Positions 1 through 64,000 of a stretch of DNA of 64,000 bases are shown one piece after another. The DNA is taken from assembly GCA_963767035.1 (NCBI GenBank), contig CAVYBW010000001.1:2246547-2310546 (forward strand), in the 5' to 3' direction. Numbering within the stretch: position 1 is the first letter of the stretch; every line of letters starts with the position of its first letter. The DNA comes from an uncultured Chloroflexia bacterium (GTDB lineage Bacteria; Chloroflexota; Chloroflexia; Chloroflexales; Herpetosiphonaceae). Both the position numbers and the translations under genes were made by a program. The notes beneath the pieces were generated by a model. It was given only the letters and a program-made list of their open reading frames with translations. It was not told where the DNA came from and searched no databases.

Positions 1-415
1 CATATCCCAGCAAGCGTGCTTCGCGATTCAGCTCAACCAATGCTACGCTATCGTCACGGCCCAAATCAGCAATCAGAGCCTGGGTTTGTTGTTGAACTTG
101 CGCAAAGGTGCGATTGGCAGCCATGCTCGAGGTTGTGTCGAGGATAATCACTACATGGCGTGGGTCATTGAGGCCAAAAATCCAAGCTGGTTGGGTTAGG
201 CTCAAGCCCAAACATGCAGCAACCAACAGGTGTAAAGCCAACAACAGGGTTAATGGCAACTTGCGTTGCTGGCGCTCAGGTGGTGGTTTTAATGCCGCCC
301 ACAGCCGAATTGTAGGAATCCGCACCCGTTGACGACGCTGACGCACCATGTGCAATAGCACAATGATCGGCAAGGCGATTAAGCCAATTAAGCCCAATGG
401 TACAAGCAAATTCAT
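1..415 (-). CDS. VWA-domain protein (BatA-like), N-terminal part. The gene runs off the window edge.
   Basis: The reverse strand from the ATG at 413-415 translates as MNLLVPLGLIGLIALPIIVLLHMVRQRRQRVRIPTIRLWAAL...VVIILDTTSSM. This has the BatA-type N-terminal TM helix, then RRR, then a VWA start. The ORF track omits it because it is partial. Confidence 0.5.
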   Translation of the reverse strand, partial: MNLLVPLGLIGLIALPIIVLLHMVRQRRQRVRIPTIRLWAALKPPPERQQRKLPLTLLLALHLLVAACLGLSLTQPAWIFGLNDPRHVVIILDTTSSMAANRTFAQVQQQTQALIADLGRDDSVALVELNREARLLGY

Positions 416-562
416 AAGGATCAATACTTCACAAGCATCTCAGAACAAAGATGATTGCGCTGAATGAACAAACAGCATGGTGCAATACCATGCTGTCGTA
501 TTATAACGAGCTTTTGAGCCGCAGCGAAAGCAAAGAATCAGAAGAATGCTACGACACCAAGG

Positions 563-1303
563 CTAGCGTTGCGGTAATTCACGCATAAAGGTATGTTGTT
601 GCTCATCGATCGCATGTTGCAATTGATCGCGTGAGAGCATGCCCGAAAGCACCAACAACTCGCCCACCTGAAAATTCTGGCCGCGTACCTTCAAATCGGC
701 TTGGCGGGCAATTACCTGATTCAGCTGGGTGCGCGTAATCAGGCCTTGTTCAATCAGATGATCACCGAGGCGATTTACGCTGCTCGCTACGCCACCCTGA
801 GCACGCGCCACTTTTTGCACCTCCAAGACCTTGCCAAGCGCTTGCGTAGTCAGCCAACGCCGGCGCAACAAAATATCGCCAAGCGGTACAATTCGGCCAT
901 AGCGGGCTTCTTGGGCTTGCTCGTGTAAGGCAGCCTCAAGCTGTGGCTGCTTGATAAACCGTTGATCGACCAAATATTCGCCCAAGCGTTTGACCACGGC
1001 GACTGATTTTTCAACCGGCGGCGTGGGCGGCGTTTGATCAACGACGACTTGCAAGCGCAAAAACTCTAAGCCCATGAGCGCTGCTTCGTTGGTTGGCTCA
1101 AGCTCCAGCACCCGTTGCAAACAATCGCGGCGTTTTTCTGGCTCCTCCAAAACCCCGCTGAGCCAGAGCCAAGCTGGCGCAAAATCGGGATCTTCATGAA
1201 TAATCGATATTAATAAGCTGCGACCCTCCTCCTTCCGGCCAGTGCTAATCGCAGCACGGGCGTGGGCAAAAAGCGTTTCGATGCTCACAGAATGTCCTTT
1301 CAA
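563..1303 (-). CDS. TPR-like protein with four MshEN/T2SSE_N-type motifs; putative c-di-GMP-binding protein.
   Basis: Four 24-aa repeats are present: RLGEYLVDQRFIKQPQLEAALHEQ, PLGDILLRRRWLTTQALGKVLEVQ, RLGDHLIEQGLITRTQLNQVIARQ and QVGELLVLSGMLSRDQLQHAIDEQ. They match the MshEN consensus RLGxxLxxxGxIxxxxLxxALxxQ. The N-terminus is a TPR-like helical region. Confidence 0.6.
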   Translation of the reverse strand: MKGHSVSIETLFAHARAAISTGRKEEGRSLLISIIHEDPDFAPAWLWLSGVLEEPEKRRDCLQRVLELEPTNEAALMGLEFLRLQVVVDQTPPTPPVEKSVAVVKRLGEYLVDQRFIKQPQLEAALHEQAQEARYGRIVPLGDILLRRRWLTTQALGKVLEVQKVARAQGGVASSVNRLGDHLIEQGLITRTQLNQVIARQADLKVRGQNFQVGELLVLSGMLSRDQLQHAIDEQQHTFMRELPQR

Positions 1304-1305
1304 GC

Positions 1306-2655
1306 TTAGCCTTTAGCCAATGCTTGGGCAGCAACCAATAATGGGTCCCACACCGATGAAAATGGGGGTGCATAACTTAGGTCTTGCCAAGCAAACTCAT
1401 CTACCGTCATTCTTCCCGCCAGTGCCACCGCTACCACATCAACCCGCTTTGCCACATCGTCGTAGCCAATAATTTGGCCACCCAACAATGTGCCGTCGGC
1501 TGCATCGGCAACCAACTTAACCGTAATAGGCCGAGCATTGGGATAGTACCCCGCATGATCGGTTGAATGGATAATTTTGCTACGAACGTGGTAGCCATAG
1601 TGGAGAGCTTGCTCAACACTTAATCCGGTCGCGGCAATGTGTAAATCAGCAAATTTGGTCACTGATGTGCCAACGACTCCGCGAAATGGTCGCTCGTGGC
1701 CTGCGAGAAAGGCTCCCAGCGTGCGACCTTGTTTATTAGCAGTTGTGCCCAGTGGCAAATACACTGGCTGATTCAGAATACGATGATCAACGGTACAGCA
1801 ATCGCCAGCCGCATACACCCTATCGACGGTAGTACGCCCTAATTGGTCGATTTTGATTGCCTTCGCTTCGCCAAGCTCAGCGCCGCAGCTTTCAGCCAAT
1901 TCGCTATTGGGCTGCACGCCCGTGGCAATAATCACCAATTCGGCAGGATAATCGACCTTGCCAGCAATCACATGGGTCACTTTGTCGGCTTTGCCTTCAA
2001 GGCCTTCGAGCGCCGAGCCAAGCGCTAATTGCACGCCTGCAGCTTCAAGCCGCTCGATAATTTGGGTGGTCATATCATCATCCAGCGAGCCTAAAACCGT
2101 TTTGCTGCGGTTGATCAACGTTACAGCAATGCCTAAATCAAGCAAAGCCTCGGCCATTTCTAGCCCAATATAACCAGCGCCAACCACCACGGCATGGGTT
2201 GGGTGTTGTTCGTTGATGTAGGCTTGAATCGCCAAACCATCATGCATTGAGCGTAACCGAAAGACCCCCTGTAGTTCAATCCCTCGTACTGGTGGACAAT
2301 TGACCCGTGCGCCAGTTGCCAGCACCAAACGATCAAAATGATCGTGGAAGGTTGTATTGCTTGCCAAATTGCGCACTGTCACCCGCCCAGCCGCCACATC
2401 AAGGTCAACCACTTCATGTTCGGTTTTCACCGTCACGCCATCGCGGGCAAATTGGGCCGGAGTGCGGGCAATTAATGCTTGGTAATCGCTCACCGCACCG
2501 CTAATCAAGTAGGGCAAGCCACAAGCCGAGTAGGAAACATGGGCTTCGCGACCATAGACACAGATATCCAAATCGGGATTTGTGCGCTTGGCCTTGGCCG
2601 CAGCACTCGTTCCGGCGGCGACGGCTCCAATCACGATCACACGCTCGCTAGCCAT
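1306..2655 (-). CDS. FAD-dependent pyridine nucleotide-disulfide oxidoreductase (CoA-disulfide reductase / NADH oxidase family).
   Basis: N-terminus is RVIVIGAVAAGTSAAAKAKR (Rossmann fold). Redox-active Cys sits in SYSACGLPY. A second dinucleotide fold is VVVGAGYIGLEMAEAL. The stop abuts the start of the downstream gene, so the two are likely an operon. Confidence 0.85.
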   Translation of the reverse strand: MASERVIVIGAVAAGTSAAAKAKRTNPDLDICVYGREAHVSYSACGLPYLISGAVSDYQALIARTPAQFARDGVTVKTEHEVVDLDVAAGRVTVRNLASNTTFHDHFDRLVLATGARVNCPPVRGIELQGVFRLRSMHDGLAIQAYINEQHPTHAVVVGAGYIGLEMAEALLDLGIAVTLINRSKTVLGSLDDDMTTQIIERLEAAGVQLALGSALEGLEGKADKVTHVIAGKVDYPAELVIIATGVQPNSELAESCGAELGEAKAIKIDQLGRTTVDRVYAAGDCCTVDHRILNQPVYLPLGTTANKQGRTLGAFLAGHERPFRGVVGTSVTKFADLHIAATGLSVEQALHYGYHVRSKIIHSTDHAGYYPNARPITVKLVADAADGTLLGGQIIGYDDVAKRVDVVAVALAGRMTVDEFAWQDLSYAPPFSSVWDPLLVAAQALAKG

Positions 2656-2682
2656 TGCAGGCTCCTTTAGCTATGCTACTAT

Positions 2683-3489
2683 TTGGACAGATTGTCACTA
2701 GATGAGAGTTTGATTATGCCACTAAGCCCTGCCAATAATCAACCACGTTTGCCAGCCCAACCCAATCGTTTGGGAGCTTGGTTGGTCTATCGGGCCTTGG
2801 TGCGGCCTGCCTTGCGCAAAACCTTCGATCAAGTATTGCTTAATGTTGGGTCAGCCGCTGACATATTGCGCAGCCGCGAGCCAATTCTGTGTTATGTAAC
2901 CCATACCAGCTGGTGGGATGGTCATTTGGCTTTTGAGCTATTTCGCACAGTTTACCCACGCAACCATTTTTTAATGATGGAAGAAGCCCAGTTAGCGCGC
3001 TATTTCTTCTTCCGTTGGTGTGGTTGCTTCTCGGTCAACCGTCAAGAACCGCGCGAGGCCTTGCGATCAATTCGCTACGCCAGCACCCAGCTCCAACAAA
3101 GCTGCTCTTTAGTTTGGATCTTTCCGCAGGGTGAGATTATACCGCCAGATCGGCGCCCACTCCAATTGTTCCGTGGAGTCGCCGATATTGCCACCCGCAC
3201 TAGCAACCTGTGGTGTTTGCCAATTGCGCTGCGCTATGAATTTACTGGCGAACAACGTCCAACCGCCTTGATCAGCTGTGGCGAGCCAACGTGGGTTGAT
3301 GCGGGCACAACCCGCGAGCAACTTCAGCCAACCTTAGAACGCAACCTAACCAGCGTTGCCGACCAACTCCGTGACGCATGGAACCAGCAAGATCTTGCCA
3401 ATTTCCGCTCAATCATGCAAGGCACAGCCTCAGTTAACCATCGCTTCGACCACATTTTGGGGCCAATCGTGCGCTGGTGGCAAAAATAA
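2683..3489 (+). CDS. Lysophospholipid (PlsC-family) acyltransferase.
   Basis: HX4D motif HTSWWD and an FPQGE motif. The true start may be the internal ATG at 2716. Confidence 0.55.
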   Translation: MDRLSLDESLIMPLSPANNQPRLPAQPNRLGAWLVYRALVRPALRKTFDQVLLNVGSAADILRSREPILCYVTHTSWWDGHLAFELFRTVYPRNHFLMMEEAQLARYFFFRWCGCFSVNRQEPREALRSIRYASTQLQQSCSLVWIFPQGEIIPPDRRPLQLFRGVADIATRTSNLWCLPIALRYEFTGEQRPTALISCGEPTWVDAGTTREQLQPTLERNLTSVADQLRDAWNQQDLANFRSIMQGTASVNHRFDHILGPIVRWWQK

Positions 3490-3546
3490 CTATTAGGGAT
3501 TGGTCTGAGGGGGCAGGATTCAGGGATGAGCGATCAGGATCAGCAG

Positions 3547-3858
3547 CACAGTAACCGCGAAGCACACGAAGTTTGGAGATGAGAAACACAACAACAATCC
3601 CCAACGTCAATATTAGGGGGTGCAGGGGGATGAAAACCCCCGGCATTTCCCTCCGGCGGAGGGACGGAAGGGTGGCGAATCTCTTAATGGAAGATCGGTT
3701 GTCGGGGATCAGCCGCACAGTAACCGCGAAGATCGCGAAGACCACGATGTTTGGGGTTAAGGGAGCATAACACCAATCCAGCACCTACATATTAGGGGGT
3801 GCAGGGGGATGAAACCCCCCTGCGTTTCTCTCCGGCGGAGGGACGGAAGGGTGGCGAA
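3547..3858. repeat. Tandem repeat of about 170 bp (two copies plus a partial third at 3490-3520), each with two GC-rich hairpins.
   Basis: Copy 1 is 3547-3680 and copy 2 is 3716-3858. Each contains cacagtaaccgcgaag...tattagggggtgcagggggatgaaaacccccggca (GGGGG/CCCCC stem) and ccctccggcggaggg (6-bp stem). It lies between convergent gene ends. Confidence 0.8.
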
Positions 3859-3889
3859 CCCAGATTGAATCCACAAAACACTATTCAAA

Positions 3890-4615
3890 CTACCAAACAG
3901 CCTCAATCAATCGGGGCAAAACTTCATCGGCACTGCCCGCCAACGAATAGCTCGCAATCCCCCGCAACGGAATATCAGGATTAATTTCAATCACAATCTT
4001 TTTGCGCCGCAATGCCCGATGCGGCAACGACGCAATTGGCTCAACAATCGCTGAAGTTCCAATCACCAACGCCACATCGCTGGTATCAAACGCAGCTTTG
4101 GCCGCTTGTAAAATCGCCGCATCCAACAACTCGCCAAACCAAACAATATCAGGCCGCAACGGCGCACCACAACCAGGGCAGATTGGCTGCTCAGGATTCC
4201 ACGTTGCAACGAGGCTCCGTTCGCGTGAGCAGATCGTTCGCGCCAAACTACCATGCACCTCGTACACCTCACTTGAGCCAGTCCGTTGATGCAAACTATC
4301 AATATTTTGGGTAAACAGCTTAAGCTGTGGTACTAATTGCGCTAGTTGCGCGACAGCATCATGGCCAGCGTTTGGCACAGCCTGCTCACACTGGCGTTTC
4401 ATGGCTTGATAAACCTGAAAAACGCCGCTTGGATCACGCTCAAAGCCAGCTAAGGTTGCAACCTTATCGGGATCATAGGCTGTCCAACGGGCATCGGCAG
4501 CAGCACTCCGATAGGTTGGAATGCCACTGGGAGCCGAAATACCAGAGCCAGTTAATACCACCAACGATTGGGCCTGACGCAAAATCCGAATTAAATCAGC
4601 AGCAAATTCGCTCAT
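3890..4615 (-). CDS. cobB: NAD-dependent protein deacylase (Sir2/CobB family).
   Basis: GSGISAPSGIPTYR sirtuin NAD-binding motif and a Zn-binding CPGCG motif. Length and architecture fit CobB. Confidence 0.85.
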   Translation of the reverse strand: MSEFAADLIRILRQAQSLVVLTGSGISAPSGIPTYRSAAADARWTAYDPDKVATLAGFERDPSGVFQVYQAMKRQCEQAVPNAGHDAVAQLAQLVPQLKLFTQNIDSLHQRTGSSEVYEVHGSLARTICSRERSLVATWNPEQPICPGCGAPLRPDIVWFGELLDAAILQAAKAAFDTSDVALVIGTSAIVEPIASLPHRALRRKKIVIEINPDIPLRGIASYSLAGSADEVLPRLIEAVW

Positions 4616-4983
4616 TGATCAATCTCCTTCAGCCTAATTAAAAGCACGATTGTGCTATTTCCTACCACACAGTGTGATAGTAATTTGGGTTTTGATAATC
4701 AAATTTTATTAACGATTTATTATTTGGATAATAATTTGGCTAAAAATCTATTGAAATTCGCCTGCGAATGTTTTACTATCAAGCAGAGACAGATTTAGGG
4801 ATAACGATGCTCTTTAGCAACGCTTCACCTTTGCATTCGACTATTTGAGCAATTAGGTTGTATTTGTGCCTAGCTGTACGTGATGCAATTGCGTACCGCT
4901 ATTTTTATGATTTTTGCGCATACCCACTGTGGTATTTGCCGATAAACGTCCGATTAATCCTTCATGCCAAAGGATCGCAAACC

Positions 4984-5292
4984 ATGCAAACCGAACGTAT
5001 TAAAAGCCGTGGGGTCTTGCTCAAAGTAGCAAGCCATATAGTCCAACTAGCCGTGATTGTTCGCGAAGCCGAAGGCATCAACGATAACGATGCCTACATG
5101 GTTGCTGAACAAATTATCGATCATGTGAGCACTTCGCATCAAGTGCCAAGCCAAGATTGCTGGCCGGTTCAGGTCGTTTGTCGAGCCTGGCAAGTCGTTG
5201 TGCAACATCAACATACGTGTCGTTGCCGTGGAGCCGATATGAATACGGTTGCCGATAAGTTGGTTAAACTCGATTGGGTTGCCGTCAACTAA
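4984..5292 (+). CDS. Hypothetical small Cys-containing protein (102 aa).
   Basis: ATG at 4984 is preceded by AAGGA. A roughly 350-bp AT-rich leader lies upstream. No family recognised. The longer ORF from 4858 is probably an over-extension. Confidence 0.35.
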   Translation: MQTERIKSRGVLLKVASHIVQLAVIVREAEGINDNDAYMVAEQIIDHVSTSHQVPSQDCWPVQVVCRAWQVVVQHQHTCRCRGADMNTVADKLVKLDWVAVN

Positions 5293-5387
5293 ATTTCGAC
5301 AATTTCCTCAATTTTCCTACTCCATGCCAAAAATCGCCAACATGTGGCTCTAGCTCCCGATAGCGTTTTGTTACGGGAGGTATCACC

Positions 5388-6902
5388 ATGTTGGCGAAAG
5401 TTTGGAGTTGCGCCGTGGTTGGCTTAGATGGCGCGTTAGTCGAAGTCGAAGTTGATCTCAGTCGTGGGTTACCAACCTTCACGATTGTTGGATTGCCTGA
5501 TACCGCTGTACAAGAAGCCAAAGAACGGGTGCGCGCCGCCGTGCGCAATAGTGGCGGCTCGTTCCCCGATAAGCGGCTAACCGTCAATTTGGCTCCAGCT
5601 GATTTGCGCAAAGCAGGCCCAGCCTACGATTTGCCGATTGCGGTGGGCATTTTGCTGGCTTCAGGCCAGATTGCCGCCGATGTGAGTCAAGCGCTGTTTG
5701 TTGGCGAGCTATCGCTTGATGGCGCTGTACGCCATACCGATGGCATCTTGCCAATGGTAACTATTGCTCGGCGCGAGGGCTTGCAAACTGTCTATGTGCC
5801 GCATTGCGATGCTGCCGAGGCCGCCTTGCTCAGCGACATTACGATTATTCCAGTGCGATCAATTGTCGATATTGCCGCCCATCTCAATGGCGAGCGCTAT
5901 ATCGAAGCCTACGAAGGCCAACCACCAGCCCCCGAAAGCTTAAGTTATAACGTCGATTTTGCCGATGTCAAAGGCCAAGAACACGTTAAGCGTGCACTAG
6001 AGGTTGCTGCGGCTGGTGGGCATAATGTGTTGATGAGTGGCCCACCTGGCTCTGGCAAAACCTTATTAGCCCGCTGCGTACCTTCAATTTTGCCACCGCT
6101 CAGCCTCGACGAAGCCTTGGATGTAACCAAAATTTATTCGGTGAAAGGCTTGTTACCCAGTGACACGCCCTTTATTCGCACTCGCCCATTTCGGGCACCT
6201 CACCATACGATTTCCAATGCTGGCTTAGTCGGCGGTGGCCGTATGCCGCTGCCAGGCGAGATTTCGCTCGCTCATCGCGGGGTACTTTTTCTCGACGAAA
6301 TGCCCGAATTTAGCCAGCAAGTGCTTGAAGTGCTGCGCCAACCACTCGAAGACCATACAGTCGTACTCAGTCGCGCGGCAGGCACCCTCGCATTCCCGGC
6401 AAACTTTGTGCTAATAGGAGCAATGAACCCTTGTCCTTGTGGCTACTCTAGCGACCCTACCCGCCAATGTGTTTGCCCACCAGCGGCAATTGCCCGCTAT
6501 CAAAAACGCATCTCAGGGCCATTGCTCGATCGCATTGATATTCATATTGAGGTGCCACGGCTTGAGTATGAAAAACTCGCTAGTGTGCGTAGTAGCGAAT
6601 CATCGGAGCAAATTCGCGAGCGGGTGGTCTTAGCCCGCCAACGCCAAGTCGAACGCTTTTGCAAGCAACCAATCTTAACCAATAGTGATATGGGGCCAGC
6701 TCAATTGCGCCACGCCTGCGAGCTTGATCCCGCCAGCCAAAGCCTGATGAAAGCGGCCATGCGTCAGTTACAACTCTCGGCTCGTAGCTATCATCGAGTG
6801 CTGAAATTGGCCCGCACCATTGCCGATTTAGCCAATCTTGCGCAGATTCAACCAGCGCATTTAGCCGAAGCACTCCAATATCGACCCCGTCGAACTGAAT
6901 AA
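5388..6902 (+). CDS. YifB/ComM-family Mg-chelatase-like AAA+ ATPase.
   Basis: N-terminal Lon-like domain MLAKVWSCAVVGLDGALVEVEVD. Walker A is GPPGSGKT. C-terminal domain has the PCPCGY Zn-finger-like motif. Strong RBS GGGAGG. Confidence 0.85.
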   Translation: MLAKVWSCAVVGLDGALVEVEVDLSRGLPTFTIVGLPDTAVQEAKERVRAAVRNSGGSFPDKRLTVNLAPADLRKAGPAYDLPIAVGILLASGQIAADVSQALFVGELSLDGAVRHTDGILPMVTIARREGLQTVYVPHCDAAEAALLSDITIIPVRSIVDIAAHLNGERYIEAYEGQPPAPESLSYNVDFADVKGQEHVKRALEVAAAGGHNVLMSGPPGSGKTLLARCVPSILPPLSLDEALDVTKIYSVKGLLPSDTPFIRTRPFRAPHHTISNAGLVGGGRMPLPGEISLAHRGVLFLDEMPEFSQQVLEVLRQPLEDHTVVLSRAAGTLAFPANFVLIGAMNPCPCGYSSDPTRQCVCPPAAIARYQKRISGPLLDRIDIHIEVPRLEYEKLASVRSSESSEQIRERVVLARQRQVERFCKQPILTNSDMGPAQLRHACELDPASQSLMKAAMRQLQLSARSYHRVLKLARTIADLANLAQIQPAHLAEALQYRPRRTE

Positions 6903-6938
6903 CGGGCTGGTGGTAACATCTGCTAACCAACACAACGA

Positions 6939-6966
6939 TTGACATCATCCATCAGCCACGTACAAT
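6939..6966 (+). promoter_or_regulatory. Sigma70-like promoter upstream of the ABC exporter.
   Basis: TTGACA (6939-6944), a 16-nt spacer, then TACAAT (6961-6966). Confidence 0.35.
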
Positions 6967-7058
6967 CATCAGTAACCGATCGATTGATCAATACGGCGCT
7001 TGCTGGTTGCTGGGCAAGCGTATATATACGTGCCAATGATGGAATTGTTGGCTGAAGG

Positions 7059-8862
7059 ATGGACACGATGCTGGCACAAGCACCGAAACAATTAAGTAAT
7101 TTGCGTCATTTAGAGCTACGACGCATGTTTCAGTATGTATATCCCTATCGCTGGCGCTTAGCCGTGGCGCTGCTCTGTTTGGCGGTTTCTAGTGGCATTG
7201 GCCTGATTATGCCGCTAGCAATTCGCAATTTGGTCGAAACAGTCAAAGATGCCACAAGCACCAGTGCCTTGGATAAGGTTGCACTCGGTTTGATGGGCGT
7301 ATTTATCGCCCAAATGGTCTTTAATTATATTCAAGGCTATTTCTTGACCTACGTTGGCGAACGCGCAGTCGCCGATTTGCGCATTGAGGTCTATTCGCAT
7401 TTACAACGGCTTTCGTTGGCGTTCTTCAGCGAACGTCGCGTCGGCGAATTAACCTCGCGGGTCACCAATGATGTCACGGTGATTCAAGGTATTGGCACCA
7501 ATGCAGTCGCCGCCTTTCTACAAAATGGCATTACCTTTATCGGTAGTTTCATTATGATGATCAATCTCAGCTGGCAGCTGACCGCAATTACCCTGCTGCT
7601 GATTCCATTGATGATTGTGCTGGCGATTATCTATGGCCGCCGAATTCGCAATATGTCAACTGAAGTTCAAGATCGCATGGCTGAAGCTTCGTCGGTGCTC
7701 GAAGAAACTATCTCGGGCGTGCGGATCGTCCAATCGTTTGCCCGCGGCCTATGAAGTTGAGCGATTTAGCGGCGCAATTGAGCATGCGTTTTCGGCTTCG
7801 ATGCGCCGCACCAAAACACGCGCTCAGTTTGTGCCAATCGTCTCGTTTTCGGGCTTTGGCGCATTAGTCTTTGTGCTCTGGTTTGGTGGCCGTCAAGTGT
7901 TAAATGGCACAATGCAGCTTGGCGATTTGATTGCCTTCTTGCTGTATGCAGCGGTGATTGCTGGCTCACTTGGCACGTTTACCAGCCTCTATAGCCAATT
8001 GCAAGAGGCGCTTGGCTCGACCGCACGGGTATTTGGCATTTTGGATACTGCGCCATCGATTGCCAGCAAAACCAATGCGATTATCTTGCCAGCCATCGAA
8101 GGTGAAATTCATTTAGAAGATGTTTCATTTAATTATGCTGAAGGCAGTTTACCGGTGTTGAGCGGGATTAACCTCAGGGTGCAGCCTGGCGAGGTCATGG
8201 CCATTGTCGGGCCGAGTGGCTCTGGTAAATCAACCTTGGTTAATCTTATTCCGCGTTTCTACGATGTAACTGCTGGGCGGATCACAGTTGATGGCTTTGA
8301 CATTCGTGATGTCGATTTGCCCTCGTTGCGCTCGCAAATTGGGATTGTGCCGCAAGAAACCTTGCTGTTTAGCGGTACGATTGCCGATAATATTCGTTAT
8401 GGCAACCTCGATGCACCGATGGAAGCCGTTATCGAAGCGGCTCAAGCCGCCAATGCCCACGAATTTATCAGCAATTTCGAGGGTGGCTACGACTCGATCG
8501 TTGGTGAGCGTGGGATCAAACTCTCTGGTGGTCAACGCCAGCGCGTCGCCATTGCCCGGGCCTTGCTCAAAAACCCACGCATTTTGATTCTCGATGAAGC
8601 CACATCGGCCATGGATAGCGAATCGGAAGGCTTGGTACAAGAGGCCTTAGAACGCTTGATGCAAGGTCGCACCACCTTTGTGATTGCCCATCGATTTTCA
8701 ACCGTCAAAAATGCGACCCGAATTGCCGTGATTGAGGCTGGCCGCGTGACCGAACTCGGCTCACATAGCGAACTTTTAGCCCAAGCCGGCACATACGCTC
8801 GTTTGTATCATTTACAATTTGAAACCAACGAAACACCTGGATCTGTGCTAACAGAGTATTAA
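7059..8862 (+). pseudogene. MsbA-like ABC exporter (fused permease and ATPase) interrupted by a frameshift near 7745-7755.
   Basis: ORF 7059-7754 encodes the TMD and ends VQSFARGL*. ORF 7615-8862 continues in the +1 frame with YEVERF...GPSGSGKST...LSGGQRQR...ILDEATSAMD. The junction is consistent with loss of one nucleotide in ...gcccgcggcctatgaa.... Confidence 0.6.
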
Positions 8863-8899
8863 AATTAATCGGATAGCCGCAAAACAGGACGATCGATGC

Positions 8900-8927
8900 T
8901 TGCTGTTAAGATAAGTTAGCGTATACT
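8900..8927 (+). promoter_or_regulatory. Sigma70-like promoter upstream of lon.
   Basis: TTGCTG (8900-8905), a 16-nt spacer, then TATACT (8922-8927). Confidence 0.35.
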
Positions 8928-9002
8928 ATAAAGACGTATTATGATGCTTTTAACCCACTCTGTCGTGGCCATTCTGCCACAGCGAAATGAGGGATTTTAG
9001 AT

Positions 9003-11435
9003 ATGACCCGAGAAAAAGACCGCCCTCGTACAGGAACCGAGCGCACTTTACCACTGGTGGTATTGGGCGAAATTGTGATCATGCCGCACATGACTGTGCC
9101 GCTCCAGGTTGGGCAGGGCAAGTCTTATCGGGCCATGGAACAAGCGATGGAAGATGATCAACACGTTTTGTTGATCTTTGTTTCCGAGGCCGAAATTGAA
9201 GCCTACAAAGGCCACGAACCCCAACAATTACCCAATGTTGGCGTGGTCGCTCGCTTGGAAGATTTCTCCCAATTGCCCGATGGCACGGTAAAAATTGTGC
9301 TGGAAGGGATTACCCGCGCTGAGATTGTTGATTGTGTTCAGAGCGACCCCTTCTATCGCGTAGCGTGCCGCTACTTGCCCGACCAAGAACCAAAAGGCAT
9401 CGAAGTCGATGCCTTAATGGATACGGTCAAACAACAAATTACTGAATTTGTCGATTATTTAGGCGAAATTCCCCAAGAAGCTGTTGCTTTTGTGCATCGG
9501 ATTAATACCCCTGGCCACTTGGCCGACCTTGTGACCTACGGCCCAGCCTTCTCGTTCCAAGATCGCTTGGAATTGTTGAATGAGGCCGAACCATTGGCAC
9601 GCTTGAATCGGGTGCAAGTTATTTTGGCTCGTCAATTAGAGTTGTTACGACTCCGCGCCAAAATCCAATCCGATACCAAAGAAGTCTTGGATCAAGGCCA
9701 AAAAGAGTATTTCTTGCGCGAACAAATGCGGGTTATCCGCCGTGAACTCGGCGAAGACGACGATGGCGATGATCCAATTGATGAATTGCGCCGCAAAGTC
9801 AATGAACTGAATGCACCGCAATATGTCAAGGATCAAGCCTTGCACGAAATTAAGCGCTTGGCCCAACAAGGCATGAATTCGCCTGAAGCAGGCGTGATTC
9901 GCACCTACCTCGATTGGATTATTGCCCTGCCATGGAACACCAATCAAGTTGCGGCGATTTCGTTGGTCCAATCGCGACAGGTGCTCGACGAAGATCACTA
10001 TGGCTTGGAAAAAGTCAAAGAACGAATTTTGGAATATCTGGCGGTGCGCAAGCTCGCTGGGAGCAAAATGCGTTCGCCAATCCTGTGCTTCGTTGGCCCT
10101 CCCGGCGTGGGTAAAACCAGCCTTGGTCGCTCGATTGCCCGGGCCTTGGATCGACCATTCGTGCGCCAATCGTTGGGCGGCGTGCACGATGAAGCCGAAA
10201 TTCGTGGTCACCGCCGCACCTATATTGGCGCAATGCCAGGCCGGATTGTGCAAGGCATGAAAACCGCCAAATCGCGTCAAGCTGTCTTTATGCTTGATGA
10301 AATCGATAAGATTGGCAATGATTTCCGTGGCGATCCAACCTCGGCACTGTTAGAAGTGCTTGATCCAGAGCAAAACAATACCTTCTCTGATCACTACTTG
10401 GAAATTCCGTTTGATCTGAGCCAAGTGGTGTTTGTGGCCACCGCCAACCAACTCGAACCAATTCCTGCGCCACTCCGTGACCGCATGGAAATTATCGAGA
10501 TTGGCGGCTACACCGAGGATGAAAAACTAGCAATTGCCCAAGGCTTCTTGTTGCCTAAGCAACGTGAGTTCCATGGCCTCGAAATTAGCCAATTGGAATT
10601 AACCGATGCTGCGATCTTGAAGCTGATTCGCGAATATACCCGCGAAGCTGGCGTGCGTAACCTTGAGCGTGAAGTCGCGGCCTTGTGTCGCAAAATTGCC
10701 CGCAAGGTAGCTGAATCGCAGGATGAAGAAGCGCTACAAGAAGGCAAGAAGCGTCGCAAGAAGGCCAAAAAAGTTGAGCTGGCTAAATTCGTGATTGATG
10801 CAGCCGATGTGCCAACCTACCTTGGCCCTGAGCACTTCAGCTTTGGCATGGCCGAAGTTGCCGACCAAATTGGCGTGGCAACTGGAGTGGCTTGGACGCC
10901 AACCGGCGGCGATATTCTTTCATTCGAAGTCTTGCCATTGACTGGCAAAGGCGAATTACGCCTGACTGGTCAATTGGGCGATGTGATGAAGGAATCGGCG
11001 CAGGCTGCGATGTCGTATGTGCGCTATCGCGCCAAAGAATTGGGCATCGAGCCAAATTACTTTGACGAGCATTCGATCCATATTCACGTTCCTGAAGGCG
11101 CAGTGCCCAAGGATGGCCCTTCGGCAGGGATTACCTTGACGATTGCCTTGATTTCAGCTATGACTGGTCGCGCCGTTCGCCGTGATGTGGCCATGACTGG
11201 CGAAGTCACCTTGCGTGGACGGGTCTTGCCAATTGGTGGCTTGAAAGAAAAAACCTTGGCAGCTCATCGGGCAGGGATCAAAACTTTCATTTTGCCCAAG
11301 GAAAACGCTAAAGATATTGTTGATCTGCCTGAAAAAGTGCGCCAAGATCTGCAATTGATTCCGGTCGAAACCATGGACGAAGTGCTGACAATTGCATTGA
11401 TGCCGTTTATTCGCCAAGACGTTATCGCCAGCTAA
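9003..11435 (+). CDS. lon: ATP-dependent Lon protease.
   Basis: Lon N-domain. Walker [16 protein letters not shown]. Catalytic Ser in [10 protein letters not shown]. Catalytic Lys region AHRAGIKT. Length 810 aa. Confidence 0.95.
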
Positions 11436-11454
11436 ATCAGGCTTAGCTTGATCA

Positions 11455-11497
11455 AAACGCCCCTCTCCTTACAATAAGGAGAGGGGCGTTTTTTTAA
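11455..11497 (+). terminator. Rho-independent terminator of lon.
   Basis: aaaacgcccctctcctt-acaataa-ggagaggggcgttttttt: a GC stem followed by a T7 run. Confidence 0.85.
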
Positions 11498-11794
11498 ATT
11501 ATGAAGGATGAGGGATGAAACACAAAGAACATAAAAGGTAATAAGGCTATAGACGATTAGCTAAACGATTGATAAAGCATCCAAGATTGTTCCGATAGCT
11601 CAAAGCCAATAGCCGCTCTCTACGCCGCTGCGTTGACCTATCTTTAATTTTAAAACGAAGATTCCTCATCCCGCATCTTTCATTTATCCGCGCCGCTGCG
11701 TTAAAGCCAGATCCTCGATCCCTAATCCCTGACTCCTATTGTTATGTTCTAGACTCTCTGTTCTTCATCCTTCATCTCTCATCCTTCATCCTTA

Positions 11795-11841
11795 AAAAAA
11801 GCTTCCCCCACAAACCCGTAGGTTCATGAGGGAAGCAAGCA
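11795..11841 (-). terminator. Putative terminator downstream of nuoN.
   Basis: On the minus strand: gcttccc...gggaagc stem followed by ttttttt. Confidence 0.4.
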
Positions 11842-11851
11842 ACAATTTGAA

Positions 11852-13333
11852 TTATTGGGCGACGGTCAAAACCAAGGCTTTGGCCAAATCGGTGAAGATG
11901 TTTGGCAAAATCCCAACTGCGATAATCCCAATCACTGCGACGAGCACGCCCAGCGAGAGCGAAGCCGTGGCATGGGTTGGTCGTGACTCATTGGTTTCAG
12001 CATCACGCATCCACATCGTCACAATTACCCGCAGGTAGAAGAAGGCCGAGATCACGCTGGTCACCACCCCGATAATCGCCAGATAATCGAGATTGGCATC
12101 CCATGCAGCGCGGAAAATGCCAAACTTGCTGGCAAAACCGGCTGTTGGTGGTACGCCCGCCAACGAGAACATAAACACGGTCATCGATAGCGCCAACAGT
12201 GGGCTACGCTTGCCCAAACCACGCAGATCGTTCAATTCAAACACGGGCATGCCGCGATTTTCCAAGGCGATCAGCACAGCAAAAGCCCCAAGGTTCGTCA
12301 AGGTGTAGGCCAACAAATAGACCGTAAAGGCGCTAATGCCTTTTTCACTGCCTGCCAACACGCCCAGCAACATATAGCCAGCGTGGGCAATCGACGAATA
12401 GGCCAACATCCGCTTGAGGTTGGTTTGAGCAACTGCCACGATGTTGCCATAGGCCATAGTTGCTGCGGCAAACACGCCAAACAACAATTGCCACTCTGGC
12501 TTGAGCGCAGGGAAGGCCACATTCAAGAAACGCAACATGGCGGCAAAAGCTGCACCCTTGGTTGCAACCGACATATAGGCGGTTACTGGCGTAGGCGCGC
12601 CTTCGTAAACGTCAGGTGTCCAAGCGTGGAAGGGGAACATTGAAACCTTGAAGCCCAAGGCAATCAACACAAAGCCAACCCCTGCCAACAAAATTGGGTC
12701 ATCAAGCGACTTGCCAGTGCTTTGCCAAGCGCTCAATTCGGTGGCAATTTGGGCCAAGTTGGTCTTGCCTGTCATGCCATAAATCAAGGCAATGCCATAG
12801 ACCAAAAAGCCTGCGGCAAACCCACCAAGCAACAGATATTTAATCGCTGCTTCGCCCGATTTGAACTGTGGCACGGCAAAGCCGGTTAGCACATACAGCG
12901 CAATCGAAAGCATTTCAACCCCAATGAAGATCGTTACAAGGTCGGTTGATTGGACCAAGAACAACATCCCTGAGGTTGCAAACAGCACCAAGGGATAAAA
13001 TTCGCCTTGGTTGAGATTTTGGCGCGGCATATAGTCAAAGGCAATCAGCAAGGTCAGCGCCGTACCTGCTAGCAAAATCCAATTAACCAACACCCCAAAC
13101 TTATCAAATACCAACATATCTGAAAAGCCCGAGACTGTTAAGCCATAATCCAGCCCCCCAAGCGCCGCAGTCACGCCAAGCCCAATCAGGCTCAACGTAA
13201 TTAAAACTCGCCGATCCGAGGTAAACATATCGACAATCAAGACCAACATCGCCCAAATCATCAGGAATGCTGGCATGCCTAAGACTGTCCAGTTAATCTC
13301 CGGCGTGACAAATGGTAATGGTAATTCATTCAT
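11852..13333 (-). CDS. nuoN: NADH-quinone oxidoreductase subunit N.
   Basis: Polytopic membrane protein. Position after nuoM in a nuoIJKLMN block. Confidence 0.9.
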   Translation of the reverse strand: MNELPLPFVTPEINWTVLGMPAFLMIWAMLVLIVDMFTSDRRVLITLSLIGLGVTAALGGLDYGLTVSGFSDMLVFDKFGVLVNWILLAGTALTLLIAFDYMPRQNLNQGEFYPLVLFATSGMLFLVQSTDLVTIFIGVEMLSIALYVLTGFAVPQFKSGEAAIKYLLLGGFAAGFLVYGIALIYGMTGKTNLAQIATELSAWQSTGKSLDDPILLAGVGFVLIALGFKVSMFPFHAWTPDVYEGAPTPVTAYMSVATKGAAFAAMLRFLNVAFPALKPEWQLLFGVFAAATMAYGNIVAVAQTNLKRMLAYSSIAHAGYMLLGVLAGSEKGISAFTVYLLAYTLTNLGAFAVLIALENRGMPVFELNDLRGLGKRSPLLALSMTVFMFSLAGVPPTAGFASKFGIFRAAWDANLDYLAIIGVVTSVISAFFYLRVIVTMWMRDAETNESRPTHATASLSLGVLVAVIGIIAVGILPNIFTDLAKALVLTVAQ

Positions 13334-13351
13334 TCGAACTCACGCTCCGTC

Positions 13352-14905
13352 TTATTGGCCAGCAATTAGTGGCGCAGCATTAGCAACGAAGGCTTCAAGC
13401 GCCTTAATCGTTGTTTCCATCGGGCGAGTAAAGTATGGCGAGTAGAGACCAATCACCAACATCAAGATACATAGTGGCAAGAGGATCGCTACTTCACGCC
13501 GAGTCAAATCGCTCAGGTGTGGCGTGCGACGTTCGCTAAATGGCCCCGAAGCAATGCCTTGGAACATTTTGAGCAAATAGACCGCTGCCAAAATCACGCC
13601 AACTGCGGCAAACGCGGTAAACGTCCAGCCGATTGGCGAATCGAACGCCCCGAGCATAATTAAAAATTCGCCAACGAAGCCGTTCAAGCCAGGCAAGCCA
13701 ACTGAGGCCATCGTGGCAAACAACAGGAAGTAGACGAAGATTGGCACAACTTTCCACAAACCGCCGTAATCGGCCAATTCGCGGGTATGGGTGCGTTCGT
13801 AAATCATCCCAATCAGCAAGAACAATGCGCCAGTGCTCAACCCGTGGTTGACCATTTGCAGCACTGCGCCTTGCAAACCAACTTGATTCAGCGCGAAAAT
13901 CCCCAACACGATAAAGCCCATGTGGCTGACCGATGAATAGGCCACCAGCTTTTTGATATCGCTCTGCGCATACGACAGCACCGCGCCATAGATGATCCCA
14001 ATCACTGCTAGCACGGCAATGGGCCGCGCCCATTCTTGGGCAACTTGCGGGAACAACTGCACGCAGAAGCGAATCATGCCGTAGCCACCCATTTTCAGCA
14101 GCACTGCCGCCAGAATCACTGAGCCTGCGGTTGGCGCTTCAACGTGCGCATCGGGCAACCATGTGTGGACAGGCCACAATGGCACTTTGACCGCAAACGC
14201 CACGAAGAATGAGAGGAACAGCAATTTCAATTCGGTATCCGACAAGCCAAATTGATTGATATTGGCCATCAAGGTTTGCACTTGGAAGGCCGTATCAGTT
14301 GGCAAGCCTTGTTGCGCCAAATATTTGTAATTGAGCAAGCCCAAGGCAATAATGCCAATCAACATAAACACCGAAGCAGCAAAGGTATACAAGAAGAACT
14401 TCACTGTGGCGTAAATGCGGCGCTTGCCACCCCAAATCCCAATCAAGAAATACATTGGAATCAGGGTGAATTCCCAGAAAATATAGAACAAGAACAGGTC
14501 TTGGGCGAGAAACACGCCCAACATGCCAGTCTCTTGCAACAGAATCAGCATCAAGAAGCTGTTGGTTTTGTCTTCAACGTTCCATGCGGCCCAAATAGCC
14601 AAGGGCGTGATGAAGGTTGTGAGCAAAATCAACCACAAACTAATGCCATCAAGACCCAACTCGTAGCGCACGCCCCAATCCGGAATCCAGCTGAAATATT
14701 CGTAGAACTGAAGTCCGGCAGTATCGTGCTTGAAATTGAACAATAGTGGCAATGACACGGCAAAAACGAGTGTGCTCCAGCCCAAGGCAAAAATTCGGGC
14801 TGCTCCGCGTTGGCCGCGCATAAACGCCAGGATGATCGCACCGACGGCGGGTAAAAACACCACCAGCGATAAGATCGTAAAACCTAAGTCGTTTGTATTT
14901 GTCAA
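13352..14905 (-). CDS. nuoM: NADH-quinone oxidoreductase subunit M.
   Basis: Mrp-antiporter-like membrane subunit (517 aa). Position in the nuo operon. Confidence 0.9.
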   Translation of the reverse strand: MTNTNDLGFTILSLVVFLPAVGAIILAFMRGQRGAARIFALGWSTLVFAVSLPLLFNFKHDTAGLQFYEYFSWIPDWGVRYELGLDGISLWLILLTTFITPLAIWAAWNVEDKTNSFLMLILLQETGMLGVFLAQDLFLFYIFWEFTLIPMYFLIGIWGGKRRIYATVKFFLYTFAASVFMLIGIIALGLLNYKYLAQQGLPTDTAFQVQTLMANINQFGLSDTELKLLFLSFFVAFAVKVPLWPVHTWLPDAHVEAPTAGSVILAAVLLKMGGYGMIRFCVQLFPQVAQEWARPIAVLAVIGIIYGAVLSYAQSDIKKLVAYSSVSHMGFIVLGIFALNQVGLQGAVLQMVNHGLSTGALFLLIGMIYERTHTRELADYGGLWKVVPIFVYFLLFATMASVGLPGLNGFVGEFLIMLGAFDSPIGWTFTAFAAVGVILAAVYLLKMFQGIASGPFSERRTPHLSDLTRREVAILLPLCILMLVIGLYSPYFTRPMETTIKALEAFVANAAPLIAGQ

Positions 14906-14951
14906 GGGTTACTCCTTGTGAAGATGCAAGCCGAAGCCCGCATTCCACGTC

Positions 14952-17003
14952 CTAGCGCAACGCAAAGAAGCCAAGCACGATCACCACACCGATCACAAAC
15001 ATCAGTGCATACGAGCGTACATAGCCCGATTGGAACGTTCGCAAGCCGCGACCCGACAAGCCAACCAGCTCTGCCGTGCCATTAACGATGCCATCGATAA
15101 TTTTGACATCGAAGAACTTACCAAGAAAGCGTGCCAAAGCCTTGTATGGCTTGACTAAAACCGCGTTATACAAGGCATCAAAGCCCCATTTTTCCTCAAG
15201 GATGGCATAGAAATCGCCGCCCCAGTGGTGCAACAGGTCGCGTTGGTTGGGCTTGATCCGCTTGTGCTTGCCAGCCCATTGATACAGATAGAAGCCTGCG
15301 GCAAACGATGCCAACCCTAAGATCGTCACAATTGCGGCAATGTTCAGGTGGAACTTGGCAGCTTCTTCTTCCACAATTGGCTCAAGCCAAGTGGTCAATG
15401 GATGCCAACCAGGAATGTTGATCAGGCCACTGGCCAAGGTCAACAGCGCCAAAATCCCTAATGGCGCGGTCATCCAACGGCTGCTTTCGTGAGCATGAAT
15501 GTGTTGATCACGTTGCTCGCCAAAGAAGACCATTGAGATTTGACGACCCATGTAGAACGAGGTCAAAACTGCGCCCAAAATCAACAGTATCCCGACCGCA
15601 CGATGATCATGATCAAAGGCATGGCCGATAATTTCGTCTTTCGACCAGAAACCTGAAACCAAGGGGAAGCCGATCAAGCCCATCGTCCCGACGATATATG
15701 TCCAGAAGGTGGCGGGCATCTTCTTGCGCAGACCGCCCATCTTGCGCATATCTTGTTCGTTGCCAAAGCCGTGAATCACCGAGCCAGAGCCAAGGAACAA
15801 GAGCGCCTTGAAAATCCCGTGGGTCAGCAGGTGGAACATCGCGGCAACGTATGCTCCCATCCCTACAGCTGCCACCATAAAGCCCAATTGCGAAACAGTT
15901 GAGAAGGCCAAAACCTTCTTGATATCGTATTGACCAAGCGCAATCGAAGCCGCCACCAACGCCGTCGCAACCCCAATAAAGATTACGGTGCTTTGGACTG
16001 ATGGCGATAATTCAAAGATTGGGTGGGTACGAATCATCAAATACACGCCAGCAGTAACCATGGTCGCGGCGTGAATCAAAGCCGAAACTGGGGTTGGGCC
16101 TGCCATCGCATCGGGCAACCAAACAAACAGCGGAATTTGGGCCGATTTACCGGTTACACCAAGCAACAGCATAAAGGCAATTGCCCCAGCCGCCGTGTAT
16201 TGCGTGCCCATAAAAAAGGTGCTGTATTGTTGCAGCGAGAAGACCGTCCCTTGTTCCAACACTTCGCGGAAGATTAACGAGTGCAAGAAGGTACCATCGG
16301 GCTTGCGCGCCAAGGCCCAAATTGCAAACATCGCCATCAACAAGCCAAAGTCGCCAACCCGGTTGGTAACAAACGCTTTGACTGAAGCCCACGGTGGATC
16401 ACGTTGTTCAAACCAAAAGCCAATCAGCAAGAACGAACACAAGCCCACGCCTTCCCAACCCAAGAACAGCATTACAAAGTTGTTGCCCATCACGAGCATC
16501 AACATTGCCACAATAAACAGGTTGAGATACACAAAGAAGCGGGTGGGGCGTTCGTCGTGGCTCATATAGCCCACAGCATAGAAGTGAATCAACGTCCCTA
16601 CGCCAGTAACCAAGAGCATCATCGTCACGGAAAGTTGGTCGATCAAGAAACCAAAGGGAACTTCCAAATCGCCAAAGGCCATCCAGTTCCAATAGGTTAC
16701 CTCAAACCAACGACCATTTTCGCCCAAGGTGGTTTTAGCAGGCAGACCCAGCAACTCAATCATGGTTACAACGGTCAACACAAAGCCCAAACCAACCATG
16801 GCACTGGCAATCAAGCCAGAGCGTTTCGCAGTCGGATTATCGCCATGGCCATGGTGCGCATCAGCGTGGCCATGCCCGTGATCATGCCCGTGGTCGTGGT
16901 GGGCGTTGGCACGGCTGCGTCGCAAATCGTTCAGCCCCAACAGGGTATTGATCACGACACCGAGCAGTGGCAGTAACGGCACAAGCCAAATTAATTCCGC
17001 CAT
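14952..17003 (-). CDS. nuoL: NADH-quinone oxidoreductase subunit L, with a His-rich insertion in the first loop.
   Basis: MAELIWLVPLLPLLG start with GGAG upstream (the ORF track extends to a TTG at 17036). Long C-terminal amphipathic helix region. Insertion HHDHGHDHGHGHADAHHGHGD lies after TM1. Confidence 0.9.
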   Translation of the reverse strand: MAELIWLVPLLPLLGVVINTLLGLNDLRRSRANAHHDHGHDHGHGHADAHHGHGDNPTAKRSGLIASAMVGLGFVLTVVTMIELLGLPAKTTLGENGRWFEVTYWNWMAFGDLEVPFGFLIDQLSVTMMLLVTGVGTLIHFYAVGYMSHDERPTRFFVYLNLFIVAMLMLVMGNNFVMLFLGWEGVGLCSFLLIGFWFEQRDPPWASVKAFVTNRVGDFGLLMAMFAIWALARKPDGTFLHSLIFREVLEQGTVFSLQQYSTFFMGTQYTAAGAIAFMLLLGVTGKSAQIPLFVWLPDAMAGPTPVSALIHAATMVTAGVYLMIRTHPIFELSPSVQSTVIFIGVATALVAASIALGQYDIKKVLAFSTVSQLGFMVAAVGMGAYVAAMFHLLTHGIFKALLFLGSGSVIHGFGNEQDMRKMGGLRKKMPATFWTYIVGTMGLIGFPLVSGFWSKDEIIGHAFDHDHRAVGILLILGAVLTSFYMGRQISMVFFGEQRDQHIHAHESSRWMTAPLGILALLTLASGLINIPGWHPLTTWLEPIVEEEAAKFHLNIAAIVTILGLASFAAGFYLYQWAGKHKRIKPNQRDLLHHWGGDFYAILEEKWGFDALYNAVLVKPYKALARFLGKFFDVKIIDGIVNGTAELVGLSGRGLRTFQSGYVRSYALMFVIGVVIVLGFFALR

Positions 17004-17045
17004 AAGTTCTCCAGTAGACACTTCGGCAAGGTGCAAGGCCGTTGC

Positions 17046-17348
17046 CTAGCCCTTGAGCGTATTCACGTCATCAATGTTGGTGGTCTTCTTGACACGGAAA
17101 ATCGACACCAACAGCGCCAAACCGACTGCGACTTCTGCCGCAGCGACTGCAATCACAAAGAAGGTCATAATTTGGCCATCGCTCTCGGCACGTGCCCGGC
17201 TAAAAGCAATTAATGCCAAATTGGCCGAATTGAGCATCAACTCAACCGACATAAACATGATGATTACATTGCGGCGCACTAAAACACCAACGACCCCAAT
17301 CGTAAACAGAACTGCGCTCAGCAGCACATAGGCATTGGTTGAAATCAC
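17046..17348 (-). CDS. nuoK: NADH-quinone oxidoreductase subunit K.
   Basis: 100 aa with 3 TM segments. [11 protein letters not shown] motif. Confidence 0.9.
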
Positions 17349-17435
17349 GATTGGCTCTCCTCACGGGCAACCACCCGCCGACGGGTCAGCACAACTGTCC
17401 CGACTACTGCAATCAAGAGCAGAATTGAGATTGCT

Positions 17436-17870
17436 TCAAAGGGCAAAAGATAGGTACTGAAACAGCTGAGCGCTGATCGTGGTTGGGGCACCGATGTTGG
17501 TCGCATCAGCAACCGGCGCATCGATTAAGGTGGTACCACGATAGGCTACATAGCCAATCTCAGCCAATAACGCCACGCCAAGGATGAGACCAGCCGGCTT
17601 TTGCCAGCCAATTTTCTCCTCGCCAAGTTCGGCATTTTCAGCACCCAAGAGCATGATCACGAACAGGAATAGCACCATAATCGCGCCAGCATAAACCGTC
17701 ACTTGAACTGCACCGAGAAACGGCGCACGCAGCAAAAAATATAAAATGGCGACCGAGCAGAAATTCAAAATCAAAAACAGCGCACTATGCACTGCATTGC
17801 TGCTCAGCACCATTGCTAAGGCTGCCCCCACCGCCACAATGGCCGTGGTGATAAACAAAAATGTTTCCAT
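17436..17870 (-). CDS. nuoJ: NADH-quinone oxidoreductase subunit J.
   Basis: METFLFITTAIVAVGAALAMV start with GGGAG RBS. The ORF track over-extends it to 17936. Confidence 0.85.
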   Translation of the reverse strand: METFLFITTAIVAVGAALAMVLSSNAVHSALFLILNFCSVAILYFLLRAPFLGAVQVTVYAGAIMVLFLFVIMLLGAENAELGEEKIGWQKPAGLILGVALLAEIGYVAYRGTTLIDAPVADATNIGAPTTISAQLFQYLSFAL

Positions 17871-18048
17871 GGACACTCCCAGATAAAGGATGAAGGATGA
17901 GGGATGAAATTCAAACCCTGTTGGCACGCCCTTCACACTTCGGACCGTTGGCTACCTTGAAATCTAAAGTACAAACTGGGCGTTGAGAGATGCAATTCAG
18001 CCTCGATCAGCCCATCCTTCATACTTCATCCTTCACACTTCATACCTT

Positions 18049-18555
18049 TTATAGGTCTATTTGGGCCGGTGGGTTAAGTTGTTTGCCGGTTTGTTGCAAA
18101 ATTGGTGGCACTTCGCCATGACCTTTATCAACCGCAACCAATAACATATCTTGGGTATAGATCGAAGCGCGGCGGTCGTAGAAGGCCAATTCATATTGGT
18201 GCTCTAGCACAATTGCATTGGTGGGGCATGCATCTTCGCAGTAGCCACAGAAAATACAACGTAACATGTTAATTTCATACACAGCAGCATGGCGCTCACC
18301 TGCTGAACGCGGATTAGCCGGATCGTTCTCGCCAGGCACAACATAAATCGCATCAGCTGGACAAGCTGCGGCACACAGCGAACAACCAATACACCGCTCT
18401 AAACCGTTGGCAAAACGCTTCAGTTCATGCCGACCACGGAAGCGCTCGCGGACAGGTCGTTTGACCTCAGGATATTCAACGGTCACAGGCTTTTTGAAGA
18501 GATATTTCGCCGTGGTTTTGAGACCCTTAAAATAGGCCATCGTTCCTTTCAGCAT
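18049..18555 (-). CDS. nuoI: NADH-quinone oxidoreductase subunit I (2x[4Fe-4S] ferredoxin).
   Basis: Two CxxCxxCxxxCP motifs: CIGCSLCAAACP and CIFCGYCEDACP. Confidence 0.9.
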   Translation of the reverse strand: MLKGTMAYFKGLKTTAKYLFKKPVTVEYPEVKRPVRERFRGRHELKRFANGLERCIGCSLCAAACPADAIYVVPGENDPANPRSAGERHAAVYEINMLRCIFCGYCEDACPTNAIVLEHQYELAFYDRRASIYTQDMLLVAVDKGHGEVPPILQQTGKQLNPPAQIDL

Positions 18556-18955
18556 TGGCGATTCCTTTCTCGGTGCGTGACTCCCATGGCGTTCACGCCA
18601 AAACCGCCACTGTGCGTCAAGCGGCGGTGCAATGTTATTCGAATCGGTGCCGTCGCGGGCGTGTTTATTTTATCACAATCTCTTGATAAGCCAAACAGGC
18701 TGGGACAAGGATGAGGAATGAAGGATGAGGGATGAAGAACAGACAACAGAGCACAGACCACAGAGCGAGAATTGGAGATCAGGAGTCAGAGAATCAGAAA
18801 CGCAGCCTGCGTGCAATTCGTGGATCAATGGTTAACACAGAGGCGCAGAGAGTTAGGCGGGGTCAGAATTGGACGATCAGGGGCCAGCGCTATTAAACCG
18901 ATTGTAGCCTGAGTGGATTTACCTAACCAGACCTCTGACCCCTAAACTCTAGCCA

Positions 18956-20164
18956 CTACACGACAGCTTCTTGCTCATTCCAACCAGCAAACGGGTCAGC
19001 AAGCTGCCAAATTGCCGCTGGTTTCTGCCATTCGTGATCGCTGACTAAACAAGCATCCAACGTTTGTTGTAACCATGATTGATCAAAATCTTGACCAATA
19101 AAGACTAATTCTTGGCGCCGATCGCCTACTTCGGCATGCCATAAGGCCTCAATTTCGGCACGCTCCTCGGCGGTTTCAGGCCATTCGCTGTGATCGCTAT
19201 CGGCCCACCATTCGCCTGCTGGCTCAACTCGACAATTTTGGCCTGCCTGCGAGAGTAATCCAGCTGTGGTTGGCTGTGAAATAACCCAAAAGAAGCCTTT
19301 GGCCCGAATCACGCCATGCCAATCGCTATTAACAAACTCCCAAAAACGTTGGGCGGCAAATGGTCGGCGCGCGCGATAAACCCAACTGCGAATGCCATAT
19401 TCCTCGGTTTCGGGCGTGTGTTCACCACGCAATTCGGCTAACCAACCAGGCGCAGCACTGGCTTGGTCAAAATCAAACAGCCCTGTATTGAGAATTTCGT
19501 TGAGTGGCACGTGGCCATGAGTTGCATACAGCAGCTTGGCTTGGGGATTGAGCGTGCTCAACAATTCATGCAAATGAGTTAATTGTTCAGCGCTAATCAA
19601 ATCGGTTTTATTAATCACCAGCACATTGCAAAACTCAATCTGATCGATTAATAAATCCACCAATGTTCGTTCATCGGCCTCATCGATTGCCAAATCGCGG
19701 TCACGCAGATCGTGAGCGGCATTGAAATCGTGCAGAAAATTGAGCGCATCGACCACCGTTACCAACGTATCGAGTTTGGCGATTTCGGCCAAACTCACCC
19801 CCGATTCATCTTCGAAGGTAAAGGTTTCGGCTACTGGCAGTGGCTCGGAGATGCCAGTCGATTCGATCAGCAAATAATCGAAGCGCCCAGCCCGCGCCAA
19901 TTGAGCAACTTCACGCAGCAAATCTTCACGCAGCGTACAGCAGATACAACCATTGCTCAGCTCGACCAATTGTTCTTCAACCCGATTGAGCGCAAGCTCG
20001 CCTTGGCCAACCAAACGCGCATCGATATTGACTTCGCTCATATCATTAACGATAACTGCAACCCGCAGACCCTCGCGATTCGCCAAAATATGATTTAATA
20101 ATGTGGTTTTCCCAGCTCCGAGAAACCCCGAAAGCACAGTGACCGGCAGCGGCAACTTCGACAT
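18956..20164 (-). CDS. COG0523 (CobW/YjiA/ZigA) family GTPase; putative zinc metallochaperone.
   Basis: G1 motif GFLGAGKTT. CxCC metal-binding motif CICCTL. C-terminal CobW_C-like domain. Confidence 0.85.
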
Positions 20165-20312
20165 GGAGCATAATCCTTACTCATTTATTGATACTATATA
20201 TCATTATAATCGATTTTCGAATTCGTAAAACAAGATTTGACAAAAATACAAAAGCAGAGTATACTTCAGCACTGTTGAACGGCAACAATGCCCAAAACAA
20301 ACAAATCAATAA

Positions 20313-20388
20313 TCCCTGATAGCTCAGTTGGTAGAGCGGTTGACTGTTAATCAGCATGTCCTAGGTTCGAGTCCTAGTCAGGGAGCCA
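20313..20388 (+). tRNA. tRNA-Asn (GTT).
   Basis: Cloverleaf: acceptor TCCCTGA/TCAGGGA, anticodon loop CTGTTAA, encoded CCA, 76 nt. Confidence 0.9.
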
Positions 20389-20407
20389 CTTTTTTACAAA
20401 TCAATAA

Positions 20408-20483
20408 TCCCTGATAGCTCAGTTGGTAGAGCGGTTGACTGTTAATCAGCATGTCCTAGGTTCGAGTCCTAGTCAGGGAGCCA
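20408..20483 (+). tRNA. tRNA-Asn (GTT), second identical copy.
   Basis: Identical 76 nt. A 95-bp tandem duplication includes the upstream caaatcaataa leader. Confidence 0.9.
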
Positions 20484-20589
20484 AAATCGATAAACGCCTA
20501 GCTGATTTAAATTCGCTGGGCGTTTATCGATTAACACTGCCTACTCAAAACTCACGAGAAAGTTTGCTAAAATAGCGTTCAACTATCTG

Positions 20590-20910
20590 CTAATGAAGTC
20601 CATTAATTATAATCTCGATCACCTCAAGTTCAGGATAATCCTGAATTTTTACTCCAGCGACCGATTCGAGAATCGTACCATCAATCGTCTTTGCAATAAT
20701 CAGTGGTTGATCCGATAGATCGTTTTGCAATGTCGTCGACTGTATGTGTTGACGAATAGCATCATAATGAATACTTGGCTCAAATATACCGCCAATAACC
20801 CCCATCGTTCGATCATAAATCAGCAAATCTGCTGATCCAATCATATCAGTATTGCAAAAAAACCAGCATTTCAAGCTACGCTCTTCTAACCTCATCGTCA
20901 AACCCAGCAA
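20590..20910 (-). CDS. Hypothetical protein in an AT-rich segment.
   Basis: ORF only. No RBS and no recognisable family. The region 20500-21000 has lower GC. Confidence 0.25.
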   Translation of the reverse strand: MLGLTMRLEERSLKCWFFCNTDMIGSADLLIYDRTMGVIGGIFEPSIHYDAIRQHIQSTTLQNDLSDQPLIIAKTIDGTILESVAGVKIQDYPELEVIEIIINGLH

Positions 20911-21070
20911 TCAGTAATATGCTGATTGCGGTACACTGTGAGCGCCTCAGTTACTAGTCCCAATAATACATGATAAAGGGCAGCAGGAATTTAGCTGATG
21001 ATCATCCCACGGCACAGCGTGCTATTGCTGCGGCATGGGGAATCGTCATCGCGTACACAGAAAGGATGCT

Positions 21071-21988
21071 ATGAAGCAGGCTGTTGGTGATTCATCGGTT
21101 TCTTCTCCACCCCAGCACGCCGACCCATCGGCAAACCGCCAGGGCTGGTTCGGGATTGCGGCCATGCTGCTCTCGGCAACCGCCTTTGGCTGGTTGGGGG
21201 TATTTGCGCGGCTAGCCTACGACGATGGAACTGAGCCGATCACGGTGTTATGCTTGCGATTCAGTATCGCCGCCATCGTCATGTTCGGAATCCTGCGGGT
21301 TCGTGGCGAACGACTGCCACGCGGCAAGGTGCTTATTGGCTTGATCCTGCTGGGTGGGATCGGATATGTGGCGCAATCGCTTGCTTATTTTGTTGCGCTC
21401 ACCATGGCCTCGGCGGGCTTAGTTGCGGTGTTGCTGTATCTCTATCCAGGGCTCGTTACCTTAATATCAGTTGTGTTCTTCAAGGAACGGCTGACCCCAC
21501 GTATGGTGCTGGCATTGGTGTTGGCACTGGCCGGCTCTGCTTTGGCAATCGGCCCAATCGGCGGTGGCAAACCACTGGGCATCCTCCTCGCGATCAGCGG
21601 GGCGGTGATCTATGCCATCTATATCACAGCGGGAAGCAAGATCACCGCGCGGGCTGGAGCCATTCCCTCATCAACCGTGATTATGAGTGCAGCAGCGGTG
21701 GTTTATACAGGGATAATGCTGGCACGCGGCCCGGTATGGCCAGCGACCACAAATGGCTGGCTAGCGATTGTCGGGATTGCCCTTATTTCAACGGTGCTGG
21801 CGATTGTTATGTTCTTTGTGGGTCTGGAACGCATTGGCCCGACCGCCGGATCGACGATCTCGGCGCTGGAACCCTTGGTATCAGTGGGAGCGGCAGTCGT
21901 CGTGCTCCACGAACCAATCAGCATCTGGCAACTGGGTGGTGGCCTGCTGATTCTTACAGCGGTCATCCTGCTGGCCCGCAATTCGTAA
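21071..21988 (+). CDS. EamA/DMT-superfamily transporter.
   Basis: About 10 TM helices with duplicated EamA-like halves. ATG at 21071 has an AAAGGA RBS. The ORF track starts at 21035. Confidence 0.75.
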   Translation: MKQAVGDSSVSSPPQHADPSANRQGWFGIAAMLLSATAFGWLGVFARLAYDDGTEPITVLCLRFSIAAIVMFGILRVRGERLPRGKVLIGLILLGGIGYVAQSLAYFVALTMASAGLVAVLLYLYPGLVTLISVVFFKERLTPRMVLALVLALAGSALAIGPIGGGKPLGILLAISGAVIYAIYITAGSKITARAGAIPSSTVIMSAAAVVYTGIMLARGPVWPATTNGWLAIVGIALISTVLAIVMFFVGLERIGPTAGSTISALEPLVSVGAAVVVLHEPISIWQLGGGLLILTAVILLARNS

Positions 21989-21994
21989 GGATTA

Positions 21995-22050
21995 AATGTG
22001 CGTTCCCTCACCCCCCCCAACCCCTCGCCCACTGGACGCGGGAGAGGGGA
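21995..22050. repeat. GC-rich palindromic (REP-like) element.
   Basis: tccctcaccccccccaacccctcgccc-actggacgc-gggagagggga. The same family recurs at 35851-36048. Confidence 0.7.
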
Positions 22051-22256
22051 GTTGGTAGGGTACAATCCATAGCTATTCATGCTATGAACCATTACAATTA
22101 GCCAGTAGTATTGCTATCACGATTAACTGAACGCTGATGGATGTACCGCCAGCAGGTCAGATTAGGCTGTTGGCGGAGGTTTTTTTAGCCCGAAACGATT
22201 ATCTACAAATCGCTGGAGCGCCGAATATCAACGCTTGAGCATTGGGTAGAGTAGGT

Positions 22257-22799
22257 TTATGGCACCCAAATTTTGAGATCATTGGTTATTTCGGGGCACA
22301 TTCCACGCCAACCAAGCTCGCTGGCTTGTTCATCGGGCAAGAATAACTGAATCGTATATTGCTTACTCGTGCCATCAGGAAAGCTCATTTGAATTGGAAG
22401 TTTGCCAAACATACCCAATTCACCATCTTGTTGACTGCGCTCTACCTGCCATGAACCTTGGTTGGATAGAATCTCAATCTGCACGCTAGGCGTTGGCATT
22501 ATGGTTGGCGTTGGCGAATTGTTCCACGAAATTGATCCATAGCCGTTGTCGAGCACAGGCCAAATAAATTTGCGCCGGACTCTAGAGTTGGCGTTAATTT
22601 CCAATAAGCGCCCAACCATCGAGCGCACTTCAGCATCGGATGGTTGGGTTGCCTGCAATCGCACAGGGCTGCTTGTATGCGCAATCAATGGTGGTTCGGT
22701 GGTTTGTCTATCTGCGGCTGGCCCACACGCTGCGATCAAAATCATGAGCGCCAATCCAACCATCCAATAGCGAACTCGTAATCGATGTTGCAAATTCAA
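22257..22799 (-). CDS. Putative lipoprotein.
   Basis: Signal peptide with lipobox LIAAC. No other domain recognised. Confidence 0.5.
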   Translation of the reverse strand: MNLQHRLRVRYWMVGLALMILIAACGPAADRQTTEPPLIAHTSSPVRLQATQPSDAEVRSMVGRLLEINANSRVRRKFIWPVLDNGYGSISWNNSPTPTIMPTPSVQIEILSNQGSWQVERSQQDGELGMFGKLPIQMSFPDGTSKQYTIQLFLPDEQASELGWRGMCPEITNDLKIWVP

Positions 22800-22857
22800 C
22801 TCCTTCTCATCAGCAAGTTTTGATCTATTCTAGCCGCAGAGTTTGCAGTATGGAAGG

Positions 22858-23940
22858 TCAACAGCGTGTCAAACGAGGTTCATAACGCCATAGATGCACC
22901 GTACAGCCACGCAGCGATGCTGCCAAATACATGCCGGTTACATCCCATTCAAGGATTAATGGAATCATGATCATTCTTGCACCAACTTCCGCAACGTCAG
23001 TTATAACCGTTGCCAGATGTTTCCCATGGCGATCCCAACATTGAATCTGATTGTTCCAAGCTGCGATGGCAAAGAAATCACCACTCGGATGCCATGCCAG
23101 CGCCATGACCGTTGCGTCCAATTCAATGCTGATGATCTGGCCATTTAAATTGCGTATTTGGAGTTTGGTTTGATTGGCTTGGGCTAAAAGAGTGCCATCA
23201 GGCGACCATCCAAAACAGCGGGCATGTTCCCACTCACGTTGATCACTATCTAGTTCCCATTGATCAAGAATTTGGCCTGCTACATCGATGAGCATGGCTG
23301 ATAATTCAGTCCGAATAACAAATTGCGGTCGTTTGGGATGCCAAATACATTCAATCACGCGGCTAGGTTGCCTAGGTTTAATTATGTTCTGCGTGATCAT
23401 TTGGCCATTACGCTGCCAAATACGCAACTCAATTGCGTTTAAGTTGGTTTGATTCCACGCAGCTACCAGATATTTGCCATCCGCCGACCAAACTAGATTA
23501 TCCTTAAAGTATTGCGGTGCTAGATTCTGACCAAGCCCATGACTCGTAGCACTCGCTAAATCCCATAATTGCCAAAAATTCTGTTTGGCGATATAGCTAA
23601 CTACTTGTGGATAAACTGGATTCCACGCCATACGCGAGCCTGGCCACGCCATGCGCGAGCCTGGTATTTGATGGATCAAACGACCATGTTGATTCCACAA
23701 TTGAATAGTATTGGCTCGAACTGCAAGCATGGTTCCATTGAGCACCCATTGAAGATCTTCCACATAGCTCTGGCAATTTAATCGGGTTTGTAATTGACCA
23801 TCTGAATTCCAAATAGTAACCTCATGGCGTTGTTGATAATTTAATGTTGAGCCAGTTGCTAATAGCGCCTGATGTGGATGCCATGCGATTGGATTTGGCG
23901 TATAGCCCCATCTGCCACATTGAACGTGATAAGTAATCAT
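22858..23940 (-). CDS. WD40/beta-propeller repeat protein.
   Basis: Recurrent W-x-x-D/W-x-W repeats typical of WD40 blades. Start probably MITYHVQ at 23940; the ORF track runs to 24036 through a promoter-like repeat region. Internal 21-bp in-frame tandem duplication (AWPGSRM x2) around 23628-23669. Confidence 0.6.
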   Translation of the reverse strand: MITYHVQCGRWGYTPNPIAWHPHQALLATGSTLNYQQRHEVTIWNSDGQLQTRLNCQSYVEDLQWVLNGTMLAVRANTIQLWNQHGRLIHQIPGSRMAWPGSRMAWNPVYPQVVSYIAKQNFWQLWDLASATSHGLGQNLAPQYFKDNLVWSADGKYLVAAWNQTNLNAIELRIWQRNGQMITQNIIKPRQPSRVIECIWHPKRPQFVIRTELSAMLIDVAGQILDQWELDSDQREWEHARCFGWSPDGTLLAQANQTKLQIRNLNGQIISIELDATVMALAWHPSGDFFAIAAWNNQIQCWDRHGKHLATVITDVAEVGARMIMIPLILEWDVTGMYLAASLRGCTVHLWRYEPRLTRC

Positions 23941-23964
23941 TCTAGTGCGCCTTGAAGTATTTGT

Positions 23965-24025
23965 AGCCTTGATTATAATGCGAGGAAATTGAGCGTTTGC
24001 AGCTTGATTATAATGCGAGGAATAT
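23965..24025. promoter_or_regulatory. Two 19-bp direct repeats, each with a perfect TATAAT, in the divergent WD40/NUDIX promoter region.
   Basis: cttgattataatgcgagga occurs twice, at about 23969 and 24004, immediately upstream of the NUDIX ATG at 24028. Confidence 0.4.
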
Positions 24026-24027
24026 CG

Positions 24028-24522
24028 ATGCAGCAACCGACTTGGTTAATTACCAGCCATCAACAACAATGGCAAGTCCGTTGGTATGCTGCCGATGCTG
24101 AGCCAGCAGGACAAGCCCATGGCTCAGCGGGCATTTGCCTCACACCTGAGCGCCAAATTATTGTGGTCAGTCAAAATGGCATTGATTGGGATGTGCCAGC
24201 TGGCCGCAGCGAAGTTGGTGAATCGTGGGTAGCGACGCTGCGGCGTGAGGTTGCTGAAGAAGCTTGTGCCCATGTGCAAACCACCCAATTACTAGGCTTT
24301 TGCCAAAGTCACTGTATTGCTGGAGCTGAACAAGGCTTAGTGTTGGTACGAGCTTTTTGGTTGACGCAGGTTGAAGTTCAACCATGGCAGCCACAATTTG
24401 AAATGCGTGAACGGCGAATGCTTGAACCTGCGAAAATTTGGGCCTACCTGCCAGCTGACTATGTGCCAATTTATCGGCATGTTTTGCAGGTAGCCCAATT
24501 GGATGCGAACGAACAGCGCTAG
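24028..24522 (+). CDS. NUDIX hydrolase.
   Basis: Nudix box GRSEVGESWVATLRREVAEEA (GX5EX7REUXEEXGU). Confidence 0.75.
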   Translation: MQQPTWLITSHQQQWQVRWYAADAEPAGQAHGSAGICLTPERQIIVVSQNGIDWDVPAGRSEVGESWVATLRREVAEEACAHVQTTQLLGFCQSHCIAGAEQGLVLVRAFWLTQVEVQPWQPQFEMRERRMLEPAKIWAYLPADYVPIYRHVLQVAQLDANEQR

Positions 24523-24556
24523 ATTGAGTTTTCTAGCCTAGCACCAAGCATCGTGC

Positions 24557-25234
24557 TTAGCGCATCCAGCGACTCAAACCCAACTCCCATACGACGATTA
24601 AAGTATTCAATTGAGCTAGAAATAAGCTCACCACAATAAATGTAAGACAGCGAAACAACACATATAATTGAATTTTCCGCGTATATACTAAACCAAATCC
24701 ATAGCTAAATAATCCAAGCAGCATAAGCACTGGCAGCATATTCCATCCTTTAGATAACCAGTAGAATAAAGGAATCGATATTACTGTAATCATTATTATT
24801 TTGATCAGAAGATATTCAGGTTGCAGTGGCAATGTCGATTGAGTAATATGTTTAAACAAAATTGTGATAAAACCAAGCGATGATACCGTTATAAATATTA
24901 TTGTTACCAATATAGGTAATATTCTTGCAATTGTTGATCCATTAACAAACATAGCCGATGTATAAAATGGTATTAGTAAACCAAGCGAGAAAAATAAATT
25001 TCTCCAGCCATACGTTTTACGATCAAAATTAATACCATCAATCATTTCTGGCAAATGATCAAGACCATAGCCTAAGAAGATAACCCCCGATAAGATAAGT
25101 AGTTTTAGAAATAATATCCAATTTGAGGCTATCAAGATTGAGGACGGCAACATAAGCAGTCCAACGATAATACATGGCAGGGCCAAGATTAAGAAAATGT
25201 ACGGTAATGGTTGAGTAATTCGTCGCTTGAGCAT
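24557..25234 (-). CDS. Polytopic membrane protein of unknown function (low GC).
   Basis: About 7 predicted TM helices. AT-rich codon usage that contrasts with neighbouring genes. Confidence 0.5.
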   Translation of the reverse strand: MLKRRITQPLPYIFLILALPCIIVGLLMLPSSILIASNWILFLKLLILSGVIFLGYGLDHLPEMIDGINFDRKTYGWRNLFFSLGLLIPFYTSAMFVNGSTIARILPILVTIIFITVSSLGFITILFKHITQSTLPLQPEYLLIKIIMITVISIPLFYWLSKGWNMLPVLMLLGLFSYGFGLVYTRKIQLYVLFRCLTFIVVSLFLAQLNTLIVVWELGLSRWMR

Positions 25235-25639
25235 GATTTCTCCTCAGACAATACATTTGATGATTTGGTTGATATTCTCAATCAACCGCTGGTACTACGT
25301 GCAATTGAAGCTTTGGTTGCGCCATCCTGGCTTCAGGCCACGATTTTTTAGCCACATATTGACACAGATTATTGGGATTATGCTTGCTGCATTAAGCCAA
25401 AGCTTGCATAACGCTGCGCTGCTGCGTTATTAATGAAATCATTTTTTAGCTCCGAATTCCACAAATTATAGTTTCATCCCTCGTACTTCACAACTCTGCA
25501 CCACTGCGTTAAACTAAAATCCGCTTTTTAGCCACGAGAATTGCCCGAATTACCCAAACCATGTTCCGATAGCCCATAGCCCTCAGCCAAAAGCCATAAC
25601 GTTCCTCATTCATCCCTCATCCTTCATCCCTATAAAAAA

Positions 25640-25700
25640 CTGCTGCTTGACTCTATAGCATAGTATAGGGTTTATGCTAAGCAGCAGAAAGGAATTGAGC
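25640..25700 (+). promoter_or_regulatory. Putative MerR promoter/operator.
   Basis: ctgctgctt...aagcagcag inverted repeat flanking TTGACT-ctatagcatagtataggg-TTTATGCT. The long spacer is typical of MerR-type promoters. Confidence 0.35.
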
Positions 25701-25701
25701 G

Positions 25702-26112
25702 ATGCAAATTGGCCAAGTAGCCCGCCGCTGTGGCGTAAGTGTCCAAACCGTGCGCTTGTATGAACGCATGGGCTTGATCGAAACTGCCCAACGGCGCGAA
25801 TCAGGCTATCGTGATTATTCAAATACGGTGATTGCGCGGATTCTGGCGATTAAGCAAGGCCAAACGTTGGGCTTTAGCTTGCGTGAAATGGGCATGTTTC
25901 TGCAACTCAGCCCGCAAACAGCCGAGCAGCAGCTGATTCAGCAATTCGTTGGGCAGAAAGTCCAGCAGATCGACCAAACGATTCAGCAGTTTCAACGCTT
26001 GCGCCAAGCCTTACATGAATTTGCCACTCGTTCCAGCGACGACCCAAGCGAATGCCCAGTTATTCGCGCTTTGGCCGAGATGGCCTGTATACAAGGAGTT
26101 TCTGATGCTTAG
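25702..26112 (+). CDS. MerR-family transcriptional regulator.
   Basis: HTH MQIGQVARRCGVSVQTVRLYERMGLI. A coiled-coil dimerisation helix follows. Confidence 0.85.
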   Translation: MQIGQVARRCGVSVQTVRLYERMGLIETAQRRESGYRDYSNTVIARILAIKQGQTLGFSLREMGMFLQLSPQTAEQQLIQQFVGQKVQQIDQTIQQFQRLRQALHEFATRSSDDPSECPVIRALAEMACIQGVSDA

Positions 26113-26500
26113 AACAACTCAAAGTTTACGCTGGTTTGGTTGGTATGCAGTTGGTACTGGCTTGTTGGCAGCACTCACGCCAAATCTCTTGCTGAGCATA
26201 TTTGGCTTGCCAGCAAGCAATGAGGTTTGGCTGCGGGTGGCTGGCATGCTTTTGGGCTTTATCGGCATATTGCACCTAAATGTCAGCCCAATTAACCTCC
26301 AACGCTATGCATTAACCACGGTGATCTTGCGGCTCAGTGTGCCGTTGATTTTTGGTTGGTGGGTAATTACCGGGCTGGCACCATGGCAATTGCTCTTGTT
26401 TGCTGGCGCTGATGTGGTTGGCGCAATCGCCACGCTCTGGGGCTTGCGGGTTGATCAACGAACGGGCAACCAACGCCAAACTAGCGCGATTGCCCGCTAA
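26105..26500 (+). CDS. Small membrane protein (131 aa, about 4 TM), translationally coupled to merR.
   Basis: Its ATG at 26105 overlaps the merR stop by 8 nt. Hydrophobic segments WFGWYAVGTGLLAAL and VAGMLLGFIGILHL. The ORF track lists it from 25949. Confidence 0.55.
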   Translation: MLRTTQSLRWFGWYAVGTGLLAALTPNLLLSIFGLPASNEVWLRVAGMLLGFIGILHLNVSPINLQRYALTTVILRLSVPLIFGWWVITGLAPWQLLLFAGADVVGAIATLWGLRVDQRTGNQRQTSAIAR

Positions 26501-26505
26501 AAAAT

Positions 26506-27768
26506 CTAATCGCGAACGTGACCAGCGCCGCGTACAACCCATTTATACGAGGTTAGTTCGCGCAACGCCATTGGGCCACGGGCATGCAATTTTTGGGTGC
26601 TGATCGCAATCTCAGCGCCCAAGCCCAGTTGTGAGCCATCGGTGAACCTGGTTGAGGAGTTGGCATAAACCACCGCCGAATCAACTTCGTTCAAAAAGCG
26701 CTCAATCGCCGCAGGGTCTTGCGATAAAATTGTGTCGGAATGGTCGGTGCCATACTGATCAATATGCTCAATCGCTTGATCAAGCCCATCGACCACTCGC
26801 ACTGCTAGGATTAACGCCGAGAACTCTTGGCCAAAATCATCGGGTTGGGCCGCCACTAAATTCCAATCAGCGCTGCCAGATTCACGTAAAATTGCCAACG
26901 CTTCAGGATCACAACGCAATTCGACCTTGTGCTCTTGCAAGGCTGCGCCAACCCGTGGCAGGACTTTGGCGGCTGCACTGCGCTCGACCAACAACGTTTC
27001 GAGCGAATTGCAAACGCTTGGGCGTTGCACCTTGGCGTTGATGATGATCGGCACAACTTGCTCTAGTGGCGCTGTATGGTCAACATAGGCATGGCACACG
27101 CCAATTCCGCCAGTAATAACGGGAATAGTAGCAGTTTGGCGGCAAAAAGTGTGCAAGCCCGACCCACCACGCGGAATAATCATATCCACGTAGCGATCCA
27201 AGATCAGCAGGCCACGCACCAATTCGCGATCAGGATTATCGATCAATTGCAAGGCATCAGCCGGTAAATCAACCCGTTCTAGGGCACGGCGTAAAGCTTG
27301 CACTAACGCCCCAGCCGAACGAGTGATTTCCTTGCCGCCACGCAAAATCACCGCACTGCCAGCTTTGATACACAAGGCCGCCACATCAGCGGTGACATTT
27401 GGTCGAGCTTCGTAAATTACGCCGATCACGCCCAGCGGCACACGGCGTTTTTCCATGCGCAAGCCATTGGGCAACACGCCCTGCTCAAACACTTCACCAA
27501 GCGGATCAGGCAAGACTGATACCGTGCGTACATCGTTGGCAATCGCTTCAAGCCGTTGTTCGTTGAGTAATAAGCGATCAAGCAAGGCTGGCGTTAATCC
27601 AGCTTCGCGCCCAAGCCGCATATCAGCATCGTTGGCCGAAAGAATCGATTCGCGATCAAGGCTTAGTTCTTCGGCCATGGCCTCGACGGCGGCATTACGT
27701 TGAGCTGTGGTTGTGCGGGCCAAGATTCGGGCTGCCAGCTTTGCACGCTGACCCATTGCCTCAAGCAT
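26506..27768 (-). CDS. proA: Gamma-glutamyl phosphate reductase.
   Basis: 420 aa in the aldehyde-dehydrogenase fold. Catalytic Cys region. Genomic context with proB. Confidence 0.9.
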
Positions 27769-27790
27769 CGGACACTCCTCATACTAGCCA

Positions 27791-28486
27791 TCATAACTCG
27801 CCAAGTGGGGCTGCCGGATGATCTTCGCCTTCAAGATTGCCTTCGAGTTGCCAACGTACTGCGGCATGCAAATGCACAGCATCGTTGTAGCCACCCAGAA
27901 ACCAGCGCATCTGCCCACCGCGTTCATGCTGATACCAATGGGTCAACGATGTATTGGTCACTTCTAGGTCAATATTCGGTTGCTCGCTGCGGCTATGTGG
28001 CCAAAAATAACTTAACGATGATTCTATCACCCAACCATGGCAAACAATTGCAATCGTGGCATCGGGGTTGGCATTCAGCACTCGTTCAAAATTGCTGTGG
28101 GTGCGCTGGCAAAAGGTTTGCCAAGTCTCGCCACCAGGCGATAAAGGCTTGCGCAAATCAAAATCAAACTTGCCATAGCGGGCATTATATTCTTTCCAAG
28201 ACAGGCCATCGGCCTCGCCAACATTGAATTCACAAAAGGTTTCGTCGTAGATTAAGGCTTGGGCAAAGGCCGGAGCAATAATTTCGGCGGTTTGCATCGC
28301 CCGTGGCATCGTACTACAGATAAACAGATCGGGCACAATTTCCCGGGTTGCGATCAGCCGGTCGCGCAAATGCTCAGCTTGCTGCACACCCAAAGCTGTC
28401 AAGCCACGATCACCCTTAATGCCACCAATAATTGGCTCAACATTCACCACAGCCTGCCCATGGCGAATCAAATAGAGTTTAGCCAT
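27791..28486 (-). CDS. Histidine phosphatase (phosphoglycerate mutase-like) family protein.
   Basis: MAKLYLIRHGQAVVN RHG motif at the N-terminus and a catalytic His in VCHGW. The ORF track's extension to 28576 reads through the repeat array. Confidence 0.75.
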   Translation of the reverse strand: MAKLYLIRHGQAVVNVEPIIGGIKGDRGLTALGVQQAEHLRDRLIATREIVPDLFICSTMPRAMQTAEIIAPAFAQALIYDETFCEFNVGEADGLSWKEYNARYGKFDFDLRKPLSPGGETWQTFCQRTHSNFERVLNANPDATIAIVCHGWVIESSLSYFWPHSRSEQPNIDLEVTNTSLTHWYQHERGGQMRWFLGGYNDAVHLHAAVRWQLEGNLEGEDHPAAPLGEL

Positions 28487-28563
28487 AATACCCCTTTCTA
28501 CAATGATGAAGGATGAATTCTCATTCCTCAAATAATCACATCTTTTTAGAAATAAGCAAAAAT

Positions 28564-28654
28564 CCTCATCCCTCATCCCTCATCCCTCATCCCTCATCCC
28601 TCATCCCTCATCCCTCATCCCTCATCCCTCATCCCTCATCCCTCATCCCTCATC
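28564..28654. repeat. Perfect heptanucleotide microsatellite (CCTCATC)13.
   Basis: 13 uninterrupted copies. It supplies the last codons (D-E-G) and the TGA stop of proB, and lies about 80 nt upstream of the phosphatase start. Confidence 0.95.
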
Positions 28655-29752
28655 CTTAACAAAGGCCACCATATCATCGCGGTGAATCACTTCATCGCCA
28701 TAAGAATACCCAAGGATACTTTCGATATCACTGGTACGTGAGCCTTTGATTTGAGCAACTTCGTGAGCCGCATATTGGCATAAACCACAGGCAATCGCTT
28801 GACCGTCGGGGGCAACAATCGCTACAGTTTGGCCGCGTCGCCATTCGCCTTCAACCGCCACAATCCCTGCTGGCAAGAGGCTTCGGCCTTGCTGGGTTAG
28901 GGCTTGCACCGCGCCTGCATCGACCGCAATATGCGCTTGGCGCACCCGTTCAGCCATAATCCAGCGCTTGCGGCTCTCTAGGCGGGTGCTCACTGGCCGA
29001 AAACGGGTGCCAACACTCTCGCCAGCGGCCAAGCGTAGCAACACATCAGGCTCGTTGCCAGCAGCAATTACCATGGTTGTGCCAGCACGGGTCGCCAATT
29101 CGGCAGCTTGAATTTTGGTAAACATCCCGCCAGTGCCACGATGCGAGCCAGCGGCCCCAGCCAAAGCATACACCTGTTCATTCACCGCTGCCACATCGTC
29201 GATCAGCGTTGCCGCAGGGTTATGGCGTGGATCGGCGCTATACAAACCAGCAATATCACTCAAAATAACCAATAGCTGAGCGTCAACCAAATTTGCTACC
29301 AAGGCCGAGAGCGTGTCGTTATCACCGACCCGAATCTCATCGACTGCGACTGCATCGTTTTCGTTGATAATTGGCAGCACGCCAATTTCCAAGCAAGTCA
29401 ACAAGGTTGCGCGGGCATTCAGGTAGCGCACCCGATCGCGCAGATCGGCGCGGGTCAGCAAGGTTTGAGCAACTGGCACATCGTAAATTTCAAATAATTG
29501 GCCATAGATATGCATTAAACGGCCTTGACCAACTGCCGCCAGCGCCTGCTTGTGGGTCAGCTCGCGTCGCCGCTTGGGGAAGCCTAAGCGCTCCCAGCCT
29601 GCTAAAACCGCACCTGAAGAAACCAACACGACTTCATGGCCAACAGAGCGCAACTGCGCCATCTGGCGGGCCAAATCGACCATGCGCGGGCGATGCAAAC
29701 GGTCGGTGCCATCGGTCAAAACGCTCGTGCCAAGTTTAATTACAATTCGCAT
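28643..29752 (-). CDS. proB: Glutamate 5-kinase with a C-terminal PUA domain.
   Basis: MRIVIKLGTSVLT amino-acid-kinase N-terminus, and 369 aa in total. Confidence 0.9.
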   Translation of the reverse strand: MRIVIKLGTSVLTDGTDRLHRPRMVDLARQMAQLRSVGHEVVLVSSGAVLAGWERLGFPKRRRELTHKQALAAVGQGRLMHIYGQLFEIYDVPVAQTLLTRADLRDRVRYLNARATLLTCLEIGVLPIINENDAVAVDEIRVGDNDTLSALVANLVDAQLLVILSDIAGLYSADPRHNPAATLIDDVAAVNEQVYALAGAAGSHRGTGGMFTKIQAAELATRAGTTMVIAAGNEPDVLLRLAAGESVGTRFRPVSTRLESRKRWIMAERVRQAHIAVDAGAVQALTQQGRSLLPAGIVAVEGEWRRGQTVAIVAPDGQAIACGLCQYAAHEVAQIKGSRTSDIESILGYSYGDEVIHRDDMVAFVKDEG

Positions 29753-29840
29753 AGCAAAGCTCTATTCACAAAGATTATTACAACTAGCTATTTTAACGCC
29801 TAGCTCCAAATTGGTTTTAGCCGAATCACAAAAGCTGCGT

Positions 29841-30085
29841 TTTAAAACCACGAAGAGCACGAAGGGCACGAAGAACGAAACCGCGAAGCACACGAAGATC
29901 GCGAAGGCTGAATTTTTTAGCCACAGATGATCACTGATGAGAATGATGGATAAACCTAGCATTGGCCGATTAGGTATTGGGTTTCATCCCTCATAATTCA
30001 TCCTTCATCCTTATTTTCTGCCTTTTGATTTTGCCTTTTGTCTTCTCTTATGTTCTATGCTCTTTGCTCTATGTTCTTAAAGCAA
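29841..30085. repeat. Mosaic intergenic repeat built from modules B (CACGAAG), A (TCATCC) and D (TTTTGCCTTTTG).
   Basis: accacgaagagcacgaagggcacgaag...tttcatccctcataattcatccttcatcc...ttctgccttttgattttgccttttgtc. The same modules recur at 25440-25640, 33951-34240 and elsewhere. Confidence 0.8.
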
Positions 30086-30141
30086 CAGGCCATGGAGCAC
30101 CAACACTCCACGGCCTGCGAAAAGTATGATTATGTCAATGG

Positions 30142-33100
30142 CTATTTTTTACCAACGGCTTGCGCATGGGTATGCTTGACCGCCAAAATCGCCTCAAGCT
30201 CGGCTTCTTTGCCCGGCACGCCGTGGCACGCTTTGAACTTCTTGCCGCTATCGCAAGGGCACGGATCATTGCGTCCGATTTTGATCACAATCCGGCGGGC
30301 TGGTGCTGCCTGACCTGCGGCATTGCTGACGCGGCGCGCCGCGCCACCAACACCACGCTTGGCTGGCTTAGGTGCTTCTTCAGTGGCGTTTTCCGAGCCA
30401 CCAGCAGTTTGTGCCATTGCCAAACGCGCTTCCATTTCAAGCTCAACTTGGCGCAAGCGCACTTGCCAGTTGGCAGCATTCATGAAGAAGTTGTAGACAA
30501 TTCGGTTTTGGATGTTGCCTTTGAGTTCATCGAACATCTTGAAGGCTTCGCGCTTGAAAGCGACCAACGGATCTTGTTGGGCAATCGCTACGTTGCCAAT
30601 ACCTTGGCGCAATTCATCAACCGCTGTTAGATAATCAATCCATTCGCGATCGATTGATCCAAGCATTTCTTGGCGCTCGAAGTGAGCAAAGAAAGCTTCT
30701 GGGCCGCTAACGCCAGGAATTGGCTGCACGCCCCGTTGCAACAAGCCAGTATATTGGGTTGCCAGCTCTTGGCCCAAACGATTGTAGGCTTCTTCAACAA
30801 CTTCGGTCGCAATTTCGCCAATTTCATCAGCTTGGCGGCCTTTGAAACGCGCAGCCAATTCGGTTTCTTGAGCTTTGAGTTGTGGCACAATTGCATACAA
30901 CTGGCGCAAGAAACCTTCCATATCAGGCTGATCAAGCTCTTTGTTGTCGAGGAAATCTTCGACATGGGCATCAATTTCGTCAACCACCATCTCAAGGATG
31001 CGGTCGCCCATATCTTCGCCGCCAAGAATCGCATGGCGGTCGGCATAGATGACTTCGCGTTGCTTATTCACCACGTCGTCGTATTCGACCACATGTTTCC
31101 GCACGTCAAAGTTATAGCCTTCGACCCGGGTTTGGGCGCTTTCGATCGCTTTATCGAGCAAGCCCGATTCAAGTGGCAATTCTTCCTCGCCATCGGACAT
31201 GCGCTCCATCAGTCGTTTAATCGTGTCAATTCGTCCGAAGCGGGTCATCAATTCGTCTTCAAGTGAGATGAAGAAGCGCGATGAGCCAGGGTCGCCCTGA
31301 CGGCCAGCCCGACCACGTAACTGATTGTCGATCCGGCGAGCTTCGTGGCGCTCAGTCCCGATGATGTGCAAGCCGCCAGCTTCCATCACAGCCTTGCGTT
31401 CGGCATCGACATCGGCTTTGGCTTTGGCAGTCGCTTCGGCCAATTGCTCAGGCGTAGCTTCGGTGATGGTCGTGCCAAGAGCTTTAAGATGCTCCTCGAC
31501 CAAACCATCGGGATTACCACCAAGCAAAATGTCGGTACCACGACCAGCCATGTTGGTTGCAATCGTGATTGCGCCAATCCGGCCAGCTTGAGCCACAATA
31601 TAGGCTTCACGTTCGTGCTGTTTGGCATTCAACAGATAGTGTTCAAGCGCTGATTGATTCAGCAAGTTGCTGACAATTTCTGAGCTTTCAACTGAGGTTG
31701 TACCGACCAACACTGGGCGACCAAGCTCATGCATCTCTTTGATTTCGCGCAACACGGCGTTGTATTTGGCTTTTTGCGAAGCATAAATATGGTCGCGATA
31801 GTCTTCGCGTACCACTTGACGATTGGTTGGGATAATCACGACTTCCAAATTGTAGATTTTGCTAAATTCTTCAGCTTCGGTGACCGCCGTCCCAGTCATC
31901 CCACCAAGTTTGTTGTACATACGGAAGTAGTTTTGGAAGGTGATTGTTGCCAAAGTGACGTTTTCGCGGCGCACTTCAACCGCTTCTTTGGCTTCAACTG
32001 CTTGGTGCAAGCCATCCGACCACCGTCGGCCAGGCATTGTCCGCCCAGTAAACTCATCGACGATCACGACTTCGCCGTTTTGCACAACATAATCAACATC
32101 ACGATGAAAAACATATTCGGCCTTGAGCGCGTTTTCCAAGTAGTGAGTTAATTCGAAGTTCTTGGCATCGTACATGTTCTCGCCATCGGGCAAGTTGAGG
32201 CGTTTTTCCATTACCTCTAAGCCCGATTCGGTCAAGGTAATCGAGCGCGATTTTTCGTCGATCCAATAATCGCCGTCAAAATCGTCTTTGATGCCTTTGC
32301 GCACTTCATCAGGCGAGATGCTTGAGCGCTTCAGGCCACGCACCAACGATGAAAAGCGGCGATAGTTATCGCTGGATTCTTGGGCTGGGCCTGAGATAAT
32401 CAACGGAGTACGGGCTTCGTCAATCAAAATATTGTCAACTTCGTCAACAATCGCATAATGCAATTCGCGCTGCACACATTGATCTTTATGCTGTACCATG
32501 TTATCGCGCAGATAATCGAAGCCATATTCATTGTTTGTCCCGTAGGTCATATCGGCCATATAGGCTTCGCGGCGTGAGCAAGGCCGCCAGTGCACCAAAC
32601 GGCTATCATCTTGTTTGGCGTTGGGGTCGATATAATTGGGGTCGTAAATCGCTGAATAATCGTGGGCGATGTAGCCAGTGCTCATGCCAAGGCTATGAAA
32701 AATTGGCCCCATCCAACCACCACCAACTTTGGCGAGGTAGTCGTTGACGGTAACCAAGTGTGCGCCACGGCCTGGGATTGCGTTGAGGAACAAGGGCAAG
32801 GAAGCCACCAAGGTCTTGCCTTCACCAGTCTTCATTTCCGCAATTCGGCCTTCGTGCAGCACAATCCCACCGATCATTTGGACATCGTAGTGACGTTGAC
32901 CAATGACCCGACTTGAGGCTTCGCGCACAAGGGCAAAGGCTTCGGGCAACAATTCATCAAGCGCCGAATCTTCAATCACCCGTAATTCTTTTTGATACTC
33001 TTTTTCGACTGTCGAATCGTGGCGATTTTCGTCGGCATAGCTGTCGTCGAGCGCTTCACGATCCGCTTTGGTAAGCTCTGCGAACCGTGTGCGTAATTCA

Positions 33101-33240
33101 GCCGTTTTTTCACGGAGTTGTTCATCGCTAAGAGCCTTGAATGTTGGCTCAAGGGCGTTAATTTCATCTAAGGTTGGCTGCATTTTCTTCACAACCTTAG
33201 CGTTGGGGTCGCCCATTAGTTTCCCAAGCCATTTAAACAT
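30142..33240 (-). CDS. secA: Preprotein translocase ATPase SecA.
   Basis: [22 protein letters not shown] start with GAGG RBS. DEAD-motor motifs. C-terminal Zn finger [14 protein letters not shown]. Confidence 0.95.
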
Positions 33241-33343
33241 GTGGTACCTCGTGGTGTCTGAATATCGGCAGCACGGCTGCATCGCTAGATTATACCACGC
33301 AGCTTTGGCGCTTTGAATGGCTTAAAAGCTGCTTAACAAAATG

Positions 33344-33919
33344 TTAACGCACTGCCAATAATCGTGGATTTTCACGGTTAAGCAACTGTTGAAACTTGCC
33401 AATGAAGCGGCCCAGCTGTGGATCGCTACGCTCCAACGGCAGTTGATCGAGCGCAAACCAGCGAATTTGGCTAAATTCTGCGTGATCATAGGCCAATGGC
33501 TGCTGCGAATCGGCTTGCACTACATACCACAACGAAACATCAACATGGCCTGCCGTTAGCCCGACCGTTTCCGTTACCGTGATAAAGCATGGCTCTGGCC
33601 AATAAAACTGTACGTGAATGCCTAGTTCTTCGTGAATCTCGCGGGTCACGGTGATCGCTGGGTGTTCATCTGGCTCAACATGTCCACCACACGGCAACCA
33701 CAACTGCGCATTGCGATGATCAACCAATAGAATCTGGGCGGTCGCAGGATCATAGACCACAATGTATGAAACCAAATGCATCGGGGGTGTGGCAGGCTTG
33801 GCAGTACGAAACAACGGCGCATCGCTATCGATCCAAGTCAACGTTTCGTTACAATCGGCCTGCTCGCGTAAATCCAAGGGAGCGATCTGAGTAACCAAAC
33901 TACGTATAGTTGAACGCAT
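33344..33919 (-). CDS. NUDIX hydrolase.
   Basis: Nudix box GGHVEPDEHPAITVTREIHEELGI. ATG at 33919 with GGAGGA RBS. Confidence 0.75.
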   Translation of the reverse strand: MRSTIRSLVTQIAPLDLREQADCNETLTWIDSDAPLFRTAKPATPPMHLVSYIVVYDPATAQILLVDHRNAQLWLPCGGHVEPDEHPAITVTREIHEELGIHVQFYWPEPCFITVTETVGLTAGHVDVSLWYVVQADSQQPLAYDHAEFSQIRWFALDQLPLERSDPQLGRFIGKFQQLLNRENPRLLAVR

Positions 33920-33950
33920 AATTCCTCCAACAATCAATTCTCAAGTTGAT

Positions 33951-34240
33951 CCACGAAGGGTACGAAGGGCACGAAGGCTGGCGATGGGCTATAGGCAGAA
34001 GGCTATTGGGAATATGGTTGAGCCACGCATTCCACGAATTATGGTTCTATTCCCAAAACTTGAAAATTTATACCTCTGCACCTTTGCGTTGAAGGTTTGA
34101 TCCACGAATTATGTTGATTATGTTCCAATAGCCGATAGCCTTCAGCCAAAAGCCCTCTGTTCTATGTTCTATTTTACCTTCTGATTTTGCCTTCTGACTT
34201 TAATCTTCATCCCACATAATTCATCCTTCATACTTTCAAG
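33951..34240. repeat. Mosaic intergenic repeat (modules B, C, D and A).
   Basis: gatccacgaagggtacgaagggcacgaagg; ccaatagccgatagccttcagccaaaagcc; ttctgattttgccttctgac; cttcatcccacataattcatccttcat. Confidence 0.8.
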
Positions 34241-34815
34241 GCTTCGATGCTACCAACCAAGAGCGGTACACTATCATTAATAAAGCTTTCGAGGTTTTGG
34301 CAGCGGTCGCTATAGAGCCAACGGGCCGCCAAGGCAAACACCGACCAACTCAGTATGGTAGCCAACAACTGGCGTTGCATCGCTGGCACGCTGCGCAACG
34401 GCAAATAATGATCAAGCCATGTTTGAATGTGTTGCTCAAGCATGCGTTTGATCTGGGTTTCAGCCAACGAATCGAAGAAACGATGATATTGATTGCACTG
34501 GCCATGGATCATCGTCCAATGATCAGCAATCGCCCATAGCAAGGCTTGCATATAGCGCGTCGGCGTGTCGGGATAATGCTGCATGCGACGATCGAGAAAC
34601 ATCATAAAGCCATCGCGAATCAGTTCATCAACCAAGGCATATTTATCGCTGAAATGGGCATAAAAGGTTGCCCGATTGATTGTTGCAGCCTCGGCAATCT
34701 CATTAACCGTCACTTCCTCGAAGGTACGGGTACGCAACAATTGAATTAAGGCATCGAGAATTAATTTACGAGTGCGCTTGGTGCGCGGGTCAATTTTTAC
34801 AGCGTTTCCCAACAT
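34228..34815 (-). CDS. TetR-family transcriptional regulator.
   Basis: N-terminal HTH FEEVTVNEIAEAATINRATFYAHFSDK. Confidence 0.85.
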   Translation of the reverse strand: MLGNAVKIDPRTKRTRKLILDALIQLLRTRTFEEVTVNEIAEAATINRATFYAHFSDKYALVDELIRDGFMMFLDRRMQHYPDTPTRYMQALLWAIADHWTMIHGQCNQYHRFFDSLAETQIKRMLEQHIQTWLDHYLPLRSVPAMQRQLLATILSWSVFALAARWLYSDRCQNLESFINDSVPLLVGSIEALKV

Positions 34816-34958
34816 TTTGGCTCCTTTGTTGCCTAAGCAACAAATTTTCGTTTTTGCTGGTTGACACTATAGCACGGGTTCTCTATGCTATTCAACAGAT
34901 GTCAAATAAACAACGAGTGTTGTTTAGATTTCAAATTCATCTAGTGAGGTTTTCAATC

Positions 34959-35843
34959 ATGGCTCATACTCAAGGGTTGGTCGCGATCACCGGTGCAGCA
35001 GGTCAATTAGGTCGCTTAGTATTGCAACAAGTGCTCGAAAAAGTTGGCGCGAATCAAGTTGTCGCCATCACCCGCGATCCTGCCAAATTAGCCGATGTCG
35101 CTGCTCAAGGCGTTAAAGTCGTCGCTGGCGATTTCAGCGATCCGGCCAGCTTGACCGCTGGCTTGGCAGGCGTTGAACGGGTTTTGCTGATCAGCATCGA
35201 TGTTGTTGGCAGTGAACGAGTACGTTTGCAAAATAATGCGGTCGATGCGATCGCCGCTGCTGGCGTGAAGCACATCGTTTATACCTCGGCAATCAATCCT
35301 GCTGAAGCACCAATGGAGTTTATTCGCGAACACGCTGCGACTGAAGAAGCGATCAAAGCCAGCGGCTTGAGTTATAGTTTCTTGCGCAACAACTTCTATT
35401 TTGAAACGATCACCGATAAAGTTAAGGGAGCTTTGGCTGGTGGCGTAATTGCTGCCGCTGCTGGCGATGCTGCTGCTGGCTTGGTTGCCCGCGCCGATTG
35501 TGCCGCCGCCGCCGCTGCTGCCTTGGTCAGCGATAGCACCGCCTCAGAAGTTTACAATATCACTGGCCCCGTGAGCTTGACCCACAAAGCAATTGCTGAA
35601 ACCGTGGCCGAATTTGCAGGCCGCGACGTGGTCTATCAGCCCATCGATGCCGCCAGCGCCCAACAACAACTTGAGCAATATGGCCTGCCCGCGCCAGTGG
35701 CCGGCTTTGTCGTTGCGATCGATCACGATTTGATTGGTTCTGGGGCCTTGGATCTTGTGACCAATGATGTTGAGCGCTTGACTGGCAAGCCAGCTCAATC
35801 ATTGGCCGACTATCTCAAGGCTAATCGCGGTTTGTTTAGCTAG
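34959..35843 (+). CDS. NmrA-like / atypical SDR NAD(P)H-binding oxidoreductase.
   Basis: MAHTQGLVAITGAAGQLGRLV Rossmann motif. Divergent from the TetR gene. RBS GTGAGG. Confidence 0.75.
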   Translation: MAHTQGLVAITGAAGQLGRLVLQQVLEKVGANQVVAITRDPAKLADVAAQGVKVVAGDFSDPASLTAGLAGVERVLLISIDVVGSERVRLQNNAVDAIAAAGVKHIVYTSAINPAEAPMEFIREHAATEEAIKASGLSYSFLRNNFYFETITDKVKGALAGGVIAAAAGDAAAGLVARADCAAAAAAALVSDSTASEVYNITGPVSLTHKAIAETVAEFAGRDVVYQPIDAASAQQQLEQYGLPAPVAGFVVAIDHDLIGSGALDLVTNDVERLTGKPAQSLADYLKANRGLFS

Positions 35844-35850
35844 GATTCCC

Positions 35851-36048
35851 TCACCCCCAACCCCTCGCCCAGGCTATGGGCGAGGGGCTTTTTCGTTCCG
35901 TGGTATTGCCATGCACCATGTACGCCACAGGTGCTCCCCCTCGCCCGCGTTCAGTGGGAGAGGGGGCTGGGGGGGTGAGGGAATCTCTGGAAACTCCCCC
36001 TCGCCCGCGTCCAGTGGGAGCGGGGGCTGGGGGGTGAGGGAACCACAC
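35851..36048. repeat. Three tandem GC-rich palindromic REP-like elements.
   Basis: ccctcacccccaacccctcgccc-loop-gggcgagggg units, each a long hairpin. They lie between convergent NmrA and rhodanese gene ends. Confidence 0.8.
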
Positions 36049-36956
36049 TATTTGCTGGTAGTTGGGTTATGAATTGGCAAGCCAACCACATTGCCCCATT
36101 CAGTCCATGAGCCGTCGTAATTGCGCACATTTTTATAGCCCAGCAGCTCGTGCAGCACAAACCACGTCAACGATGAGCGCTCACCAATCCGGCAATAAAC
36201 TACGGTATCACTTTCGGGAGTTACCCCAACGTCGCCATACAATTGGCTAATTTCGTCGGCACTCTTGAATGTGCCATCTTCATTGACCGCTTTGGCCCAA
36301 GGCACATTGACTGCGCCTGGAATATGGCCGCCACGCACCGCGCCTTCTTGAGGATATTCGGGCATATGCAGTTTCTTGCCAGTAAATTCATCGGGCGAGC
36401 GCACATCGACCAAACTATGGCCTACGGGCAATTCAATTGCGCTTTGGCGTGGATTTGGCCGCCCAATGTGGGCCAAGACATCATCGCGGAAGGCGCGAAT
36501 CTCGGGCTTTGGCTCGCCGACAACATAGCTGGTTGACTCGAAGTTTGGCACAGTGCGGGTCAATTCACGGCCTTCGTCGATCCATTTTTTGCGCCCGCCG
36601 TTCATAATTTTGAGCTTTTCGTGGCCAAGCAATTGGAAAACCCAATAGGCATAGCAAGCCCACCAATTATTTTTATCGCCATAAAACACAATTGTCGTGT
36701 CGTTACTAATCCCAAAGCGGCTCAGCAAGGCGGCAAAAGCATCGCCATCAATGTAATCGCGAATCCGCACATCATTCAAATCATCTTGCCAATTGATTTT
36801 GACGGCGTTGGCAATATGCCCCATCTCATACAGCAAAATATCTTCATCCGACTCAACCAAACGCACATTGGCATCGTTTAAATGTTCAGCCACCCACTCG
36901 GTACTCACCAAGACATCAGGATTCACATAATCGCTCATAGGTTGCTCCTTTATCAA
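36048..36956 (-). CDS. sseA: Two-domain rhodanese (thiosulfate/3-mercaptopyruvate sulfurtransferase).
   Basis: Tandem rhodanese domains with the catalytic loop CRIGERSS. Confidence 0.85.
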
Positions 36957-36965
36957 TAAAAATAA

Positions 36966-37277
36966 TTAAGCCTCAAGCAAAATCTGATCGCCTTCAATTT
37001 TGAGGCTATAGACCTTCAATGGTTCGGTCGCTGGCAACGAGCGTGGACGACCACTGGCTAAATCAAAGCGCGCACCATGCAACGGGCATTCGATAATGCA
37101 ATCGTCAACATCCAACTCGCCCTCGTGTAATTCGGCATAGGCATGGGTGCAAATGTTGCTGGTAGCAAAATATTGCGTCCCACAGCGAAAAATCCCCACT
37201 TGCTCACCAGCAAAATCCACCTGAATCGCCGGAGTTTCAGCCAAATCTTGCAGCGTCGCAACAACGTGAAAGCTCAT
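36966..37277 (-). CDS. Rieske [2Fe-2S] ferredoxin-like protein.
   Basis: CTH...CPLHG (CXH-X16-CXXH Rieske ligands). 103 aa. Confidence 0.85.
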   Translation of the reverse strand: MSFHVVATLQDLAETPAIQVDFAGEQVGIFRCGTQYFATSNICTHAYAELHEGELDVDDCIIECPLHGARFDLASGRPRSLPATEPLKVYSLKIEGDQILLEA

Positions 37278-37375
37278 GGTTATTCCTTAATTTCTTAACC
37301 AAATTGATTAACAATGACCGAGCCAAGAAAACGCCGAGGACGCAAAATTTGCGCCTCGGCGTTGGTAGGCCAACA

Positions 37376-38794
37376 CTAACCGACCGAACCTTCCATTTCC
37401 ATTTGGATCAAGCGGTTCAATTCGACAGCATATTCCATGGGCAATTCGCGGGTGAATGGCTCCATAAAGCCCAGCACAATCATCGAAAGTGCTTCGGCTT
37501 CGTCGAGACCACGGCTCATCAGATAGAACAATTGCTCTTCGCCGATTTTGCCGACGGTCGCTTCGTGAGCCACGGTCGCTGAATCTTCCTCGATCTCGAT
37601 GTAGGGAATCGTGTCCGAGGCTGAGCGACTGTCGAGAATTAAGGCATCACACACCACATTGACTTTGGCGTTATGTGCGCCGCGCATAACCTTGGCCAAA
37701 CCGCGATAGGTGGTACGACCACCATTCTTGGAGACCGATTTGTTGGTGATGCGGCTGGTGGTATCGGGAGCGCCATGGACCATCTTGGCACCAGCATCTT
37801 GATGTTGGCCTTCGCCAGCATAAGCAACTGAGAGCACCTCGCCTTTTGCGCCGCGACCCATCATATAAACCGCAGGATACTTCATGGTCAACTTCGAGCC
37901 AATGTTGCCATCGACCCATTCCATTGAAGCATCTTCGTAGGCAACAGCTCGTTTGGTCACCAAATTGAAAATGTTGTTAGCCCAGTTTTGAATCGTAGTA
38001 TAGCGGCACTTACCACCTTTTTTGATGATAATTTCAACCACTGCTGAGTGCAGCGAGTTGGTGCTATAAACTGGAGCAGTACAACCTTCGATATAGTGAA
38101 CTTCAGCGCCTTCGTCAACGATAATCAAAGTACGTTCGAACTGGCCCATGTTTTCAGCGTTGATGCGGAAATAGGCTTGCAATGGAATATCGACCTTGAC
38201 ACCCTTAGGCACATACACGAACGAGCCACCCGACCAAACCGCCGTGTTCAACGCAGCAAATTTGTTATCGGCTGAAGGGATAATCGTGCCAAAATATTCC
38301 TTGAACAACTCAGGATACTCTTTCAAGCCTGTGTCGGTATCAAGGAAGATCACGCCCAATTTTTCCCATTCTTCGCGCAGCGAGTGGTAGACCACTTCTG
38401 ATTCGTATTGAGCGCCAACGCCAGCCAAGAACTTGCGTTCAGCTTCAGGAATACCCAATTTTTCAAAGGTATTCTTGATACTTTCTGGTACATCGTCCCA
38501 GTTATTTTCGGTTTTTTCGCCAGGCCGCACATAATAGTGAATATCTTGGAAATCCAACTCAGCTAAGCGCGGGTTGGCCCATACACCACTCACTGGCAAT
38601 GGTTTTTTATGGAAAATTTCCAGCGCCTTCAAGCGGCGTTGCAACATCCATTCAGGCTCGCCCTTCATTGCTGAGATCGTGCGCACAATTTCGGCATTCA
38701 AACCTTTTGAAGATTTGAATGTATAGTTCTCTTCGTCGCGAAAGCCGTACTTCGAGTAATCAAACTCGATTTCGTTTTGTGCAGGGTTGGACAT
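37376..38794 (-). CDS. sufB: Fe-S cluster assembly protein SufB.
   Basis: 472 aa with the conserved SufB core, including the C-terminal [22 protein letters not shown] region. Confidence 0.95.
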
Positions 38795-39028
38795 GCCCTG
38801 TGCCTCCTATAGTGTGATCACGAATAAGTGATGAGATTACTTGATTCAGAATCGGATAATTCTGTTTCTAAATGATGCCATTCGTTGGCTGAAAATTCGG
38901 CTCGTGCCTTGGCAATTGATTGTTGATAATGCTGCTCACGCAATCGTTTTCCCAGAGTCCGAATGCTACTCCAGCATATTCAACTAATCGGATTATGTCG
39001 ATTAGTGCTGGACGTTGAGCAACCTCAA

Positions 39029-39424
39029 TCAAAGGCTATCCTCATCGTCGTCAACGAGATTGACCCCGTAGAGCCCAGCTTTGAGCGTTTTGAGCGAGAG
39101 CAAAGCACACTTGAGCCGCACTGGCCCAATCGGAATCCCCAATAAATCGAGGATGGTTTGTTTATCAAAGGCTTTGGCTTCATCAACGCTTTTGCCAGTC
39201 AGTTCTTCGCTGAGCATCGAGGCTGAAGCTTGGCTGATTGCACAGCCTTTGCCTTTGAATTTTACATCAACAATCCGCTCGTTCTCGACCAGCAAATAAA
39301 TGCTGAGTTGATCGCCGCACAACGGGTTGTGCTCGTGTTGCACAATCGTTGGCTGCTCAAGCTCGCCGTAATTTCGCGGATGGCGATAGTGATCTAATAT
39401 ATTTTCACGATATAAATCGTCCAC
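39029..39424 (-). CDS. sufU: SufU (IscU-like Zn-dependent sulfur acceptor).
   Basis: NPLCGD...GKGCAISQASASMLSEELTGKSVDEA, with three Cys and an Asp ligand. Confidence 0.9.
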   Translation of the reverse strand: MDDLYRENILDHYRHPRNYGELEQPTIVQHEHNPLCGDQLSIYLLVENERIVDVKFKGKGCAISQASASMLSEELTGKSVDEAKAFDKQTILDLLGIPIGPVRLKCALLSLKTLKAGLYGVNLVDDDEDSL

Positions 39425-39430
39425 AATGCC

Positions 39431-40669
39431 TCACAGTTGGAAGGTATCGCGAGCCAGAACCAAGGCTTCGGCCAAACGATCAATTTCTTCCTCAAGCGTG
39501 TATAGGTAGAATGATGCGCGTACCGTCGCTGGTACGCCCAGAATATCGTGCAATGGATGGGTACAATGATGCCCAGCCCGCACCGCAATGCCTTGCGTAT
39601 CGAGAATTGCCGCCACATCGTGGGCATGCACGCCAGCCAAGGTGAAACTCAACAAGCCACCACGCTCGGCAGCAGGTGGACCAAAAATGGTCAACCCATC
39701 GATGGCGCTGAGTTTATCCCATGCATAATCAGTCAATTGGCGTTCGCGCTCGTGAATCGCATCCATCCCAAGCCCATTCAGGAAGTCAATCGCCGCGCCA
39801 AGGCCAATCGCCTCGGCAATTGCTGGCGTGCCTGCCTCAAATTTCCATGGGAGATCGTTCCATGAGCTTTCGCGTAGCCCGACCCGTTTGATCATATCGC
39901 CGCCACCCATAAACGGTGGCATGGCTTCAAGCAATTCGCGCCGCGCCCACAGCGCACCAATGCCTGTTGGGCCGCACATTTTATGCCCCGAGAAGGCCAA
40001 GAAATCGCAACCAAGCGCTTGAACATTGACCGGAATATGCGGCACGCTTTGCGCCCCATCCAGCAGCACCAAAGCGCCGACCTGTTTGGCAGCAGCAATC
40101 ACCTGTTCAACCGGATTGATCGTACCCAACACATTCGACATATGGGTGATAGCAACCAGTTTGGTGCGTTCGGTCACAAGTTGATCAAGTTTGGTTAGAT
40201 CAAGCCGACCTTGGGCATCAAGTTCAATAAAATCAAGCTCTACGCCGATTTGGGCTGCCAGCATTTGCCATGGCACCAGATTCGAATGATGTTCGCTGAC
40301 TGTTAGCAAAATCCGATCACCCGCCTGTAGATTGGCGCGGCCCCAACTGTGGGCAACCAAGTTGATTGCTTCAGTGGCGTTGCGGGTAAAAATAATTTCT
40401 TTGGTCGATTTCGCGCCGATAAAACGGCCAATTGTGCGGCGCGTGCCTTCATAGGCTTCGGTCGCTGCTTCACTAATCTGATACACACCTCGATGGACAT
40501 TCGCATTAATCGTTCGATAGTAGCGATCCATGGCATCGAGCACCGCCAGCGGCTTTTGGGCAGTCGCAGTGCTATCCAAATATGCCAAACGATGGCCGTT
40601 AATCGATTGATCCAAGAGCGGAAATTGCTCGCGAATGGCGTTGATATCAAGGGTTGTTTGTACAGACAT
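39431..40669 (-). CDS. sufS: Cysteine desulfurase SufS.
   Basis: Class II aminotransferase V fold with PLP-Lys SGHK and active-site Cys RAGHHCTHPL. Confidence 0.95.
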   Translation of the reverse strand: MSVQTTLDINAIREQFPLLDQSINGHRLAYLDSTATAQKPLAVLDAMDRYYRTINANVHRGVYQISEAATEAYEGTRRTIGRFIGAKSTKEIIFTRNATEAINLVAHSWGRANLQAGDRILLTVSEHHSNLVPWQMLAAQIGVELDFIELDAQGRLDLTKLDQLVTERTKLVAITHMSNVLGTINPVEQVIAAAKQVGALVLLDGAQSVPHIPVNVQALGCDFLAFSGHKMCGPTGIGALWARRELLEAMPPFMGGGDMIKRVGLRESSWNDLPWKFEAGTPAIAEAIGLGAAIDFLNGLGMDAIHERERQLTDYAWDKLSAIDGLTIFGPPAAERGGLLSFTLAGVHAHDVAAILDTQGIAVRAGHHCTHPLHDILGVPATVRASFYLYTLEEEIDRLAEALVLARDTFQL

Positions 40670-40680
40670 AACTCACCAAT

Positions 40681-41120
40681 ATCCGATCCACGAAGGACAC
40701 AAAGAGCACGAAGAATTACTATTTGATCCACGAAGGACACAAAGAGCACGAATGGTTGGCTCTTGCGATCTGTAAAATTCATAGGCAATTAACATGGTGA
40801 TTGTGAATTTAACGAACTAAGCGTTTCCATTCCAACTTGCCAAGACTGCCGAACTTAATCAATAGCCCAACCCGAAGTTGCACCAACTCCAATGCAAGGG
40901 CTTCTTGATAAACAGCCTCTAAGAACCCACTACCCAACTCGCGATGAACCTCAATTGCAGCCCCTACAATCGCGAACACTTCATCTGCCAAAAGAATCGT
41001 TGCCATCCACGCCTCCCAAAAATAGTTAGTTGGTTCCAAATTACTAGATACACAAACCAACTATTTTTGGGATGACACAAAAAACATGCTTCGTGTCCTT
41101 CGTGCTCTTCGTGAATCAAA
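40681..41120. mobile_element. Putative MITE-like insertion carrying a GxxExxY ORF, bounded by inverted module-B repeats.
   Basis: The left end has 2x gatccacgaaggacacaaagagcacgaa (40685-40752). The right end, 41091-41118, is the reverse complement built from the same words (ttcgtgtccttcgtgctcttcgtgaatc). It sits in the 454-bp sufS-sufD spacer. Confidence 0.4.
40809..41060 (-). CDS. GxxExxY-family protein, short form (N-terminal part only).
   Basis: GFLEAVY matches the G-x-x-E-x-x-Y signature. 83 aa, shorter than typical family members. Confidence 0.5.
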
Positions 41121-41123
41121 TCG

Positions 41124-42321
41124 TTAGACTTTTTCGGCGACAATCGTTTCGACCCGTTCGCGCACAGCTTCGTCGGGAATCATATCGATGATTTCGCCGA
41201 CAAAGCCCAACACGATCGTGCGCTTGGCTTCGGCAAAAGGCAAACCGCGCGATTGCAGATAGAACAACTGCTCAGCATCGATTTGGCCGCTAGTCGAGCC
41301 GTGACCAGCCTTAACTTCGTTGGCATCAATCTCCAAGCCTGGAATTGAATCCGAGCGTGAAGTGTTGCTCAAGTGCAAGGCATTCTCGCGCAAGTCGGAG
41401 TTCGTGCCTTGACCGCTAGCAGGAATCTTGACCATGCCATCAAAAACAGCATAGGCTTCATCATCAACCACGGTTTTGAAGTTAATTTGGCCTTCGGTAT
41501 TCAAGCCAATGTGGTTGAGCTTGGGGGCAACCAGCAAGTTTTGCTTGCCATTGCCATACAACAAGCCGTTCCAATTGACGCTTGAGCCGTTGCCGCTCAA
41601 ATTGGCTTCCAAGGTGACGTGCTGCACAGCGCTCCCAACGACGACATTCAGCCATTCGGCTTGGGCATCGCGGTTGATGCGAATTTGTTGGCTGCCCAAC
41701 ATATACACATTGCGGTTTAAAATTTGCACGCTGCTGAAGTTTAACTTTGCCACCATCGCCAACTTCGATTTCAGCGCCAGTCAAGAAGACGGCACTAGCG
41801 TCAAAATCAGCTGAGCTAATTTCTTCGATCACATTGATCGAGCTATGACGCTCAGTCACGATCAAGGTGCGAGGAGCGACAATTGTGCCAGCATTCGCCA
41901 CGTGATAGCGAATTCGCACTAATTCGTCAACCACAACATCTTTGGCAACGTGGATGAAAATCCCACCGTTAACCAAGGCATTGTTGAGCGCCGAATATGG
42001 ATCGCGGCTAGTTTGCACAGCGCTACCAAGCACCCGTTGCACCAACTCGGCATGGCTCTGAATTGCTTCGGCCAAAGGCAAAATTGTTACGCCTTCAGCG
42101 CCAGCGAATTCAACTGAAACATCAGCTTCAGCCACGCTGTAATCGGCAATATTGAAGCCCTTCAAGTTGGTTCGGCGCCACTCAGGTTGCTCAGCGGTTT
42201 CAAAGGCGTCCCAAGCTTCGCGGCGGCGGGTGGTTAGCCACTCTGGCTCGTTGCGGCTGGCCAGCAAGGCCTCAAATTGCGCCACATCAAAGGTAGATTG
42301 CAAATTAGCTGGCATTGCCAA
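41124..42321 (-). pseudogene. sufD: Fe-S cluster assembly protein SufD, frameshifted near 41760-41810.
   Basis: The N-terminal ORF 42321-41482 and C-terminal ORF 41762-41124 overlap in different frames. The C-terminal frame carries conserved SufB/D motifs (HLSNTSRSDSIPGLEIDANEVKAGHGSTSGQIDAEQLFYLQSRG). Confidence 0.6.
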
Positions 42322-43111
42322 ACACTTCCTCTCGAATGAAATCGTAACCTTTTTCTTCGAGTTCTAATGCCATTTCCGGGCCACCTTCGCGCACGATTTG
42401 GCCGTTCATCAGAACGTGCACATAATCAGGCTTGATGTAGTTGAGCAAGCGTTGGTAGTGGGTGATGACCAACACGCCCAATTCAGGCTTTTCGGTTTTA
42501 ACTTTGTTGACACCTTCGGCCACAATCTTCAAAGCGTCGATATCAAGCCCTGAATCGGTTTCATCCATGATTGAGATTGAAGGCTGCAACATGGCCATTT
42601 GCAAAATTTCAAGCCGTTTCTTTTCACCACCAGAGAACCCTTCGTTCAAATAGCGGCGGGCGAAATCAGGAGCCATTTCCAACATATCCATGCGGGCTTT
42701 GATCACTTTGCGATATTCAGCCATTGGAATGGCGGTCGACTTAGGATCAACGCCTTCTTGGGCGCGATGTGCGTTTAAGGCAGCGCGTAAGAAGTTGGCA
42801 ACGGTTACACCAGCAACCGCGACTGGATATTGGAAAGCCAAGAACAAGCCCAATTTTGAACGATCATTTGGTTCGAGATCAAGTACATCTTGGCCTTTGT
42901 ACCAAACTTCGCCTTCGGTCACTTCGTAGCGTGGGTGACCAGCGAGGGTATACGCCAAGGTTGACTTGCCTGAGCCATTTGGCCCCATGATGGCGTGAAT
43001 TTTGCCTTCTTCGATGGTGAGATTAATACCTTTGAGAATTTCTTTGCCATCGACCGCAACGTGCAAGTTGCGAATGACCAAATTGTTGGCGCTCATGACA
43101 CTCCTATTCAA
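42305..43111 (-). CDS. sufC: Fe-S cluster assembly ATPase SufC.
   Basis: Walker A GPNGSGKST. ABC signature LNEGFSGGEKKR. 17-nt overlap with sufD. Confidence 0.95.
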   Translation of the reverse strand: MNRSVMSANNLVIRNLHVAVDGKEILKGINLTIEEGKIHAIMGPNGSGKSTLAYTLAGHPRYEVTEGEVWYKGQDVLDLEPNDRSKLGLFLAFQYPVAVAGVTVANFLRAALNAHRAQEGVDPKSTAIPMAEYRKVIKARMDMLEMAPDFARRYLNEGFSGGEKKRLEILQMAMLQPSISIMDETDSGLDIDALKIVAEGVNKVKTEKPELGVLVITHYQRLLNYIKPDYVHVLMNGQIVREGGPEMALELEEKGYDFIREEVFGNAS

Positions 43112-43168
43112 GATTGCTATTCAAGACAACGGCATGGCATGCCCATGGATCGCCAGCCGTCAAAGAAC

Positions 43169-43831
43169 TTAGTTATGCTTCTCAATCCCAATCTCATCGG
43201 CCTTAATCACAAAGTGACAGCCATTATGACCTTCGACCATGCGGCGTTGAATTTCAACTTCATGGCCGAGTGCAGTTTCCATCATTTGGCGTTCCATGCT
43301 ACACAGGCTATCGTGGGTTTGGGCTACCTCAAAATAAGGGCAGGCATATTCGCTCACAACCCAACCACCGCCAGGCGATTCGGCGACATTAATCGACATG
43401 CCTTTACGGTTCATGGTGTAGACGAATTGCATCAAACGCTCACGTAGCGCAGCATTGACAGGGTGATCGCCAGTGTATAACGTTGCTAAGCGCGTACCCA
43501 CCCGACTAAGCAGTTGCGCCATTCCATCTGGGCCTTCAGTCGCCAAAATCTCTTCCAGCAACACATTCAAGAGTACATCGTAGCCCTTAGGAAATAGCGA
43601 TTGCGCCTTCGCAGTCAGGGTATAGCGGTAGGAAGGACGGCCTGGGCCTTGGCGAATTTTGGTCGGTGCAATGAGTCCTTGGTTGGTGAGATGGGTTAGT
43701 TGCTCGCGCACCGCAGTTGTGCTCACAGCCAGCGCATCTTCCAATTCCTTGACAGTCGCTGAACCTTTACGCTGAATATAGCTCACAATATCGCCGGCGG
43801 GCGTTCCTTCTCGGATACCAAACACGGTCAT
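43169..43831 (-). CDS. sufR: SufR-like iron-sulfur cluster biosynthesis regulator.
   Basis: N-terminal winged HTH. C-terminal Cys cluster CPYF-X12-C-X28-C. Sits upstream of sufC. Confidence 0.7.
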   Translation of the reverse strand: MTVFGIREGTPAGDIVSYIQRKGSATVKELEDALAVSTTAVREQLTHLTNQGLIAPTKIRQGPGRPSYRYTLTAKAQSLFPKGYDVLLNVLLEEILATEGPDGMAQLLSRVGTRLATLYTGDHPVNAALRERLMQFVYTMNRKGMSINVAESPGGGWVVSEYACPYFEVAQTHDSLCSMERQMMETALGHEVEIQRRMVEGHNGCHFVIKADEIGIEKHN

Positions 43832-43876
43832 AGAAACCTCGCATTATGCCTTTGACCATACCGTTGCATGGTTATT

Positions 43877-43903
43877 GAGAATGATTATAAATCGAGAATG
43901 ATT
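43877..43903 (-). promoter_or_regulatory. Putative sufR promoter with direct repeats flanking -10.
   Basis: On the minus strand, aatcattctc occurs twice around TATAAT (the plus strand shows gagaatgatt at 43877-43886 and 43894-43903). Confidence 0.3.
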
Positions 43904-44059
43904 TTCTGTCAATAAAATCGGAAATAACCGTGTTTATTCGAAGATAACAGCATTTTGAGGCAAAAATAGGCAGTTTTGGTAGAATTTTGGAGGTATGGCA
44001 CTAGCACTCGGGCGCTGTTTAGCCCAAGCGAGCAGTTTAATTCTTTGATGAGAGCTTGA

Positions 44060-44455
44060 TTAAGCAGCCAATAATTCTTGGTGTAGGCGTTGTAATTGGG
44101 CGATTGTGCGTTGGGTACGTGGGTGTTGCTCGCCAAAACGCGCAAGATCGCCTTGCAAGCGAACTTCAACCGTTTGGACGTTGCGCCGTCGATTGAGCCA
44201 GCGTTGATAGTGGGCCGTGGCTTGGCGATACACTGCTTGGGCTTGGGTCAGCACAGCATTGCCATACATCGCGCCAAGCAAGCACCACAAATGCTTATCG
44301 CTGGCCAATGGGCGGACATTCGCAGGATTGTGGCGCCATGCTTTGAGCAGACGGGTATTGGCATTGACCGCGCTGCGAATTTGGTCAGCCTCGTTTGGCG
44401 AATATCCTTCAGCAAACCATTGCAATACTGCTTCGATTCCCGTCACTGGATGCAT
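44060..44455 (-). CDS. Hypothetical helical protein.
   Basis: ORF with a plausible start MHPVTGIEAVLQWF. No family recognised. Confidence 0.4.
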   Translation of the reverse strand: MHPVTGIEAVLQWFAEGYSPNEADQIRSAVNANTRLLKAWRHNPANVRPLASDKHLWCLLGAMYGNAVLTQAQAVYRQATAHYQRWLNRRRNVQTVEVRLQGDLARFGEQHPRTQRTIAQLQRLHQELLAA

Positions 44456-44586
44456 TGCAGACCTCCTAACTTTGGAGTCAGCATAACAGCAGCGTGTGAC
44501 AACAACTGTCACAAACTTTTGTCACAATCGCTATTCAGGGGTATAGTTGCGCCCAATCGAAGTTCAATGCTGAAAGGAACACAGAC

Positions 44587-45999
44587 ATGGTTTGGTTAAG
44601 GATCGCCCTCGTTGGGCTCATGCTCGCTGTGTTGTTGGGGAGCATACCCCAAGCCCAAGCAGTCGATCCAAGTTCTACAGAACGGATTTTTGGCGAAGGT
44701 GAGGGTGATCCAGCAGGCGCATTTCAGGTGCTACGGCTGCATCCCATCCCAACTGTAATGAATTTTGGTGATGCGGTGAGCGGGGTCGCCAGTGGCGATA
44801 GTTGGTTGGTTGGGGTTGGTCAAAACAGCTTTTTCTCACTTGATGCCGGCAATCATTGGCAGCAGCTTGATCCACAAACGCTGTTTCCCACAGCCGCTGG
44901 TGGGCTATGTTGCCAGCAAGCATTTGCCTATGATTATGGCCGCGATCTATTTATTTGGCTTTTGCAGTATACGCCCGATACCCAACGTGGCCTCGTGCGA
45001 ATTGCCTACACCAATAGCGCTGGCTTAGCCGAACAAGCCTGGGAATGGTATGACGTGCCAGCTGCCCAAGGCTATAGCTGGGTTACACCCCAACTTGAGC
45101 TAAGTTCCAACCAAATTTGGCTCGCGATGGATCGTCAGGTAATTGGCGGGGCAATTGATAGCACATGGGTCAGCCAGATTCAAACTGATACGCTTGAGGA
45201 TGATTTGCCGTTTATTCGCAGCTATTCCTCAACGACAGAGCGGGCATGGCACTTGGTGCGGGGAGCGAAAGACATTATGTATTTTGCCAACCACATCGAT
45301 CAAACCACGGTGCGAATCTATGCGTGGGATGAAAACCAGCCAATTCCAACGGCGAGCGATGTAACGGTGGCCGAGTGGACAGCCGGAGCACGCATTTGCC
45401 CAACGCCTGATCAACTTAATTGGTGTTCAGTTGATGATGGCCGAATTCGGGCAGGTTGGGTGGCAAAAGGCACGATTGGCCTGATGTGGAATGCTGTTTC
45501 TAGCAACACGATCACCTTTCCTTATATTGATGCAGTGCGGGTGTATGAACGTGATCTCAGTTTATTGCCATTTAGTTTAGCCCGCCCATTTATTTTCAAT
45601 GCCCAAAATGGCTTCTCGATGCCTAGTGCTGCGGTCAATGGCCGCGATGATGTGGCGGTGAGTTTTTATCACAGTAGCACCAAGCAACACCCAACTATTT
45701 CGAGCAGCATTTTTGATGATTTTACCGCGCCACCACCGGGCTGGGCCTATTACAACCTGCAAACCAGCAGCACCACACCCAGCAATGGCCAATGGGTTGG
45801 ACAATTGGATACTCAAGCATTCAGCCCAACCAATCTTGGCTGGAGCGTGGCTGGTGCGCGCTTGAATGGCTGTGCTGAGGCCCGTTGTTTACAACCATTC
45901 ATTGCCATTTTCAGCCGCGAGCGAGATCGTCCGGCGATTGAACGCTGGCTTAGCCCAATCCGCTATGAAATCTTTACGCCGTTGGTGCAAATAAATTAA
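44587..45999 (+). CDS. Secreted protein of unknown function.
   Basis: Signal peptide MVWLRIALVGLMLAVLLGSIPQAQA. 470 aa. Confidence 0.6.
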   Translation: MVWLRIALVGLMLAVLLGSIPQAQAVDPSSTERIFGEGEGDPAGAFQVLRLHPIPTVMNFGDAVSGVASGDSWLVGVGQNSFFSLDAGNHWQQLDPQTLFPTAAGGLCCQQAFAYDYGRDLFIWLLQYTPDTQRGLVRIAYTNSAGLAEQAWEWYDVPAAQGYSWVTPQLELSSNQIWLAMDRQVIGGAIDSTWVSQIQTDTLEDDLPFIRSYSSTTERAWHLVRGAKDIMYFANHIDQTTVRIYAWDENQPIPTASDVTVAEWTAGARICPTPDQLNWCSVDDGRIRAGWVAKGTIGLMWNAVSSNTITFPYIDAVRVYERDLSLLPFSLARPFIFNAQNGFSMPSAAVNGRDDVAVSFYHSSTKQHPTISSSIFDDFTAPPPGWAYYNLQTSSTTPSNGQWVGQLDTQAFSPTNLGWSVAGARLNGCAEARCLQPFIAIFSRERDRPAIERWLSPIRYEIFTPLVQIN

Positions 46000-46003
46000 T
46001 GCA

Positions 46004-46035
46004 GCAAAAAACCACTGGTCATTCGACCAGTGGTT
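46004..46035 (-). terminator. Rho-independent terminator of the minus-strand tRNA operon (possibly bidirectional).
   Basis: aaccactggtc-attc-gaccagtggtt stem. On the minus strand it is followed by TTTTTT. Confidence 0.7.
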
Positions 46036-46040
46036 TGATG

Positions 46041-46115
46041 TGGTGCCACCTTCCGGGCTGAACCGGAAACCCTACAATTTTCAATCGTATGCTCTACCAA
46101 CTGAGCTAAAGTGGC
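46041..46115 (-). tRNA. tRNA-Phe (GAA).
   Basis: Reverse complement is GCCACTTTAGCTCAGTTGGTAGAGC...anticodon loop TTGAAAA...CCA. Confidence 0.9.
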
Positions 46116-46117
46116 AT

Positions 46118-46193
46118 TGGTGGGTGATGGGGGACTCGAACCCCCGACCTACTCGGTGTAAACGAGACGCTCTACCAACTGAGCTAATCACCC
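46118..46193 (-). tRNA. tRNA-Val (TAC).
   Basis: Reverse complement is GGGTGATTAGCTCAGTTGGTAGAGC...anticodon loop TTTACAC...CCA. 76 nt. Confidence 0.9.
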
Positions 46194-46212
46194 ATATGTA
46201 TGAAGAACGAAT

Positions 46213-46299
46213 TGGTGCCCAGAGTGGGACTTGAACCCACACGAGATTGCTCCCACTACCCCCTCAAAGTAGCGCGTCTGCCAATTCCGCCACCTGGGC
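46213..46299 (-). tRNA. tRNA-Leu (GAG).
   Basis: Reverse complement is GCCCAGGTGGCGGAATTGGCAGACGCGC...anticodon loop TTGAGGG, long variable arm, CCA. 87 nt. Confidence 0.9.
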
Positions 46300-46347
46300 A
46301 GGTGGTTTGCAACATTTGGTTTGTGTTGCATTTCGTTATTCAATTGT

Positions 46348-46878
46348 TTAGTGCCGTGGTATTATAATCAGCTTTGGCGTTCTTGTCAAATTGGATATTC
46401 CATCGCCCAAAAGCTGCAAATTATCCTCCCAAGGGTAGCTCAATTCTAGGCGTTCGGGTTGAATATTTCCATGCCATCCTTCGACTGATTCGAGGGTCTG
46501 AAAACCATACTGCGCGTAGAGAGTTTGGGCATTGCGCGTCGCCAACAGCCAACGCCGCAAGCCTTGAAGCTCAGGGTGGGCTAGGATGGTTTGCACCAAC
46601 CACTTGCCAAGGCCATTGCCACGATGCTCGGCCAAAATATAGACATCATCTAAATAGGCAAATACGGCATAATCGGTAATCACCCGCGCCAAGCCAATTT
46701 GCTGCTGGCCGTGATAGACCCCAAAACACAACGAATGCTCGACCGAGCGGATAATCGTCGCTGGCTCGCGTTTGGCGGCCCAATAGGTTTGATGAAGGCC
46801 ATCAACAATCGCTGCATAATCGAGGCGGGCCGGATCGGTGCTGATTGTATAGTCGTCACGCTGCCATTGCATACTCAT
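46348..46878 (-). CDS. GNAT-family N-acetyltransferase.
   Basis: Motif A RGNGLGKWL. Confidence 0.8.
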   Translation of the reverse strand: MSMQWQRDDYTISTDPARLDYAAIVDGLHQTYWAAKREPATIIRSVEHSLCFGVYHGQQQIGLARVITDYAVFAYLDDVYILAEHRGNGLGKWLVQTILAHPELQGLRRWLLATRNAQTLYAQYGFQTLESVEGWHGNIQPERLELSYPWEDNLQLLGDGISNLTRTPKLIIIPRH

Positions 46879-46939
46879 GCTCCAAAATAAAACAACAGCC
46901 CCAGTTGCGTAAACTGAGGCTGTTGCACTACGAAAGAAT

Positions 46940-48616
46940 TTAGGGGGCGCAACTTGGTTTGGCGTTGAGCCATGGACTGAAGGTTAAATTTACTCCGACG
47001 GCATCGCCAGTGCCAGCGCCATTTTGCTCAGGATGATACGGCCCCGAAGCATCGCCCCACCAGTTGTTGCGCGCATCAAAGCCAACATCACCGGTTAAGC
47101 CATAATTTTTGTGGCTTTGGAAACTATTGCCGCTAATCAAAATCCGTGCACCATCCAAGGTTGGGTCGGTCGATTTGATTTGCAGGCCATACGCGCCGCC
47201 GCTAAAGCTATTGCACTGAAACACGGCATTCAACGATTGGTTGAATTGAGCGCGAACATTCGTGCCGCTGCTGCCACGGAAGCTATTTTTCTCCAAAATA
47301 ATTTCAACGTCATCGGCGGTTGCGCTGAGGCTCACGCCGGTTGCGCCATCGGTGGCAGTGTTATTGATCACATTGCTGAATAAACGCAAGCTCTTGCCGC
47401 CACGGACTTCGGCACTAATCGGTGCATAGCCAACCACGCGGCTACGTTGCAGATCAAAATTACCACCGCTAACATAGATCCGGCCTTGATTTTCTTCAAA
47501 GACGCTATCTTGAATCACGGTATTGCCGCCAAGTGCTGAAATCAGCACGCCCTCGGAGCCGCCGCCACGCACATCAACCCCGTTCAAATTGGCCTGACCA
47601 CCATTATTAACCACAATCGATTTCCACAGGCTGGTGCCGCTCTTGCGCAAACGTGCGCCATTGGCCGTGAGCGTGCCATCAACCACCAACGAGGTGTTGG
47701 CATCCATCAGCACTTCCACGCCATCATCAATCGTTAAGGTTGCACCTTTAGCGATAATTGTATCGCGGCGAACTTTGACTGGGCTTTGAGCCAGTGTCCA
47801 ACGGGTATTGCCCCGAATCATGTCGTAGGGCAAAGGAGTTGGGGTTGGCGTATTGGTTGGAGTCGCAGTTGGCCCTTCAGTTGGTGTATTGGTTGGGGTT
47901 TCAAATGGCTCATCAGTGCTGCTGGGAGTTTCAAATGGATCTTCAGTTGCCTTAGGATCATCGTCTTCCTCAGTTGGGAAAGGCAATTGATCGGTTGGCA
48001 ATGGGATCGAATCGGTTGGGACGGGAATATTAGTTGGCGCTGGAGTGCGATTTGAATTTGGCGTAGGATAATTGCTTCCCGAGCCTTGGGTCGGCGCGGT
48101 TGTGCCCCGATTGCTGGTACTGCTAGTTGGAAAGAGTGGCATCGAGGTACCACCAACTGGCAAGGTTGGAAAGGGATCAATCGTCGGCGTTGGACCATCG
48201 CCAGATGGCTGAGGATAGGCGCTTTGGCTCTCAAGCGTTGGAGTTGCCCGATTCGGCGCTGGTGGCCCGACCACACCTGCCACATCAGTTGCGGTTGGCC
48301 GAGTATTAGCAACCTCAGTGCTGGAGATCAGCGTTGGTGTGACTGAGCCAGTGGCAGGCGCTAAGGTTGCTTGCGCCAAGGTGGTTGGGCTAGCCAAACC
48401 TGAGGGCGATTCAATCGTCGATTGCGAATTAAGCCCAAAAATTGCAGCCAAAACAAAAAACGTACCAGCCAAAAGAATCGTCTGATACTGACGGATATTC
48501 TGCATCGCACGACTTGAACGTAGGGCGCTGAGCAGCTTTGCTCGTTGGGTTGGTGGGCCACTGGGTGGCAGGTTTTGCATCTCCATAGTGCGCCATGGTA
48601 GCACAGCCTGTGCCAT
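46940..48616 (-). CDS. Membrane-anchored right-handed parallel beta-helix protein with a Pro/Thr-rich linker.
   Basis: N-terminal TM (ILLAGTFFVLAAIFGL). PT-rich linker (PTNTPTEGPTATPTNTPTPTP). Repeated G/N-rich beta-helix coils (NosD-like fold). Confidence 0.65.
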   Translation of the reverse strand: MAQAVLPWRTMEMQNLPPSGPPTQRAKLLSALRSSRAMQNIRQYQTILLAGTFFVLAAIFGLNSQSTIESPSGLASPTTLAQATLAPATGSVTPTLISSTEVANTRPTATDVAGVVGPPAPNRATPTLESQSAYPQPSGDGPTPTIDPFPTLPVGGTSMPLFPTSSTSNRGTTAPTQGSGSNYPTPNSNRTPAPTNIPVPTDSIPLPTDQLPFPTEEDDDPKATEDPFETPSSTDEPFETPTNTPTEGPTATPTNTPTPTPLPYDMIRGNTRWTLAQSPVKVRRDTIIAKGATLTIDDGVEVLMDANTSLVVDGTLTANGARLRKSGTSLWKSIVVNNGGQANLNGVDVRGGGSEGVLISALGGNTVIQDSVFEENQGRIYVSGGNFDLQRSRVVGYAPISAEVRGGKSLRLFSNVINNTATDGATGVSLSATADDVEIILEKNSFRGSSGTNVRAQFNQSLNAVFQCNSFSGGAYGLQIKSTDPTLDGARILISGNSFQSHKNYGLTGDVGFDARNNWWGDASGPYHPEQNGAGTGDAVGVNLTFSPWLNAKPSCAP

Positions 48617-48847
48617 CGTGCAATGAAGATTGGCTAAGAAATGTGGGGGTACTTTCGGCCTAAGTTGCCCATTGATTATGTCTATGGTACACTCAGATTC
48701 TACAAGATTTAACCATCAGTTAAAGCAGCATTGACATGCGGTTTATCTTCTTTATGCAGCATGACATTTCAGAACTGAAGGTTCCGCTTTGGTTTAGCCG
48801 TCACAGTTGGTGTGAACGGCATTTCTACATGAATCGTGGAGGATTCT

Positions 48848-51800
48848 GTGCATTTTAAGGGTTTACGACTCCTAACAGCGTTAACAATGCTGTTCACGTT
48901 GATTGGTACTTCGTTGTCCGCGACCTACACCACTCCTACTAGTGCTGTCTCTACCTCTCTAGTTATTAGTCAATTCCAAACTGCTGGCGCTACTGCTGGT
49001 GATGAATTCATTGAACTGCATAACATTAGTGCTAGCCCAATCGATCTGAATGGTTATCGGGTTGTTTATCGCTCAGTGTCGGGAACGACTGATACAGCAA
49101 TCGTCAACTGGACAACCTCAGTCGTGATTCCTGCTGGTGGTTTTTATCTCTTAGCAAACAGCGGGTATGACGGCAGTGTTACTGCTGATCAACCATTTAC
49201 CAGTGGTTTAGCTGCTGCTGGGGGCGGGATTGCTATTCGTAATGGCGCAGCCAATACCGGCACGCTGATCGATTCAGTTGGTTTCGGTACTGCTACCAAC
49301 GCATTTGTTGAAGGCACAGCTACTGGTGCTCCTGCAGCTGATAGCAGCTATCAACGCAACAATTCAAGCTGTGCTGATACTGATAACAACGCTGCTGACT
49401 TCAGCTTGTTGACTCCCTCAGCGCCACGCAACAGCGGCAGCCCTGTGGCGACCTGTGGTGGCTCACCTGTTGATAATGCCCCAACTGTTGCTAGCACCGT
49501 GCCAGCCAACGCTGCAAACAACGTGGCCTTGAATGCCAACGTTACAATCAGCTTCAGCGAACCAGTCACCACCACTGGCACGTGGTACACGATTAGCTGT
49601 ACCAGTGGCACACGCACCGCTAGCGTTACTGGCGGCCCAACCAGCTACGTGCTTGATCCAAGCAGCGATTTTGCTGCCAACGATGCTTGTACCGTAACGG
49701 TTATTGCCAGCCAAATTACCGATCGCGATGGCACCCCTGACGCTTTGGCACAAAACTACAGCTTCAGCTTCAATGTCTCAAGCGGCGTTGCCTGTTCAGG
49801 TGGCACGGTTACGCCAATCGGCCAAGTTCAAGGCACTGGCGAAACCAGTCCTTCGAATGGTTCAGTTGTAACCGTTCAAGGCACTGTGGTTGCCGATTAT
49901 GAGGGTGCTCAACCAGCCTTGCGTGGTTTCTACCTGCAAGATGCTGGCGATAACAATGCTGCAACCTCTGATGGTATTTTCGTATTCAACGGTGGCGCTG
50001 AGCAAGTTGCGCTTGGTCAAGTGGTTCGCGTTACGGGTACGGCTGGTGAAAACCAAGGCCAAACCCAATTGAGCGGCAGCTTGACGGTTGAGCTTTGTGG
50101 CACAACCAACGTTGTTACCCCAACCCAAGTCAGCTTGCCATTTGCCTCAGACACTGAAGCAGAGCGCTATGAAGGTATGCTCGTGCAGTTCAACCAAAAA
50201 TTGGTTGTCTCAGAGCACTACTTGTTGGCCCGCTTCGGCCAAGTAACCTTGTCGCTCAACGAACGCTTGGCACAACCAACGAATGTGGTTTCGCCAGGTG
50301 CTCCAGCCTTGGCCTTGCAAGCCCAAAACAACTTGCACAAAATCGTGCTTGATGATCCATTCAACAACCAAAATGCTGACCCAATTCTGTTTGGTCGTGG
50401 TGGCAACGGCTTAAGCGCCGCCAACACCTTGCGCGCTGGCGATAGCATCACCGGTTTGCAGGGCGTGATGACCTACACATGGGGTGGCGCAACGGCAAGC
50501 CCCAACAGCTACCGCGTGCGGGTCAGCCAATCGCCTAATTTCGTAGCCGAAAATCCACGCCCAACCTCGCTTGAGCTTGATGGCTCATTACGCGTGGCTG
50601 GGGTTAACGTGTTGAACTACTTCAACACCTTTGGTAATGGCGCTTGTACTGGCGGGGTTGGTGGCGCTGCTACCGATTGCCGTGGGGCTGAAAATGCCAC
50701 CGAATTCCAACGCCAAAAAGACAAAACCATTGCCGCGATCATCATGACCCAAGCCGACGTGATTGGCTTGATGGAAATTGAAAACGATGGCTTCGGCAGC
50801 AGCAGCGCAATCCAAGATTTGGTTAATGGCTTGAACGCTGCAACCGCTCCAGGCACCTATGCCTTGGTGAATGTCGATGCACTGACTGGCCAAACCAATC
50901 CATTGGGCACTGATGCCATCAAAGTTGCTTTGCTCTACAAACCAGGCAAAGTAAGCTTGGCTGGTACGACCGCTGTGCTCAATACTGGCGCATTCGGCAC
51001 GTTCAACACCAGCAGCGGCCCAACTGGCCGTAACCGTCCAGCTTTAAGCCAATCGTTTACCGAAACCAGCAGCGGCGAAACCTTCACCGTGGTCGTCAAC
51101 CACTTGAAGTCGAAGGGTAGCGCGTGTGCCGATAACATTAGCCCAGTGCCAAGCGACCCAGATTTGGGCGATGGTCAAGGCAACTGTAATCTGACTCGTA
51201 AAACCGCCGCTCAAGAGTTGGTCAACTGGTTGAATACCGACCCAACCAACATTGATGATAGCGATTATCTGATCATTGGCGACTTGAACTCGTATGCAAT
51301 GGAAGATCCAATCACCACCATTCGCAACGCTGGTTATGTCAATGTTCCAAAAACCTTGCTTGGCGACGAAGCGTACTCATACATCTTCGACGGCCAGACT
51401 GGCTCGCTCGACCATGCTTTGGCAAGCAATTCGTTGTTCAGCCAAGTTGCTGATGTTCAAGAATTGCACATCAACTCCGACGAACCGATCGCTTTGGATT
51501 ACAACACCAACTTCAAGAGCCCTGGCCAAATCGTCAGCTTGTATAGCAACAACGCCTACCGCGCGTCAGACCACGACCCAATCGTGGTTGGCTTGGATTT
51601 GGGTGCAGCACCAAGCGCCAACTTCAACACTTCAACCAAGACGGTTAGCAGCACCAGCGTTGAACAAGGCGAAGTCTTCACCTACACCTTGACGATTCGC
51701 AACACTGGCACGGCTGAAGGCAGCTTTAGCCTGAGCGACCTGATCAGTAGCAATCTGCAAATTGTGAGCGTTAGCGCTGGCTTGACCACCAATGGTCAAA

Positions 51801-52003
51801 CCGTCAGCACCAACAGCAGCCTTGCGCCAAACTCCAGCAAAACCTACACCATCGCAGTGCGGAGTGTTGGCACGTTTGTTGGAACCGTCAGCAACACCGC
51901 TGTGCTCAATAGCGATATTGATTTGACTGCCGATGATGTGACCATCACGGCTACGTCAAACCCAAGCTTTACCGTCTACATGCCGTTAGTTACCAAAAAC
52001 TAA
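48848..52003 (+). CDS. ExeM/NucH-family extracellular nuclease (lamin-tail domain + endonuclease/exonuclease/phosphatase domain + C-terminal DUF11-like repeat).
   Basis: Signal peptide. LTD motif LVISQFQ...GDEFIELHN...IDLNGYRV. EEP domain ending SDHDPIVVGLDL. GTG start at 48848 with GGAGGA RBS. Confidence 0.75.
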   Translation: MHFKGLRLLTALTMLFTLIGTSLSATYTTPTSAVSTSLVISQFQTAGATAGDEFIELHNISASPIDLNGYRVVYRSVSGTTDTAIVNWTTSVVIPAGGFYLLANSGYDGSVTADQPFTSGLAAAGGGIAIRNGAANTGTLIDSVGFGTATNAFVEGTATGAPAADSSYQRNNSSCADTDNNAADFSLLTPSAPRNSGSPVATCGGSPVDNAPTVASTVPANAANNVALNANVTISFSEPVTTTGTWYTISCTSGTRTASVTGGPTSYVLDPSSDFAANDACTVTVIASQITDRDGTPDALAQNYSFSFNVSSGVACSGGTVTPIGQVQGTGETSPSNGSVVTVQGTVVADYEGAQPALRGFYLQDAGDNNAATSDGIFVFNGGAEQVALGQVVRVTGTAGENQGQTQLSGSLTVELCGTTNVVTPTQVSLPFASDTEAERYEGMLVQFNQKLVVSEHYLLARFGQVTLSLNERLAQPTNVVSPGAPALALQAQNNLHKIVLDDPFNNQNADPILFGRGGNGLSAANTLRAGDSITGLQGVMTYTWGGATASPNSYRVRVSQSPNFVAENPRPTSLELDGSLRVAGVNVLNYFNTFGNGACTGGVGGAATDCRGAENATEFQRQKDKTIAAIIMTQADVIGLMEIENDGFGSSSAIQDLVNGLNAATAPGTYALVNVDALTGQTNPLGTDAIKVALLYKPGKVSLAGTTAVLNTGAFGTFNTSSGPTGRNRPALSQSFTETSSGETFTVVVNHLKSKGSACADNISPVPSDPDLGDGQGNCNLTRKTAAQELVNWLNTDPTNIDDSDYLIIGDLNSYAMEDPITTIRNAGYVNVPKTLLGDEAYSYIFDGQTGSLDHALASNSLFSQVADVQELHINSDEPIALDYNTNFKSPGQIVSLYSNNAYRASDHDPIVVGLDLGAAPSANFNTSTKTVSSTSVEQGEVFTYTLTIRNTGTAEGSFSLSDLISSNLQIVSVSAGLTTNGQTVSTNSSLAPNSSKTYTIAVRSVGTFVGTVSNTAVLNSDIDLTADDVTITATSNPSFTVYMPLVTKN

Positions 52004-52018
52004 TCTGGCCTGCGACCA

Positions 52019-52056
52019 AGCGCCCAGCACCGCAATTGGTGCTGGGCGCTTTTTTG
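52019..52056 (+). terminator. Rho-independent terminator of the nuclease gene.
   Basis: agcgcccagcacc-gcaatt-ggtgctgggcgct followed by tttttt. Confidence 0.85.
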
Positions 52057-52227
52057 GTTAATCATCGAAAGCCGCTTATCAATAATTGGACGAAGGGGAG
52101 TAAGCGTCCAGTTTCCATAAATCGCAGCACAACAACCGCGTTAACCCTCAGGATATATTGGGGCTTGCATAAGCCAAACCAGCCCTGTAAGCTAACAGCA
52201 CCAAATTCAACCAATTGGGAGCGAGAG

Positions 52228-53319
52228 ATGCTTGTTTTTTGGCATACCTATCAACAGCTTAAACGTTTGAGCTTGACGCTAAGTATAGGCTTGGGTTTGG
52301 CAGCATGCGCAATTCACGGCAATTACTCCTCGGATAATCCACCAACCAGTCCACCAGCCGAACTTCAAATCGAAGCAGGCTTTACGATTAACCCACTGAT
52401 TACTGGCCTCAATCAACCAACTGGGCTGGCGTATGATCCCCAAGGGCGCTTGTATATTGCCCAACGCTCAGGCAGCGTGCTGATCAAAGAGGGCGATAAT
52501 CCGCCTCGCGAGTATGCCACTGGCTTCAATAAACCCTTAAGTGTGCACTGGTTTGAGCAGGCCTTGTATGTAGTTGAACAAGGCCAGATTCAGCGCTTGA
52601 GCGATAGTAATGGCGATGGCAGCGTTGATCAGCAAACGGTTTTATTAAGCGATCTGCCTGACCAAATTGAAGCGGCAACCTTGGTTTCTGATGATCAAGG
52701 TTGGCTCTATCTCGGCGTGGGCACTGGGGCCGATCATACCCCAACCGCTGGAATTCAAGAGGGCTATATTCGGCGCTTTCGGGCCGATGGCAGCGAATCG
52801 AGCGTGTATGCCACAGGTTTGCGCATGCCGTTTGGCTTGGCCTTTGATACACAGCAGCAACTGTATGCCACCGACAATGGGCGCGAAGGACTTGGCGATG
52901 ATCTTCCGCCAGATGAGGTTAATCGAATTACAGCTGGAGCCAATTATGGTTGGCCAACGTGTTGGGGCCAGCGCCAGCCGGATGCTGATGGTGGTGGCGA
53001 TCAAGCAGCGTGTGCAACCACCAGCGAGCCAGCAGCACTTTTGCCAGCACATAGTGGCGTAACCGGAATTGTGTTCTATCAGGGCACAGCTTTTCCTGCC
53101 AAGTATCACGGCGATGGGTTTATTGGCTTATCAGGTTCGTGGTATAGCCAAGCATCACGCGGCCATAGCATTGTGCGCATGAACGCAGAAGACCAGAGCA
53201 TTCTGCCATTTGCCAGTGGTTTTGCACGCCCAGTTGGCTTGGTTATTAGTCCGCAAGGTCAACTGCTGGTAGCAGATTATGACCGTGGAATGATCGTTAT
53301 GATCGCAGCCCAACCTTAA
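52228..53319 (+). CDS. PQQ-dependent sugar (glucose/sorbosone) dehydrogenase-like beta-propeller lipoprotein.
   Basis: ATG at 52228 with GGGAG RBS. Lipobox GLAAC. Beta-propeller repeats with the LYIAQRSG/LYATDNGRE motifs typical of soluble aldose sugar dehydrogenases. Confidence 0.65.
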   Translation: MLVFWHTYQQLKRLSLTLSIGLGLAACAIHGNYSSDNPPTSPPAELQIEAGFTINPLITGLNQPTGLAYDPQGRLYIAQRSGSVLIKEGDNPPREYATGFNKPLSVHWFEQALYVVEQGQIQRLSDSNGDGSVDQQTVLLSDLPDQIEAATLVSDDQGWLYLGVGTGADHTPTAGIQEGYIRRFRADGSESSVYATGLRMPFGLAFDTQQQLYATDNGREGLGDDLPPDEVNRITAGANYGWPTCWGQRQPDADGGGDQAACATTSEPAALLPAHSGVTGIVFYQGTAFPAKYHGDGFIGLSGSWYSQASRGHSIVRMNAEDQSILPFASGFARPVGLVISPQGQLLVADYDRGMIVMIAAQP

Positions 53320-53331
53320 ACGCAGAGAAAG

Positions 53332-53823
53332 TTGCAGGATAGGGCAAATTTGATCATCATTGCCTGTGGAGTTACCCCATGGGCCTTCGCGATCCAGCCA
53401 ACCACTGTTTGGTTATGGAGCGTAACGATCGTCACTACAACCGTTTGGGCCAAAGCGATGGGATTAATGTTCTACGATTGGTTTGCCGATCGCTCGGCTT
53501 GGCTTGATAGCCTACGATTAACCGTGGGAACACTGCTCGCGATTGGGATAAACTATCTCATTTTTCGGTCACCGACGGCGATTTATAGCAGCCTCGTCAG
53601 CCTGATTGGCTTGGATTACGCCAATTTGCGTTGGATTATCAAACAACGGGCGGCCAAAGCAATTCATCGTGATTCAGTGGGTCAGCTTAAAGTCGTTGAT
53701 TATCAACCAACTATCTATCAATCGCTCAGCAAAATTGTGATTATGATTAATTTGTTTGCGCTGATTGCAGCAATTCTTGGAACATTGTTCTTAGCATTTG
53801 TGATGTATTTTTTAGCTCGTTAA
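53332..53823 (+). CDS. Small polytopic membrane protein, paralogue 1 of 3.
   Basis: N-terminal LIIIACGVTPW. C-terminal GQLKVVDYQP motif. 3-4 TM. Confidence 0.55.
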   Translation: MQDRANLIIIACGVTPWAFAIQPTTVWLWSVTIVTTTVWAKAMGLMFYDWFADRSAWLDSLRLTVGTLLAIGINYLIFRSPTAIYSSLVSLIGLDYANLRWIIKQRAAKAIHRDSVGQLKVVDYQPTIYQSLSKIVIMINLFALIAAILGTLFLAFVMYFLAR

Positions 53824-53845
53824 TTATTGAGAGTAAGGAGAACCG

Positions 53846-54325
53846 ATGCAAAAACTTATTCTTGCCTGTGGCTACAATCCATTCGGCTACATTATTTTAT
53901 TCTTCATTGTTGTAATCCCCTTTGGGCTTACTTTAGGCATCAAATGGTTTTTTCTGGCGCAAACCCTACGCTCAAAGCACCGTTCGTTATTTCTCCATAG
54001 CTTAGGATTAACCTTTATCGTAGGATTGGTGATTGGCTTCGTTATAGGATCTTTCTATGTTTTACCCAGTTCTCTCTTTAGAATAGAAATCGGGGGTTTC
54101 TATTCTTATCAATTTTTTATTTGGGCTATCGTTTGCATTGTCGATACATTCTTGATCGAACGCTGGTCGATTAAACCTACAGTCCAAGCAATCAGCCTGA
54201 CTGATGATCAGCAGTTACAAGTTGAATCAGTAGCGATTAAATATCAGCCATCATGGGTCGCAGCCCTATTATCAAATACATTAATTGGCATCTTAATCAT
54301 GATCTTTTTTCAGATGGTCAATTAG
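53846..54325 (+). CDS. Small polytopic membrane protein, paralogue 2 of 3.
   Basis: MQKLILACGYNPFGY; QQLQVESVAIKYQP. Strong RBS AAGGAGAA. Confidence 0.65.
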   Translation: MQKLILACGYNPFGYIILFFIVVIPFGLTLGIKWFFLAQTLRSKHRSLFLHSLGLTFIVGLVIGFVIGSFYVLPSSLFRIEIGGFYSYQFFIWAIVCIVDTFLIERWSIKPTVQAISLTDDQQLQVESVAIKYQPSWVAALLSNTLIGILIMIFFQMVN

Positions 54326-54342
54326 TTTGTAACGAGGCAGTT

Positions 54343-54834
54343 ATGCAAAAACTTATTCTTGCCTGCGGCATCAATCCAATTGGAGCACTGATTGAACTGG
54401 TATTTTGGATTATTGGGTTTGGGTTGGCAATCATCATGATCGTGGTGGTTAAAGCTTGGGTTTTCCCCCGTAGTCAATGGGTTAATCGACGCGCACCCAT
54501 GCTTAAAAGTTTTCTGATGTTTATGACAGGTACAATTGTCACAATCCTAGTGATGGCTGGATTGTACTTCCTTGCCCCAACGCTGATTAGCTATCGATTA
54601 GGCTTTTTACGCCCATACCACATCATCCTGCTCCTAGCTATCTGCATTCACGATGCGTTTGTGCTTAACTATTGGCTCAAGCAAGGCGTTGCCCAAACAA
54701 TTAGTCTTGATGCAAGCCAACAATTACAGGTTGATCCTGCTCACACAAACTGGTATCAACCTATAGTTGTTGCATTCGGTATAAATCTGCTGCTGGTTCT
54801 ATTCGTGCTACCAGTTTTGGCCTTAACTGATTAG
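54343..54834 (+). CDS. Small polytopic membrane protein, paralogue 3 of 3.
   Basis: MQKLILACGINPIGA (34/36 nt identical to paralogue 2 at the 5' end); QQLQVDPAHTNWYQP. RBS GAGG. Confidence 0.65.
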   Translation: MQKLILACGINPIGALIELVFWIIGFGLAIIMIVVVKAWVFPRSQWVNRRAPMLKSFLMFMTGTIVTILVMAGLYFLAPTLISYRLGFLRPYHIILLLAICIHDAFVLNYWLKQGVAQTISLDASQQLQVDPAHTNWYQPIVVAFGINLLLVLFVLPVLALTD

Positions 54835-55010
54835 GCGACCATAATTGTGTAGCGATTCTAGCCTCGGAGCATAGCGCTTGGGCAGGTTTAACGGCTAAAA
54901 CTGATATCTTGCTGAAATTACTGAGAGTTGCTTGAAAAAGGGAACACAATTGGCCTCGTATCCGTTATGATAAGACAGCCGAATCGATTTTAGTGTGTGG
55001 AGTATTGGGT

Positions 55011-57317
55011 ATGCGCTGGATACGCTGGTGTTGGCTGCTGTTGCTGATAGCCCTACCGATCAGTGCAGCATCGGGCCAAGAGCAATCAAATGGGCTAGTT
55101 TGGCAAGTTGAGCCAGTTTTTGGCACCACCTATAAAGCTGGTGAATGGATGGCCTTGCGGGTCAAGGTCAGCAATACTGGGGTTGATCGCAAGGTTGAAA
55201 TTCACGTTGGAAACTACAACGTTGAGCTTGATGTACCTGGTGGCAGTCAAAAAGAAACCTTGTTGTATGGCCAATTTGATCAAGCGTTTCGGGTGCCGAT
55301 GGCCATGTATTTAAATGGCGAGAAGCGCGAAACGGCTACGCTCCAGTTGCGCTCAACCGACCGCCCAATGGTGGCAACCTTGTTGGAGCAACCATTGGCC
55401 CAACTCACGAAGCTGGTGTTGGTTGCAACTGATAGTAAGCAACTACCCAACGAGCGCATTGGCCTCGATATGCTCGACGGGATTGCGCTTAATCAGCGTT
55501 CTTGGAGCGAGCTAACCCCTGAACAACAAAAAGCGATCAAACAATGGGTCAATAATGGTGGCATTTTGTTAGTTGAGCCAAATCTGCTTGAAGATTTGCC
55601 AGCCGAGCTCCAGCCAGCCCAAGTTACTGGCGAACAAACCATTGCAACCACAACATTAAGCCAAGTTTTCAGCCAGCCATTTAATGAAGCTAGCCTGAAT
55701 GTTGCGCTGCTCCAGCCCAATAACCAATCAGCTGCGAGCCTCAAGCAAGATCAAACGCCGATTTTGGTTAAACGGGCAGTTGGGCGCGGCTTTGTGATTG
55801 CGAGTGCTTTTAATCTCGATGAGCCAACATTAACCGCATGGCGTGGCTATGAAAATCTGTTATCATCGCTCTTTCCCCAAAATCAAAACCTAGGCTGGAT
55901 GGGCGTTGGCAGCGAAAGTATGTTACGCGATAGCAGTGCTCCGGCCTTACTCAACAATTTACCAGCGCTCGATCTACCACCACTCAAAACCTTGCTCATT
56001 CTTTTGGGCATTTATATTGTTTTGGCTGGCCCAGTGACCTACCTCGTGCTGCGGCGACTTGATCGCATGGCCTTGGCTTGGCTAACAATTCCTGCATTAA
56101 CCTTAATTTTTGCAGTCTTAGCTTATGGCATTGGCTCAAAACAACGTGGCACTGATATTTTAGTCCACGATTTGGCGATCATTTACCCCGATGATTCGGC
56201 CAATGCCACAGTGCTGGGCTATGCAGGCATATTCTCGCCGGTTCGCGAGGAATATCAAGTAACGATCAAGCATGGAGCCTATCCGCGCCCGCTCTTGGTT
56301 AACGCCAATATGGGTGGTAATAATGGTGGGGTCAATGCAACCAGAGCACTCTATAGCCACCAACCAGGTGATATTCGCAACTTGACGATTAATCAATGGT
56401 CGATGGAAATGTTTGCCTATGAACGCGATATCAGCGATGCGCCACATGTGCAAATCGAAATCAGCATGCAAGCCAAAAAAATCATTGGCACCGTGCGCAA
56501 CACCAGCAAATATACCCTGAATGAAGCGGCATTTATTATGTTAGGTAATGCCCAAAAGTTTGGCACCATCGAGCCAGGCGCTGAAAAATCAATTGAATTG
56601 CAAATTAACAATAATCCCTCGATGTCGGGTGCCAGCTATTTGCTCTACCAAAAAGAGCTTGATGCTGGCTATCAAACCCCATTTGGCCCGCCGCGCGAGC
56701 TTTTGGCCAAAACCCAAGCACTTGATGTTGCTATCGCCAACAACTATGGCACCATCGATCGTAATGCGGTGTTTGTAGCCTTCGTCGATCTCAATCAATC
56801 GGTGATTGATTTACCCGAAAAGCGCTTTGCGGCAACGCAACGCAGCCTGTTAATTCAATATCCACAATTAAGCTATAGCCAAAGCGTAGTGGAACTGAGC
56901 AACAATTGGTTCAGCTATGTTTTGGAAGAAGATCCAAACATGGGCATGGGTTCGGCTTGTACCACCAGCGCCCGTGGAACCGGCAGCAGCATTACCCAAC
57001 GAACGGGGATTATCCAGCTGAGCCTACCTGCAAGCTTTAGCTCAATCGAGGCTCAATCGTTACGCTTCTTGCCAACCATGGATGGCGGCATGGCCGCCAC
57101 CAATAAATTAAGCTACGAGCTTTACAATTGGACTACTGCCCAATGGGATGCTGTCAGCTTCAAAAATGGCGCGATTGACCTGACGACCAGCCCAAGCGAC
57201 TATTTGCAACAAGGCAACATCCGCATGCGCTACACGCTTGATCCATCGGTGGATACAACTGGTGGGCTGTGGGGCTGTTTCTCGGCTGGGCCAGTGCTTT
57301 CGGGAGTCGTCAAATGA
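55011..57317 (+). CDS. Large membrane protein; putative GldG-like auxiliary component of an ABC-2 transporter with an extra C-terminal extracytoplasmic domain.
   Basis: Signal/TM MRWIRWCWLLLLIALPISAASG. The segment QWVNNGGILLVEPN resembles ABC_transp_aux. TM pair at about aa 325-385. Its stop overlaps the ATPase start (ATGA). Confidence 0.5.
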   Translation: MRWIRWCWLLLLIALPISAASGQEQSNGLVWQVEPVFGTTYKAGEWMALRVKVSNTGVDRKVEIHVGNYNVELDVPGGSQKETLLYGQFDQAFRVPMAMYLNGEKRETATLQLRSTDRPMVATLLEQPLAQLTKLVLVATDSKQLPNERIGLDMLDGIALNQRSWSELTPEQQKAIKQWVNNGGILLVEPNLLEDLPAELQPAQVTGEQTIATTTLSQVFSQPFNEASLNVALLQPNNQSAASLKQDQTPILVKRAVGRGFVIASAFNLDEPTLTAWRGYENLLSSLFPQNQNLGWMGVGSESMLRDSSAPALLNNLPALDLPPLKTLLILLGIYIVLAGPVTYLVLRRLDRMALAWLTIPALTLIFAVLAYGIGSKQRGTDILVHDLAIIYPDDSANATVLGYAGIFSPVREEYQVTIKHGAYPRPLLVNANMGGNNGGVNATRALYSHQPGDIRNLTINQWSMEMFAYERDISDAPHVQIEISMQAKKIIGTVRNTSKYTLNEAAFIMLGNAQKFGTIEPGAEKSIELQINNNPSMSGASYLLYQKELDAGYQTPFGPPRELLAKTQALDVAIANNYGTIDRNAVFVAFVDLNQSVIDLPEKRFAATQRSLLIQYPQLSYSQSVVELSNNWFSYVLEEDPNMGMGSACTTSARGTGSSITQRTGIIQLSLPASFSSIEAQSLRFLPTMDGGMAATNKLSYELYNWTTAQWDAVSFKNGAIDLTTSPSDYLQQGNIRMRYTLDPSVDTTGGLWGCFSAGPVLSGVVK

Positions 57318-58267
57318 GCGAATTAGCCATCCAAACTGTCGATTTATTGCGGCGCTATGGCAAATATACTGCCGTCAACAAACTCAATCTAAGCATCACG
57401 CCTGGCAGTATTTTTGGTTTTCTTGGCCCCAACGGTGCTGGCAAAACCACCACTTTGCGCATGCTGGCAGGCTTGCTTGAGCCAACCAGCGGCCAAGTCT
57501 TTTTACACGGCCAACTGATTCAAAAAACCAGCACTGCGGCGGCAATCGTCGGCTATATGCCCGATTTCTTTGGGGTTTACGATGATCTGCGGGTCTGGGA
57601 ATATCTCGATTTCTATGCCCGCTGCCATGGAATTGAGCCAGCCAAGCGCAAAAGCACGGTCGATGGTCTGCTCGATTTGGTTGATCTGAGCGAAAAGCGC
57701 AATGCCTTTGTGCAACACCTGAGCCGTGGCATGCAACAACGCTTGTGCTTGGCCCATGCCTTGGTGCACGACCCCAAAATTTTGTTGCTCGACGAGCCAG
57801 CTAGTGGTCTCGACCCCCAAGCGCGGGTTGAATTGCGCGAGTTGCTGCGCACGCTGCGCGATATGGGCAAAACGATCATTCTTAGCTCGCATATCTTGAA
57901 TGAGCTAGAAGATATTTGTACCGATTTTGGTATTATGACCCGGGGCCAATTGTTGGCTCAAGGCTCACTCGAAACCTTGCGTCAGCGTAGCCGCCCGGCG
58001 CTACAAATCAAAGTGCTTGATGATTTAGAACGTGCTATGCGGCTGATTGGTGCCTAAGCCGGAGTGCTGCGGGTGCTTGAACCAGCCGAAGAAACACCCA
58101 ATCTGATCGAGGTTGAATTTGATGGCAATGAGCAGCAAGCAGCCCAACTATTGCTGAACCTCGCGCGGGCTGAGCTACCAGTTGCCGATTTCCATCGCGA
58201 AGACGATTCGCTTGAACGGCTGTTTTTGCAGCTGGTCAATGACCATGTTACGGAGGAACAGCTATGA
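57314..58267 (+). pseudogene. ABC-2-type transporter ATP-binding protein with an in-frame TAA at 58055-58057 separating the NBD from its C-terminal domain.
   Basis: Walker A GPNGAGKTT. Signature LSRGMQQR. Walker B LLLDEPASGLD. After the TAA the same frame continues with VLEPAEETPNLIEVEF...SLERLFLQL (typical C-terminal domain). Its end overlaps the permease start (ATGA). Confidence 0.6.
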
Positions 58268-59367
58268 GCAATCGTGCGGCTAGCCGTCGTTGGAGTTTGC
58301 AAGCCAACCCAATTGTGGTCAAAGAGCTTCGTTCGCGGATGCGCGGTGGGCGAGCATTTATCTTGCTCACGGGCTTTTTGCTCGGCTTAGGCTTGGTTGG
58401 CTATGGCTTGTTTCTGCGGGCCACCAGCGCACAAACCCAAGGTGCGCCTATTTTTAGTGCCCAAGTTGGCCAAACTCTGTTTGCAGGTTTAGCCTTTATG
58501 CTGCTGTTTCTGGTGATTTTAATTGCGCCAGCAGTCACCGTTGGGGCAATTAGCAGCGAACGCGAACGCCTGACCTATGAAATGTTGATCGCTACCAATT
58601 TGCCATCGCATCGGTTACTGTGGGGCAAATTGATCTCGGCGCTGTCGTATATTGCGCTCTTGCTCTTGGCGGCAATTCCATTGGGCAGTATCGTCTTTTT
58701 ATTTGGTGGCATCACACTTAAGTATGTTGTACAAGCAGCAGCAATTATTGTGCTGAGTGCCATTACCAGTGCCATGCTCGGCATTTGGGCCTCGGCCATG
58801 ACCGGCAAAACCGGGCGGGCTGCGGTCGTCAGTTATGTGATTATTGGGCTGGTGCTCGGTGGATTTTTGTTTGGAGCCGAAATCTGGACTAACCGCACCA
58901 CCGATCCGGTACCAACCGGCTTATTAGCACCCAACCCAATTAGCGCCCTAGCCTCAAGCCTTGGTACCTTGTCGGGGCCAAGCGGCGGCGGCACGATTAC
59001 CACAATGCGCGCATTCGAAGCAGTGCCAATGGCGGCTGGCGGTGGGCCTGGTTGGTGGCCAGGCAACAGCACCTTTGGTAATACTGGCTTGAATTTCCCT
59101 GGTTGGCAAACCTTTTCAATTGGCATTTACCCAGCCACCGATCAATTTGGCCCCGATGGCATGCCAATTATTGCAGAGCCACGCTCGGTTTGGCGCATAA
59201 CGATCATTATTTTGATTCTGGCATGTTTGCTGTTTTTCTGGATAGCGCTGCACGCGGTCAAGCCCCGCCGTCGCTGGTGGCCAACGTGGGGCGATGCGGC
59301 GATGCTCTCGGTCACCTCGCTAAGTTTGCTTGGCTTAGGTTTTTGGATCGGCTGGTGGTTCCGGTAA
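58264..59367 (+). CDS. ABC-2-family permease.
   Basis: 6 TM with the ABC-2 fold and a large Gly/Pro-rich loop before the last TM. Confidence 0.7.
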   Translation: MSNRAASRRWSLQANPIVVKELRSRMRGGRAFILLTGFLLGLGLVGYGLFLRATSAQTQGAPIFSAQVGQTLFAGLAFMLLFLVILIAPAVTVGAISSERERLTYEMLIATNLPSHRLLWGKLISALSYIALLLLAAIPLGSIVFLFGGITLKYVVQAAAIIVLSAITSAMLGIWASAMTGKTGRAAVVSYVIIGLVLGGFLFGAEIWTNRTTDPVPTGLLAPNPISALASSLGTLSGPSGGGTITTMRAFEAVPMAAGGGPGWWPGNSTFGNTGLNFPGWQTFSIGIYPATDQFGPDGMPIIAEPRSVWRITIIILILACLLFFWIALHAVKPRRRWWPTWGDAAMLSVTSLSLLGLGFWIGWWFR

Positions 59368-59377
59368 AGTTGTAGTT

Positions 59378-59417
59378 CAAACACGGTGCAAGCTACGTTT
59401 GGCTCGCACCGTGTTTG
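59378..59417. terminator. Hairpin between convergent genes (putative bidirectional terminator).
   Basis: caaacacggtgc...gcaccgtgtttg 11-12 bp stem. Confidence 0.45.
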
Positions 59418-59420
59418 TGT

Positions 59421-61787
59421 TTAATCAAGTTGAATTTGCAAATTCAAACTCTCATCTGTTTCAAGCTGTAACGTCGCCACACGCTGCACTGAATCGTAGC
59501 TCGCACCAACCAACGTTGCTGCACTTGCGGCGCTGATGCCATGAATGCGAAGCTGAAGCTTGCGCGAGTCAGGCCTAAAATCGCCCTCACGCAACGAACT
59601 GTGAACCGTCAGGGTTTGTTGATCAAGGCTAATTTGATAGGTGATCAGTGCTGATTTACCTTGTTGATACTCAAAACTCACACCATCATCTTCATACAAA
59701 CTGAACGAACCATTGCCCGGATAACACTCCAAGTTCAGGCTCGCGGATACTTGACCTGTGTGTTGGCTCCTGGCTGAGCCAAATGGCAAGATGCTGCCAG
59801 CCCGCACATACAAGGGCATGCGTTCGAGAGGTGCATCAGCCAACAAATGTGTTGGGCCTTCAATTAACTCGTTTGTCCACCAATCGTACCACTGGCCAGC
59901 TGGCAAATAGACATGGCGCTGAGTTTTGCCCGGCTGATAGATCGGCGCAGCCAAGAGTGCCGAGCCAAGCATCACCTGATCATGCAATTGATAGGTCGCG
60001 GGATCGTTGGGAAATTCATACAGCAATGGCCGCAAAATTGGCGCAGCATCGTGCGAACTTTGCCAAAACAGCGTGTACAAATAGGGCAATAATTGATAGC
60101 GCAACTGCAAATATTGGCGACAAATTGCCTCGACTTCAGGGCCAAATTGCCAAGGCTCATGCGGCGCGGTATCGGTGTGGGAGTGGCCGCGACAAAATGG
60201 CATCAGAATGCCAAATTGCATCCAGCGCGCAAATAATTCAGGGCTAGCGTTATCGAAAAAGCCACCAATATCGGTGCCAACAAATGGCACGCCCGAAAGC
60301 CCCATATTGACCAATTGCGAGATCGCTAGCTCTAAATGCTCCCAGCGCGAGGCATTATCGCCCATCCAGCAGGCACTCCAGCGCTGAATCCCAGCATAGC
60401 CCGAGCGAGTCAGCACAAACGGGCGTTGGTTGCTGGCCTCGCGGATGCCTGCATAGGCCGCTTGCGCCATGCCCAAGCCATACAAATTATGCATTTCGGC
60501 GTGGGTTGTACGCTCGTTCTCTGGGCCTTGAATTGCATCAAGCTCGATTGGATGCGGCGTGCTGCCACCTTGGCTAAAGGGCATGGTAAACACCGTTGGC
60601 TCGTTCATATCGTTCCAGATGCCACTGATGCCAATTTCGATCAGGCGGCGTTGCATGCTTGCCCACCAAGCCTGCACATCGGGGCGGCTAAAATCGGGAA
60701 AGACCGAATCGTCGGGCCAAACATAGCCATGAAAAATCTCACCATTGGCGCGGCGAATAAAGCTGTTGTGCTCAAGCCCTGAATGATAGACTGCATACTC
60801 GGGATCGATTTTGACCCCTGGATCGACAATATTGACCAAGCGAATCTGTTGCTCAGCCAAATCCTGCACCATTGCCGCTGGATCAGGGAAGCGCTGCGGG
60901 TTCCAAGTAAAATCGCGATAGCCATCCATATGGTCAATATCAAGGTGAATCACATCACATGGTAATTGGCGTTGGCGAAATTCTTGGGCTAGTTGGCGAA
61001 TTTGGGTTGCCGAATTGTAGCCCCAGCGGCTTTGATGATAGCCCAAGGCCCAGCGCGGTGGCAGTGGCGTTGTGCCAAGCAAGCGCCCAAACGATTGCAA
61101 TACCTCGGCAGGCGTTGGCCCAAAACAAAGGTAATAATCAAGTTCGCCGCCATCAATGCTCATGCTCCAAGTATTTGGGTTTTCTACGCCAATATCAAAG
61201 CGGCTATGCCATGTATTATTCAAAAACACGCCATAGGCTAAGCCTTGACGCAGCGCCAAAAAACTGGGAATCGCAATATACAAGGGATCGGTACCAGGTG
61301 CGTAGCGATGCTGATCGGTTGTCCAGTTGGTGCGGGTCAGGCCACGCTGGTTGAGTTGGCCTGAACGTTCGCCAAACCCATAAAAAAACTCTTGGGGATG
61401 TAACTGCTTGCGGCACGTTATCGAGCTATGAGTATCCGACCAGCTTAATCCTTCGGCATCGCTGCAAAACTGCTGATCGTCAGCGGTGTAGAAACTCATT
61501 CGGCCTGTGCTACGCTCAATTTTCAGGGTCAGTTTGGCCGTGCGCAACACCAAGCCTTGTTCGGTCTCGCTGAGCGTCGTATCAACTGGGGTAAAGTCGG
61601 CATCGGGTGCAACCACCGCCCACGAACGACGCTTGGCAAAACGGCCATCAGGTGCTAAACGCAGCCGAATAATCGTATCGCTTAATATGCTAATGGCTAC
61701 CTTTGGGCCGCCATACTCTAACATCAACGTTTGCGCACCGTGATCATACGATTGCAACACAGTTAACGATTGCGAAAGAATGGGCAT
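59421..61787 (-). CDS. Glycoside hydrolase family 31 alpha-glucosidase.
   Basis: Catalytic nucleophile motif GIWNDMNEP and acid/base region WMGDN. Start MPILSQS (the ORF track extends to 61862). Confidence 0.85.
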   Translation of the reverse strand: MPILSQSLTVLQSYDHGAQTLMLEYGGPKVAISILSDTIIRLRLAPDGRFAKRRSWAVVAPDADFTPVDTTLSETEQGLVLRTAKLTLKIERSTGRMSFYTADDQQFCSDAEGLSWSDTHSSITCRKQLHPQEFFYGFGERSGQLNQRGLTRTNWTTDQHRYAPGTDPLYIAIPSFLALRQGLAYGVFLNNTWHSRFDIGVENPNTWSMSIDGGELDYYLCFGPTPAEVLQSFGRLLGTTPLPPRWALGYHQSRWGYNSATQIRQLAQEFRQRQLPCDVIHLDIDHMDGYRDFTWNPQRFPDPAAMVQDLAEQQIRLVNIVDPGVKIDPEYAVYHSGLEHNSFIRRANGEIFHGYVWPDDSVFPDFSRPDVQAWWASMQRRLIEIGISGIWNDMNEPTVFTMPFSQGGSTPHPIELDAIQGPENERTTHAEMHNLYGLGMAQAAYAGIREASNQRPFVLTRSGYAGIQRWSACWMGDNASRWEHLELAISQLVNMGLSGVPFVGTDIGGFFDNASPELFARWMQFGILMPFCRGHSHTDTAPHEPWQFGPEVEAICRQYLQLRYQLLPYLYTLFWQSSHDAAPILRPLLYEFPNDPATYQLHDQVMLGSALLAAPIYQPGKTQRHVYLPAGQWYDWWTNELIEGPTHLLADAPLERMPLYVRAGSILPFGSARSQHTGQVSASLNLECYPGNGSFSLYEDDGVSFEYQQGKSALITYQISLDQQTLTVHSSLREGDFRPDSRKLQLRIHGISAASAATLVGASYDSVQRVATLQLETDESLNLQIQLD

Positions 61788-61901
61788 ATCACTGTGCTCC
61801 TCAAAGGGTTGGCATTGCCAATTGAGTTCAAAAATACGACAGGAAATGGAGCAGCGCCCCACTTCCTGTGCTGAAACTTTGCTGGATTGCTCAGATTAAA
61901 C

Positions 61902-63764
61902 TTACCAGCCACGATTGCCTGTAGCTTTGGTGAGGGTGAATTGCCCGGGCAATGGGTTGGAGATCAGCCCATTTTGGCCTGGATTAATCACCGTCACATT
62001 GCCAAACTCGGCACTCCCTTGGGCGCTGGTGCTGAGCAAAATTCCAGCGGTAGCAGGATTGGTGATGGTAATATTGTGCAGGGAAATTGCCTGTAGTTTG
62101 GCTGAACCCTGCAAATGAATGCCAGCAAAGGTTGGGCTATCGATCAGTAAATCGTTAACCACCACGCCTTGCACCACGCCTTCGGCAGCGTGCAGCTTAA
62201 ACGCGCCATGCTCTTGATTCCACATCGATCCACCAGCCCGAATTAACGAATTGCGTTCGATCTGAATTGTGCCCGAAAATGGATGCGATTTGAATTGTTG
62301 GGCAATCAGAATCCCTGGGTAGGTCACCACATCGGCACAGATGTTATCTTCGATCCGAATATCTTTACCACCATAGACAGCTAAACAATTAGCCCGCCAT
62401 GGCACTTGAATCGTATTGAAGCGAAAAACGTTGTTGGTGTTGAGGCCACCGTCGAAGGCAGGTGACCACGAGGCCAAAGCATCGTCGCCAGTATTGCGAA
62501 AATGCGAGTTCTCGACCACTGAGTTGCTGCTGCCATTACAAAGGTTCACGCCATCGGCAAATAGGTTGCGAAAACGACTATTGCGAATCACCAAACCATC
62601 GGTGACGTTTTTATCGCCCTCGCCAACCCACCAGCCAACTTTGGTATGCTCAACCCAAACGTTTTCCAACAGCGAATCTTTGCCCGCGCCGCCGTTGAAG
62701 GCATTTTCAGGGTTAGAATCCTGACGGGTTTGGGTTGCGCCAATAATTGCCAAATCGTGAAAGCGACAGCGATCGCCAGTGCAATAAAACCTGGCCCACG
62801 GCCCGCGCACCTGCGAATACCACATGCCAGCGCCGCGAATCGTCAGATTGGCAACGGGCATGCCCATGCGTTGGCTGGCTGGCGAAAGCAAATCAAAACT
62901 ACCAACAGGAACCCACAGCCCTTGACCAGCTGCTTGAGCTTGGTCAATACAGGCTTCGAAAGCGGCGCGATCATCACGTTGATCGTCGGCAATCGCCCCA
63001 CAATCGGCGGTTAATGAGATAAAGCCTGCTGGTTGCTCAAGCGCCGGGCCAACCAATTCCAGATCAAGCAGATCGATCACATAAAAGTCGGCTTGATCAT
63101 CAGCATCTTTTTGCAATTTCAAGCGTGAACCAGCGGGAATTTCGCCAACCAATGCGCGTACTTCATCGAAAAAGGCGTGCCCGCCACCAGATCCGGGATG
63201 ATTATCGGTGGCTGTCGCTCCGCCATACACCCACGCAAAGCGCGATGTCAACGGCAATTTTTGGCGAAATACATCATCGACATACAAACTCAAGGTTGCG
63301 CTGATCCCGCCGCCTTGAGGCGCATCGGGAATCGCATAGCGCACCACCAGCGAGTTTGCCGCTGCGGTCGTGGTAATTTGAATATACTGACCATGCGCTT
63401 TCAGTTCAACGCTTTGCCGCCCAGACGATTCAGCTGCTAGCGTGCCAAACTCGCGACTAGGGCCAAGGATTGTGGCCTTGCCGGTTCCATGTTCAGCCTC
63501 GTATTCCTGCCATGGCACGTTCGCACCGCGTTGTGGCGGCGTAACACTGGTGGCAGTCATCAGTTGATTGGTTGGCGCTGCTGGTACAGGCGTGCTGGCC
63601 GCAATTTGTGATTGATCACTGCTTGCAATCCATAAGCGTGTGATTAACCCAGCGCTGATTACCAGTAGTAGGAGCATAAGCAGCTGTTTTGGTTGGCGCA
63701 ACCTCGTAAGGATGCTCACATGCGTTCCTCCTCGAACACAGGCTGGGAGCTTCGCCAGAAGCAA
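61902..63764 (-). CDS. Secreted right-handed parallel beta-helix (pectate-lyase-fold) protein.
   Basis: N-terminal TM/signal LLMLLLLVISAGLITRLWIA. Repeated NxxxxN/VxNS coils (IRNSRFRN, VENSHFRN, IEDNICADV). Confidence 0.6.
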   Translation of the reverse strand: MLLAKLPACVRGGTHVSILTRLRQPKQLLMLLLLVISAGLITRLWIASSDQSQIAASTPVPAAPTNQLMTATSVTPPQRGANVPWQEYEAEHGTGKATILGPSREFGTLAAESSGRQSVELKAHGQYIQITTTAAANSLVVRYAIPDAPQGGGISATLSLYVDDVFRQKLPLTSRFAWVYGGATATDNHPGSGGGHAFFDEVRALVGEIPAGSRLKLQKDADDQADFYVIDLLDLELVGPALEQPAGFISLTADCGAIADDQRDDRAAFEACIDQAQAAGQGLWVPVGSFDLLSPASQRMGMPVANLTIRGAGMWYSQVRGPWARFYCTGDRCRFHDLAIIGATQTRQDSNPENAFNGGAGKDSLLENVWVEHTKVGWWVGEGDKNVTDGLVIRNSRFRNLFADGVNLCNGSSNSVVENSHFRNTGDDALASWSPAFDGGLNTNNVFRFNTIQVPWRANCLAVYGGKDIRIEDNICADVVTYPGILIAQQFKSHPFSGTIQIERNSLIRAGGSMWNQEHGAFKLHAAEGVVQGVVVNDLLIDSPTFAGIHLQGSAKLQAISLHNITITNPATAGILLSTSAQGSAEFGNVTVINPGQNGLISNPLPGQFTLTKATGNRGW

Positions 63765-63939
63765 TCGGCAATTGGAAACGCTGACGGGGTTATTAAATCA
63801 ATTCTATCCCGCAGTCGCTCAGGAAGATTATGGCTTGGCTGTGAGTATAGACAGTTGTGCTGGGTTTAGCGTTCAAATAGCGTTCAAAGATAGAACAACG
63901 AAGGTAGAGCATCCATGGCTGCTATGCACTATCGGAACA

Positions 63940-64000
63940 TTGTGTGGCAGCTCAATAATTCCGATAGCCAACAGCCCATAGCCCTTCTTGTCCTTCGTGG
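63940..64000. repeat. Partial mosaic intergenic repeat (modules C and B) at the window edge.
   Basis: ccgatagccaacagcccatagccc followed by ttcttgtccttcgtgg. Confidence 0.6.

Follow-up and report, generated by a model that had tools for sequence, protein, structure and literature searches.

Ordered mosaics of short tandem arrays in the non-coding DNA of a Herpetosiphon species

Results

The window (the whole 64-kb stretch of DNA that was analysed) belongs to a Herpetosiphon species whose Lon protease is 99% identical to that of H. giganteus. Non-coding DNA makes up 10.3% of it, and the spacers studied lie next to genes such as lon, nuoN, nuoI, nuoJ, merR, proB, secA and sufS. A Pfam search across nearly all called ORFs detected no transposase or integrase domain in the window, in agreement with a previous sequence-only reading of this DNA, and no Y1 transposase or RAYT was found there; for four genes in positions 1 to 9000, the domain check rests solely on the annotation of orthologues. 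The census covers this window and about 20 short loci. Six other Herpetosiphon genomes, located through the module A pattern alone, were then used to compare composites.

Modules and composites

The sequence-only reading had proposed a modular family of intergenic repeats, with four modules named A to D, and all four are present at or near the places where it had put them, far above chance. Its description was incomplete, however: each module consists of short units (7, 9 or 13 nt) repeated in tandem, period 7 being the dominant repeat period in the window, and further modules (E, G, H and L2) exist. Module A consists of a 7-nt TCATCCY unit; searched as TCATCCYTCATCC with at most one mismatch, it gave 27 matches versus 0.09 expected, and its longest array comprises 13 perfect units (28566-28655), an array that reads (GGGAUGA)13 on the mRNA. 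Module B, made of 9-nt CACGAAGRN and CGCGAAGRN units, gave 12 matches versus 0.04 expected with at most two mismatches, and related CGCGAAG/CACGAAG arrays occupy 3556-3571 and 3725-3740. For module C, a 7-nt NNNAGCC unit, the strict pattern is found at 25573 and 34132 only; the site previously claimed at 33976 is a reverse-complement array (GGCTAT...), and a looser NNNAGCC heptamer array (family D6) occurs at 11588, 25562, 34121 and 63957. Module D has a 13-nt unit of 7+6 build (TTTTGCC-TTCTGA) and matches, with at most one mismatch, at 30016-30041 and 34172-34197, plus one chance-like match within a gene.

The additional modules include two of 7 nt, E (TATGYTC or CTCTGTK) and G (GATCCCY), as well as H (CACAGATT or CACGAATT, with a 9-nt unit form CACAGATTN), while L2 (CTCTGCGCCTCTGCGTTAA) is a low-copy word joining arrays. 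The shared linker words noticed previously do recur, and only outside genes: L1 (TTTTAGCCAC) and CTGC[GA]C..TGCGTT three times each, CCACGAATTATG twice. Arrays and a few linker words together form composites of 150-300 bp (Table 1), which represent about 29% of the non-coding DNA of the window when composite coordinates are summed.

Table 1. Repeat arrays, linker words and associated features in the window
Feature	Position	Strand	Remark
Module A matches	11506, 11765-11791, 17888-17907, 18019, 18709-18735, 25610-25629, 28504, 28566-28655, 29998, 34221		at most one mismatch
Module B matches	29849-29906, 33952-33976, 40689-40753, 41089-41113, 63984-63999		at most two mismatches
B-type nonamer array AACCGCGAAGCACACGAAG	3537-3571	+	copy 1 of 169-179-nt tandem duplication; family D8
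B-type nonamer array AACCGCGAAGATCGCGAAGACCACGATG	3706-3748	+	copy 2 of 169-179-nt tandem duplication
Left arm of palindromic composite: A array as GGATGA, E-type units	11496-11531	-	directly after Lon terminator hairpin
C array, NNNAGCC heptamers	11588-11614	+	family D6
Two L2-type words (..CGCCGCTGCGTT..)	11617-11702	+	
Right arm: E units, then A array (TCATCCY)	11736-11793	+	ends at nuoN terminator hairpin
A array (GGATGA on + strand)	17882-17908	-	nuoI-nuoJ intercistronic spacer
A array, inverted partner of 17882-17908	18013-18048	+	pair conserved in H. giganteus
A array and E-type heptamers (CTCTGTK)	18707-18766	-	A outer end about 10 nt upstream of nuoI -35 box
TCTGA-type units, L3 and L2 linker words	18767-18852	-	same half-composite as 18707-18766
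Half-composite: L1, L2, L1-like, L2, L1, C (25562-25595), A (25609-25631)	25346-25631	+	ends about 17 nt upstream of merR promoter
Short inverted partner of long A array	28504-28517	-	partner at 28564-28655
A array, 13 perfect CCTCATC units	28564-28655	+	between proB stop and next gene
B array: CACGAAG, then CGCGAAG nonamers	29849-29906	+	
L1 word, then degenerate GGATGA-type arm	29915-29957	+	arm itself in - orientation
A (29978-30012), D (30013-30041), E (30045-30079)	29978-30079	+	block ends at secA terminator hairpin
B array with TTGATC leader	33947-33977	+	about 12 nt from NUDIX ORF start
C array reversed (GGCTAT...)	33980-34016	-	left arm of C hairpin
Linker words: CCACGAATTATG twice, L2 (CTCTGCACCTTTGCGTT)	34024-34113	+	
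C (34121-34154), E, D (34167-34202), A (34205-34233)	34121-34233	+	
Two B arrays, GATC leader on each	40680-40753	+	upstream of sufS; family D2
Internally deleted PDDEXK_3 (GxxExxY) gene remnant	40809-41060	-	enclosed by inverted B arrays
B array, inverted partner of 40680-40753	41089-41113	-	96% complementary to 29849-29873
C array (+), then reverse-orientation B array	63957-64000	.	B array cut by window end

Placement relative to genes

The sequence-only reading had held that equal occurrence inside coding DNA would speak against such a family. In the window, tandem forms of at least two units are all non-coding (A 20/20, B 12/12, C 5/5), and period-7 coverage reaches 38-58 per mille in non-coding DNA versus 0.6 per mille in coding DNA. 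A and B have the form of long simple-sequence repeats, a short unit repeated head-to-tail beyond chance length, and units that are not a multiple of 3 are kept out of coding DNA in the window. With gene starts corrected, the array at 17882-17908 falls upstream of nuoJ and is not intragenic, and the one at 28564-28655 occupies the spacer that separates proB from its neighbour, which truly starts at 28485. Gene callers run ORFs into arrays at 28576 and 17936, so that repeat-aware annotation is needed.

Spacers of every type hold arrays, including those inside operons, and many long spacers of the window have none. Composites occupy the unconstrained part of a spacer, adjoining conserved terminators and promoters, and A arrays adjoin the -35 regions of nuoI and merR. 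A role as transcription terminators, suggested previously, is not supported: the GC-rich hairpins of the actual terminators adjoin the arrays and are not part of them, and terminator-like sites (GC-rich stem and T run) are not enriched (12 versus 13.2 expected). Rfam models at gathering score recovered only tRNAs and Acido-Lenti-1, all away from arrays.

Grammar and polarity

The modules had been described as varying in order and orientation. Inverted A, B and C pairs do exist in the window, but a preferred order and orientation emerged: across the genus, modules follow the succession B, L1/H, C, L2, G/E/D, A, with a common orientation for all. Considering the window and the six other Herpetosiphon genomes, B is 5' of A and in the same orientation in all 10 composites that contain both. 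The outer leader, TTGATC followed by CACGAAG, is conserved, as is the outer end, TCATCCTT. GAAGG-type units are placed 5' of CCTTC-type units in the six window composites (6/6) containing both; since the 5' half consists of purine-rich GAAGG-type arrays headed by B, and the 3' half of CCTTC-type arrays ending in A, a composite amounts to a large imperfect palindrome or to half of one. The palindromic composite at 11496-11793 has 49-nt arms that are 78% complementary.

Comparison with relatives

Comparison across related genomes, proposed in the sequence-only reading, gave a two-sided answer: the module vocabulary is genus-wide, but the module content of orthologous spacers differs between species. 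These spacers retain their terminators, promoters and 5' UTRs (the flank of nuoI is 99-100% identical), and it is within the composites that homology with H. giganteus is interrupted. A 99.2% identical strain carries the same arrays, and array copy number varies between relatives. The inverted A pair of the nuoI-nuoJ spacer, within the operon, is kept between species (93%). Non-repetitive linkers are common to many loci and many species, which points to descent by copying. No target-site duplications were found in the flanks of the window elements.

Hairpins outside Herpetosiphon

A elements are found in at least 12 bacterial phyla and in viral contigs; outside Herpetosiphon, B hairpins were seen in viral contigs only, with a G+C content of 30% to 74%. 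Inverted pairs have a single polarity: 63 A pairs are arranged as GGATGA..TCATCC versus 1 in the opposite arrangement, and 26 B pairs as CACGAAG..CTTCGTG versus 0, while permuted-unit controls gave 2 versus 3, and 0. Each hairpin arm consists of direct tandem repeats and is not palindromic on its own. Loops range from 14 to 236 nt and are unrelated between loci of one viral contig, contrary to the prediction of simple whole-element copy-paste; two adjacent hairpins at another locus (L055) have related loops. Target-site duplications beyond chance are absent among these hairpins (none for 51 of 61 A hairpins, 0-1 nt for 25 of 29 B hairpins).

A hairpins in other taxa lie at a median of 15 nt past a stop codon. 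In other phyla, some A elements are in frame and translated as part of a protein: a hairpin inside MnmG (mnmG), and arrays inside PriA (priA) and the inter-domain linker of CarA (carA). An identical hairpin-encoded peptide, KDEGGR.KDE...SSFIPHPSSF, is found in unrelated ORFs of two phyla, one of them mnmG. Viral contigs also contain many arrays of permuted heptamers (58 stretches), so that finding A arrays elsewhere is by itself weak evidence.

Discussion

We propose, with a probability of roughly one half, that the composites are mosaic non-coding repeat elements, genus-wide in Herpetosiphon, that are selfish or neutral, copied between loci and remodelled by slippage. Copying would involve small palindromic or mosaic units, would proceed without a cut-and-paste transposase of the kind that leaves target-site duplications, and would place new copies into or beside existing ones. 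Replication slippage and unequal recombination within arrays may then remodel them quickly, and they would persist where sequence is unconstrained, that is, after a gene's conserved terminator and ahead of the promoter or 5' UTR of the next gene. Against this reading, neither a copying event nor a mobilising enzyme came to light in the material compared. The different module sets of orthologous spacers argue against locus-specific regulation, and any function of the composites is probably secondary: once transcribed, inverted A arrays could form long stems by pairing in the spacer between nuoI and nuoJ and in the one downstream of proB. Alternatively, selection for function could explain why species with about 90% DNA identity have kept a common module vocabulary.

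A more speculative reading, which we put forward tentatively, is that A and B are local forms of two undescribed classes of horizontally spreading, repeat-armed palindromic elements, of the forms 5'-(RGGATGA)n-loop-(TCATCCY)n-3' and 5'-(CACGAAGRN)n-loop-(NYCTTCGTG)n-3'. Their fixed polarity and unrelated loops would be consistent with a mechanism so far undescribed in bacteria: a DNA break might gain tandem units at both of its 3' ends prior to rejoining, or a mobilising enzyme might act on single-stranded DNA. Herpetosiphon would then be a genome where many such unit families piled up, nested into ordered mosaics.

The arrays might also be pure microsatellites, each having arisen and grown in place by polymerase slippage favouring 7-nt units, with no copying between loci. 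Heptamers are described as the dominant long simple-sequence repeat and slippage has been proposed as the cause (Mrazek 2007, via PMC4679880; PMC4692102), and this accepted explanation agrees with the dominance of period 7, with units grading into variants inside a single array, with the variable copy number and with the permuted heptamer arrays of viral contigs. However, units, non-repetitive linkers, order and polarity are shared by many loci and many species, conservation extends to the TTGATC leader, A and B inverted pairs have a single polarity that controls lack, and unrelated ORFs of two phyla encode the same peptide. We regard purely local growth as unlikely.

A function at the DNA level, with the arrays bound by a nucleoid-associated or architectural protein or serving as insulators between transcription units and upstream of promoters, appears quite improbable to us. 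The genus-wide vocabulary, the A arrays abutting the nuoI and merR -35 regions, the large share of non-coding DNA and the arithmetic of three heptamers (21 bp, or two helical turns) would suit it; against it, orthologous spacers hold different modules, arrays are present in every spacer type, even inside operons, yet missing from many long spacers, and no candidate binding protein was found.

Still more doubtful is a role in RNA, with transcribed inverted arrays forming long stems as processing, stability or termination signals, and the purine arm (ARGGAUG)n, in which every frame contains AUG and UGA, serving as repeated Shine-Dalgarno-like or CsrA-like sites. The conserved nuoI-nuoJ pair inside its operon and the position of A hairpins just after stop codons elsewhere favour it, as does the match of ARGGAUG to the core of the CsrA SELEX consensus. 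The RNA folding suggested by the sequence-only reading did predict long-range stems, but with modest z-scores (-1.7 and -2.8). Moreover, transcription of several composites is improbable, given their location upstream of promoters or between a pair of convergent terminators; terminator-like sites are not enriched, no Rfam family matches the arrays, and B units are devoid of such signals.

Classical MITEs, non-autonomous derivatives of a DDE insertion sequence mobilised in trans via terminal inverted repeats, would account for the inverted arms, the 70-300 bp size range, the many copies and the related loops of the two L055 hairpins, but this reading is largely refuted by the lack of target-site duplications, and the window without transposase, the heterogeneous interiors and the asymmetry of most Herpetosiphon composites (B at one end, A at the other, no flanking terminal inverted repeats) make it highly implausible. 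The earlier label of REP/MITE-like elements is fair as a description, given ordered modules, inverted pairs and palindrome-like A and B forms in many other genomes (viral contigs for B); it fails on the defining tests, namely target-site duplications, individually palindromic arms and a transposase in the window.

The composites matter because homology between Herpetosiphon species is interrupted at them, which designates them as a main driver of intergenic change and as useful strain-typing markers. Their ordered grammar and strict purine-to-pyrimidine polarity are unexplained by simple slippage and point to an uncharacterised copying or repair process. If A and B hairpins in and beyond Herpetosiphon share one mechanism, they would constitute a class of small selfish DNA with unusual promiscuity.

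Comparison with known systems

The closest parallels in array structure are heptanucleotide repeats (the cyanobacterial STRR of Calothrix/Nostoc, GGGAATC of Xanthomonas, TAACTGA of Beggiatoaceae), which are likewise overwhelmingly intergenic tandem heptamers, in which a genome carries several types of unit and now and then an inverted pair, and in which length and sequence vary between close relatives within conserved flanks. None of CCCCAGT, TTGGTCA, CAACAGT (STRR1-3), TAACTGA, GGGAATC and GGGGATT is found in tandem in the window. In contrast to these systems, Herpetosiphon strings together units of many types, 9- and 13-nt units among them, with fixed linkers, order and polarity; we know of no description of such ordered multi-unit strings with fixed linkers for STRR-type repeats.

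The composites also recall the bacterial interspersed mosaic elements (BIMEs) of enterobacteria, reportedly described by Gilson and colleagues in 1991: both are dispersed intergenic mosaics, combining a small vocabulary of motifs in order, between genes and inside operons. The building blocks of BIMEs are palindromic units (REPs), whereas those of Herpetosiphon are direct tandem repeats. Rickettsia palindromic elements, said to have been reported by Ogata and colleagues in 2000, resemble the A hairpin of mnmG and the A arrays of priA and carA in being in frame and translated, a likeness limited to other phyla, as no array lies within any gene of the window. They are not known beyond a single genus, nor are their arms known to be tandem repeats.

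REPINs, which go with RAYT transposases (PMC3116915), share with our elements the inverted hairpin doublets, the absence of classical target-site duplication and the restriction to extragenic space; their clusters arise as palindromic doublets insert into or beside existing elements (PMC3116915). REPIN arms, however, are imperfect palindromes and not tandem heptamers or nonamers around loops of such variable length, and REPINs co-evolve with a lineage-specific RAYT, whereas the same A arms are found across many phyla.

Repeat modules and their location

The family is real, strongly non-random and genus-wide. The four modules described in the sequence-only reading, A (TCATCCY), B (CACGAAGRN or CGCGAAGRN), C (NNNAGCC) and D (TTTTGCC-TTCTGA), lie where it placed them and occur far above chance: the window holds 27 matches to module A where 0.09 are expected, 12 to module B (0.04 expected) and 5 to module D (0.55 expected). 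For module C, there are 2 matches to the strict pattern, and 4 copies of the looser NNNAGCC array. Each module is in turn made up of short units repeated in tandem, as Tandem Repeats Finder and lag analysis reveal. Near-perfect repeats of period 7, 9 and 13 make up 38 to 58, 19 to 23 and 7 to 12 per mille of non-coding DNA, respectively, versus 0.6, 0.8 to 2 and 0.2 per mille of coding DNA, whose own periods are multiples of three only.

The non-coding share of the window is 10.3%. With a curated gene list, all tandem forms of at least two units proved to be non-coding (20 of 20 for A, 12 of 12 for B, 5 of 5 for C and 3 of 3 for E), so that the placement of the modules outside genes, also proposed from the sequence alone, is borne out. 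Two apparent overlaps with genes are due to ORF calling: the true start of nuoJ is downstream of the A array at 17882-17908, and the 13-unit A array is intercistronic because the histidine-phosphatase gene starts at 28485. By the sum of their coordinates, the composites (module strings 150 to 300 bp in length) account for about 1.9 kb out of 6.6 kb of non-coding sequence. The Pfam scan of nearly all called ORFs of the window, in which the domain content of four genes in 1-9000 was judged from orthologue annotation only, revealed no transposase or integrase domain in the scanned ORFs, and the earlier statement that the window has no transposase gene can be upheld.

The G+C content of the window is about 50%. 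Its Lon protease is 99% identical to the Herpetosiphon giganteus enzyme and 98% identical to the H. gulosus and H. aurantiacus enzymes; DNA identity is 86 to 92% with H. giganteus, and 99.2% with the metagenome contig L001. An exact-protein look-up for further orthologous loci found no protein on record identical to SufC or Lon of the window. Among other features of the region are a perfect tandem duplication whose unit carries tRNA-Asn(GTT), both gene copies being identical, and two genes, nuoJ and sufD, that each look split over two reading frames. The nuoJ region has an 87-nt gap before nuoK, and SufBD_N and SUFBD_core of sufD are on overlapping ORFs; these splits are either assembly frameshift errors or pseudogenes.

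Modules, inverted pairs and other features (window coordinates unless a compared locus is named)
Feature	Unit	Coordinates	Remarks
Module E	TATGYTC or CTCTGTK		
Module G	GATCCCY		
Module H	CACAGATT or CACGAATT		
Linker L2	CTCTGCGCCTCTGCGTTAA		
Inverted A pair		11496-11531 and 11736-11793	
Inverted A pair		17882-17908 and 18013-18048	nuoI-nuoJ spacer, intra-operon
Inverted A pair		28504-28517 and 28564-28655	
Inverted B pair		40680-40753 and 41089-41113	
Inverted C pair		33980-34016 and 34121-34154	
lon		9003-11435	
Post-lon spacer		11436-11851	compared with L003, L006, L008
nuoJ		17349-17936	looks split
sufD		41124-42321	looks split
tRNA-Asn duplication	95 nt	20301-20483	
GC-rich repeat	93 nt	3587-3679 and 3766-3858; L006 about 4440-4530	hairpins GGGGGATGAAAACCCCC and CCCTCCGGCGGAGGG
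GC-rich palindromes	CCCTCACCCC..CCCCTCGCCC-loop-GGGAGAGGGG..TGGGGGTGAGGG	21995-22060; 35844-36040; L003 4845-4885; L006 12850-12945; L073	convergent spacers
sufD-sufS interval		40670-41123	
PDDEXK_3 remnant		40809-41060	minus strand
Four-helix-bundle gene		L022 2923-3322; L119	genome contigs

Order, polarity and inverted pairs

Modules were annotated in the window and in the Herpetosiphon loci of six other genomes (H. aurantiacus DSM 785, H. geysericola, H. llansteffanensis, strain NSE202, H. giganteus and H. gulosus), several loci being found only via the A pattern. In a common orientation, the preferred order is B (CACGAAGRN, then CGCGAAGRN), L1/H, C (often as a C hairpin), L2, G/E/D and A, where L1 and L2 are low-copy linker words, and E, G and H further array modules. 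All 10 composites holding both A and B in one orientation have B 5' of A, and a single case has them in opposite orientations. The outer end of B is a conserved leader, TTGATC followed by CACGAAG, and that of A is TCATCCTT. One rule covers composites and inverted pairs alike: GAAGG-core units occupy the 5' half and CCTTC-core units the 3' half, as in 6 of the 6 window composites that hold both and in the five inverted pairs of the window. As this arrangement reads identically on both strands, it is a true polarity. RNA fold prediction suggests that the inverted A arrays, once transcribed, pair with each other (z-scores -1.7 and -2.8), and such pairing may be a secondary effect.

Remodelling between related genomes

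The spacer between the acyltransferase and SIR2 genes measures 400 nt in the window, 627 in H. giganteus, 123 in an H. aurantiacus-like genome and 122 in H. gulosus. CACGAAG-type nonamers are present in all four, and the rest of the spacer is built differently. In the spacer that follows lon, the four genomes use one vocabulary and assemble it differently each time. This spacer is also a synteny breakpoint: lon is followed by nuoN in the window and H. giganteus, and by an AAA_15 ATPase gene in H. gulosus and the H. aurantiacus-like genome, where a NUDIX gene precedes the ATPase gene. A repeat composite is found at this breakpoint in every genome compared. Within the cobW-nuoI spacer, the window and H. 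giganteus show 99 to 100% identity over the 160 nt adjoining nuoI; farther from this gene the sequence is fully reshuffled, the boundary being the end of the A array. More generally, BLAST homology to H. giganteus begins and ends inside composites.

A relative with 97% SecA identity has kept B arrays beside the conserved proB promoter and the NUDIX 5' region, and is devoid of the A, D and E arrays of the window. In the strain with 99.2% identity, the arrays differ by one substitution only. Remodelling therefore takes place on the time scale of species rather than strains. The intra-operon A pair between nuoI and nuoJ is conserved at 93%. A more distant family member (71% SecA identity, 50% G+C) carries a different set of heptamers (GAACAAA, CTATGCC and CTATGAT), and a relative with 66% G+C has no heptamers in 459 nt of non-ORF sequence.

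Two GC-rich families are present as well. A 93-nt repeat with two hairpins, present in the window as a tandem duplicate and conserved in H. giganteus, gave only sub-threshold matches to the Clostridiales-2 RNA (25.6 and 19.6 bits, the gathering score being 58.6). The other family is made up of dispersed palindromes with a terminator- or REP-like look, located in convergent spacers and sometimes embedded in repeat composites.

A and B hairpins outside Herpetosiphon

A scan for three A units in one genome per species (596 Gb) returned at least 119 stretches, as against about 4 expected by our own calculation from base composition. The 80 listed A titles include Acidobacteriota, Planctomycetota, Cyanobacteriota, other Chloroflexota, Bacteroidota, Verrucomicrobiota, Armatimonadota, Hydrogenedentes, Ignavibacteriota, Nitrospirota and others; among the matches listed, Herpetosiphon accounts for 6 of these 80 titles, and by module content for 8 of 119 A loci. 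Viral contigs hold at least 120 stretches of A, 104 of B and 29 of C. Permuted units were frequent as well (58 stretches for the control heptamer, 19 for the nonamer), which indicates that tandem heptamers of any sequence are common, and that presence elsewhere is weak evidence.

It is arrangement, not presence, that sets A and B apart from the control units. Inverted A pairs are of the type GGATGA..TCATCC in 63 cases and of the opposite type in 1, inverted B pairs of the type CACGAAG..CTTCGTG in 26 cases and of the opposite type in none, while the permuted-unit controls gave 2 versus 3, and 0. A hairpins of this kind, two inverted arrays around a loop, are found across many phyla as well as in viral contigs; the B hairpins are from viral contigs. 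Their loops, 14 to 236 nt long, are mostly unrelated, even within one viral contig; the genome contig L055 carries two adjacent hairpins with related loops. No target-site duplication was found at A and B hairpins, and no Rfam family matched in 18 hairpin loci or in the window repeats. Of 54 elements, 17 carry a variant unit, GGCGGA, in one arm and 3 carry it in both. This variant removes a TGA codon, so that one reading frame stays open; its apparent restriction to the left arm was rejected, being an artefact of orienting elements on the perfect arm.

A hairpins are mostly intergenic, with a median distance of 15 nt from the preceding stop codon. One lies in-frame inside MnmG of a Chthonomonadaceae genome (L035), and another, in a Blastocatellia genome, falls within a 268-aa ORF that lacks annotation; the two encode nearly the same peptide (KDEGGR.KDE...SSFIPHPSSF). 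In-frame A arrays also stand just before the PriA helicase domain (SSFILH, L039) and in the CarA inter-domain linker (L058). Contigs from outside Herpetosiphon hardly ever carry both A and B (0 of 111, 2 of 120 and 0 of 104 loci), and modules B to L3 (L3 being another linker word) accompany A in Herpetosiphon loci only, which makes the mosaic grammar genus-specific. In BLAST searches of plasmids, the A arm matched only a few sequences, from cyanobacteria and Thiodictyon; the composite against plasmids and the B arm against phages gave no match, probably because of low-complexity masking. Several heptamer types stand side by side in other phyla too (L012, L017, L028, L048): a Flavobacteriaceae genome has eight CAACAAT units with GGTCTTA and TCATCCT, and TAGGTGG arrays adjoin TCATCC arrays in one Spartobacteria genome and one cyanobacterium.

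Between sufD and sufS, the inverted B arrays of the window enclose an internally deleted PDDEXK_3 (GxxExxY) gene, cargo-like within the B hairpin. Elsewhere, a gene for a four-helix bundle of the 23S rRNA intervening-sequence protein family was noted on two genome contigs, in L022 directly beside an A array. A tblastn search of 460 loci led us to reject a link of the repeats to either gene: of 104 viral B loci, a single one had PDDEXK_3, at a distance of 3 kb from its array, and neither these loci nor those of other Herpetosiphon genomes showed the gene enclosed by B arrays; four-helix-bundle genes were found in 2 of 119 A loci versus 3 of 77 control loci.

Origin of the composites

We give about an even chance (0.5) to the composites being explained by the copying of small palindromic or mosaic units together with slippage. 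The units would nest beside one another, as elements do in REPIN clusters (PMC3116915), through a copying mechanism that leaves no target-site duplication, and slippage would generate the tandem arrays, the graded unit variants and the changes in copy number. Slippage, which is the accepted cause of the heptamer excess of bacteria (PMC4679880, PMC4692102), could be proposed as the sole origin of the repeats, and it does account for their tandem nature, graded variants and copy-number changes. However, shared linkers, order, polarity, the conserved leader and the fixed-polarity A and B pairs of unrelated genomes are beyond slippage alone, and point to the copying of nesting units.

The composites lie beside terminators and promoters. 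The one downstream of lon lies exactly between the lon and nuoN terminator hairpins, and that downstream of secA abuts the secA terminator hairpin; A arrays upstream of nuoI and merR end about 10 to 17 nt before the -35 box, and B arrays are found 12 to 33 nt ahead of the start codons of NUDIX and sufS. Locus-specific regulation by composites might be considered, but the elements are non-coding, evolve fast and occupy unconstrained sequence, with different sets in orthologous spacers, which argues against it. A function as promoters, or as the transcription terminators suggested at first, was rejected, since consensus scans for both showed no enrichment over shuffled sequence.

Comparison with known repeat systems

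A full-text search of the literature, as far as its incomplete coverage extends, found no description of Herpetosiphon composites or of A/B hairpins, and literal DNA and peptide strings of the repeats returned nothing relevant. A 'mobile promoter' has been reported for H. aurantiacus (PMC3488235). In the window, STRR1-3, TAACTGA, GGGAATC and GGGGATT have no tandem occurrence, and the cyanobacterial word HIP1 occurs only twice. Membership in the STRR family was rejected as the units differ. The likeness to REP or MITE elements seen in the sequence-only reading survives in part: inverted pairs and the preferred order and orientation of the modules speak for it, but the arms are not palindromic, which excludes membership in REP/REPIN, and target-site duplications are lacking, which excludes membership in MITEs.

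The repeats, with their ordered grammar and strict polarity, belong among known kinds of bacterial repeat DNA, and their connection with the hairpins of other phyla and of viral contigs is worth further attention. The nearest systems are heptanucleotide simple-sequence repeats (cyanobacterial STRR, GGGAATC of Xanthomonas and TAACTGA of Beggiatoaceae), as well as REPINs and the BIMEs of enterobacteria, the likeness to Rickettsia palindromic elements being limited to the in-frame A copies of other phyla.

Follow-up and report, generated by a model that had tools for sequence, protein, structure and literature searches.

What is a long, perfectly regular heptamer array doing at the 3' end of a glutamate 5-kinase gene, and can its length switch the genes around it? 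The question is raised by the window, the whole 64-kb stretch of Herpetosiphon DNA (64,000 nucleotides) analyzed here, in which a regular-expression search finds 13.0 perfect CCTCATC units at positions 28564-28654. On the minus strand, which carries the genes, the array reads (GATGAGG)13 and contains 12 GGG tracts with AUGA between them. TRF reports the same tract (28564..28655, period 7, 13.1 copies, 100% matches, 0 indels), confirming the perfect 13-unit array described in an earlier note on this DNA. It is the sole perfect run of at least three copies at any period from 5 to 15 in the window, and a perfect period-7 tract of 91 nt cannot have originated by chance.

The array lies within a group of four genes, all encoded on the minus strand: secA (30142..33282); proB, encoding a 369-aa glutamate 5-kinase (28643..29752; TIGR01027, E=1e-144); a gene for a 231-aa histidine-phosphatase family protein starting MAKLYLIRHG (27791..28486; NCBIfam His-phosphatase superfamily matches); and proA, encoding glutamate-5-semialdehyde dehydrogenase (26506..27768; NF001221, 6e-172). 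Since proA follows the phosphatase gene after only 22 nt, proB, the phosphatase gene, and proA probably form one operon, and their order is kept in all relatives recovered. The 3' end of proB reads GTT AAG GAT GAG GGA TGA, that is, V K D E G stop, and the codons for D, E, and G together with the TGA (28654..28643) fall inside the array, drawn from its first 1.7 units. From the end of the array to the ATG of the phosphatase gene (28486..28484) we counted 77 nt. Both the array-encoded D-E-G and stop of proB and the distance of about 80 nt to the phosphatase start had been proposed in the earlier note, and both agree with the sequence.

Three further elements lie in the spacer between the array and the phosphatase gene, all on the minus strand. 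The core AUUUUUGCUUAUUUCUAAAAAGAUGUGAUUAUUUGAGGAAUGAGAA (28518..28563) is locus specific, occurs as a single copy within the window, is kept in array-type relatives, and is predicted to form an inner hairpin. It is followed by an inverted heptamer arm, UUCAUCCUUCAUC (28505..28517), recognized from RNA folds and from equivalent arms in relatives, and then by a Shine-Dalgarno-like AAAGGGG (28491..28497), which lies unpaired 3' of the predicted hairpin. A promoter and terminator scan of the spacer on the gene strand returned no sigma-70-like promoter and no intrinsic terminator, and an Rfam scan of 27500-30500 returned no family, only a chance-level snoRNA match (E=0.46). We also noted an extended -10-like sequence, TGTGATTAT, at 28532..28540 (minus strand) in the conserved core 3' of the array, with TGTGAATAT as its counterpart in relatives. 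This sequence may act as an internal promoter for the phosphatase and proA genes, in which case the array would lie upstream of a promoter as well as in the 3' region of proB.

Repeat number and the coding sequence

Does a change in the number of 7-nt units alter any protein at this locus? Within 21 nt, (GATGAGG)n brings a TGA into each of the three frames, and for proB the stop comes 11 nt into the array. When the locus was rebuilt in a simulation with 0 to 26 units, every version with 2 to 26 units gave an identical 369-aa ProB ending VKDEG*. A single unit gave a 625-aa ProB-phosphatase fusion, and removal of all units gave a 371-aa protein. In the same simulation, the frame that is open ahead of the phosphatase start stayed constant at three or more units. 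Since no frame stays open through the unit, array length leaves ProB unchanged; the expectation in the earlier note that slippage would alter the ProB C terminus is therefore wrong.

Two open reading frames that overlap the array were rejected as genes. One is a 261-aa version of the phosphatase with its start inside the array; stop codons in relatives interrupt the extension, and the gene calls of the relatives are 231 aa with PF00300. The other is a 48-aa frame on the plus strand (28513..28659) made of (PHPSSLI)n repeats, a by-product of the C-rich strand, which contains no stop codon at all. Some annotators are likely to miscall a gene there.

Variation of the spacer among Herpetosiphon genomes

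Relatives of the locus were recovered through a 90%-identity ProB cluster, which consists of Herpetosiphon species, together with exact look-ups. Over proB-phosphatase-proA, the window shares at most 88% identity with every other genome recovered, meaning that it represents a separate Herpetosiphon species. Within the genus, the ProB C terminus is dimorphic, ending either ...DDMVAF* (364 aa) or ...DDMVAFVKDEG* (369 aa), with a VKDEL* tail in one genome. The two lengths are explained by the repeat, which donates both the VKDEG tail and the stop codon to the longer form.

The array itself differs in length in every genome that carries it. Against the 13 pure GATGAGG units of the window, Herpetosiphon sp. 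NSE202 (L086) has 9 units plus 1 degenerate unit, followed by the same AUUUUUG flank as in the window; H. giganteus (L087) has 5 units plus 1 degenerate unit; and a draft of H. llansteffanensis (L085) has 3.6 units, an insertion, and then 2.6 more. Draft short-read assemblies may understate such copy numbers; two short-read (Logan) contigs break inside the array. Three further genomes or contigs (L210, L211, and L212) carry a mixed four-unit module, GATGAAG GATGAGG GATGAAT TATGAAG, and retain VKDEG*. H. gulosus (L089) shows a decayed relic. The array is absent from the H. aurantiacus type (L082 and L083) and from the complete H. llansteffanensis genome (L084), which have an unrelated spacer that places TAA after AF and contains AGGCAAA-type heptamers. 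Length variation, which the earlier note proposed to look for between strains, was seen here between species, from 13 units down to none. The U-run 3' of the array is conserved in the window, L086, and L087. Judging by the sequences compared, the pure array is an expansion of one unit of the short mixed module.

The spacer between proB and the phosphatase gene thus occurs as two unrelated alleles, one at L082:5108-5285 and L084:5090-5320, the other at window 28487-28660 and in L085-L087, L089, and L210-L212. The first has TAA right after AF and AGGCAAA/TTTGCCT arms; the second is of the VKDEG* type with GATGARG/YTCATCC arms. Each brings in a stop codon of its own and begins directly 3' of the codons GCC TTT. 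In a tree built from the flanks, both alleles are found in both major Herpetosiphon clades, and they differ even where the flanking genes are 95 to 96% identical. The spacer turns over much faster than the genes do, and the distribution of its alleles suggests that it is exchanged by recombination or repeatedly replaced. A separate change was seen in H. giganteus, where a tandem duplication of ~61 bp (L087:5236-5358) just 5' of the phosphatase gene takes in an ATG along with the Shine-Dalgarno sequence and the inverted heptamer arm, creating a second, out-of-context start site.

Predicted RNA structure and the dispersed repeat family

How would such an array behave in a transcript? Folded alone without quadruplex terms, it gives 0 kcal/mol; with G-quadruplex (G4) terms in ViennaRNA it gives -25.1 kcal/mol and three tandem predicted quadruplexes, in line with a G4 motif found by motif search at 28570..28649 (minus strand). 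The 201-nt spacer gives -39.9 kcal/mol without G4 terms and -54.8 kcal/mol with them, and without these terms the full 201 nt fold no better than shuffled sequences (z=-1.3). For the last three units together with the spacer, the prediction is a bipartite hairpin with a folding energy of -25.4 kcal/mol (z=-2.5), a value reached by 3 of 200 shuffles. In this fold, UUCAUCCUUCAUC (28517..28505) can pair with any two adjacent array units over 13 bp, including 2 G-U pairs, leaving the Shine-Dalgarno sequence free. The short right arm can pair with only about 2 of the 13 units.

In relatives, a long predicted helix closes the whole spacer in both unrelated alleles. It joins a purine-rich heptamer arm that starts from the stop codon to a complementary arm ending just 5' of the phosphatase Shine-Dalgarno sequence. 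The folds of L082 (minimum free energy [MFE], -54.0 kcal/mol; z=-3.4), L084 (MFE, -57.8 kcal/mol; z=-2.7), L210 (MFE, -60.7 kcal/mol; z=-5.5), and L086 (MFE, -69.0 kcal/mol; z=-4.2) were each matched by 0 to 2 of 200 shuffles. Significant folds are thus confined to the distal part of the window spacer and to the spacers of the relatives. In these models, what is conserved at the locus is a hairpin that spans the spacer and has inverted heptamers as its arms, and neither a given sequence nor a given length. Two spacers without common sequence at one locus thus preserve a predicted spacer-closing hairpin.

The array is one member of a dispersed family. In the window, period 7 alone is enriched, with 7 segments compared to 0 to 1 at the other periods from 5 to 11, and 6 of the 7 are intergenic. 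Even when the array is masked, no hexamer is more frequent in intergenic DNA than GGATGA/TCATCC, at 2.99/kb compared to 0.40/kb in coding DNA (7.5-fold), in agreement with the proposal in the earlier note that TCATCC is the shared word of a dispersed family. The further proposal, that the array arose by expansion within this family, is also supported, since the short mixed module of the relatives sits exactly at the proB-stop position. Most GGATGAR arrays in the window have their G-rich strand as the sense strand and lie just 3' of a stop codon, as is seen behind secA, behind the stop at 18049, immediately behind that at 34228, and behind the convergent genes whose ends are at 11435 and 11852. 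In some cases (17880-17909), a C-rich arm in inverted orientation precedes the next start. The dispersed GGATGAA members mostly have no GGG tracts, so the G4 capacity may be incidental to the GATGAGG variant.

Intergenic DNA of the window also holds mosaics of short arrays, composed of GGATGAR, TTTTGCC, TATGTTC, and ACAGAGC heptamers and the 9-mer CACGAAGRG. Serial heptamer mosaics (GGATGAR, AAAAGGC, AGAACAT/GAGCATA, and ACAGAGC) occupy 29753-30141, 33938-34227, 25235-25701, and 11436-11851. The same long mosaics contain the recurring motifs CCGATAGCC...AGCCAAAAGCC and TTAACGCAG(C/T)GG(C/T)G, and look like a composite dispersed element of ~250 to 300 bp. The 9-mer CACGAAGRG forms a second dispersed intergenic family (29849-29906, 33952-33977, 40689-40752, and 41089-41113), of which the last two arrays are inverted arms, 94% complementary, around ~350 to 385 bp. 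Four further canonical G4 motifs lie at 35848-36040 and 22005-22030; three of them cluster within 200 bp in a divergent gene gap (~35844-36047), and the window has 5 G4 loci compared to 0.9 ± 0.8 in shuffles. Elsewhere, a perfect 95-bp tandem duplication (20301-20483) carries two identical tRNA-Asn(GTT) genes (20313-20388 and 20408-20483).

Beyond Herpetosiphon, an exact search for (GATGAGG)5 returned at least 120 metagenome contigs. The 80 examined (L090-L169) range from 37 to 74% GC and carry 5 to 15 perfect copies. In these contigs, a frame of at least 200 codons touches the 5' edge of the array on the G-rich strand at 68% of loci; the share is 11% for the C-strand side and 32% for random positions. 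Usually the array abuts the stop of a gene in the same orientation. Several of these genes end ...DEG* within the array, and the genes adjoining it are of housekeeping types, such as those for CysRS, sigma-54, an ABC permease, AsmA, and an amidohydrolase. An inverted CCTCATC partner lies downstream at 15 of 48 metagenome loci. One contig (L143) belongs to Candidatus Promineifilum, of the Chloroflexota class Anaerolineae, and another (L153) to the Pyrinomonadaceae of the Acidobacteriota. When the seeded arrays were masked, the metagenome contigs still showed 90 period-7 segments compared to at most 9 at any other period from 4 to 12. The recurrence of GGGATGA on the sense strand beside stop codons in bacteria so distant from one another is the part of these results most worth pursuing.

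Explanations for the array and comparison with known repeats

The explanation that we favor, and consider likely, is that the array is a slippage-expanded GGATGAR module at the proB stop, neutral for coding, that would provide a hairpin arm and a G4-capable surplus and whose function, if it has one, would be structural. Slipped-strand mispairing would have lengthened the short mixed module, and the array would probably be transcribed within a proB-phosphatase-proA message. Its last units would act as the 5' arm of a hairpin, with the inverted heptamer arm just 5' of the phosphatase ribosome-binding site as the partner, and the surplus units could fold into up to three tandem quadruplexes. Such a structure might be a barrier affecting mRNA processing or stability, might attenuate read-through, or might set G4 and hairpin in competition with each other. 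Directly observed here are the identity of the array, its variability, its coding neutrality, its family membership, and the structures that folding programs predict for it. If the phosphatase and proA genes depend on array length at all, the dependence would be graded and would act through RNA structure.

The earlier note suggested a possible contingency (phase-variable) locus; on that reading, 7-nt slippage would switch the ProB C terminus or turn the phosphatase and proA genes on and off. In its favor, the perfect tract is long, its unit is not a multiple of 3, and its copy number varies between genomes, and the Haemophilus influenzae hmw locus demonstrates that an intergenic heptamer repeat is able to control expression (PMC12721329). 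The evidence at this locus speaks against it. ProB is identical at two or more copies, and at three or more the frame ahead of the phosphatase gene does not change. No promoter hexamers were found around the array, so promoter elements neither flank nor span it, and 91 nt is far beyond any -35/-10 spacer; the invariant ProB, the lack of a detected promoter, and this excessive length together exclude the two standard contingency mechanisms. The genes beside the array (proB, the histidine phosphatase gene, and proA) are housekeeping genes and not surface, host-interaction, or restriction-modification genes, arrays lie 3' of housekeeping genes in other phyla too, the repeat family adjoins many unrelated genes, and phase variation was judged unlikely for this class of repeats by Rehm et al. 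(PMC4692102). An on/off switch is very unlikely, and we regard the contingency reading as a whole as highly improbable. The repeat at the proB locus is real and variable yet unable to switch ProB, and it does not belong in a list of contingency genes. An assembly artifact, with the tract or its copy number in error, is more improbable still, to the point of being negligible: short-read assemblies do break at the tract, but it appears at the same site with the same flanks in independent assemblies of at least five genomes, and the window's protein maps to a 3.69-Mb contig, indicating a contiguous assembly.

Other alternatives give the spacer a life or a function of its own. It might be a mobile or recombining inverted-repeat element resembling a MITE or REP, with the 13-copy tract as an overgrown terminal repeat and the hairpin as a by-product. 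Such an element would account for heptamer arms occurring as inverted pairs at several intergenic sites and for the downstream inverted partner in 15 of the 48 metagenome loci, as well as for two unrelated alleles that start after GCC TTT with a stop of their own, are both represented in the two clades, and distinguish genomes with flanks of 95 to 96% identity. The arms are dispersed but the inner core is single copy within the 64-kb window, which weakens a simple MITE model, and Rehm et al. found no association with mobile elements for sister repeats (PMC4692102). We consider this reading unlikely, and it is compatible with the slippage-expanded structural module, as the two are not mutually exclusive. 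A somewhat less probable alternative is a dedicated cis-regulatory element, in which AUUUUUG comes after a G4 that forms on the nontemplate strand and in the nascent RNA. Placed between proB and the genes downstream of it, such an element would attenuate transcription or block ribosomes or RNases, and copy number would act as a rheostat. A series of 12 consecutive sense-strand G3 tracts separated by 4-nt loops, the U-run shared by the window, L086, and L087, the sense-strand orientation bias across taxa, and the presence of GAGG, AUG, and UGA in every unit (13 of each in the array) all speak for it. Against it, relatives manage with 0 to 4 units or an unrelated spacer, implying that no particular length is required, most family members are unable to form a G4, and the spacer scan detected no terminator-like site. 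A broader claim would make GGGATGA arrays a post-stop-codon element shared by the Chloroflexota (classes Chloroflexia and Anaerolineae) and the Acidobacteriota, with a selected function in 3'-end formation, mRNA processing, or translational termination-reinitiation inside operons and with length as a heritable, tunable rheostat for downstream cistrons. It draws on the sense-strand placement, the frame-closing TGA, the repeated GAGG-N7-AUGA, the G4 capacity, and the frequent inverted partner, and for the present we hold it to be doubtful.

How does the array compare with repeats already described? Literature searches for the exact repeat sequence and on Herpetosiphon tandem repeats found nothing relevant. 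Among well-known elements, REPs and BIMEs are dispersed inverted repeats that lie between cistrons and form hairpins in polycistronic transcripts; REPs, which RAYT transposases mobilize, are imperfect palindromes with a fixed sequence. The GGATGAR arrays resemble them as dispersed intergenic inverted repeats that are predicted to fold into hairpins, but the arms here are tandem heptamers in variable number. The TAACTGA intergenic heptamers of Beggiatoaceae, Cyanobacteria, and Bacteroidetes (MacGregor 2015; PMC4679880) likewise involve one tandem heptamer in scattered bacteria and a unit with stop codons (TAA and TGA). They lie a few nucleotides upstream of start codons, usually in 2 to 6 copies, whereas GATGAGG arrays abut the stop of the upstream gene. 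The cyanobacterial STRR heptanucleotide repeats of Calothrix and Nostoc, as they are cited in PMC4692102 (its ref. 39), and the excess of prokaryotic heptamer simple sequence repeats that Mrazek et al. 2007 (its ref. 33) are cited there as ascribing to polymerase slippage, share with the present case tandem intergenic heptamers of several types and an excess at period 7; the STRRs consist of specific cyanobacterial units in heterocystous cyanobacteria, while the host here is Herpetosiphon and the unit is different.

The best functional analogue, similar in geometry only, is the (ATCTTTC)n heptamer in the 5'-UTR of H. influenzae hmw1A and hmw2A. There, the transcribed repeat is the left arm of a hairpin processed by RNase III, and expression is inversely proportional to repeat number, a control that requires RNase III (Rapun-Araiz et al. 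2025; PMC12721329). At the proB locus, an intergenic heptamer array of variable length is predicted to form the left arm of a hairpin whose right arm lies upstream of the phosphatase gene. The hmw genes encode surface adhesins, whereas biosynthetic genes are involved here, and only about 2 of the 13 units can pair.

The closest class is that of the G-rich heptamers described by Rehm et al. 2015 (PMC4692102), with GGGAATC in Xanthomonas and GGGGA(C/T)T in Nostoc, in 2 to 26 units. These repeats form G4 in vitro, are intergenic and on the sense strand, abut stop codons, and are mostly transcribed; they flank housekeeping genes, vary in length among related species at the same gene pair, and in some cases have inverted copies able to form stem-loops, and their function was left unresolved (PMC4692102). 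The proB array shares with them a 7-nt tandem unit with a run of at least three G, here with G4 predicted from sequence; dispersal and overrepresentation in noncoding DNA, here seen within the 64-kb window; co-oriented open reading frames with the G-rich strand coding and the repeat within 50 bp of or overlapping a stop, the proB stop being inside the array; and variation in length and sequence between genomes at the same gene pair. It differs in its unit, GGGATGA rather than GGGAATC or GGGGA(C/T)T, in its hosts, which are Chloroflexota and, in metagenomes, Acidobacteriota, and in the content of the unit, since GGGATGA contains TGA, ATG, and GAGG, closes three frames, and can donate a stop and a ...DEG tail. 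By position and by structure, the latter with G4 as a prediction, the array can be assigned to this class with a new unit. This little-studied class is thereby extended to the unit GGGATGA and to new phyla, and Herpetosiphon, whose natural alleles at a single operon range from 0 to 13 copies, would be a convenient genus in which to test what such repeats do.

Follow-up and report, generated by a model that had tools for sequence, protein, structure and literature searches.

An apparently old, decaying GxxExxY nuclease cassette bracketed by inverted word arrays in the sufD–sufS spacer of a Herpetosiphonaceae genome

The DNA analyzed here, a 64-kb stretch of a Herpetosiphonaceae genome (hereafter the window), carries a suf operon in which sufD and sufS are separated by a spacer of 454 nt (40670–41123, with the sufS start at 40669 and the sufD stop codon at 41124–41126). 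The spacer holds an open reading frame on the minus strand (40809–41060, 83 aa from a TTG codon) with the GxxExxY signature GFLEAVY, which scores above the cut-offs of both TIGR04256 (48.2 bits against 35, over profile positions 3–36 of 116 only) and PF13366 (PDDEXK_3; 48.1 bits against 22). On the sufS side of this ORF, a 28-nt unit occurs in two exact copies (40685–40712 and 40725–40752), also recognizable as a 33-nt unit with copies 94% identical at 40-nt spacing, and inverted copies of the same repeat lie on the sufD side at 41086–41117; a 24-mer of the repeat found 0 matches in 100 shuffles. An earlier interpretation made from the letters of this DNA (the sequence-only reading) had described the 454-bp spacer, the 83-aa ORF with its signature, the duplicated 28-bp unit to its left and the same word family inverted to its right, all of which were borne out by the profile and repeat searches. 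Its description of the suf genes as otherwise tightly packed holds only roughly, as a gap of 222 nt lies at sufU–sufB. sufC, sufS, sufU, and sufB are all intact, with dN/dS of 0.02–0.05.

Table 1 Coordinates of the suf region features and of further word arrays in the window
Feature	Coordinates	Strand	Evidence and remarks
CACGAAG word array, proB–secA spacer, without GxxExxY ORF	29849..29905	+	–
Third CACGAAG word array (GATCCACGAAGGGTACGAAGGGCACGAAGG), NUDIX–TetR spacer, without ORF	33948..33977	+	–
sufS, intact	39431..40669	-	TIGR01979, 597 bits; dN/dS 0.049 vs H. aurantiacus
3' arm, sufS-proximal copy	40680..40712	-	Direct and inverted repeats; ends 15 nt before sufS ATG
3' arm, ORF-proximal copy (TTCGTGCTCTTTGTGTCCTTCGTGGATC, coding strand)	40720..40752	-	Direct and inverted repeats
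65-aa GxxExxY remnant (= P0121)	40809..41006	-	Deletion junction between 40878 and 40877
Leader hairpin, ~18–21 bp stem	41014..41072	-	Inverted repeat 90% complementary; in MFE fold
5' arm, three CACGAAG words, 9-nt period (GATTCACGAAGAGCACGAAGGACACGAAG)	41086..41117	-	Inverted repeats; begins 10 nt past sufD stop; kept in L003, L004, L001
sufD, 396 codons after removal of one base	41124..42321	-	ATG at 42315; TIGR01981 and SufB/D matches to both halves
Frameshift site, TTT on + (AAA on coding strand), relatives one base fewer	41740..41742	-	DNA alignment and blastn gaps

Taken as terminal inverted repeats, the arms are 32–42 nt long and 76–78% complementary, with 16-nt cores at 94%, and no direct repeat is apparent outside them by eye (CGATTT/GATTCACG ... 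CGTGGATC/GGATATT). The sufS-proximal 3' arm also adjoins sufS in three related loci (L001, L003, and L004). Between the 5' arm and the ORF, the 3' strand of the leader hairpin extends into GGGAGG, the ORF's ribosome-binding site, and in H. giganteus this hairpin is retained via compensatory changes. In the predicted RNA fold of the spacer, the 5' arm closes onto a 3' arm (z -4.55 in the window; -3.48 in L003). Neither a sigma-70 promoter nor an intrinsic terminator was found in the spacer, and Rfam covariance models yielded nothing credible at E≤10 in 40500–41300; across the whole 64-kb window, only tRNAs passed Rfam gathering thresholds. Three spacers within the window bear such arrays (Table 1).

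The ATG at 41006 is the likelier start of the cassette ORF, giving a product of 65 aa that matches database protein P0121 at every residue; relatives begin at this ATG as well. The sequence-only reading had taken the ORF for only the N-terminal part of a family member. Alignment to full-length relatives instead places an in-frame deletion of exactly 180 nt (60 codons) inside the gene: the product joins residues 1–43 of a 125-aa protein to its 22 C-terminal residues, the C-terminal end being kept. According to an AF2 model, the missing residues 44–103 comprise strands beta1–3 with D70, E80, and K82, along with helix 89–102. The full-length domain with its catalytic D..ExK is absent, and the window copy is thus a remnant. 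P0122 and the other full-length relatives are typical 125-aa GxxExxY members, which Pfam and the predicted fold assign to the PD-(D/E)XK nucleases with a Cas4/RecB-like fold; a PDB sequence search with a full-length relative gave no match. G27, E30, and Y33 are invariant in an alignment of 107 GxxExxY sequences.

Compared with a Logan Herpetosiphon contig (L003), the N-terminal part of the remnant shows 7 synonymous and 0 non-synonymous codon differences, and its 22 C-terminal codons show 2 synonymous and 3 non-synonymous ones, including a change of the nearly invariant N111 to K, a pattern that suggests recent inactivation. The same 65-aa ORF, with the same spacings on both sides, is present in an independent, read-based Logan contig from ERR11593883, a run that for this reason probably includes reads of the strain studied here. 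The cassette in the window genome is dead, and its arms and hairpin are kept. One might still see in the 65-aa product a functional mini-protein, e.g., a derivative of the nuclease that only binds or that regulates, given that the deletion keeps the reading frame, that the 43 N-terminal codons carry synonymous differences only, and that start codon, ribosome-binding site, and hairpin are all intact. However, one third of random deletions are in frame anyway, the entire beta-sheet core and the catalytic residues are lost, the C-terminal codons have accumulated the non-synonymous changes noted above, with loss of the nearly invariant Asn, and the exact 65-aa protein forms a single-member cluster, so that we regard a functional product as very improbable.

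Related genomes place the cassette at the same junction. H. giganteus (129 aa) and L003 (125 aa) carry intact GxxExxY genes in the sufD–sufS spacer, while a 1-nt deletion splits the gene at this position into 80 + 39 aa in several metagenome contigs and in H. aurantiacus DSM 785. In a more distant locus (L092, SufD 70% identical), the gene is cut after 24 codons and both arms are present, and in another (L094, SufD 63% identical) the cassette is absent and the spacer measures only 88 nt. Overall, the cassette was found at sufD–sufS in every Herpetosiphon locus examined and in L092, and was absent only from L094. The ORF has decayed three times independently, through the 180-bp in-frame deletion in the window, the 1-nt deletion in H. 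aurantiacus, and the 24-codon truncation in L092, and the repeat arms are kept in all three of these lineages.

The sequence-only reading had likened the spacer to a MITE-like insertion interrupting the suf operon. A recent insertion peculiar to this genome is not borne out, as at least four other lineages share cassette and arms at this junction. That reading had itself named a full-length GxxExxY gene resident in the same spacer of relatives as the first half of what would speak against it, and such a gene is found in H. giganteus and L003. As judged from these comparisons, the cassette is best described as a resident, vertically inherited element of the sufD–sufS spacer, old and decaying. 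No direct sign of mobility was found: no presence/absence polymorphism was seen within the genus among the loci compared, nor did these loci include a close empty sufD–sufS site that would define the boundaries, L094 being too diverged. In Logan contigs of H. aurantiacus, the assembly ends within the array, 31 nt beyond the sufD stop, which points to a sequence present in several copies. Between the window and H. aurantiacus, the non-coding parts of the cassette have diverged slowly (K 0.10–0.21 vs dS of ~0.47), even with a dead ORF, which is a hint of a role at the host or RNA level, or of gene conversion between copies, and less in keeping with pure selfishness.

The second anomaly at this locus is in sufD, which is split into two ORFs (41482–42321 and 41124–41762). 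Against TIGR01981 (cut-off 222), the C-terminal fragment scores 203.4 bits and the N-terminal one 29.4, so that neither passes. The frameshift placed by the sequence-only reading around 41760–41810 is present in the assembly, but its lesion lies slightly outside this interval (Table 1) and consists of one extra A, with GTTAAACTT on the coding strand and GTT-AAT-TTC or GTT-GGC-TTC in relatives. An extra G in GGTGGC was considered as the frameshift and ruled out, as alignment to relatives puts the lesion in GTTAAACTT. Once corrected, sufD has the length of its relatives (1191 nt), and the resulting SufD of 396 aa, the length in all named Herpetosiphon species, is 95% identical to that of H. giganteus over 100% of its length. 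dN/dS is 0.06–0.09 upstream of the frameshift and 0.04–0.06 downstream.

Similar lesions occur elsewhere in the window: a +1 insertion at ~7745 splits an ABC transporter (Pfam ABC_membrane 2–198 and 200–273), another at 46473 extends a GNAT protein from 141 to 176 aa, and a 1-nt deletion at 46059 affects the T-loop of tRNA-Phe. The sufD frameshift is most probably an uncorrected single-base assembly indel, and the suf pathway of this genome is therefore probably intact. It could alternatively be a real, very recent mutation. The ERR11593883 Logan contig begins within ~3 nt of the frameshift site, and its first bases, TAAAC, correspond to the three-A variant, so that at least some reads carry this variant. 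None of the indels in the window lies in a long homopolymer, which counts against an assembly artefact. Between the two possibilities raised earlier, a frameshift error or a degraded suf cluster, the error is favored, and there is no sign of degradation, with sufC, sufS, sufU, and sufB intact and dN/dS low. The sufD lesion lies ~615 nt from the cassette, and no link between the two was seen.

Two other accounts of this region were considered. Under one, a MITE-like element would have been recently inserted at sufD–sufS in a degrading suf cluster, with sufD a true pseudogene. This would match the truncated ORF bracketed by inverted repeat modules, the frameshifted sufD of the deposited assembly (P0013), and the MITE-like appearance of ORF-less array pairs. 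It is nonetheless improbable in view of the lineages that share the cassette at this junction, of the other suf genes being intact and sufD being under strong purifying selection before as well as after the frameshift, of single-base indels in three further conserved features of the window, and of the distance between frameshift and cassette. Under the other, a programmed +1 ribosomal frameshift at GTT-AAA-CTT would express sufD, whose two conserved halves do abut in adjacent frames. The extra base, however, is found in no relative, the site displays no recognizable shift-prone motif or stimulatory stop codon, and similar indels affect unrelated genes and a tRNA, which together make programmed frameshifting scarcely credible.

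We then considered GxxExxY genes as a class, using 68 loci from many phyla, with mismatched locus pairs and 61 distant regions as controls. The upstream and downstream flanks matched each other as inverted repeats (score ≥14) at 32 of the 68 loci, compared to 2 of 68 mismatched pairs and 0 of 61 distant controls. Periodic CRCRRA words were found in sense orientation upstream at 49 loci and in antisense orientation downstream at 37 (controls ≤1/61), with a word period of 9–10 nt across phyla. Where both neighboring genes agree in direction, cassettes share this direction 40 times and run against it twice, and the 5' array begins 18 nt (median) beyond the upstream stop codon. The outermost terminal motif reads RWCCRCRRA, with C at position -1 in 46 of 50. 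Mismatches between arms amount to 5.3% within words vs 15.1% in linkers and show no excess of G.U wobbles (30 against 20, p=0.2), a pattern more in keeping with arrays of sites bound by protein than with a strict RNA helix. Word type tracks GxxExxY protein similarity (0 of 2000 permutations), a correlation that could reflect simple co-inheritance.

Most arrays have no GxxExxY gene beside them. Among 130 classifiable CCACGAAG-type arrays from metagenomes, with both strands translated in the search for GxxExxY genes, 7 adjoin such a gene, 66 form ORF-less inverted pairs <200 nt, and 49 are solo; with respect to the direction of transcription, solo arrays divide 13 against 7, which is not a significant strand bias. 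The term MITE-like that had been applied to the spacer suits the look of the ORF-less inverted pairs of this repeat class, but not an insertion peculiar to the window genome. The GxxExxY/PDDEXK_3 family comprises 15,054 clusters at 50% identity (E≤0.001), and its function was listed as unknown in a survey (PMC3424549). No published description of flanking arrays at GxxExxY genes was found in the literature searched. A defence or phage origin is unsupported: PADLOC profiles for anti-phage defence gave 0 matches, PHROGs one marginal match (29 residues, E 0.0035), and the IMG/VR contigs scanned no relative.

Taken together, we consider it likely that the locus, in a Herpetosiphon genome, combines a resident, vertically inherited, decayed GxxExxY cassette with a separate assembly indel in sufD, and we propose for the cassette the mechanism of a class of selfish elements. 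In this explanation, the cassette is a promoterless gene for a PD-(D/E)XK nuclease of ~125 aa with a Cas4/RecB-like fold. It is co-oriented with the suf operon and begins ~10 nt beyond the stop codon of sufD; arrays of three CACGAAG words with a 9-nt period, inverted with respect to each other, enclose it, and a leader hairpin overlies its ribosome-binding site. By analogy with REPIN/RAYT or IS/MITE pairs, GxxExxY cassettes may be selfish elements whose nuclease would act on its own word arrays, these being far commoner as ORF-less inverted pairs; that the nuclease recognizes these arrays is suggested by their co-occurrence with the gene. The gene would ride on host operon transcription, and a cassette fixed at a site would then decay in the manner of homing-endonuclease genes. 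Pairing of the arms in the transcript may loop out the insert and may in this way account for its tolerance by the host. Extended to many phyla, GxxExxY genes and CRCRRA arrays may possibly form an undescribed repeat–enzyme system, a PD-(D/E)XK counterpart of REPIN/RAYT in which a minimal Cas4-like nuclease would recognize the arrays of 9–10-nt-period words around its own gene, arrays that also fill operon spacers as hairpin pairs without an ORF. The gene would be a promoterless passenger immediately beyond host stop codons, with cassettes exchanged or replaced at fixed sites, as suggested by the H. giganteus copy; we propose this broader scheme tentatively.

An alternative to a selfish class sees in the arms and the leader hairpin RNA elements that were domesticated within the suf mRNA and are kept for the host, the nuclease gene being dispensable cargo. 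Such elements could mark a site of processing, stabilize the transcript, or form a stem that sets the sufD stop beside the sufS start for coupled translation. The arms do outlast a dead or nearly lost ORF, divergence of the non-coding parts is 2–4 times slower than that of synonymous sites, shuffled sequences fold less well than the predicted closing stem and hairpin, compensatory changes keep the hairpin in H. giganteus, and the spacer has no internal promoter or terminator. However, mismatches between arms are without G.U bias and many are transversions in linkers, and it is the words that are conserved rather than the base pairing; in addition, solo arrays are without significant strand bias, arrays also occur in many unrelated intergenic regions, and gene conversion among dispersed copies could explain the slow divergence. 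On balance, we find domestication rather unlikely.

For the GxxExxY/PDDEXK_3 family, these observations provide a consistent and testable architecture of inverted arrays, co-orientation after a stop codon, ORF-less derivatives, and decay in place, and hence a concrete hypothesis for the target of the nuclease along with an obvious biochemical substrate. Intergenic word arrays are also a class of repeats at which short-read assemblies break, and they inflate ORF calls by adding N-terminal extensions of the 'HEGHEEHE' type. For the window genome, it would be wrong to count the suf pathway as defective, and single-base indels in this assembly produce false pseudogenes.

Within the GxxExxY family (TIGR04256/PF13366), the window ORF belongs by score and signature, but it lacks residues 44–103 of the full-length ~125-aa D..ExK domain that its relatives carry, and the predicted PD-(D/E)XK fold of the full-length protein likens it to the Cas4/RecB-family nucleases. 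Integron gene cassettes come with an integrase, attI, and attC, and are arrayed. The GxxExxY cassette resembles them as a promoterless ORF whose orientation nearly always follows that of host transcription (40 against 2) and with an imperfect inverted-repeat structure at its boundary; unlike them, it has no integrase, attI, or attC, carries repeats on both sides, and is scattered singly in operon spacers. Homing-endonuclease genes are free-standing, follow a cycle of invasion and decay, and are not normally bracketed by inverted word arrays; the cassette shares with them its nature as a small nuclease gene in housekeeping loci that decays independently in separate lineages after fixation, but differs in being so bracketed, and neither a cleavage target nor an empty homing allele was found for it. 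As in IS/MITE pairs, the ends are inverted repeats whose outermost motif is defined, and gene-bearing and gene-less versions exist; by contrast, the cassette encodes no DDE or other known transposase, shows by eye no target-site duplication in the window, and is stable at one site across a genus. REP/REPIN–RAYT systems reportedly consist of an enzyme gene flanked by an inverted short repeat that is dispersed intergenically. GxxExxY loci likewise place an enzyme gene between inverted copies of a dispersed repeat, which mostly occurs as ORF-less inverted doublets far more numerous than the gene (here 66 vs 7 of 130). However, RAYT is an HUH/Y1 transposase and GxxExxY a PD-(D/E)XK nuclease by Pfam and predicted fold, REP is a single palindrome and the GxxExxY repeat about three words at a 9–10-nt period, and GxxExxY genes form many paralogues, each with its own arms and each decaying in place.

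The suf operon lies on the minus strand of the window, and its sufD and sufS genes are separated by a spacer that, as the sequence-only reading had claimed, holds a GxxExxY ORF between inverted repeat arrays. We mapped these arrays as a 5' arm of CACGAAG words and two reverse-complement copies, and confirmed the repeat itself by the fact that its 24-nt core never occurred in shuffled sequence. The sufS-proximal copy ends 15 nt upstream of the sufS ATG, and no promoter-like or terminator-like site was found in the sufD-sufS spacer.

Features of the suf operon, its sufD-sufS spacer and other loci discussed (window positions)
Feature	Position	Strand	Remark
sufR-like	43169-43831	-	
sufC	42305-43111	-	
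sufD	41124-42321	-	
sufS	39431-40669	-	
sufU	39029-39424	-	
sufB	37376-38794	-	
Rieske protein and rhodanese	downstream of sufB	-	
sufD-sufS spacer	40670-41123		454 nt
5' arm	41086-41117		three CACGAAG words, 9-nt period; 10 nt past sufD stop
Leader hairpin	41014-41072		3' strand extends into GGGAGG ribosome-binding site
GxxExxY ORF	40809-41006		65 aa from ATG; 83 aa from upstream TTG (start in the sequence-only reading)
Reverse-complement array	40720-40752 and 40680-40712		two copies, 40 nt apart
ORF-less arrays	29849-29905 and 33948-33977		
ABC transporter	7056-8862	+	fused membrane and ATPase domains
GNAT acetyltransferase	46348-46878	-	
tRNA-Phe(GAA)	46041-46115	-	

The ORF had been read as the N-terminal part only of a family member. 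Its match to TIGR04256 and PF13366 is indeed limited to the first third of the family, but the last 22 residues are also present: alignment with full-length relatives showed residues 1-43 fused to these 22, with exactly 60 codons (180 nt) lost, and it is this internal deletion that makes the match partial. A Logan contig of ERR11593883, assembled independently from raw reads, carries the same 65-aa ORF with the same spacings, which excludes faulty assembly as the source of the deletion. Compared to the intact copy of L003, a Logan Herpetosiphon contig, all 7 codon differences in the retained N-terminal part are synonymous (0 non-synonymous), and the 22 codons of the C-terminal part include 3 non-synonymous changes, among them a replacement of the nearly invariant N111; this pattern points to a recent inactivation.

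The MITE-like insertion proposed earlier was not borne out as a new one by the same junction in relatives. An intact GxxExxY gene occupies it in Herpetosiphon giganteus (129 aa, with arms of the same kind) and in L003 (125 aa), while in H. aurantiacus DSM 785 and four metagenome contigs the gene is split into 80 and 39 aa by a 1-nt deletion. In the more distant locus L092 (SufD 70% identical) it is reduced to its first 24 codons, with the arms kept as CACGAAG words upstream and CTTCGTG words adjoining sufS. At L094 (SufD 63% identical), the spacer is merely 88 nt, without either word. Because the cassette sits at the same junction in several lineages, it is an old resident, whose arms have outlasted three or more independent episodes of ORF decay. 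In H. giganteus the non-coding parts of the cassette are far more divergent (leader K 0.77) than the synonymous sites of sufD (dS 0.48), which suggests that a paralogous cassette took the place of the original one, and that the copies are not simply orthologous.

A GGGG/CCCC-rich palindromic stretch takes the place of the GxxExxY ORF body in L092 (3940-4010), and a similar repeat (window 35844-36072, translations GEGAGG and PSPxxGRGRGG) lies beside the rhodanese gene; this G+C-rich family is separate from the CACGAAG arrays. The sufU-sufB spacer is a second suf-operon junction with lodged extra genes, namely a small ORF and a PIN-domain gene (VapBC-like pair) in H. giganteus (L001 8455-9188), L092 (5855-6479) and L093; all that is left in the window (38795-39028) and H. 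aurantiacus is a short, conserved ORF fragment (...REQHYQQSIA...SNLITYS). The L094 sufB product (6818-8203; 777 aa as called, extending beyond the locus end) matches Hint and LAGLIDADG_3, and thus appears to carry an intein.

We then surveyed 80 GxxExxY loci, among the matches listed in species-representative genomes, from Chloroflexota, Planctomycetota, Acidobacteriota, Bacteroidota, Verrucomicrobiota, Cyanobacteria, several proteobacterial groups, and other lineages, and analyzed the 68 with enough flank. When the 200 nt upstream were compared to the 200 nt downstream as an inverted repeat (score ≥14), 32/68 loci were positive, against 2/68 mismatched locus pairs and 0/61 control regions 1.1 kb away. 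Chains of C-R-C-R-R-A words at 8-11 nt spacing were found in sense orientation upstream of 49/68 loci and in antisense downstream of 37/68 (controls ≤1/61). The words vary from lineage to lineage (CACGAAG, CGCGAAT, CGCAGAT, CACAGAT, CACGGAT, CACAAAT), their type follows protein similarity (0/2000 permutations), and a C precedes the outermost word in 46/50, for a consensus RWCCRCRRA. Of the cassettes between same-direction neighbours, 40 shared the orientation of those neighbours and 2 ran against it. The 5' array starts a median of 18 nt past the upstream stop codon. The Herpetosiphon suf cassette conforms to all of these features; it is an unremarkable, dead member of the class, long resident in the suf operon of Herpetosiphon.

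Most arrays carry no gene. A metagenome scan for CCACGAAGNNCACGAAGNNCACGAAG yielded at least 120 loci with at least 152 arrays. Among the matches listed, 130 arrays were classifiable: 66 formed ORF-less inverted pairs <200 nt apart, 49 were solo under a strict criterion, 8 had a partner arm ≥200 nt off with GxxExxY-free sequence between, and 7 adjoined a GxxExxY gene; no other recurrent cargo was found among these matches. Genes nearly always lie within arrays, and arrays are mostly gene-less, as in systems that pair autonomous with non-autonomous elements, such as IS/MITE or RAYT/REPIN. The two further ORF-less arrays of the window sit in mosaic intergenic repeats with further word modules in common. 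These ORF-less spacers, proB-secA (29835-30100) and NUDIX-TetR (33935-34245), combine short-period modules (the CACGAAG array, TTCTGATTTTGCCTT, TCATCCTTCAT/GGATGAA, and TGTTCTATG), several of them common to both in different order, and resemble BIME-like mosaics. Three Logan contigs from H. aurantiacus-like samples (L009-L011) all break off within the 5' array, exactly 31 nt beyond the sufD stop codon, which fits multicopy sequence disrupting k-mer assembly at k=31. Metagenome contig L143 (3-340) has an expanded, ORF-less hairpin array, in which some twelve CACGAAG-type words in tandem precede a corresponding run of CTTCGTG words.

The arms could act as DNA sites or as host RNA elements, the latter being a live rival. 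In the predicted fold of the sense spacer RNA, the 5' arm pairs with a 3' arm, enclosing the ORF, and the leader hairpin forms (z -4.55 in the window, -3.48 in L003); this hairpin is kept in H. giganteus with both sides changed at ~8 pairs, in a single divergent sequence. The RNA reading is kept alive by the low divergence of the non-coding cassette parts between the window and H. aurantiacus (K 0.10-0.21 vs dS ~0.47) with both ORFs dead, which implies that either constraint or gene conversion is acting. Arm mismatches across loci, however, show no G.U excess (30 vs 20, p=0.2), include 71 transversions, and are three times as common in linkers as in words (15.1% vs 5.3%, p=1.6e-8, a comparison partly circular through the word definition). 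No significant strand bias was found for solo arrays. On balance, these patterns fit arrays of putative protein-recognition sites better than they fit a strict RNA helix.

The sufD frameshift had been attributed to either an error or a degraded suf cluster. The deposited sequence does carry the lesion, which alignment to three relatives placed at window 41740-41742, as one surplus base within GTTAAACTT on the coding strand: minus one A, sufD is 1191 nt, as in relatives, and SufD is 396 aa in all named Herpetosiphon species, against 277 aa for the deposited truncated product. The corrected protein is 95% identical to that of H. giganteus. The truncated SufD (P0013) and the 65-aa ORF (P0121) are both on record from one NCBI/ENA contig, which places the window in a deposited Herpetosiphon assembly. 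Relative to H. aurantiacus and H. giganteus, sufD dN/dS is 0.06-0.09 upstream of the lesion and 0.04-0.06 downstream. These values resemble those of sufS (0.049) and sufU (0.043), somewhat exceed those of sufC (0.024) and sufB (0.017), and, being low on both sides, indicate a lesion that is very recent or not real. The ERR11593883 contig starts at about window 41743 (arithmetic from gene coordinates), ≤3 nt from the frameshift, which would fit heterogeneous reads there.

Three further single-base indels affect conserved features of the window. The ABC transporter is broken into two ORFs by an extra G at ~7745 (CGCGGCC, where CGCGCC would encode FARAYEVERF), with Pfam ABC_membrane positions 2-198 in the first and 200-273 in the second. 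A +1 insertion at 46473, 26 nt ahead of the normal stop, extends the GNAT acetyltransferase by read-through to 176 aa, vs 141 aa ending in ...EPWMEIFNNQA* in H. aurantiacus and H. giganteus. The tRNA-Phe lacks a G of the conserved T-loop at 46059 (GGTTCAGCC vs GGTTCGAGCC in relatives) and scores 57.6 bits in Rfam, below tRNA-Val and two tRNA-Asn (68.6-71.6) and above tRNA-Leu (47.0). The window also holds a tandem tRNA-Asn(GTT) pair (20313-20483), 20 nt apart with identical Rfam scores. Given these indels and the low dN/dS, we consider an assembly indel the likeliest cause of the sufD frameshift, and a distinctly probable one; a degraded cluster is unsupported, and the suf genes probably still work. 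The frameshift lies ~615 nt from the cassette, and nothing links the two.

The GxxExxY family is known and listed with unknown function (PMC3424549), and sequence searches of PADLOC, PHROGs, IMG/VR, Rfam, and PDB gave no informative match. Its repeat architecture appears previously undescribed: neither the arrays, their sequences included, nor the cassette were found in the full-text literature searched, whose incomplete coverage makes this absence of evidence only. What merits follow-up is the class, in which a very large family of minimal nucleases is coupled to a conspicuous arrangement of repeats. Among known systems, REPIN/RAYT and IS/MITE pairs resemble it most. At the suf cassette, inspection by eye showed no direct repeat outside the arms. 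Unlike MITEs, the cassette has not been seen as a presence/absence polymorphism, and it differs from both kinds of pair in the type of enzyme.
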